Shown piece by piece: positions 1-21,509 of a stretch of DNA of 21,509 bases (its first letter is position 1; each line of letters opens with the position of its first letter). Made by a program: the position numbers and the translations under genes. The stretch comes from an uncultured archaeon (GTDB taxonomy: Archaea; Asgardarchaeota; Heimdallarchaeia; Heimdallarchaeales; Heimdallarchaeaceae): contig CAZJUB010000043.1 of assembly GCA_964549075.1 (NCBI GenBank), positions 1 through 21,509 of the forward strand, read 5' to 3'. A model generated the notes under the pieces. It ran no database searches, had not been told where the DNA came from, and saw nothing but the letters and a program-made list of their open reading frames with translations.

Positions 1-1
1 A

Positions 2-1369
2 CTAAGTTCCAATCCGATAAATCTTCCTATCCTCAGTCGTTTGTAATTCTAAAAAATTTCTAGTGTCGATAAAAGCATAAGGTTTCTTTGCTAATGAGTC
101 CATTTTTGAGGGTAGAGTTTTCTCATAAATTTCGTGATCTGAGAGCAGTACTATGCAGTCTGCATACATTAAAGCTTGGTCTAAATTATCTAAAAAGTTG
201 ACACCTACTATGTCATGAACCTCCTCTTTAGAGTATAATGGGTCATGTAAATAAGTATCAATTTCTAGATCCTTAAGAATGTTAATAATGTCAATAGTAG
301 GAGAATGACGGTGTTCTTTTACATTACCTCTGAAAGTAAGACCTAGTAGAACAATCTTAGCAATTGGTAATTTCTTATCTAAAAATTCTATACTTTGAAT
401 GATCTTTGAAACAACATGTTGAGGCATGGAAAGATTGACCTCACGACTAGCTTTGATGAGAGTAGGTTGAATTCCAAGATTTTTTGCAGTTTGCATCAAA
501 AAATAGGGGTAAACAGGAATACAATGTCCCCCTACTCCTGCTCCGGGTAATAAAATGTTTCCTGAAGGTTCTGAATTGACAGCTTCTCTTACTTCAAGAA
601 AATCTATATCAAGTTTTTCAGATATTTTAGCTAATTCATTTGCAATTGCAATATTGGTGTCTCTGAAAACACCTTTAAAGATTTTAGCTGCTTCTGCTGC
701 TCTTGCAGTACTCATTCTAATAACTCCTTTCTTGGAAATTGAGTTAAAGAATAATACCATTTTTTCAGTACTTTTTGAGTTTACTCCACCAACTATTTTT
801 GGGTAGTTTTCTGTTATGTCTTCTAAGACTCTACCCATGTATGTTCTCTCTGGAGAAAAACCTAAACCAAAATCCTCACCAGCTGTCAGACCAGAATGTA
901 TCTCTAGAATTGGCAAAATTACATCCTCAGTTGTACCTATTGGAAGAGTAGTTTCTTGTACAATTAGATGACCTTTTTGTAGATTTTGACCTATTTCTTC
1001 CATTAATTCTGTTAAAGGCGTTAAATCAGAAATTTTATCTTCATCTAACTCTATCGGAATAATGATTAATAGTATATCTGCATCTCTAAGTGAATCTTCA
1101 ACTGAAGCTGTAGCAACATATTTCTTGTTTTCTATACCTTGTCTAATACCTGTCAAAACTCCTGGTTCGCTGACATCTGTTATAATACCTTTATTGAGAT
1201 TATCAATAAGATTTGAATCAATATCTACTCCTACTACCTTATAGCCTGCATTTAGATAGACTACACTTAGAGGTAAGCCTAATTTTCCTTGACCAAAAAT
1301 AGCAATTGTAAGACTTCGTTCATTTATTGACTGAATAGCTGAATCAGTATTCATCTCAAAATATTTCAT
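2..1369 (-). CDS. Nucleotide-sugar 6-dehydrogenase (UDP-ManNAc/UDP-GlcNAc dehydrogenase, WecC/WbpA family)
   Basis: Rossmann GxGxxG motif (IFGQGKLGLP), family motifs TTLPIGTT, FSPER, KIVGG, catalytic Cys in GGHCIP, and C-terminal GLTFR..R.SP and HDP. Stop TAG at 2-4; alternative ATG at 1354. Confidence 0.92.
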   Translation of the reverse strand: MKYFEMNTDSAIQSINERSLTIAIFGQGKLGLPLSVVYLNAGYKVVGVDIDSNLIDNLNKGIITDVSEPGVLTGIRQGIENKKYVATASVEDSLRDADILLIIIPIELDEDKISDLTPLTELMEEIGQNLQKGHLIVQETTLPIGTTEDVILPILEIHSGLTAGEDFGLGFSPERTYMGRVLEDITENYPKIVGGVNSKSTEKMVLFFNSISKKGVIRMSTARAAEAAKIFKGVFRDTNIAIANELAKISEKLDIDFLEVREAVNSEPSGNILLPGAGVGGHCIPVYPYFLMQTAKNLGIQPTLIKASREVNLSMPQHVVSKIIQSIEFLDKKLPIAKIVLLGLTFRGNVKEHRHSPTIDIINILKDLEIDTYLHDPLYSKEEVHDIVGVNFLDNLDQALMYADCIVLLSDHEIYEKTLPSKMDSLAKKPYAFIDTRNFLELQTTEDRKIYRIGT

Positions 1370-1489
1370 TCTAATTTAAAACTTAAAAGAGGTTTTTAAA
1401 TTTATGTAAATTAAGAGTAAATAGGTTTTTTTAAGCAAAAAAAATACAGATAAATTAATATTATATTAGTCTTAGCCTATTATGTTAAG

Positions 1490-2938
1490 ATGAGTAAATC
1501 TAGACAATCACTCAAATCTTTGTACAATCGTTTCACAAAATTCGAACATGAATTAAGTTTGTTTGACAGAAAAATTGATGATGTATTTTTTTGGGAACGT
1601 ATTAGATTTACAGTATTTCAAAGAATTTTCCAGAAAACATTAATAGATCAGAATGAAGCACATGAAACTGAAGAAGATGAAAAAGAAGGAAATCTAACAA
1701 ATTATCTTTTAAAATTTCGAAACTATTTACTATCTATTTTGAGATTCAAAAGAAATCCTCTACTAGCAAAACCACATGATATCCTTATTCTTAGTCACTC
1801 AAGACGAAAATTACAGGAAGATGGAAAATGGTGGGATATTTATACTGATTATTTTGCAGATAAACTATCTTACTCCACAATCTCTCTTGAAAGTGATCTG
1901 TTTTTCAAGTACAGAAAACCTGCAAAAACAAAGGATCTTTTGTATACTACTTTTATCGATTTTTTAATAGATATGAAACGATATCTAAGTTTGTCTAAAG
2001 TGAAGTTCAATGACGAAGAGATTATTTACTTAAGAAAATTATCACAGATGATTAAGCATAGATTCAAACTTTCAATTGACCTTGTTGTTCTGGTATATAA
2101 CATCTTAACAAAACGCAAACGAAGATTACCTTATCTTTTGAAAATGTTGAATAAAATCAAACCTAAAATTGTAGTAGTGGTTTGTAGTTATGGTAAAGAG
2201 GATTTTATAGAAGCTTGTAAAATCAAACAGATTCCTGTAGTTGAAATACAACATGGAGTAATAACAAAATACCATACTGGTTATTCTTTCGAAAAGAGTG
2301 GTTTCAAAAAATATACTTTTCCAGACTATCTTTTAACATTTGGAGACTATTGGAAAGATTCAGTAATTTTTCCAATTGAGAAAGAAAACATCATAAGTGT
2401 AGGTTTTCCTGAATTCGAGACTAAGAAAAAGAGATTTAAGAATATCAAAAAGAAAAAACAAATCCTTTTTATTTCCCAAAAAACAATAGGAGAGCAACTC
2501 TCAAAATTTGCTGTTGAATTGTGTAAGATAAGAAAATTCGACTATAAAATAGTCTATAAATTACATCCTTTTGAAGTATTCAGCTGGTATAAAGATTATC
2601 CTTGGTTAGCTGAAAGCAAAATAGAAATAGCAGATCATCAAGGAAAACAGCTATACAGACTTTTTGCTGAATCAGAAGTCCAAGTTGGAGTATATTCTAC
2701 AGCGTTATTTGAAGGTCTGAGTTTCGGAGTCAAAACATTTCTTGTTGATTTGCCAGGAATTGATTATATGGAAGATTTACTTGAATGGAAAGAAGCAATA
2801 AAAGTCAACCGACCAAAGGAACTCATAGGCTTTTTAAAAGATGGTGAATGCGAGAAATGTGATTCTGAAATGTTCTTTAAAAGTGGATCAATTCAGAACA
2901 TCAAAAATGCATTAGAACAGATCATAGAATCGATTTGA
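1490..2938 (+). CDS. Putative GT-B glycosyltransferase of the CMP/CDP-donor type (sialyltransferase / CDP-glycerol glycerophosphotransferase / capsule-synthesis-like)
   Basis: 482-aa ORF with VEIQHG, PDYLLTFG, ILFISQ, YKLHP and GVYSTALFEGL motifs typical of GT-B enzymes using cytidine-nucleotide donors. Glycan-biosynthesis context. Exact substrate is inferred. Confidence 0.6.
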   Translation: MSKSRQSLKSLYNRFTKFEHELSLFDRKIDDVFFWERIRFTVFQRIFQKTLIDQNEAHETEEDEKEGNLTNYLLKFRNYLLSILRFKRNPLLAKPHDILILSHSRRKLQEDGKWWDIYTDYFADKLSYSTISLESDLFFKYRKPAKTKDLLYTTFIDFLIDMKRYLSLSKVKFNDEEIIYLRKLSQMIKHRFKLSIDLVVLVYNILTKRKRRLPYLLKMLNKIKPKIVVVVCSYGKEDFIEACKIKQIPVVEIQHGVITKYHTGYSFEKSGFKKYTFPDYLLTFGDYWKDSVIFPIEKENIISVGFPEFETKKKRFKNIKKKKQILFISQKTIGEQLSKFAVELCKIRKFDYKIVYKLHPFEVFSWYKDYPWLAESKIEIADHQGKQLYRLFAESEVQVGVYSTALFEGLSFGVKTFLVDLPGIDYMEDLLEWKEAIKVNRPKELIGFLKDGECEKCDSEMFFKSGSIQNIKNALEQIIESI

Positions 2939-2983
2939 TCATTTTTACATGTAATATTTAGTCATTTACTTGTTTTTATAAGT

Positions 2984-2998
2984 TTGGTGTCAAACCAA
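2984..2998. promoter_or_regulatory. Palindromic operator candidate TTGGT-N5-ACCAA (site 1)
   Basis: TTGGTgtcaaACCAA; identical arms and spacer length recur at 3094-3108. Confidence 0.55.
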
Positions 2999-3093
2999 TA
3001 CCCCTTGGAATACAATAATGTTTCAAATGACTTACATATCTTTGCAATTCACCTATGTATTTATTATACATGCTTATTCGAAAACCATAAATG

Positions 3094-3108
3094 TTGGTAT
3101 GAGACCAA
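3094..3108. promoter_or_regulatory. Palindromic operator candidate TTGGT-N5-ACCAA (site 2), overlapping the BRE position
   Basis: TTGGTatgagACCAA, ending 2 nt upstream of the TTTTAAAT box at 3111. Confidence 0.6.
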
Positions 3109-3110
3109 AA

Positions 3111-3120
3111 TTTTAAATAA
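3111..3120 (+). promoter_or_regulatory. Archaeal TATA box of the AbrB-type gene (probably near-leaderless transcript)
   Basis: TTTTAAATAA preceded by purine-rich GACCAAAA; starts 31 nt before ATG 3142. Confidence 0.55.
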
Positions 3121-3141
3121 AGCAAGAACATACGAATAGAT

Positions 3142-3333
3142 ATGACAAATGTCAACATTGACGATATTGTCTTCATCTCTGAAACGTCTTTAACAATTCG
3201 GGAAAGTAGGAGAAGAACTACTGTTCCTAAAGAAATTGTGGAAGAATTAGGATTAAAGAATGGAGATAAATTGAGATGGTTACTGTTTGAGGATGGTAAA
3301 ATTCTCTTAACAAAGGTAATGAAGAAAAAATAA
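3142..3333 (+). CDS. AbrB/MazE/SpoVT-family swapped-hairpin DNA-binding protein
   Basis: 63 aa with RRTTVPKEIVEELGLKNGDKLRW..DGKILLTK, matching the AbrB pattern (ITIPKEIR..LGL..GD.L.....G.I.L). Confidence 0.85.
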   Translation: MTNVNIDDIVFISETSLTIRESRRRTTVPKEIVEELGLKNGDKLRWLLFEDGKILLTKVMKKK

Positions 3334-3402
3334 CTAATTCAAACACTGACTCACACAAAAACCATTCGTAAGTTCTTGTAAATTGAATGAAGGCGTGAAA
3401 AA

Positions 3403-3765
3403 GTGTTAGATTATGAATTAGTAAATATCTGGGAAAGTTTACATGAGCAGATTGTCAGTTGGATTGAATCAGTCATTTTGGAAGGATGGAATTTACTCAG
3501 AAGTAAAAGGAAAATGAATGAAATATCTCAAGATTTAGTAGAAAAAATCTCTCTTTCATTAAGTCAGGATTATCATATCAATGAATGGCAATTGATAAAA
3601 ATGTCAGAGAAATTTAAACCAATAATTTACAATTGGATCGATCATATTCTTAGAATTACATGGGATTTCTTCAGAGATAAAGAAAAATTCAATGAATTTT
3701 CGATTTTAATTTCAAGAGATCTAATCAAAGTCTTCCTAGACAATATAAAGTACTCAAAAAAATAA
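3403..3765 (+). CDS. Hypothetical helical protein made of two ~58-aa repeats
   Basis: GTG start with SD-like GGCGTGA upstream; internal duplication IxxWIxxxxxxxWxxxRxKxKxNExS at aa 17-42 and 75-100. Confidence 0.7.
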   Translation: MLDYELVNIWESLHEQIVSWIESVILEGWNLLRSKRKMNEISQDLVEKISLSLSQDYHINEWQLIKMSEKFKPIIYNWIDHILRITWDFFRDKEKFNEFSILISRDLIKVFLDNIKYSKK

Positions 3766-3815
3766 CTATGAAAAATAAAAAGAGAATTTTAATCGACGAA
3801 TGACTAGTACTATTT

Positions 3816-3859
3816 GCAAAAAAACAAAGAAAGATTACGAGCTCTCATATGGGCTCGTA
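3816..3859 (-). terminator. Hairpin plus U-rich tract ending the cysQ-sat/cysC transcript
   Basis: Minus-strand RNA UACGAGCCC-AUAUGA-GAGCUCGUA (3859-3836, contains the stop codon) followed by AUCUUUCUUUGUUUUUUUGC. Confidence 0.5.
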
Positions 3860-5575
3860 TATTTTTATAGGTTGAATATAACCTAATTGTTCCATCGTGT
3901 CTAAGACCTTTTGAACACTTTCTTCAATACTTTCCTTGTCAGTTTCACAAATTACCTCAGGTGCTTGAGGTTCTTCATAAGGGTCGTCTACGCCAGTAAA
4001 ACCTTTGATTTCTCCAGCTCGAGCTTTAGCATAAAGCCCTTTAATATCTCTTGTTTCACAAATCTCAACTGGACATTTCACATATATTTCCATGAAGTTT
4101 CCTATTCTCTGCCTAATTTCTTCACGAACAGAAATGTAAGGCGCAATATTCGCCATAATGGCAATGATCCCATTGCGACTCATTAAATGGCAGACAAAAC
4201 CTACTCTTCGTATATTTTCATCTCGATCTTCTTTGCTGAAACCAAGTCCTTTGCTTAAGTTTTGCCTGATAATATCTGCATCCAATCTTTCGACTTGATA
4301 ACCACGTTTTTTTAATTCTTCAGCTACTGCTTTAGAGATTGTTGTTTTTCCTGATCCTGACAAACCTGTAAAGAGCATTGTCACTCCTTTTTGTTCAATG
4401 AATTTGTGTTTGTTATTAGCAGAATCAATCAAAATCATAGCTACTTCTGGTCTAGTAAACTCACGTGGAAGCATTTCATTGTTTTCTAACATTTCTCTGA
4501 CTTTTGTTCCAGAGAGAAAGACATGTGATTCTTTTGAGTGAGGACATGTGCGTTTTGTGACCATTTGTTCACATAATTTGCAGTAAAAAGCGTGCTCAAA
4601 TTTTAAAGGAGTAATAGCTAGTTCTTCTTTAGTAAATTGATCGAAAATCTCTTGGGCATCATATGTGCCATAATAATTACCTACTCCAGCATGATCACGT
4701 CCAATGATTATATGCGAGCAACCATAATTTTGCCTGCTGATAGCGTGTAATATGGCTTCTTTTGGTCCAGCATACCTCATATTTGCGGGGTATACACCTA
4801 AAAATGTTCTATCCTTAGGATAATAGTTGTTTAGGATAACTCTATAGGTTTCCATTCTAACATGATGAGGAATATCATCTTTCTTTGTCTCTCCAACTAG
4901 CGGATTTACAAACAAACCATCAACTATCTCTAAAGCTATTTTTTGGAGATGTTCATGAGCTCTGTGGATAGGATTGCGAGTCTGAAATGCTACAACAGTT
5001 TTCCAATTTTTCGAGTGAAATATTTCTCTTGTCATCTTTGGAGTATATCTATACTCATTGAAGAGCTTATGTGGGAAATCCTCGAAAATTATAATCTCTC
5101 CACCTAAGTATATGCTTCCTCCTTGGTAAACTACTGCTACGCCTGGATGCTCACTATCAGAAGTTCCGAAAACACTCTCTACTTCTTCTTTCTTATCAGG
5201 AGTGTAAATACTTGATATCTTGAGAATAGCCATGTGAGTGTCATGCCAAGTTAGAGCAATTTCATCACCAACTTCTATCTTTGAAGCAAAATCCTCATCT
5301 ACTTGAAATGTGATTGGAATAGGCCAGACTATTCCATTTTTGAGTCTCATATCTTTAATAATGCTATAGTACTCTTCTTCCTCTGCAAATCCTTTTAGAG
5401 GAGAATAAATCCCTGTTGCGATACACTCAAGATCAGCTAGTTCTCTTTCAGTTAATTCTCTTTTTATTAGAGTTTTAGCTTTCTCAAGGAGATTATAACG
5501 TTCTTCCTCATCTACAATATACAAGTCAACTAATTCCCCACCATGAGGAGCTATTAGACTATTATTTTTAACCAT
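3845..5575 (-). CDS. sat: Bifunctional sulfate adenylyltransferase / adenylylsulfate kinase (PAPS synthetase, Sat-CysC order)
   Basis: PHGG, QTRNPIHRAH, MRYAGPKEA, GRDHAG, Zn site CKLC..CPH and SGTKVR in the Sat domain; then GLSGSGKTT P-loop, LGFSKEDR..NIRR, RDIKGLY..AR.GEI..FTG..DPYE in the APS kinase domain. ATG 5575 preferred over TTG 5590 because it has an SD-like GAGGA upstream and lies just after the cysQ stop. Confidence 0.96.
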   Translation of the reverse strand: MVKNNSLIAPHGGELVDLYIVDEEERYNLLEKAKTLIKRELTERELADLECIATGIYSPLKGFAEEEEYYSIIKDMRLKNGIVWPIPITFQVDEDFASKIEVGDEIALTWHDTHMAILKISSIYTPDKKEEVESVFGTSDSEHPGVAVVYQGGSIYLGGEIIIFEDFPHKLFNEYRYTPKMTREIFHSKNWKTVVAFQTRNPIHRAHEHLQKIALEIVDGLFVNPLVGETKKDDIPHHVRMETYRVILNNYYPKDRTFLGVYPANMRYAGPKEAILHAISRQNYGCSHIIIGRDHAGVGNYYGTYDAQEIFDQFTKEELAITPLKFEHAFYCKLCEQMVTKRTCPHSKESHVFLSGTKVREMLENNEMLPREFTRPEVAMILIDSANNKHKFIEQKGVTMLFTGLSGSGKTTISKAVAEELKKRGYQVERLDADIIRQNLSKGLGFSKEDRDENIRRVGFVCHLMSRNGIIAIMANIAPYISVREEIRQRIGNFMEIYVKCPVEICETRDIKGLYAKARAGEIKGFTGVDDPYEEPQAPEVICETDKESIEESVQKVLDTMEQLGYIQPIKIYEPI

Positions 5576-5579
5576 TTTA

Positions 5580-6368
5580 TTATTCCTCAAAACTATTTAT
5601 TATTTCAAAAATTCTATCTGAAGCTACTTTGGATGTGCCAACAATTGAATTTACTAAAGTCTCTGCTTGATTAAAAATGATGCCATGACCATGCTTATCT
5701 GTCACAACTCCTCCTGCTTCTTCTAAGACAAGCTTCCCCGCACAGATGTCCCACTCATTTTTTGGAGAAAGACTAAAAGTTGCATCAGCTCGTCCAGAAG
5801 CTACTAAAGCAAGTTTATAAGCAATTGATCCAGTTGGAATGATTTTAGCGATTTTCTTGAAGTATTCCCATTCACCACGTTTGTTTTCCGATCTACTTGC
5901 TACGATTACAGGTTTATTGTTGATAGTACTTTTTACAATAATTCTTTTGCCATTTAGAAATGCACCTTTGTCTTTAATAGCTGTAAAAAGCTCATCCTTC
6001 AAAGGGTTCATTATAGCACCTAGTACAGGTTCTCCATCATAAACTAGTGCAACAGAGATTGAGTATTCGGGAATGTTTTCAATAAATTCTTTAGTACCAT
6101 CGACGGGATCAACTATCCAAACTTTCTTTTTTGTTAATCTTTCTGGATTATCCTTTGTTTCTTCAGAAAGCCAACCACTATCAGGGAAGGCAGTTAAAAG
6201 CTCTTCTTGTAAGATTGTGTTTACTATAAGATCAGCTGTAGTAACTGGATCATGATTTTCTTTAAAGGACTTTTCATAACCGTTTTTTATTACATCAAGC
6301 AAAGCAAGATTAGCTTTTTTAACGGCATTACAGAGAATTTGATACTCCTTATCTAACAATTTTATCAC
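5580..6368 (-). CDS. cysQ: 3'(2'),5'-bisphosphate nucleotidase (PAP phosphatase), inositol monophosphatase superfamily
   Basis: DPVTTAD, LSEE, WIVDPVDGTKEF, SRS, GS, EWDICAG motifs; directly upstream of sat/cysC. Start uncertain (GTG 6395, GTG 6368 or TTG 6359); the TATA box at 6413-6405 favours the later starts. Confidence 0.88.
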   Translation of the reverse strand: MIKLLDKEYQILCNAVKKANLALLDVIKNGYEKSFKENHDPVTTADLIVNTILQEELLTAFPDSGWLSEETKDNPERLTKKKVWIVDPVDGTKEFIENIPEYSISVALVYDGEPVLGAIMNPLKDELFTAIKDKGAFLNGKRIIVKSTINNKPVIVASRSENKRGEWEYFKKIAKIIPTGSIAYKLALVASGRADATFSLSPKNEWDICAGKLVLEEAGGVVTDKHGHGIIFNQAETLVNSIVGTSKVASDRIFEIINSFEE

Positions 6369-6404
6369 ACGTACTACAGCTACAACATTTCGCACTAAAC
6401 AAGT

Positions 6405-6413
6405 TATTTAAAA
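6405..6413 (-). promoter_or_regulatory. TATA box for the cysQ-sat/cysC operon
   Basis: Minus-strand TTTTAAATA, the same core as 3111-3119, in the short gap after the methyltransferase stop. Confidence 0.5.
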
Positions 6414-6427
6414 TGTTCCATGTAACG

Positions 6428-8284
6428 TTAAACAATTGAAAGCAACTGGAAAATAGAGTATTCATCGATTTCCTTTTTATCTCTAATATTTTGATTTTGT
6501 TTCAAATAGAATTCTTCTAAGAACGATTCTTGAGCTTTTGTAAGATCTATGATAAATCTCTCAAGTAAGAAATCCATATCAACTTGAGCTAAAGCTCTTC
6601 CTTTCTCCATACTGAGAATATGATAAACCTTGTTAAACTCTATAGAATTGAGTTGTGTAGAAATAGCATAAAGATTCAAATCTTGGTTTTTCGGAGAAAT
6701 AGTATGACAGTTGTTTAGATGATAATATCCCTTATTATCAACAGCGGAAATGATTTTGTAACCAGTTTGTCTAAGAATGATTTTAGGGCTCTCAACGATA
6801 TCCTCATCAAAACCTCCTGACCAGAGAATTGAAGGAGTTATGTTTATCCAATCGTTTTGATATTCGATATGAAAAGGTTGTATTTGACTACTAGAAACAA
6901 GTCCTTGCTTCCAGTTTTCTCCTATTTTCTCCTTTCTCACAATATTCCTCTGTCCGATCCTTGCTCTAACTCCAGTATGCATAGTTACTAACTCATCAAG
7001 CTTTTTCTTCGCTTTTTGTCTCCATTCCTCTACATATTTTTTATCTTGTAAATTAAAATACAAATGAAATCGTTTGTAATTATTTTCTAGAAAACCTGTT
7101 TGGGAATTAAGATATTCTTCCCATTCTCCTTTGGTAAAAGAAGTGAGAGAAGATATCCATCGTGCAGGAAATGATACTTCAGAAACAGTTGAGTCAGTTT
7201 TACAGATTTTACTCAGAAATGTAATGATTGGTCTCCCTAAAGTAACTCCTTGGAAAGGTTCGAATCCTAAAAGAGAGATGTCTAGAAAATCTGAGTTTTC
7301 AAGAATATAAGTCCGTAACTTAGAGTAATATCTCCCAAGTAGATGAGAATCAGGAGTGATTATACCTAAAATACCGTTATGTGCAAGAAGTTCAAGTGAA
7401 CGTTCTATGAAAATAGGATAGAGACTTAATTTGTATTCAGCAGAAAAGAATCTGTTTCTAAGAAAGTGTTTGAATTCGGGGTGGTATTTTTGAGCATCTC
7501 GAAGACCATAAGACATGTAAGGAGGATTGGAAACAATGATGTCAAATATACAAGATTTTCTCTCAGTCAACATTTCTATGGGTTTAAAAGCTGGAGTTGA
7601 TGAAACCTTTTGTAATGAAAAATCATCTAACAAAGAATTTCCAACACAAAGATTCTTATCAACATCTGGCAAATCCAAATCGGGGAAAAAGAATGACGAG
7701 AAGAGTAACATTCTCATTTTGTGAATAAAAAGAGCAAAAGAGTCAAGATCAAAGGCAAAAATGTTTTTGGAAATGAAAGAAAGAAAAGTTTCCTTCTTCT
7801 TAGTTGAATCAAGTTTAAGCTGATCTTTTAATAAGTAAAGAAAAGTAATAAGTAGATTTCCTGTACCAGCTGCTATATCAGCAATTTTTATGTTTCTAAA
7901 AATAGGTTCTATGTCTGGAAAGTTATTCTTCAAGAGATAATAGTCTAAAGATTTCTTCGCAATAAACTCGGAGATGTAGGAAGGTGTAAAAAACTGACCA
8001 AGCTTCTTATTAGAAATCAATTCTCTATTAAAAAAAGAGAGATGAAAAGGAGTAAGATGAGTTTTTGACTGTGTCTCATCTAAGCTTAAAGAAGGAAAAG
8101 TTGTTTCAGAAAAATCTTGGAGGTTAAATTTCTTCATTCTTTTGTGAGGAAAATGATTAGCATATTGTAAGAGCTGAGTTGGATGGTTAGATTCTTGTAT
8201 TAACAGGGAAAGTAAGGAGTACCAAAAGTCATCTGTTAATTCTAGATTCCTAAAAGGATAAAGAAATGGTTCTCTGTTACTCAA
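6428..8284 (-). CDS. N6-adenine DNA methyltransferase, gamma class (M.TaqI/Eco57I-like) with C-terminal target-recognition domain; apparently orphan
   Basis: Motif X GQFFTP, motif I DIAAGTGNLL, AFDLD, GNSL, motif IV IVSNPPY, FIERSLELL..NGILGIITP, TaqI-C-like KIILRQTG. TTG start. Confidence 0.9.
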   Translation of the reverse strand: MSNREPFLYPFRNLELTDDFWYSLLSLLIQESNHPTQLLQYANHFPHKRMKKFNLQDFSETTFPSLSLDETQSKTHLTPFHLSFFNRELISNKKLGQFFTPSYISEFIAKKSLDYYLLKNNFPDIEPIFRNIKIADIAAGTGNLLITFLYLLKDQLKLDSTKKKETFLSFISKNIFAFDLDSFALFIHKMRMLLFSSFFFPDLDLPDVDKNLCVGNSLLDDFSLQKVSSTPAFKPIEMLTERKSCIFDIIVSNPPYMSYGLRDAQKYHPEFKHFLRNRFFSAEYKLSLYPIFIERSLELLAHNGILGIITPDSHLLGRYYSKLRTYILENSDFLDISLLGFEPFQGVTLGRPIITFLSKICKTDSTVSEVSFPARWISSLTSFTKGEWEEYLNSQTGFLENNYKRFHLYFNLQDKKYVEEWRQKAKKKLDELVTMHTGVRARIGQRNIVRKEKIGENWKQGLVSSSQIQPFHIEYQNDWINITPSILWSGGFDEDIVESPKIILRQTGYKIISAVDNKGYYHLNNCHTISPKNQDLNLYAISTQLNSIEFNKVYHILSMEKGRALAQVDMDFLLERFIIDLTKAQESFLEEFYLKQNQNIRDKKEIDEYSIFQLLSIV

Positions 8285-8406
8285 TACAATAAGTAGAGTT
8301 GAAGAAAATAAAAATCTTCCTCATTATTTTTCTTGAGTATTTCATAGATTTGAGTTCTCTTGCAAAGTCGTTGCTGAAACCAAAGAGCGAAAAATTGGTA
8401 AAGAAA

Positions 8407-8441
8407 ATCTTACCACGTGAAAAAAATTTGTGTGGTAAGAT
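8407..8441 (+). repeat. Perfect 10-bp inverted repeat, extendable to a 15-bp RNA stem
   Basis: ATCTTACCAC (8407-8416) / GTGGTAAGAT (8432-8441). The inner GTGAA/TTTGT adds 3 G:U and 2 A:U pairs around an A5 loop on the plus strand. Confidence 0.75.
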
Positions 8442-8647
8442 AGAAAAATCCAACTTGGTTACGATACTTTAAGCATATATTGTCCAGGTATTGTGGAGAA
8501 AATACCTTTTAGTTTCACTTTCAAAAATAGCTGAAAGTAACGACATAAAGCCATGAAATTTGATTTCGTAACAGCTGTTTTGTTCACTTTCAATGAGGTC
8601 TCTGTGCCATTATAAGGGATTGAAGACACTTTTTTAATTAGAGACAA

Positions 8648-9580
8648 ATGTCAACAATGAAAACTTTACAAGAAACATTGACTTGTGTCGATTGCGGTGG
8701 TACTGAGTTCAGCTATGATATCAGACGTGGAGACGTCGTTTGCCGACGATGTGGAATCGTTGCTGAAAAAATTTTCGAAGGGAGCCATTTTCTCGATCGC
8801 TCAGAAGATGCTCGAACAGGCAGTCCAGAAAGTCGTAGAAGTCATAGTACAAGCTTCAGAGTAAATGAAGCTCATGTAGAAAAACGACCAAAGTATAGAA
8901 GAATGTATCAGGCAGAGAATTCTCAATATTCGGCGATAGAAGAAAATAAAGCAAGAATACTTACAATTCTAACACGTTTAGGTTTATCTGAGCATACACG
9001 CAATGATCTAATGTATGAGCTCAACAAGATATATGCGAGTGAGAAGAGAAAAGGGAATAAAATAACTAATATTTTTCTTGTGACTGCAGCTTTAACTATC
9101 AAGTATTTGAAAAACAAAGGAATTCCTTGTTCTATCAACGATATTGTGGCACTTTTCAAAGAACATCATTGTAAACTCTCTTCCAAGGCTGTTAGAGACT
9201 ATATCTTAGACTCCAATATGAACTATACAACCAGTCCAGCAAAATCCTTTGTTCCTAAGTATTTGGCAGAACTCAAAGAGATTGAATCTTTCAAAGAGAG
9301 GTTAGAAAATATTCACCCTGAAGATGAATTAGGATATGAAAAATTAACAACTACGATTCAACGTTTGGCTACAAAACTTTGCGATCTCAAGGTAAATGGC
9401 CGCAAACCCTCTGTATTTGCGGTTTCCTGCATTTTCTTATCAATTAATATGGTTGGGAAACGATTTATTGGCGAACCTCTTATTACCAAAGAAGAGATTT
9501 CTCGTTTCTTAGGTACTCCATCCACTACTCTTCGTGAACATGTTCGTTACGTTCAAGATAATTTACGAATAAATCTATAG
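8648..9580 (+). CDS. Divergent transcription initiation factor IIB (TFB)-family protein
   Basis: Zn ribbon CVDC-x15-CRRC with YD..RGDVVC..CG.V, B-reader remnant RTGSP, two cyclin-like repeats, GRKPSVFA and C-terminal HTH ITKEEISRFLGTPSTTLR. Confidence 0.82.
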   Translation: MSTMKTLQETLTCVDCGGTEFSYDIRRGDVVCRRCGIVAEKIFEGSHFLDRSEDARTGSPESRRSHSTSFRVNEAHVEKRPKYRRMYQAENSQYSAIEENKARILTILTRLGLSEHTRNDLMYELNKIYASEKRKGNKITNIFLVTAALTIKYLKNKGIPCSINDIVALFKEHHCKLSSKAVRDYILDSNMNYTTSPAKSFVPKYLAELKEIESFKERLENIHPEDELGYEKLTTTIQRLATKLCDLKVNGRKPSVFAVSCIFLSINMVGKRFIGEPLITKEEISRFLGTPSTTLREHVRYVQDNLRINL

Positions 9581-9633
9581 TTTCCTTCTTTCCCTTTCCT
9601 TTCCCTTCCCTTCCCTTCCCTTCCCTTCTTTTT
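9581..9633. repeat. 53-nt pure pyrimidine tract with (TTCCC)5 core; probable terminator region of the TFB-like gene
   Basis: Only C and T from 9581 to 9633, beginning right after TAG 9578-9580; perfect TTCCC units at 9601-9625. Confidence 0.9.
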
Positions 9634-9698
9634 ACTAACACAAATTTAAAGAACTCTTTTCTTATTATGTAATTGTATAATATCTATAATGATTCCCT

Positions 9699-11624
9699 AT
9701 GACTATCTCCAAATCTGAACAGAAGAAATTCCTAAAAGACCTTAAAGCTAAACATTCAATCACACGTCTTGACGCTCTTCACGACCTAAAAAAACATGAT
9801 CTTGATGCTATTTTTGCTCTTGATACTCTTATTGAACTTGTGAAAGAAGATGATGATGATATGGTCAGGTTCAATAGTTTGGACATTCTGTCCGTTCTAG
9901 CTGGAGAATCTGAAATAGCGCTTAAAGCTATTCAAGAAGCTGCAGCTTCAGATCATTTGGGAGTCAGCAGGAAAGCAACTCGACTTTTATCAAAAATTAA
10001 AACTGTTTTAGAAGAGATTCTTGTACCAGAAGAACAACCAGAACCAGAAGAAGAGATGGAACCTCTCTCTGATGAGTTATTCGAAAGAATAGAGACTCCT
10101 ATAGCTGCAGAAACTAGCACCTCTCCTCCTGTTGCTCCAGCTGTTCCACAACCAGCGTCTTTTCAAACAACTACAGATGAGCAATTTGATGAAAGTGAAT
10201 ATGGTGAAGAAGCTCCAGAACTGTCTCCAAGATTAGTTGAAGAAGATATTAGTAATATTCCTATGCCAAGTTCCAGCCCTCCTCCTGTTCCTTCTGCGCC
10301 TTCCATTCCTTCAGCAGGACCTATGCCAAGAGCTGAAGACACAATCGTACCTGAACCTCAGCAAGAACCTAAGAAAAAACAAGAATTAGAGTTAGATGAT
10401 GTCACTGATTCTCCTATCCAAACCACTTATACAAATTTGAAGATTCTGATTGAAAGTCTTAAAGAAGAAGGGCAAGACGAAGAAATTTTGTTCTATACTA
10501 TGACTATGTTTAATGAATCGATGGATTTCTTGAAAGATCATCTGGTTGAGCTTATTGGTATAGAAGAAGAGATGGACTGGCCAAAATTTATGGATTACAA
10601 ATTTGAGCCAGAAGAAGAAAAAACTTTGCGCGATCTTATTTCTATGGTAGCAGGAGTACTTAGAGATGGTAAGGTAGAGTTTTCGAAAATTGAAACTTTG
10701 AATTTTTTTGGAACAATGGCTCAGAAATTTGAAATGATTGAAGAGACAATTGTATTCTATGTAGCTGTCGTAGGGAAAGATCAACAGAATCTTATCGCTA
10801 TTTATAATCTCGGACTTTTATACGCCAAAATTGGCAATATGGATGAAGCAATTCAACAGTTTCAGAACATCTTAGAATTCGAACCTAATAACACAAATAC
10901 ACTTTCCAAGCTAGGGGATATCTATCTGCACAGAAGAAACGACTATAAGCTTGCATCAGATTATTACAAAAAAGTGTTAGAAGTTGATAATAAGGATGTT
11001 GTGACAGGCTTAAAATTAGCAGCAGCATTAAGTAAAGCAAGTGAATTTGATGAAGCTACCTCAGTTATAATTAAACTTCTAGGTGTAGATGAATCTAATC
11101 CTGATTTATGGCTGAATTATGCTGTTTTACTTGTAAAACAAGTTCATTTTGAAGAAGCTCTTGATGCCTACAACAAAGCTTTAGATATTGCACCAAAAAA
11201 TTGGGATTTCAGAGAAAAAGCTGAGAACGAAAAGGCTAGAGTTGAACAGATTATCAATGCGCCTGAATATGCAGAAACAGATGATGAAAGTTTACACTAT
11301 ATGGTAGATGAAGAACGAAAAATAAAAGTAAGTAAACTCTTTATTTTTGCACAGGAACCTGTAGACGACGAAGTTTTTATGGCTATTTTTGATTGGTTCA
11401 AAAAGACTAAAGAAAAATATAATGTTCCAGATGACTTAGTACCTAAATATGGCAGTATTATTGATAAAGAACAATTCCCAATAGATCCGCTTAGAGCACA
11501 AGGATTTGCAGAATCGATTTTTACAGAACAGTTTAATAAAGAACTCGATTTATCAAAATTCCATCATGAGTTATATGATTTAGAAGGATACGGTAAAATC
11601 ATTGTTTTTATGGAAGAAGCTTAG
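9699..11624 (+). CDS. HEAT-repeat / acidic Pro-rich linker / TPR-repeat protein
   Basis: N-terminal HEAT-like units (RLDALHDL, DDDMVRFNSLDIL, VSRKATRLL), low-complexity E/P-rich region at about aa 108-240, and TPRs (AIYNLGLLYAKIGNMDEAIQQFQNILEFEP, LWLNYAVLL....FEEALDAYNKALDIAP). Confidence 0.85.
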   Translation: MTISKSEQKKFLKDLKAKHSITRLDALHDLKKHDLDAIFALDTLIELVKEDDDDMVRFNSLDILSVLAGESEIALKAIQEAAASDHLGVSRKATRLLSKIKTVLEEILVPEEQPEPEEEMEPLSDELFERIETPIAAETSTSPPVAPAVPQPASFQTTTDEQFDESEYGEEAPELSPRLVEEDISNIPMPSSSPPPVPSAPSIPSAGPMPRAEDTIVPEPQQEPKKKQELELDDVTDSPIQTTYTNLKILIESLKEEGQDEEILFYTMTMFNESMDFLKDHLVELIGIEEEMDWPKFMDYKFEPEEEKTLRDLISMVAGVLRDGKVEFSKIETLNFFGTMAQKFEMIEETIVFYVAVVGKDQQNLIAIYNLGLLYAKIGNMDEAIQQFQNILEFEPNNTNTLSKLGDIYLHRRNDYKLASDYYKKVLEVDNKDVVTGLKLAAALSKASEFDEATSVIIKLLGVDESNPDLWLNYAVLLVKQVHFEEALDAYNKALDIAPKNWDFREKAENEKARVEQIINAPEYAETDDESLHYMVDEERKIKVSKLFIFAQEPVDDEVFMAIFDWFKKTKEKYNVPDDLVPKYGSIIDKEQFPIDPLRAQGFAESIFTEQFNKELDLSKFHHELYDLEGYGKIIVFMEEA

Positions 11625-11663
11625 AAATCTCTTCTCATTCTACTTGCAAAAACAAGATTTTAA

Positions 11664-14600
11664 TTAAGTAGCAATGCTCATACTTTTGCGTTTTTTTAGC
11701 GTTTTTATTACCTGGCTTACAACCATTACAGAACAAGCAAATATTAAAGAGAAAGAGGTTTTTTCAGAAGATATTGCTAGAACATCTATTAGAACAGTAT
11801 CTTCTATACTATTCCCAAATAGATCAAACAGAACAAGAGTAACATTAACAGTTCCTTCATGCGAAATTTCATAAGGATATATTATTTCTGGATCATTTCG
11901 CCATGGATATGAAAAAACTAGGCTATTATCAACATAGATTGAATAGTTCCATGGTGTCGCGTCATGAACTTCCCATATTAGTTCAACAAAAGAATTATTT
12001 TCTCCAACCGATAGATCTTCAAGAGGAACAATTTCAGGAGGATCATCTTCTTCAGTCAGAATCCTATAATGAATCGCTTCAATTGCATCTACTTGTATAT
12101 TCGCCCCAGAGCTATAAACAATCTGAATATAGCGAGCTTTGTTGAATCTTATGTTACCTAAATCAAAGCTTTCGTTCCCTACACCACTTTCTAGAAAATC
12201 AAAGAAAACTGAAGGATCGTTACTGACTCTTACATTATAAACTCCGCCAGTAGCAATTATCCAAAAATCATCTCCATCCAGGTTCAATATTTCTTCACCT
12301 TCACCCATATCAAGTGTGATGAATCCATTACTATAAGATGATGTAATAGTGGTATACTCGTTATCAGCTGGTCCTACAGAAGCTTGACCATTAAAATAGA
12401 AGAATGAATCATCCTGCAAAAAATCATCTCCATATGGATCTCCAAATTCTAGAAGAACAGAAATCCATTGCTCATAGACAATTGAATGACCTCCAGCATC
12501 TTCAATAAAAAGAGTGACATTATAAATCCCTGGAAACCAGTTTGTTGTCCACCAATCTTGGATATTTACTCTGATATATTTAGAATAAAATAATTGTTCG
12601 AAAATAAGACTGTCATTTCTGTAGAGGTAAAAAGCTGAACCTCCGTGTATCTCCCATCGCAGAATAGCTGGAATTCCCCAATATAGAGTGTTTTGTGGAG
12701 TTTCAACAAAGATGGGAACAGCTGGGGAGTAAATATGTAAAAAAGATACTGATTCATTTACTAGCATGTTTTGATCAAAAGCTTTGAACTTAATTTCATA
12801 GTATCCTTCATCGAGAAGTGGTGTTTCAATCTCAAATGCTTGAGTTGTATTTTCCCATTTGAATGTTGTGAGAATATCATTATCTAAATATATCTCTACA
12901 TAATTTGGAAGAGCATCATAAATAGACCAGGATAAAATTGAAGTTTTATTCCACTCTAAGTCGATATCTTCAGCTATTAAGTAAAAATAAGGTGCTTCAA
13001 GAGGATATATGGAAACATTAAAATTATCATTGAACACAGAAAGACTTTGGTTAAAAATCTGAAATTCAACAAGGTGGACTCCAATACTAAGAGAGTTCAA
13101 ATCCAGGATAATGTTTTCTCCTATCCAAGAATCAGCTAAGCGTAAAAATCCATCAATCGTTATATTAAATGATAAAGGAGAGATAGTAACACCTGCCCAA
13201 GTAATATTTGAATTAATCTGTCCTAGTTCAATTCGAGTAGGACCATTTCTTTTGATGAGAAAATTTTGAATAGAAATTGAGACTTCACTTGTTGAAATAT
13301 GACCTTCATTATCAGACAAAACCAATGTTAAATTATAATATCCTGCACTCAGTTTCCCTAAATTTGTATTTAAATATGAAGGTTTCCAGAATTTATCAAA
13401 TACATGAAATCCACTTTGTACAACACTATTGTTGAGATAAATTGTGTAAGTTCCTTGAATATCAGATTCTGTTTTAAAGTTGTATGCCACTTTCCAAGAT
13501 ACTTCAACATCATCTTTTGGAGTAAGAAGAACGTCTTCAGATTCAAAAATTGTAGGTTTATAGTTAAATCTTTGAGCTCTATAAATACCATAAGAATAAT
13601 ATTGACTTACCCAATCATAATTCAACTCCCAAATTAGCTCTCCTTCTCTATTAACTTCAACAAGTCTCGCACCAATCTCTGATTCAGCGTGACTAGGAGT
13701 TCCAAACACACCAAAGAAATTTCCATTAGGAAGTAAATCAGCATTACCCCAATAACCACTCCAATAACTTCTTGGAGCTTCCCAAGTGAATGATTCATTA
13801 GCAACCAAGTTGACATCATCAATTACAAGTTCAACGATTCTGGAAGTTCTTGAATAGGAATCTGTCTGGTTATGTCGATCATTATCAAATAGAATAAAAG
13901 TATTATCAGCTATTCTTTCTATTGAATGAGCGTGGTAGAATAGATTATCCATTATAATTCCATGTTTATTATATAGAGTGAAATCTCCATATTCTCCTAA
14001 GGACCAAATGATATTTTTTGTAGAATAATCTATCTTATAAAAAGTGTTCAAGTTTCTAGAATTGTAATAGATTATATCTTCTTCTTCATCATAAAATATG
14101 GTATTACCATGAGTTACATCAATTTTATATTGTCCTTCATAATCTATGAACGGACAGTAATTCTGGATACCAATTATATCATAGGTATCAAGCGACCAAA
14201 TAAGATTTGAGTTTAAATCATACTCATTAATTAAATCTGTCATAAATAATTTTCCGTCAATCTCCCTCTCTCTTTGTTCAAGAACAAAAATTGTGTCTCT
14301 TGTTGAAACATATTCAAGTTCATGGTGCCCATAAAATCCGAGTTTAACAGTAACTCCTGTTTCAAAATTCCAAAGTGTTGCATAAGGATCTCCATAAAGA
14401 ACTGTTGTGGAATTAATCATCTCAGCAGAACATGAAGTTAAGCTTTCACCTAAAGAAATCAAAAAGTTTGAATCAATCTCTTTATAGGCTATTATAGTAC
14501 CATTTAAATCTGAAATCGCAACCATTGTTGAAACTCCTTTACCTGTAATAAAACTACGTTTTTCCATAGTAAATAAGATTAAACTATCATAAGGTTCTCC

Positions 14601-14855
14601 ATAATAATACACGTTAACACACCTATTATCATAGAAGTTATTGAGTTGATTTACTTGTTCAACAGGTGCAATAGTGTTTTTAACTGAAGGACTATTATCT
14701 GTTTGCGGGACGAAGTTTGTATTTTTTGAATTTGTAACTAGATTCGTAAGAGAATTCACATTTGTATAAATCAAGAAGTTACAGAAAAGGAGCATCATAA
14801 AACTGGTTTTTATAATCCTTCTGAAACTCCGCCAACCTCTCTTAGATTTATACAT
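11664..14855 (-). CDS. Exported, C-terminally anchored aryl-sulfate sulfotransferase (ASST) with Ig-like stalk and lectin-like module
   Basis: N-terminal signal-like segment; ASST motifs GHHE, DVTHGN, NSRN, HAHS, FDND, G.AD.LPNGN; about four Ig-like units, a galactose-binding-like module, a last Ig unit, then a hydrophobic segment and basic tail; about 19 N-x-S/T sequons. Confidence 0.8.
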   Translation of the reverse strand: MYKSKRGWRSFRRIIKTSFMMLLFCNFLIYTNVNSLTNLVTNSKNTNFVPQTDNSPSVKNTIAPVEQVNQLNNFYDNRCVNVYYYGEPYDSLILFTMEKRSFITGKGVSTMVAISDLNGTIIAYKEIDSNFLISLGESLTSCSAEMINSTTVLYGDPYATLWNFETGVTVKLGFYGHHELEYVSTRDTIFVLEQREREIDGKLFMTDLINEYDLNSNLIWSLDTYDIIGIQNYCPFIDYEGQYKIDVTHGNTIFYDEEEDIIYYNSRNLNTFYKIDYSTKNIIWSLGEYGDFTLYNKHGIIMDNLFYHAHSIERIADNTFILFDNDRHNQTDSYSRTSRIVELVIDDVNLVANESFTWEAPRSYWSGYWGNADLLPNGNFFGVFGTPSHAESEIGARLVEVNREGELIWELNYDWVSQYYSYGIYRAQRFNYKPTIFESEDVLLTPKDDVEVSWKVAYNFKTESDIQGTYTIYLNNSVVQSGFHVFDKFWKPSYLNTNLGKLSAGYYNLTLVLSDNEGHISTSEVSISIQNFLIKRNGPTRIELGQINSNITWAGVTISPLSFNITIDGFLRLADSWIGENIILDLNSLSIGVHLVEFQIFNQSLSVFNDNFNVSIYPLEAPYFYLIAEDIDLEWNKTSILSWSIYDALPNYVEIYLDNDILTTFKWENTTQAFEIETPLLDEGYYEIKFKAFDQNMLVNESVSFLHIYSPAVPIFVETPQNTLYWGIPAILRWEIHGGSAFYLYRNDSLIFEQLFYSKYIRVNIQDWWTTNWFPGIYNVTLFIEDAGGHSIVYEQWISVLLEFGDPYGDDFLQDDSFFYFNGQASVGPADNEYTTITSSYSNGFITLDMGEGEEILNLDGDDFWIIATGGVYNVRVSNDPSVFFDFLESGVGNESFDLGNIRFNKARYIQIVYSSGANIQVDAIEAIHYRILTEEDDPPEIVPLEDLSVGENNSFVELIWEVHDATPWNYSIYVDNSLVFSYPWRNDPEIIYPYEISHEGTVNVTLVLFDLFGNSIEDTVLIDVLAISSEKTSFSLIFACSVMVVSQVIKTLKKRKSMSIAT

Positions 14856-14929
14856 ATTTACAAGTTATGAATGCACTCTTTAAGTATTTCTTAAACAAAT
14901 AAAAATGAAAAAGAGAAGAGTTATTTTTC

Positions 14930-15802
14930 TTAATATTGCTTTCTTTGGAAAATTATTGAAATACCTACTAAGGTTATGATAGTAAATATCATAGGTAAAG
15001 CAGTTGCACCTTTAGTGTTTAAGATTTCAACAACCACCGTATCCTCTGAAGAAAAACCAAAGAAATCAGTAGCAGTTAAAGATATGTCGAGAATTTCTGG
15101 TTCTGTAATAGTATATGAAAAATGAATATTGTTTTCTAACCATTCACCTTCTTGATAAATTTCATCATTTATTTTTATAACATAACTCCAAGGATAACTT
15201 TCGGTTATTTCCCAGGTAAATTCAACAGTAGACTGATTGTTCCAAACTGAGAAATCTTCAATTGGAGTGATAACAGGTGGATCTGTTTCTGGTGTTATTG
15301 CTTCAAGATGAATAGCTTCAATAGCGTCTAGATAAACTTCACCTCCAGCAAGGTATTGAATTTGAACATATTGAGCATATTCTAATCCAACGTCATTGAG
15401 ATCGAAACTGGCATTATCAGAAGCGTCACCTATTGTAATTAAAGGTTGTTGAATATTATTCCCGACTTTAACATTGTAAGCTCCAGAATGGCTTATTACA
15501 GTAAAATCATCTCCTGTATCATTCCAGATTCTCTCATATAATCCCATATCATAGGTAAGGTATCCATTTCCATATTCTTTAAATAATTCAGCATATTCTG
15601 CATCTGGTGCTCCTAAAGCATTCTCACCAAAACGGAAAAAACCAGAGAGAGCATCAATCATCTCATCAGCATACGCATCAGCTGGTGGTGTATTAAATTG
15701 AATTGGATAAGTCGTATCAACACTTGCACATACAAGAGAAGGTATCAATAAAATAGATGCTATAAACATCGCAAACGTAACTTGATATACGTTTCTCTTC
15801 AT
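14930..15802 (-). CDS. Secreted membrane-anchored protein (lectin-like beta-sandwich + Ig-like), paralog of the C-terminus of the 1063-aa ASST
   Basis: Signal peptide, then LGAPD..Y, NGYLTYDMG, GDDF, YNVKV, SFDL, DAIEAIH, DPP, PW.Y and D.FG.S.EDTV motifs shared with 11778-12440, then a TM helix and basic tail. Confidence 0.8.
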   Translation of the reverse strand: MKRNVYQVTFAMFIASILLIPSLVCASVDTTYPIQFNTPPADAYADEMIDALSGFFRFGENALGAPDAEYAELFKEYGNGYLTYDMGLYERIWNDTGDDFTVISHSGAYNVKVGNNIQQPLITIGDASDNASFDLNDVGLEYAQYVQIQYLAGGEVYLDAIEAIHLEAITPETDPPVITPIEDFSVWNNQSTVEFTWEITESYPWSYVIKINDEIYQEGEWLENNIHFSYTITEPEILDISLTATDFFGFSSEDTVVVEILNTKGATALPMIFTIITLVGISIIFQRKQY

Positions 15803-15862
15803 ATGGTTTATTCACATACAATAAGTAAAAAATCTTTTCCTAAAAAATGTAAATAGAGGAAT

Positions 15863-17995
15863 TTATCCTCTTTTCAAGAATTTTGGAAGTTTATCTGTCT
15901 TCCTAAGAATAAAGTATGTTCCAACAAGTATACCAATTGTTAACACTGGTACCAAGGTCCCAACAAGTATTTTTGTTACTTGAGCAGCTTTATCTAAAAG
16001 AACCTCAACTCCTTGAACACCATCTTGATTTTCCACTACGATTGCAAGAAATTTTGCATTTGAAGGAACGTTAGTCAGAGATATGTTTAATGCATTGGAT
16101 TTAAAGAACGCATCGAAAGTAAATGTGTTTTCATAAATCACTTGCTCATCAGCAACAATCTTTATTGTACCTGAAGTATCATAATCTCTTTTGAAACAAT
16201 CCCAAGTTAGAAGATTAAGGTCTAGAGCACCACTTTCAAGATCAAGTGTACTGGATTGTATTTCAATGACTGGTTTTTCGTAAAATCTCTCAAAACTCTG
16301 GATCCAGAAATAAGTATTGTTAAAGCCATCTATCATCAGTTCCCAAGCTACCTCACCATTAGGAGTAACTTCAGTTAGATAAACTGGATCTCTGAGGTTC
16401 ATCACTTCAGCTTTATTTGCAAAAACGCCAATTGTGTTGCCGTTAGGTAAACGATTTGCATCTCCACCTGACTCAGGTAAGTAATAACTCTGGTTAGAAG
16501 GTGTCCATGACCATACCTCTTTTATTGTCCGATTTACTTCATCTATTTCGAACTCTACCATTCTTGACCAACCTAATGCTCCTTCCAGATGCATGGTCAT
16601 AGGATTACTTGTGTTATAAAGATCATTATCAAAAACGATGAATCTATTTTTTCCTATTTTTTCAAAACCATGTGGAGAATGCATTATTGCATCAACGATT
16701 TGATCATTTTTATCATAGAACGTAAAATTAGAATATCTTCCAGCTTCCCAAGTAATATTCTTAGTTGTGTAATCTATCTTTGCAATTGTATCTAGATTGC
16801 GGACATTGAGATAGATTGAACCTTCAGCTTTATCCCAGACAAAGGAGTTTGAATGCATCCAGTCGACACCGCCTGCAAAAGTTAAATTCAATCCAAACTC
16901 ATTATAGCGAGTATAATTGAAAGGGATGTAATCTTGACTATTCCATTGCCAAACTAATGTACCATTTAAATAATATTCCTTCAAATCATCATATATGACA
17001 TTTAGAGGCCAACCATCAACTTCTACAGTTTCGTTTACATTCTTATGATCTTCAAGAACCATGATAGTCTGAGTAAATGGATTATAATCTAAGCAATGAT
17101 GACCTGCAGGTATTGGTAAAGTAACCCTTACTCCTGTTTTAAAGTTCCATAATTCCAACTGTCCATTTGTTTTTCCTCCACTAATAATGGTAGTAGAATT
17201 CAAGAATTTTTGAACAGTATTTAAACTTCCTTCACCCAATCTATAAACAATCTCTCCCCTGCTGTTTACAATTAGAAGATCGCTATTAAAAATGTCAGGG
17301 ATTCCTCCATGAACCTGACCTAAATTGTATGGATCAATGGTGACTGCTACATAAGGTAATAGAGTAAGACCTTGACTATTGAATAAATCTGTATTCTCAA
17401 CTCTTAATTTAATATTATCAGATACTTCGTAAGGCGAAACATAAGTTCCCATTATGGTGGCTGCAGCTGTATCAACAAGCCAGCCAACAGCAATTACATC
17501 CTCTAGATTTCCCTCAAAAGTTAGCTTCCCAGATTGAAACGCTTGTTGAGTACTTAATTCTGCACTCAATATCTCTTTAGCCACCGCAAAAGTAATTTCA
17601 ATGTAAATGCTATATGTTGTAGGAGGTGTCGTTACTATATCAAGAGAAAGAGAGTCATTACCAATCGACAGCCAAAGATTTCCTCGATCTGTAATGTTCA
17701 ACAACACTTCCTCTTCCCAACCTTTAAGTTTCTCAAGTACATCTGGACTATTGTCTGCAACATATTGAGCGAATATCACAAAATCAGGCATATTTGACCA
17801 CTCAAATGTATTTTCATCTAATTTCTCACTTAAGTCATCCTTGATATCTAAGATATACTGAGGGGCATTAGATAAGTCAAAAGGTTTAGCTACATATGCA
17901 AATTTAAGATAAAGAAAGAAACTACCTCCTCCTGCAATTATCAACCCTAGAACAATTCCTACAGATATAAGAATTGTTTTTGTTTTCTTTTTCAT
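15863..17995 (-). CDS. SCP2 (sterol-carrier-like lipid-binding) domain-ASST fusion with N- and C-terminal TM anchors
   Basis: TM at aa ~8-30; SCP2 pattern at aa ~70-176 (EILSAELSTQQAFQSGKLTFEGNL); ASST motifs GHHC, DWMHSN, NVRN, HSPH, FDND, GDANRLPNGNT; Ig-like unit; C-terminal TM; about 14 sequons. Confidence 0.82.
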   Translation of the reverse strand: MKKKTKTILISVGIVLGLIIAGGGSFFLYLKFAYVAKPFDLSNAPQYILDIKDDLSEKLDENTFEWSNMPDFVIFAQYVADNSPDVLEKLKGWEEEVLLNITDRGNLWLSIGNDSLSLDIVTTPPTTYSIYIEITFAVAKEILSAELSTQQAFQSGKLTFEGNLEDVIAVGWLVDTAAATIMGTYVSPYEVSDNIKLRVENTDLFNSQGLTLLPYVAVTIDPYNLGQVHGGIPDIFNSDLLIVNSRGEIVYRLGEGSLNTVQKFLNSTTIISGGKTNGQLELWNFKTGVRVTLPIPAGHHCLDYNPFTQTIMVLEDHKNVNETVEVDGWPLNVIYDDLKEYYLNGTLVWQWNSQDYIPFNYTRYNEFGLNLTFAGGVDWMHSNSFVWDKAEGSIYLNVRNLDTIAKIDYTTKNITWEAGRYSNFTFYDKNDQIVDAIMHSPHGFEKIGKNRFIVFDNDLYNTSNPMTMHLEGALGWSRMVEFEIDEVNRTIKEVWSWTPSNQSYYLPESGGDANRLPNGNTIGVFANKAEVMNLRDPVYLTEVTPNGEVAWELMIDGFNNTYFWIQSFERFYEKPVIEIQSSTLDLESGALDLNLLTWDCFKRDYDTSGTIKIVADEQVIYENTFTFDAFFKSNALNISLTNVPSNAKFLAIVVENQDGVQGVEVLLDKAAQVTKILVGTLVPVLTIGILVGTYFILRKTDKLPKFLKRG

Positions 17996-18123
17996 AAGTC
18001 AAACCTACTCTCTTACAGAGACTTTTCAAGTTTTTGGTATTATTTTTGGAAAAAAAATTATAGCTGAGGAGACCTATAGCAAGTTTTTTTTATTCTTTTC
18101 TTTAGTCTAATTCGATTAGTTGT

Positions 18124-19263
18124 ATGAAGAAGAAATCCAAAGATAAAGATGGTTTACCAGAATTTACTTTTCCAGTTTCAATGTATTATTTGATGAAATT
18201 ACTAAATAAAACTAAACTTACAACAATTAAACTTGGTAATTTTGAATCAAGATTCATGAAGAAAAAGATAAACAAAATTGAGATTGAAAAACCAATCTAT
18301 GTAGTTGGGCTTGCTCGAGCTGGTACAACAGTAACTGTAGAACTGATATCTGGGCATCCAGATGTAGCTGTACACAGACATATGCATCTAATTGATCCTT
18401 TTATGCCTCAGATACTGCATAAAATCGCTAAACTACTGCCATTTATCTTTAAAAAGAAAGTAGAACGAGTACACAAAGATGGTTTGGCTGTAAATAGAGA
18501 TAGTCCTGAAGCTGTAGAAGAGATGCTATGGTTAAGATTTTTTGATAACCTTCATAATGAGAATGTCTCTAATATCAAAGATGAGAAAACATCTAATCCA
18601 AAATTTGAGAAATTCTATATTGAGAGTATCAAGAAGCTTATGATAAGTCAGAATGCTACAAGGTATGTTACTAAGAACAATTACAATATCTCCAGGATGA
18701 AGTATCTACGTAAGTTATTTCCGGATGCTAAATTTGTTCTGGTTGTTAGACATCCTGTCAACCATATTGCTTCCTACATCAAACAGGAAAGGATATTTCT
18801 AGAAATGGAGGAAACAAATAAGAAAATTAGAGATTGGATTACTATAGTTGGACATGAGGAATTTGGTACAAATAAAATTTTTATCAACCTCAATTCTCAA
18901 GAGAAGATAGATAAAATCCGTGCTCTTATCGAGAATAAAAAGACTTTCGTCAAAGGTTATGCTTTCTACTGGAACGAAATATATTCTTATGTAACAAAAC
19001 TTCTGAAAGAAGATAAGAATCTTGCTCAAAGAACCTTAATTATACGATTTGAAGATTTAACAGATAATTCTGCTGAAACTATAGATAAAATCATCAACCA
19101 TCTTGAATTAGATGAAGAAAAAGCAACAGAGTTACGAGAAAATTATATAGAAAAGCTTCATCAACCGACCTACTATAAGCCATCTTTTAGTGAAGAAGAG
19201 CTCGAAACTATTAAAGAAGAAACTTATGAGGTAGCAAAATTATACGGTTATTATTCAAACTGA
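18124..19263 (+). CDS. Cytoplasmic PAPS-dependent sulfotransferase (Sulfotransfer_3 type)
   Basis: 5'-PSB loop PIYVVGLARAGTT, K-N motif YVTKNN, LFPDAKF, 3'-PB VVRHP....AS, and IRFEDL. Confidence 0.9.
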   Translation: MKKKSKDKDGLPEFTFPVSMYYLMKLLNKTKLTTIKLGNFESRFMKKKINKIEIEKPIYVVGLARAGTTVTVELISGHPDVAVHRHMHLIDPFMPQILHKIAKLLPFIFKKKVERVHKDGLAVNRDSPEAVEEMLWLRFFDNLHNENVSNIKDEKTSNPKFEKFYIESIKKLMISQNATRYVTKNNYNISRMKYLRKLFPDAKFVLVVRHPVNHIASYIKQERIFLEMEETNKKIRDWITIVGHEEFGTNKIFINLNSQEKIDKIRALIENKKTFVKGYAFYWNEIYSYVTKLLKEDKNLAQRTLIIRFEDLTDNSAETIDKIINHLELDEEKATELRENYIEKLHQPTYYKPSFSEEELETIKEETYEVAKLYGYYSN

Positions 19264-19316
19264 ACTTTCCTCCTCTTTTCGAAAAGCTCATATAATCTCA
19301 TCTGTTCTAAAACAAT

Positions 19317-21020
19317 GTGTATAAAGAGAAGAAGATATTAGCAATCGTCCCAGCTCGAGGTGGATCTAAAGGAATACCAAGGAAAAATATCCGATTCCTA
19401 AACAGAAATCCTTTGATTGCTTACATAATAAGAACAGCTAAATCGTCTAAGTATATTGACAAAACTGTTGTAACAACTGATGATAAGGAAATAGGAAATA
19501 TTGCTTATATCTTTGGAGCAGATAAGATCATCGAAAGACCAGCTACATTAGCTCAAGATCAAACTACTTTAGATCCTGTGATTTTTCATGCAATGCAAAA
19601 TTATGAAGAAGAATCGCATGAAAGCTTCGATATCATTATAACACTCCAACCAACTAGTCCACTTTTACAGTCAGAAACCTTGGACAAAGCAATAGAGAAA
19701 TTTGTCCAACAAGACTGTTCAACCGTTATCTCGGTGGTTCAAAAACGTCATCTTTTCTGGGAAAAGAAAGAAGGAAAACTCTCTCCTTATTATCCTAAAA
19801 GATTGAATAGACAAGAGTTGGATCCTGTCTTTTTTGAGACAGGAGGATTTGTGATATCTAAAAAGGAGATAGTTACAGCTGAATCAAGGATGGCAGAACC
19901 TTTAGATATCCAAGAGATCTCAGAATGGGAAGGGATTGATATAGACAATTATCTAGATTGGTCTTTAGCCGAAAAAATACTTTCAAGGAAGAAATTTCTT
20001 CTGAGAGTTGACGGAGATCATGAAATAGGTTTAGGACATATTTATCGAATGATTTCTCTTGCAAGTAATCTCCTTGAACATGATGTGAAGTTTGTGATCA
20101 AGAAAAGTTCTGATTTAGGATTAGAGAAAGTATATGCACACAATTTTTCAGTAATAGAAATAGATGAGGAAAAAGAATTCTTCAAAATAATTGAAAGAGA
20201 AGAACCAGATATCATCCTTTTAGATATTCTGGATACCAAAGAAAAGTATTTGCAACAAATTAGAACCTATAATCCGCTTCTTGTTTCATTTGAAGATTTA
20301 GGAGGTGGACTGAAGGAAGCTGATTTGGTTTTCAATGCTCTTTATTCTGCAAATATAAAAACAAATTTAGACCATGTTTTCAATGGTTACAAATATCTGT
20401 GCTTAAGAGATGAGTTTAATCTTGTTCCCTTCAAAACAATAACAGAAAAAGTGAACAACATTCTTATCACTTTTGGAGGAGTTGATCAAAACAATCTTTC
20501 TGAAAAATGTCTTCAGATTATACGAAAATTAGACTTGAAAGACATCGAGATAACTTTGATATTGGGTTTGGGGTATAAACACCTTGAAAACATCCAGAAA
20601 CTTGCTTCTGAGATGAATAAATCAGGATTCCAAGTAGATGTTCTTCAAGATATAAAACTCATGTCTCAGCACATGTACAAGGCTGATTTAGCTATTACTT
20701 CAAATGGTCGAACAGTCTATGAAATAGCTGCTTTGGGAATACCTTGTATCTCTGTTGCACAAAATGAAAGAGAGACCCATCACACTTTTGCTGAGGAAAC
20801 AGCAGGTGTTATTTATCTCGGTCTAGCTGATGAAAGTATCGATGAGAAACTGACTGAGATTATCAACCAGCTGATAAATGATTACGATAAACGATTAGAG
20901 ATGAACAAATCTCATCTCAGATATGATTTAAGGAGCGGAATAACAAGGATACTTAGGTTGATTTTTGATAAGTATAATGAAAAATTCCCTTCGAATATCT
21001 TAAATATCCAACCAGAATAG
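19317..21020 (+). CDS. Acylneuraminate cytidylyltransferase (NeuA/PseF) fused to a PseG/SpsG-like GT-B nucleotide-sugar hydrolase
   Basis: VPARGGSKGIPRKN, LQPTSP and DID...D in the N-terminal part; RVDG...IGLGHIYR, TFGGVD, DLAITSNGRTVYE and GIP in the C-terminal part. GTG start. Confidence 0.88.
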   Translation: MYKEKKILAIVPARGGSKGIPRKNIRFLNRNPLIAYIIRTAKSSKYIDKTVVTTDDKEIGNIAYIFGADKIIERPATLAQDQTTLDPVIFHAMQNYEEESHESFDIIITLQPTSPLLQSETLDKAIEKFVQQDCSTVISVVQKRHLFWEKKEGKLSPYYPKRLNRQELDPVFFETGGFVISKKEIVTAESRMAEPLDIQEISEWEGIDIDNYLDWSLAEKILSRKKFLLRVDGDHEIGLGHIYRMISLASNLLEHDVKFVIKKSSDLGLEKVYAHNFSVIEIDEEKEFFKIIEREEPDIILLDILDTKEKYLQQIRTYNPLLVSFEDLGGGLKEADLVFNALYSANIKTNLDHVFNGYKYLCLRDEFNLVPFKTITEKVNNILITFGGVDQNNLSEKCLQIIRKLDLKDIEITLILGLGYKHLENIQKLASEMNKSGFQVDVLQDIKLMSQHMYKADLAITSNGRTVYEIAALGIPCISVAQNERETHHTFAEETAGVIYLGLADESIDEKLTEIINQLINDYDKRLEMNKSHLRYDLRSGITRILRLIFDKYNEKFPSNILNIQPE

Positions 21021-21027
21021 CATTCAT

Positions 21028-21509
21028 ATGAACAGTTTGAAGATTGGTGATAGAATCATCCAGGAAGGTGGGAAACCTTTCATTATTGCAGAAGCTGGAG
21101 TGAATTATGAAAATAGTATGGAAACAGCTTTAGAGATGGTTAGACAAGCAGCGAAAAATGGTGCTGATGCGATAAAATTCCAATCCTATAAAGCTGAGAC
21201 TATAGCTGCAAAGGATTCTCCAGCGTATTGGGATACAGATAAGACCCAAAGAGATTTCTTCAAACTTTATGATTCCTTTGGGGAAGATGAATACAAAGAA
21301 CTAGCAAGGGAAGCAGAGAAACAAAAGATTTTCTTCCTCTCAACTCCTTTTGATAACGGTGCTGTAGATTTTTTGGAACCTCTAGTTCCACTATATAAAA
21401 TCGCTTCAGCTGATATAACAAATATACCTTTCTTACGATACATTGCAAAGACAAAGAAACCCATTTTTCTCTCAACTGGAGCTGCAACCTTAGGAGAGAT
21501 TCAGAATGC
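21028..21509 (+). CDS. neuB: Nonulosonic acid (N-acetylneuraminate-family) synthase, partial, runs off the window end
   Basis: Absent from the ORF track. ATG 21028 translates as MNSLKIGDRIIQEGGKPFIIAEAGVNYEN...GADAIKFQSY...FLSTPFD..AVDFL...YKIASADITNIPFL...KPIFLSTGAATLGEI with no stop before 21509. Confidence 0.93.
   Translation, partial: MNSLKIGDRIIQEGGKPFIIAEAGVNYENSMETALEMVRQAAKNGADAIKFQSYKAETIAAKDSPAYWDTDKTQRDFFKLYDSFGEDEYKELAREAEKQKIFFLSTPFDNGAVDFLEPLVPLYKIASADITNIPFLRYIAKTKKPIFLSTGAATLGEIQN

Follow-up and report, generated by a model that had tools for sequence, protein, structure and literature searches.

The closest described system is the two-step sulfation of caprazamycin in Streptomyces, which involves a type III PKS (Cpz6), a PAPS-dependent sulfotransferase (Cpz8) and an ASST (Cpz4) (Tang et al. 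2013, as cited in PMC4257720 and PMC13426309). In a system of this type the PKS makes the carrier, and the ASST takes its sulfate from a sulfated pyrone. ASST reactions are described in a review as reversible ping-pong transfers that exchange sulfate between phenols (PMC13426309). Few bacterial ASSTs have a known natural donor. Extracytoplasmic sulfation is known from eukaryotes, where PAPS is pumped into the Golgi by a PAPS transporter and used by luminal sulfotransferases; sulfation of prokaryotic surfaces after export is largely an open question. For sugars, dolichol phosphate and undecaprenyl phosphate act as carriers: the sugar is activated in the cytoplasm, loaded on the lipid, flipped, and used outside, where nucleotide donors are lacking. 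We know of no lipid-type carrier of this kind for sulfate, and our literature search found no published description of an archaeal two-step sulfate relay.

Gene content of the locus

The window, i.e., the whole stretch of 21,509 nucleotides that was analysed, comes from a Heimdall-type Asgard archaeon and has the following features between positions 3845 and 19263:

3845-5590, minus strand: Sat-CysC, bifunctional PAPS synthase (PUA_2 + ATP-sulfurylase + APS_kinase), 581 aa; Pfam 2.2e-97 (ATP-sulfurylase) and 3e-60 (APS_kinase)
5580-6395, minus strand: CysQ-like PAP phosphatase candidate (Inositol_P family), 271 aa; Pfam Inositol_P 2.5e-57
11664-14855, minus strand: ASST1063, an ASST paralog, 1063 aa; Pfam PF05935 3.9e-17
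14930-15802, minus strand: p290, predicted exported and C-terminally anchored; without a Pfam family
15863-17995, minus strand: SCP2-ASST (ASST710), 710 aa; PF05935 4.7e-20, SCP2 5.5e-7
17996-18123, no strand: divergent intergenic region between SCP2-ASST and ST3, 128 bp, AT-rich
18124-19263, plus strand: ST3, predicted PAPS-dependent sulfotransferase, 379 aa; Sulfotransfer_3 5.5e-24

Some genes in this interval fall outside the sulfation system: those for a DNA methylase, a TFIIB-like and a TPR protein are placed between the PAPS genes and the ASST/ST3 half. In the window about 12 kb, which include unrelated genes, separate Sat-CysC and CysQ from the ST3/ASST pair, and a spacing of roughly 13-14 kb between Sat-CysC and the pair is also found in G001 and G007, i.e., in two of the four same-genus genomes searched (five genomes in total). 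Inside the window, the link of the PAPS genes to the pair is loose.

Sat-CysC, with ATP sulfurylase and APS kinase domains on a single chain, is the only ATP-sulfurylase match in its own genome (PF01747 search). The CysQ-like gene shares 11 nt with the beginning of sat-cysC, and in three lineages (the window, L114 and L115) an Inositol_P gene accompanies sat-cysC in an operon context, coming after cysC in the latter two. The Inositol_P family profile and this context make the window gene a CysQ candidate. There are no NIR_SIR (sulfite reductase) matches anywhere in the genome (assembly 89.7% complete), and the sole PAPS_reduct-family ORF, which combines PUA, PAPS_reduct and Fer4 domains and adjoins TGT, looks like a tRNA-modification type.

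ST3 scores 86.1 bits on Sulfotransfer_3 (PF13469), for which the cut-off is 27. The sequences GLARAGTT and RHPxxHIAS, which we take to be the PAPS-binding motifs 5'-PSB and 3'-PB, are invariant across five ST3 orthologs and align with the same regions of tyrosylprotein sulfotransferases; the N-terminus carries a conserved extension of some 50 aa. ST3 and SCP2-ASST are divergently transcribed, and across the genus their intergenic spacing is 120-151 bp. Hydropathy, from which all topology was derived, gives no membrane segment in ST3, Sat-CysC or CysQ.

Both ASSTs of the window exceed the curated PF05935 cut-off of 24.2 bits (scores of 72.4 and 62.8), and the profile is matched by 13/13 orthologs of the 710-aa protein. 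Catalytic residues were located by MAFFT alignment with the E. coli CFT073 ASST (EcAST), with active-site residues named as in a review (PMC13426309). EcAST H252/H356/N358/R374/H436 correspond to H299/H381/N383/R399/H442 in ASST710, where the catalytic His (EcAST His436) is thus His442, and to H177/H249/N251/R267/H310 in ASST1063. EcAST Thr501 is not conserved, being Gly in ASST710 and its orthologs and Trp in ASST1063. Elsewhere the set varies: in the paralog C95_7781, A and N replace the His252 and His436 positions, and the ASST704 of L042 has Ser at the Asn358 position.

ASST710 consists of an N-terminal membrane segment (8-26), an SCP2 domain (approximately 82-167), a beta-propeller, an Ig-like domain and a C-terminal membrane segment (673-691), with basic residues at both termini and 14 N-x-S/T sequons where 6.9 are expected. 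In ASST1063 a hydrophobic segment at the N-terminus is followed by a beta-propeller, repeats, a C-terminal domain homologous to p290, and a membrane anchor at 1035-1053. Both are predicted to be outward-facing and membrane-anchored. The SCP2 profile (PF02036) scores 30.3 bits on ASST710 (cut-off 21.3), and the domain is found in 12 of the 13 orthologs; in the AF2 model the pLDDT of this region is mostly <60, too low to support the SCP2 fold, the mean for the whole protein being 68. The initial annotation did not include the SCP2 domain. A Foldseek search with the ASST710 model finds Cpz4 first (9kf4/9kf6, E 7e-20) and then the E. coli ASST (~1e-11), with TM scores (target) of 0.46-0.57, which supports a six-bladed beta-propeller fold. 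The same Cpz4 entries are the closest PDB matches of both ASSTs by sequence (E 8.6e-9 with ASST1063, 5e-4 with ASST710). The genome encodes nine exported ASST paralogs of the 1063-aa type, some with large extra domains; no sulfation genes stand beside the other seven ASST paralogs. The p290 model (pLDDT 77) has a beta-sandwich and an Ig-like domain, and the beta-sandwich shared with the C-terminus of ASST1063 weakly resembles sugar-binding modules.

Much of the initial annotation is borne out by these results. The named genes all lie where it had placed them, as judged by Pfam; Sat-CysC has the domains of a PAPS-making enzyme; APS/PAPS and sulfite reductases are missing from the window; ST3 lacks a membrane segment and is divergent from the 710-aa ASST; the H/HxN/R/H set is complete in both ASSTs; and the likeness to Cpz4 is seen both in sequence and in fold. 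Its claim of a CysQ holds as far as an Inositol_P gene overlapping sat-cysC, assigned at the family level only.

Conservation of the ST3/SCP2-ASST pair

The comparative set comprised 400 genomes of the phylum, and the N-terminal part of the SCP2-ASST served as query. It matches 48 places in 40 genomes, and ST3 matches occur in 88. At 25 of the 48 places the contig also carries ST3, at a distance of up to 4.4 kb (up to 440 bp in 22 of these); these linked places belong to families f1, f5, f7 and f31. The remaining 23 have no ST3 on the contig, the contig ends having been checked for few of them. Within the genus, ST3 is adjacent at eight of 11 SCP2-ASST loci and not at one, while two are broken by contig ends. 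The orientation of the pair varies, being divergent in the genus and elsewhere ST3 followed by ASST or the reverse, and its flanking genes differ between lineages and are unrelated.

Clusters of sat, cysC, cysQ, ST3 and ASST occur in a second class, in family f31. In L115, the genes for TauE, Sat, a phosphodiesterase, CysC, Inositol_P, ST3 and SCP2-ASST follow one another on one strand, with an alpha/beta hydrolase gene on the opposite strand between ST3 and ASST; in L114, ST3 and ASST are divergent from TauE-Sat-CysC-Inositol_P-p290-like. In G044 the pair is present, with a shortened ASST and no APS kinase match.

The window contains no type III PKS gene, and elsewhere in its genome contig C74 ends in a PKS fragment. 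A PKS adjoins the pair in L027/L042 (gene L027:4946-6064, Chal_sti_synt_C 4.3e-28) and another does so in L041, L042 and L041 being the only two relatives with a pair-adjacent PKS; G088 has a PKS remnant between ASST genes. The top solved matches of the L027 PKS are 7cb3 and, second, M. tuberculosis pks18 (E 9e-48). In the alignment with 7cb3 the motifs GC, HPGG and GNMSS are visible, which presumably mark the Cys-His-Asn triad. Among the 400 genomes, SCP2-ASST is present in 19 of the 22 that carry a PKS (table [[19,3],[21,357]]), and within the genus the corresponding table is [[8,3],[1,13]]; the Fisher values overstate the case, because the genomes are related rather than independent. Across most genomes of the genus, the PKS is found at a different conserved locus, next to a DUF72 gene and away from the ASST. 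A PKS match is lacking in 21 of the 40 SCP2-ASST genomes, including all seven in f5 (where PKS is found in 0/22), and the PKS therefore cannot be the universal source of a carrier.

The initial annotation had coupled ST3 to two ASSTs. The 710-aa type is consistently linked to ST3, and the 1063-aa type is not. The linkage itself is conserved in four families and several gene orders, clustering with sat, cysC and cysQ is seen in L114 and L115, and the parallel with the Cpz enzymes now extends to a type III PKS that recurs with the pair. The two-step interpretation put forward there is partly supported: the linked pair, the PAPS-gene clusters, the Cpz4 likeness and the recurrent PKS speak for it; a carrier that crosses the membrane, surface glycans or lipids as acceptors, and the membership of the second ASST stay hypothetical. 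What the analysis itself shows is the gene content, motifs, predicted sidedness, linkage and co-occurrence.

Possible routes of sulfate transfer

We lean towards a Cpz-like (Cpz6/Cpz8/Cpz4) two-step sulfation that is split across the cell membrane. Sat-CysC would make PAPS, and the CysQ-like phosphatase would clear PAP. Cytoplasmic ST3 would sulfate a small, lipophilic carrier of phenolic or enolic nature (in lineages with a type III PKS, most likely an alkylpyrone or alkylresorcinol), and the sulfated carrier would move to the outer face of the cell membrane. There the SCP2 domain, which in the 710-aa ASST immediately follows the N-terminal anchor, may bind the aryl sulfate and present it to the propeller, where His442 would be transiently sulfated before passing the sulfate to an extracytoplasmic acceptor; the other exported paralogs of the 1063-aa type could widen the acceptor range. 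Every chemical step is inferred, as are the carrier, the way it is exported and the acceptor; the SCP2 fusion fits a lipophilic carrier, and the coupling of ST3 to SCP2-ASST is much firmer than either the carrier or a glycan acceptor. Counting against such a route, a charged sulfate ester requires a flippase or exporter; the genes flanking the pair in the relatives' loci include no conserved exporter, and the TauE of L114 and L115 could equally serve in sulfate import. More tentatively, and with a greater chance of being wrong than right, we suggest that Heimdall-, Hod- and Thor-related Asgards export an aryl sulfate that dissolves in the membrane (where a PKS is present, the sulfate of an alkylpyrone or alkylresorcinol), with which anchored ASSTs sulfate the surface without external PAPS.

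There are other possible scenarios. A sulfated phenolic lipid could itself be the end product of ST3, with SCP2-ASST redistributing or removing its sulfate outside (remodelling or turnover) and glycan sulfation not being fed. This is unlikely but credible, given the co-occurrence of PKS and SCP2-ASST in 19 of 22 genomes, the lipid-binding domain of the ASST, the sulfate exchange between phenols reported in the review (PMC13426309) and the lack of any acceptor-related gene conserved beside the pair. However, Cpz4, the closest solved relative, is described there as sulfating a sugar hydroxyl rather than a phenol (PMC13426309), and the nine exported paralogs with their occasional large extra domains, as well as the weak likeness of the p290/ASST1063 beta-sandwich to sugar-binding modules, also count against this scenario. 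It is rather unlikely that the two enzymes are functionally unrelated, with ST3 acting in the cytoplasm to sulfate glycans, nonulosonic-acid glycoconjugates or lipid-linked sugars directly, the ASSTs handling environmental aryl sulfates or phenols, and their adjacency being inherited synteny. ST3 does adjoin CTP_transf_3/Glyco_tran_28_C and NeuB (nonulosonic-acid) genes in the window and G001; the Loki-type ST3 clade (35 rows) is found in glycan or glycolipid clusters with GT2/GLF/deacetylase genes and no ASST in the fetched flanks; and in family f20 ST3 occurs in 53/135 genomes and SCP2-ASST in 0/135, so the ST3 family can act without an ASST. Similarly, Thor-type ST3 comes after Sat-CysC with no ASST match in the fetched flanks, and bacterial ASSTs are thought, according to the review, to draw on exogenous donors (PMC13426309). 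Yet the adjacency is kept in four families despite changed gene order and unrelated flanks, NeuB is missing from 10 of a set of 12 ASST-bearing loci, f31 has the complete sat-cysC-cysQ-ST3-ASST clusters, and a PKS was recruited beside the pair in two genomes.

Two further scenarios concern the nature of the carrier and the direction of flow. Compared by sequence with the PDB, the ST3 profile comes closest to tyrosylprotein sulfotransferases 1 and 2 (E 7e-7), and ST3 might sulfate tyrosine on an exported protein such as p290, the sulfotyrosine peptide or protein then being the carrier. We regard this as very unlikely: the match is weak and confined to the PAPS-binding regions, and the SCP2 domain and PKS link point to a lipid. 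Proteins like p290 are recurrent neighbours of the pair but are missing from several loci. In vitro, aryl sulfotransferases are able to restore PAPS with an aryl sulfate as the donor. With the reversibility of ASST ping-pong transfers (PMC13426309), this would allow a salvage route in which the ASST loads environmental aryl sulfate onto a lipid phenol, which flips inward for ST3, running backwards, to regenerate PAPS from PAP; tyrosine peptides are also listed in the same review among ASST substrates, a point in favour of the sulfotyrosine carrier (PMC13426309). The salvage route is likewise very unlikely, because Sat, CysC and the PAP phosphatase share clusters with the pair, which favours de novo PAPS synthesis and PAP removal.

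Comparison with known sulfation systems

If the preferred two-step reading is confirmed, the single known two-step sulfation pathway, that of caprazamycin, would be extended to a general cell-surface mechanism, in hosts that are the closest archaeal relatives of eukaryotes. A sulfotransferase inside paired with a lipid-binding ASST outside is a candidate source of an endogenous ASST donor, and the pair hints at what the rare type III PKSs of archaea may do.

Judged from the genes, the archaeal system shares with caprazamycin the genetic coupling of a sulfotransferase of the PAPS-dependent type to an ASST of a PAPS-independent type, the closest solved relative of which is Cpz4, and a type III PKS, adjacent in two relatives and co-occurring genome-wide; ST3 is likened to Cpz8, and the PKS to Cpz6, by enzyme type. 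Unlike their counterpart, the archaeal ASSTs are predicted to lie outside, anchored at both ends and SCP2-fused; their genes lie outside any antibiotic cluster, the host organisms belong to the Asgard archaea, and the PKS is missing from about half of the genomes with SCP2-ASST. With the periplasmic ASST of uropathogenic E. coli (3ELQ) they have in common the beta-propeller, five of six active-site residues and an extracytoplasmic location, predicted for the archaeal enzymes, whereas identity is ~13-15%, Thr501 is not kept and there is no DsbL/DsbI partner. Bacterial ASTs are soluble and have no linked PAPS-dependent partner, their donors being presumed exogenous, in contrast to the predicted membrane anchors, SCP2 fusion and linked ST3 of the archaeal ASST.

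As in the Golgi, sulfation on the non-cytoplasmic side would draw on PAPS made in the cytoplasm, but the archaeal proposal involves neither a PAPS transporter nor a luminal PAPS-dependent enzyme, and the transfer outside would be PAPS-independent. Finally, the proposed relay would follow the same logic as dolichol-phosphate sugars, the cargo being sulfate on a phenolic ester instead of a sugar on a polyprenyl phosphate. If it is true, a membrane-soluble aryl sulfate would be their sulfate counterpart.

Gene content of the window and PAPS supply

The window is a complete 21.5-kb contig (C43) of a 3.2-Mb genome, and its genes are arranged as follows.

Features of the window in coordinate order
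2-1369, (-): UDP-sugar dehydrogenase (ORF and Pfam)
1490-2938: basic protein of 482 aa that has no Pfam match and separates the UDP-sugar dehydrogenase from Sat-CysC
3845-5590, (-): Sat-CysC (ORF and Pfam)
5580-6395, (-): Inositol_P (CysQ-like) gene, overlapping Sat-CysC by 11 nt
Between the Inositol_P gene and ASST1063: Eco57I-type methylase, TFIIB-like protein and TPR protein (ORF and Pfam)
11664-14855, (-): ASST1063, an arylsulfate sulfotransferase (ASST) (ORF and Pfam)
14930-15802, (-): p290, a C-terminally anchored protein
15863-17995, (-): ASST710, an SCP2-domain ASST (ORF and Pfam)
18124-19263, (+): ST3, a Sulfotransfer_3 protein, divergent from ASST710
After ST3, at the end of the list: CMP-sugar synthetase/GT28 fusion, then NeuB

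A look-up of RNA data sets listed none that covers positions 14930-19263 of the window. An acidic TPR protein of 641 aa adjoins the SCP2-ASST/p290 genes in seven genomes of the genus, the window's own included (window 8648-11624 region; loci L038, L103, L104, L105, L106, L108 and L110), and is joined by a TFIIB-like zinc-ribbon protein in three loci (window, L038 and L103). In the related genome G001, the interval from p290 to the TPR gene (L024:14362-17842) holds a 193-aa sulfotransferase, a polysaccharide pyruvyl transferase and a Polysacc_synt flippase, in the slot that ASST1063 occupies in the window.

The initial annotation described the sulfotransferase as PAPS-dependent and lacking an obvious export signal. 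ST3 retains both PAPS-binding motifs in its sequence and, like Sat-CysC and the CysQ-like protein, has zero membrane segments by hydropathy. Further Sulfotransfer_3 paralogs in the same genome share ~23% identity with ST3; those at C13:1897-5541 and C33:1830-6816 (L021, L023) adjoin MFS transporters, an arrangement that may couple sulfation of small molecules to their export.

The genome, which is 89.7% complete, encodes a single Sat-CysC, and a genome-wide search gave no match to the NIR_SIR sulfite reductase. The sole PAPS_reduct-family ORF is a PUA/PAPS_reduct/4Fe-4S (Fer4) fusion (C14:31075-32919; L122) whose neighbours are a tRNA-guanine transglycosylase and an LSm protein, and it resembles an enzyme of RNA modification more than a PAPS reductase. 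Because there is one Sat-CysC, no NIR_SIR match, and a PAPS_reduct fusion located beside the transglycosylase, it is more likely that PAPS is made for sulfation than for assimilation.

Catalytic residues, topology and the SCP2 domain

The catalytic set previously assigned to the two window ASSTs is borne out by a MAFFT alignment with the ASST of E. coli CFT073, in which the equivalents of His252, His356, Asn358, Arg374 and His436 are kept in both proteins and that of Thr501 in neither (active-site residues as listed in PMC13426309). The gene products are automatically annotated as aryl-sulfate sulfotransferases. There are seven further ASST paralogs in the genome (two on C95, three on C4, and one each on C74 and C26), with no sulfation genes nearby. 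One of these, a 573-aa protein (C95:7781-9502; L017), has Ala and Asn in place of the His252 and His436 equivalents and, judged by these substitutions, is probably catalytically dead.

All calls of sidedness come from simple hydropathy scans, as opposed to dedicated predictors. ASST710 has membrane segments at residues 8-26 and 673-691 and basic tails at both ends; since these tails lie beside both segments, the body of the protein is predicted to be outside. ASST1063 and p290 each show a hydrophobic N-terminal stretch together with an anchor at the C-terminus, and among the nine ASST paralogs of the genome the N-terminal segment is found in all nine and the C-terminal anchor in eight.

The initial annotation did not mention that ASST710 has a predicted SCP2 lipid-carrier domain directly behind its N-terminal anchor (Pfam), a domain present in 12 of 13 ASST710 orthologs. 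The ASST710 model has a mean pLDDT of 68 and is of low confidence in the SCP2 region, so that it does not strengthen the Pfam match. A homologue search with residues 36-250 returned 14 proteins, for which the sole informative name was 'aryl-sulfate sulfotransferase'. With the p290 model, a fold search found a weak and partial resemblance to beta-sandwich accessory modules carried by glycoside hydrolases (query TM-score <=0.27), no more than a lead.

Conservation of the ST3/SCP2-ASST pair

Linkage between the sulfotransferase and ASST genes, which the initial annotation had marked as a point to check, is conserved within the genus and recurs in four GTDB families. In the genus, ST3 is adjacent at 8 of 11 SCP2-ASST loci, with a gap of 120-151 bp; of the remaining three, one has no adjacent ST3 (G021:C65) and two are cut by contig ends. 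Among 400 genomes of the phylum, an SCP2-ASST N-terminal query found 48 places in 40 genomes, and ST3 was matched in 88 genomes. ST3 shares the contig at 25 of these 48 places, which span the four families, and in 22 cases lies no more than 440 bp away; the other 23 places may include loci cut by contig ends. The loci differ in gene order (divergent, ST3 then ASST, or ASST then ST3) and have unrelated surroundings, which argues that the pair is held together by selection rather than by frozen synteny. Only in the window and G001 are NeuB and the CMP-sugar gene beside the pair, the Hod-type loci have HSP90 and a protein without a Pfam match as recurrent neighbours, and no conserved exporter or transporter was found beside the pair among the compared loci.

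The proposed co-occurrence with sat-cysC and cysQ is upheld as a cluster in family f31, but in the window the association is loose, with these genes ~12 kb from the pair; in the relatives G001 and G007, Sat-CysC is at a similar ~13-14 kb. Family f31 belongs to a different class from the window's genome, and its PAPS genes are much tighter to the pair. In one f31 locus (L115), TauE, Sat, phosphodiesterase, CysC, Inositol_P, ST3 and SCP2-ASST follow on one strand, with an alpha/beta hydrolase gene on the opposite strand separating ST3 from the ASST; in another (L114), ST3 and SCP2-ASST are divergent from TauE-Sat-CysC-Inositol_P-p290-like. Nothing else supports a PAPS-to-ST3-to-ASST unit as strongly as these clusters do. 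The TauE/SafE-family membrane proteins that lead the f31 sat-cysC-cysQ clusters (L114:3082-3864 and L115:6942-7733) are candidate transporters, either exporters of a sulfated compound or simply importers of sulfate.

Some members show signs of disruption. In the Hod-type genome G044 (L046), ST3 is beside a shortened ASST of 538 aa, and neither an APS kinase nor a Sat-CysC was matched; the sulfation module may be decaying there. In G007, the Sat-CysC ortholog (G007:C32:15971-17710) has one in-frame TGA, and the ST3 copy adjoining a second SCP2-ASST (G007:C32:4-674) has a TAA or frame break; either case could reflect a pseudogene, recoding or an error of assembly.

A quick-method ST3 tree places the ASST-linked sequences in one starred clade of 18 rows, which also includes a group of Thor-type sequences that are linked to Sat-CysC and lack an ASST match in the fetched flanks. 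A separate Loki-type clade of 35 rows is embedded in a conserved cluster (L049-L094) with two or three B12-binding radical SAM genes, a GT2, a hexapeptide transferase, a LuxE-like acyl-protein synthetase, a UDP-galactopyranose mutase, a polysaccharide deacetylase and an alpha/beta hydrolase. The ST3 family can therefore work without an ASST, and the Loki-type substrates are probably glycans or glycolipids. For the linked genes, it is very probable that ST3 and SCP2-ASST work together.

A proposed sulfate carrier and the caprazamycin parallel

An ASST depends on a donor whose leaving group is good, and activated sulfate has only one linked source here, a cytoplasmic PAPS enzyme. A sulfated phenolic or enolic carrier would therefore connect the two most simply, and we lean slightly towards such a carrier, which would pass from the inside to the outside and be taken up by the SCP2 domain. 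The carrier would be derived from a polyketide synthase (PKS) in lineages that have one, and would be some other compound elsewhere.

The known system closest to this arrangement is caprazamycin biosynthesis. Among solved structures, both ASSTs find their best sequence match in 9kf4/9kf6, and Foldseek with the ASST710 model likewise gives 9kf4/9kf6, named Cpz4 (E 7e-20), with the E. coli ASST behind (~1e-11). According to PMC4257720 (citing Tang et al. 2013), PAPS-dependent Cpz8 sulfates triketide pyrones, which become donors for the ASST Cpz4; the acceptor of Cpz4 is a sugar hydroxyl (PMC13426309). The glycocalyx as the archaeal acceptor would be a guess, drawn only from this sugar preference and the weak fold hints of p290.

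As in caprazamycin biosynthesis, a third component, a type III PKS, also occurs with the archaeal pair. In G007 (L027/L042) it is immediately beside the pair, with catalytic motifs visible in the alignment, and in G088 (L041) it is immediately downstream of ST3, with a PKS remnant between two ASST genes of the same genome. The best solved PDB matches of the PKS are 7cb3 and then pks18 of M. tuberculosis, whose products are long-chain alkylpyrones. The type III PKS is rare (22/400 genomes), and 19 of the 22 also have an SCP2-ASST. The tables of PKS against SCP2-ASST presence are [[19,3],[21,357]] across the 400 genomes and [[8,3],[1,13]] in the genus, with p-values that are descriptive because related genomes are not independent. 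The window's own genome has a PKS fragment at a contig end (C74:3-395; L019/L028), 5.5 kb from an extra inserted ASST, and most genomes of the genus keep the PKS apart from the pair, in a conserved locus next to a DUF72 gene. This conserved locus (L019/L028, L029-L037) also holds class-III aminotransferase and formiminotransferase-cyclodeaminase genes. As a universal source of the carrier, the PKS was rejected: it is found in 0/22 in family f5, where every SCP2-ASST genome is without it, and is absent from 21 of the 40 SCP2-ASST genomes.

In the literature covered, which takes in subscription journals only in part, no paper on Asgard archaea was found that deals with ASSTs, with sulfation relays or with a link between type III PKS and ASST, nor one that describes the ST3/ASST pairing, the SCP2-ASST fusion or a trans-membrane sulfate relay. 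The arrangement would bring the known principle of two-step sulfation to a cellular setting and a domain of life that are new to it.
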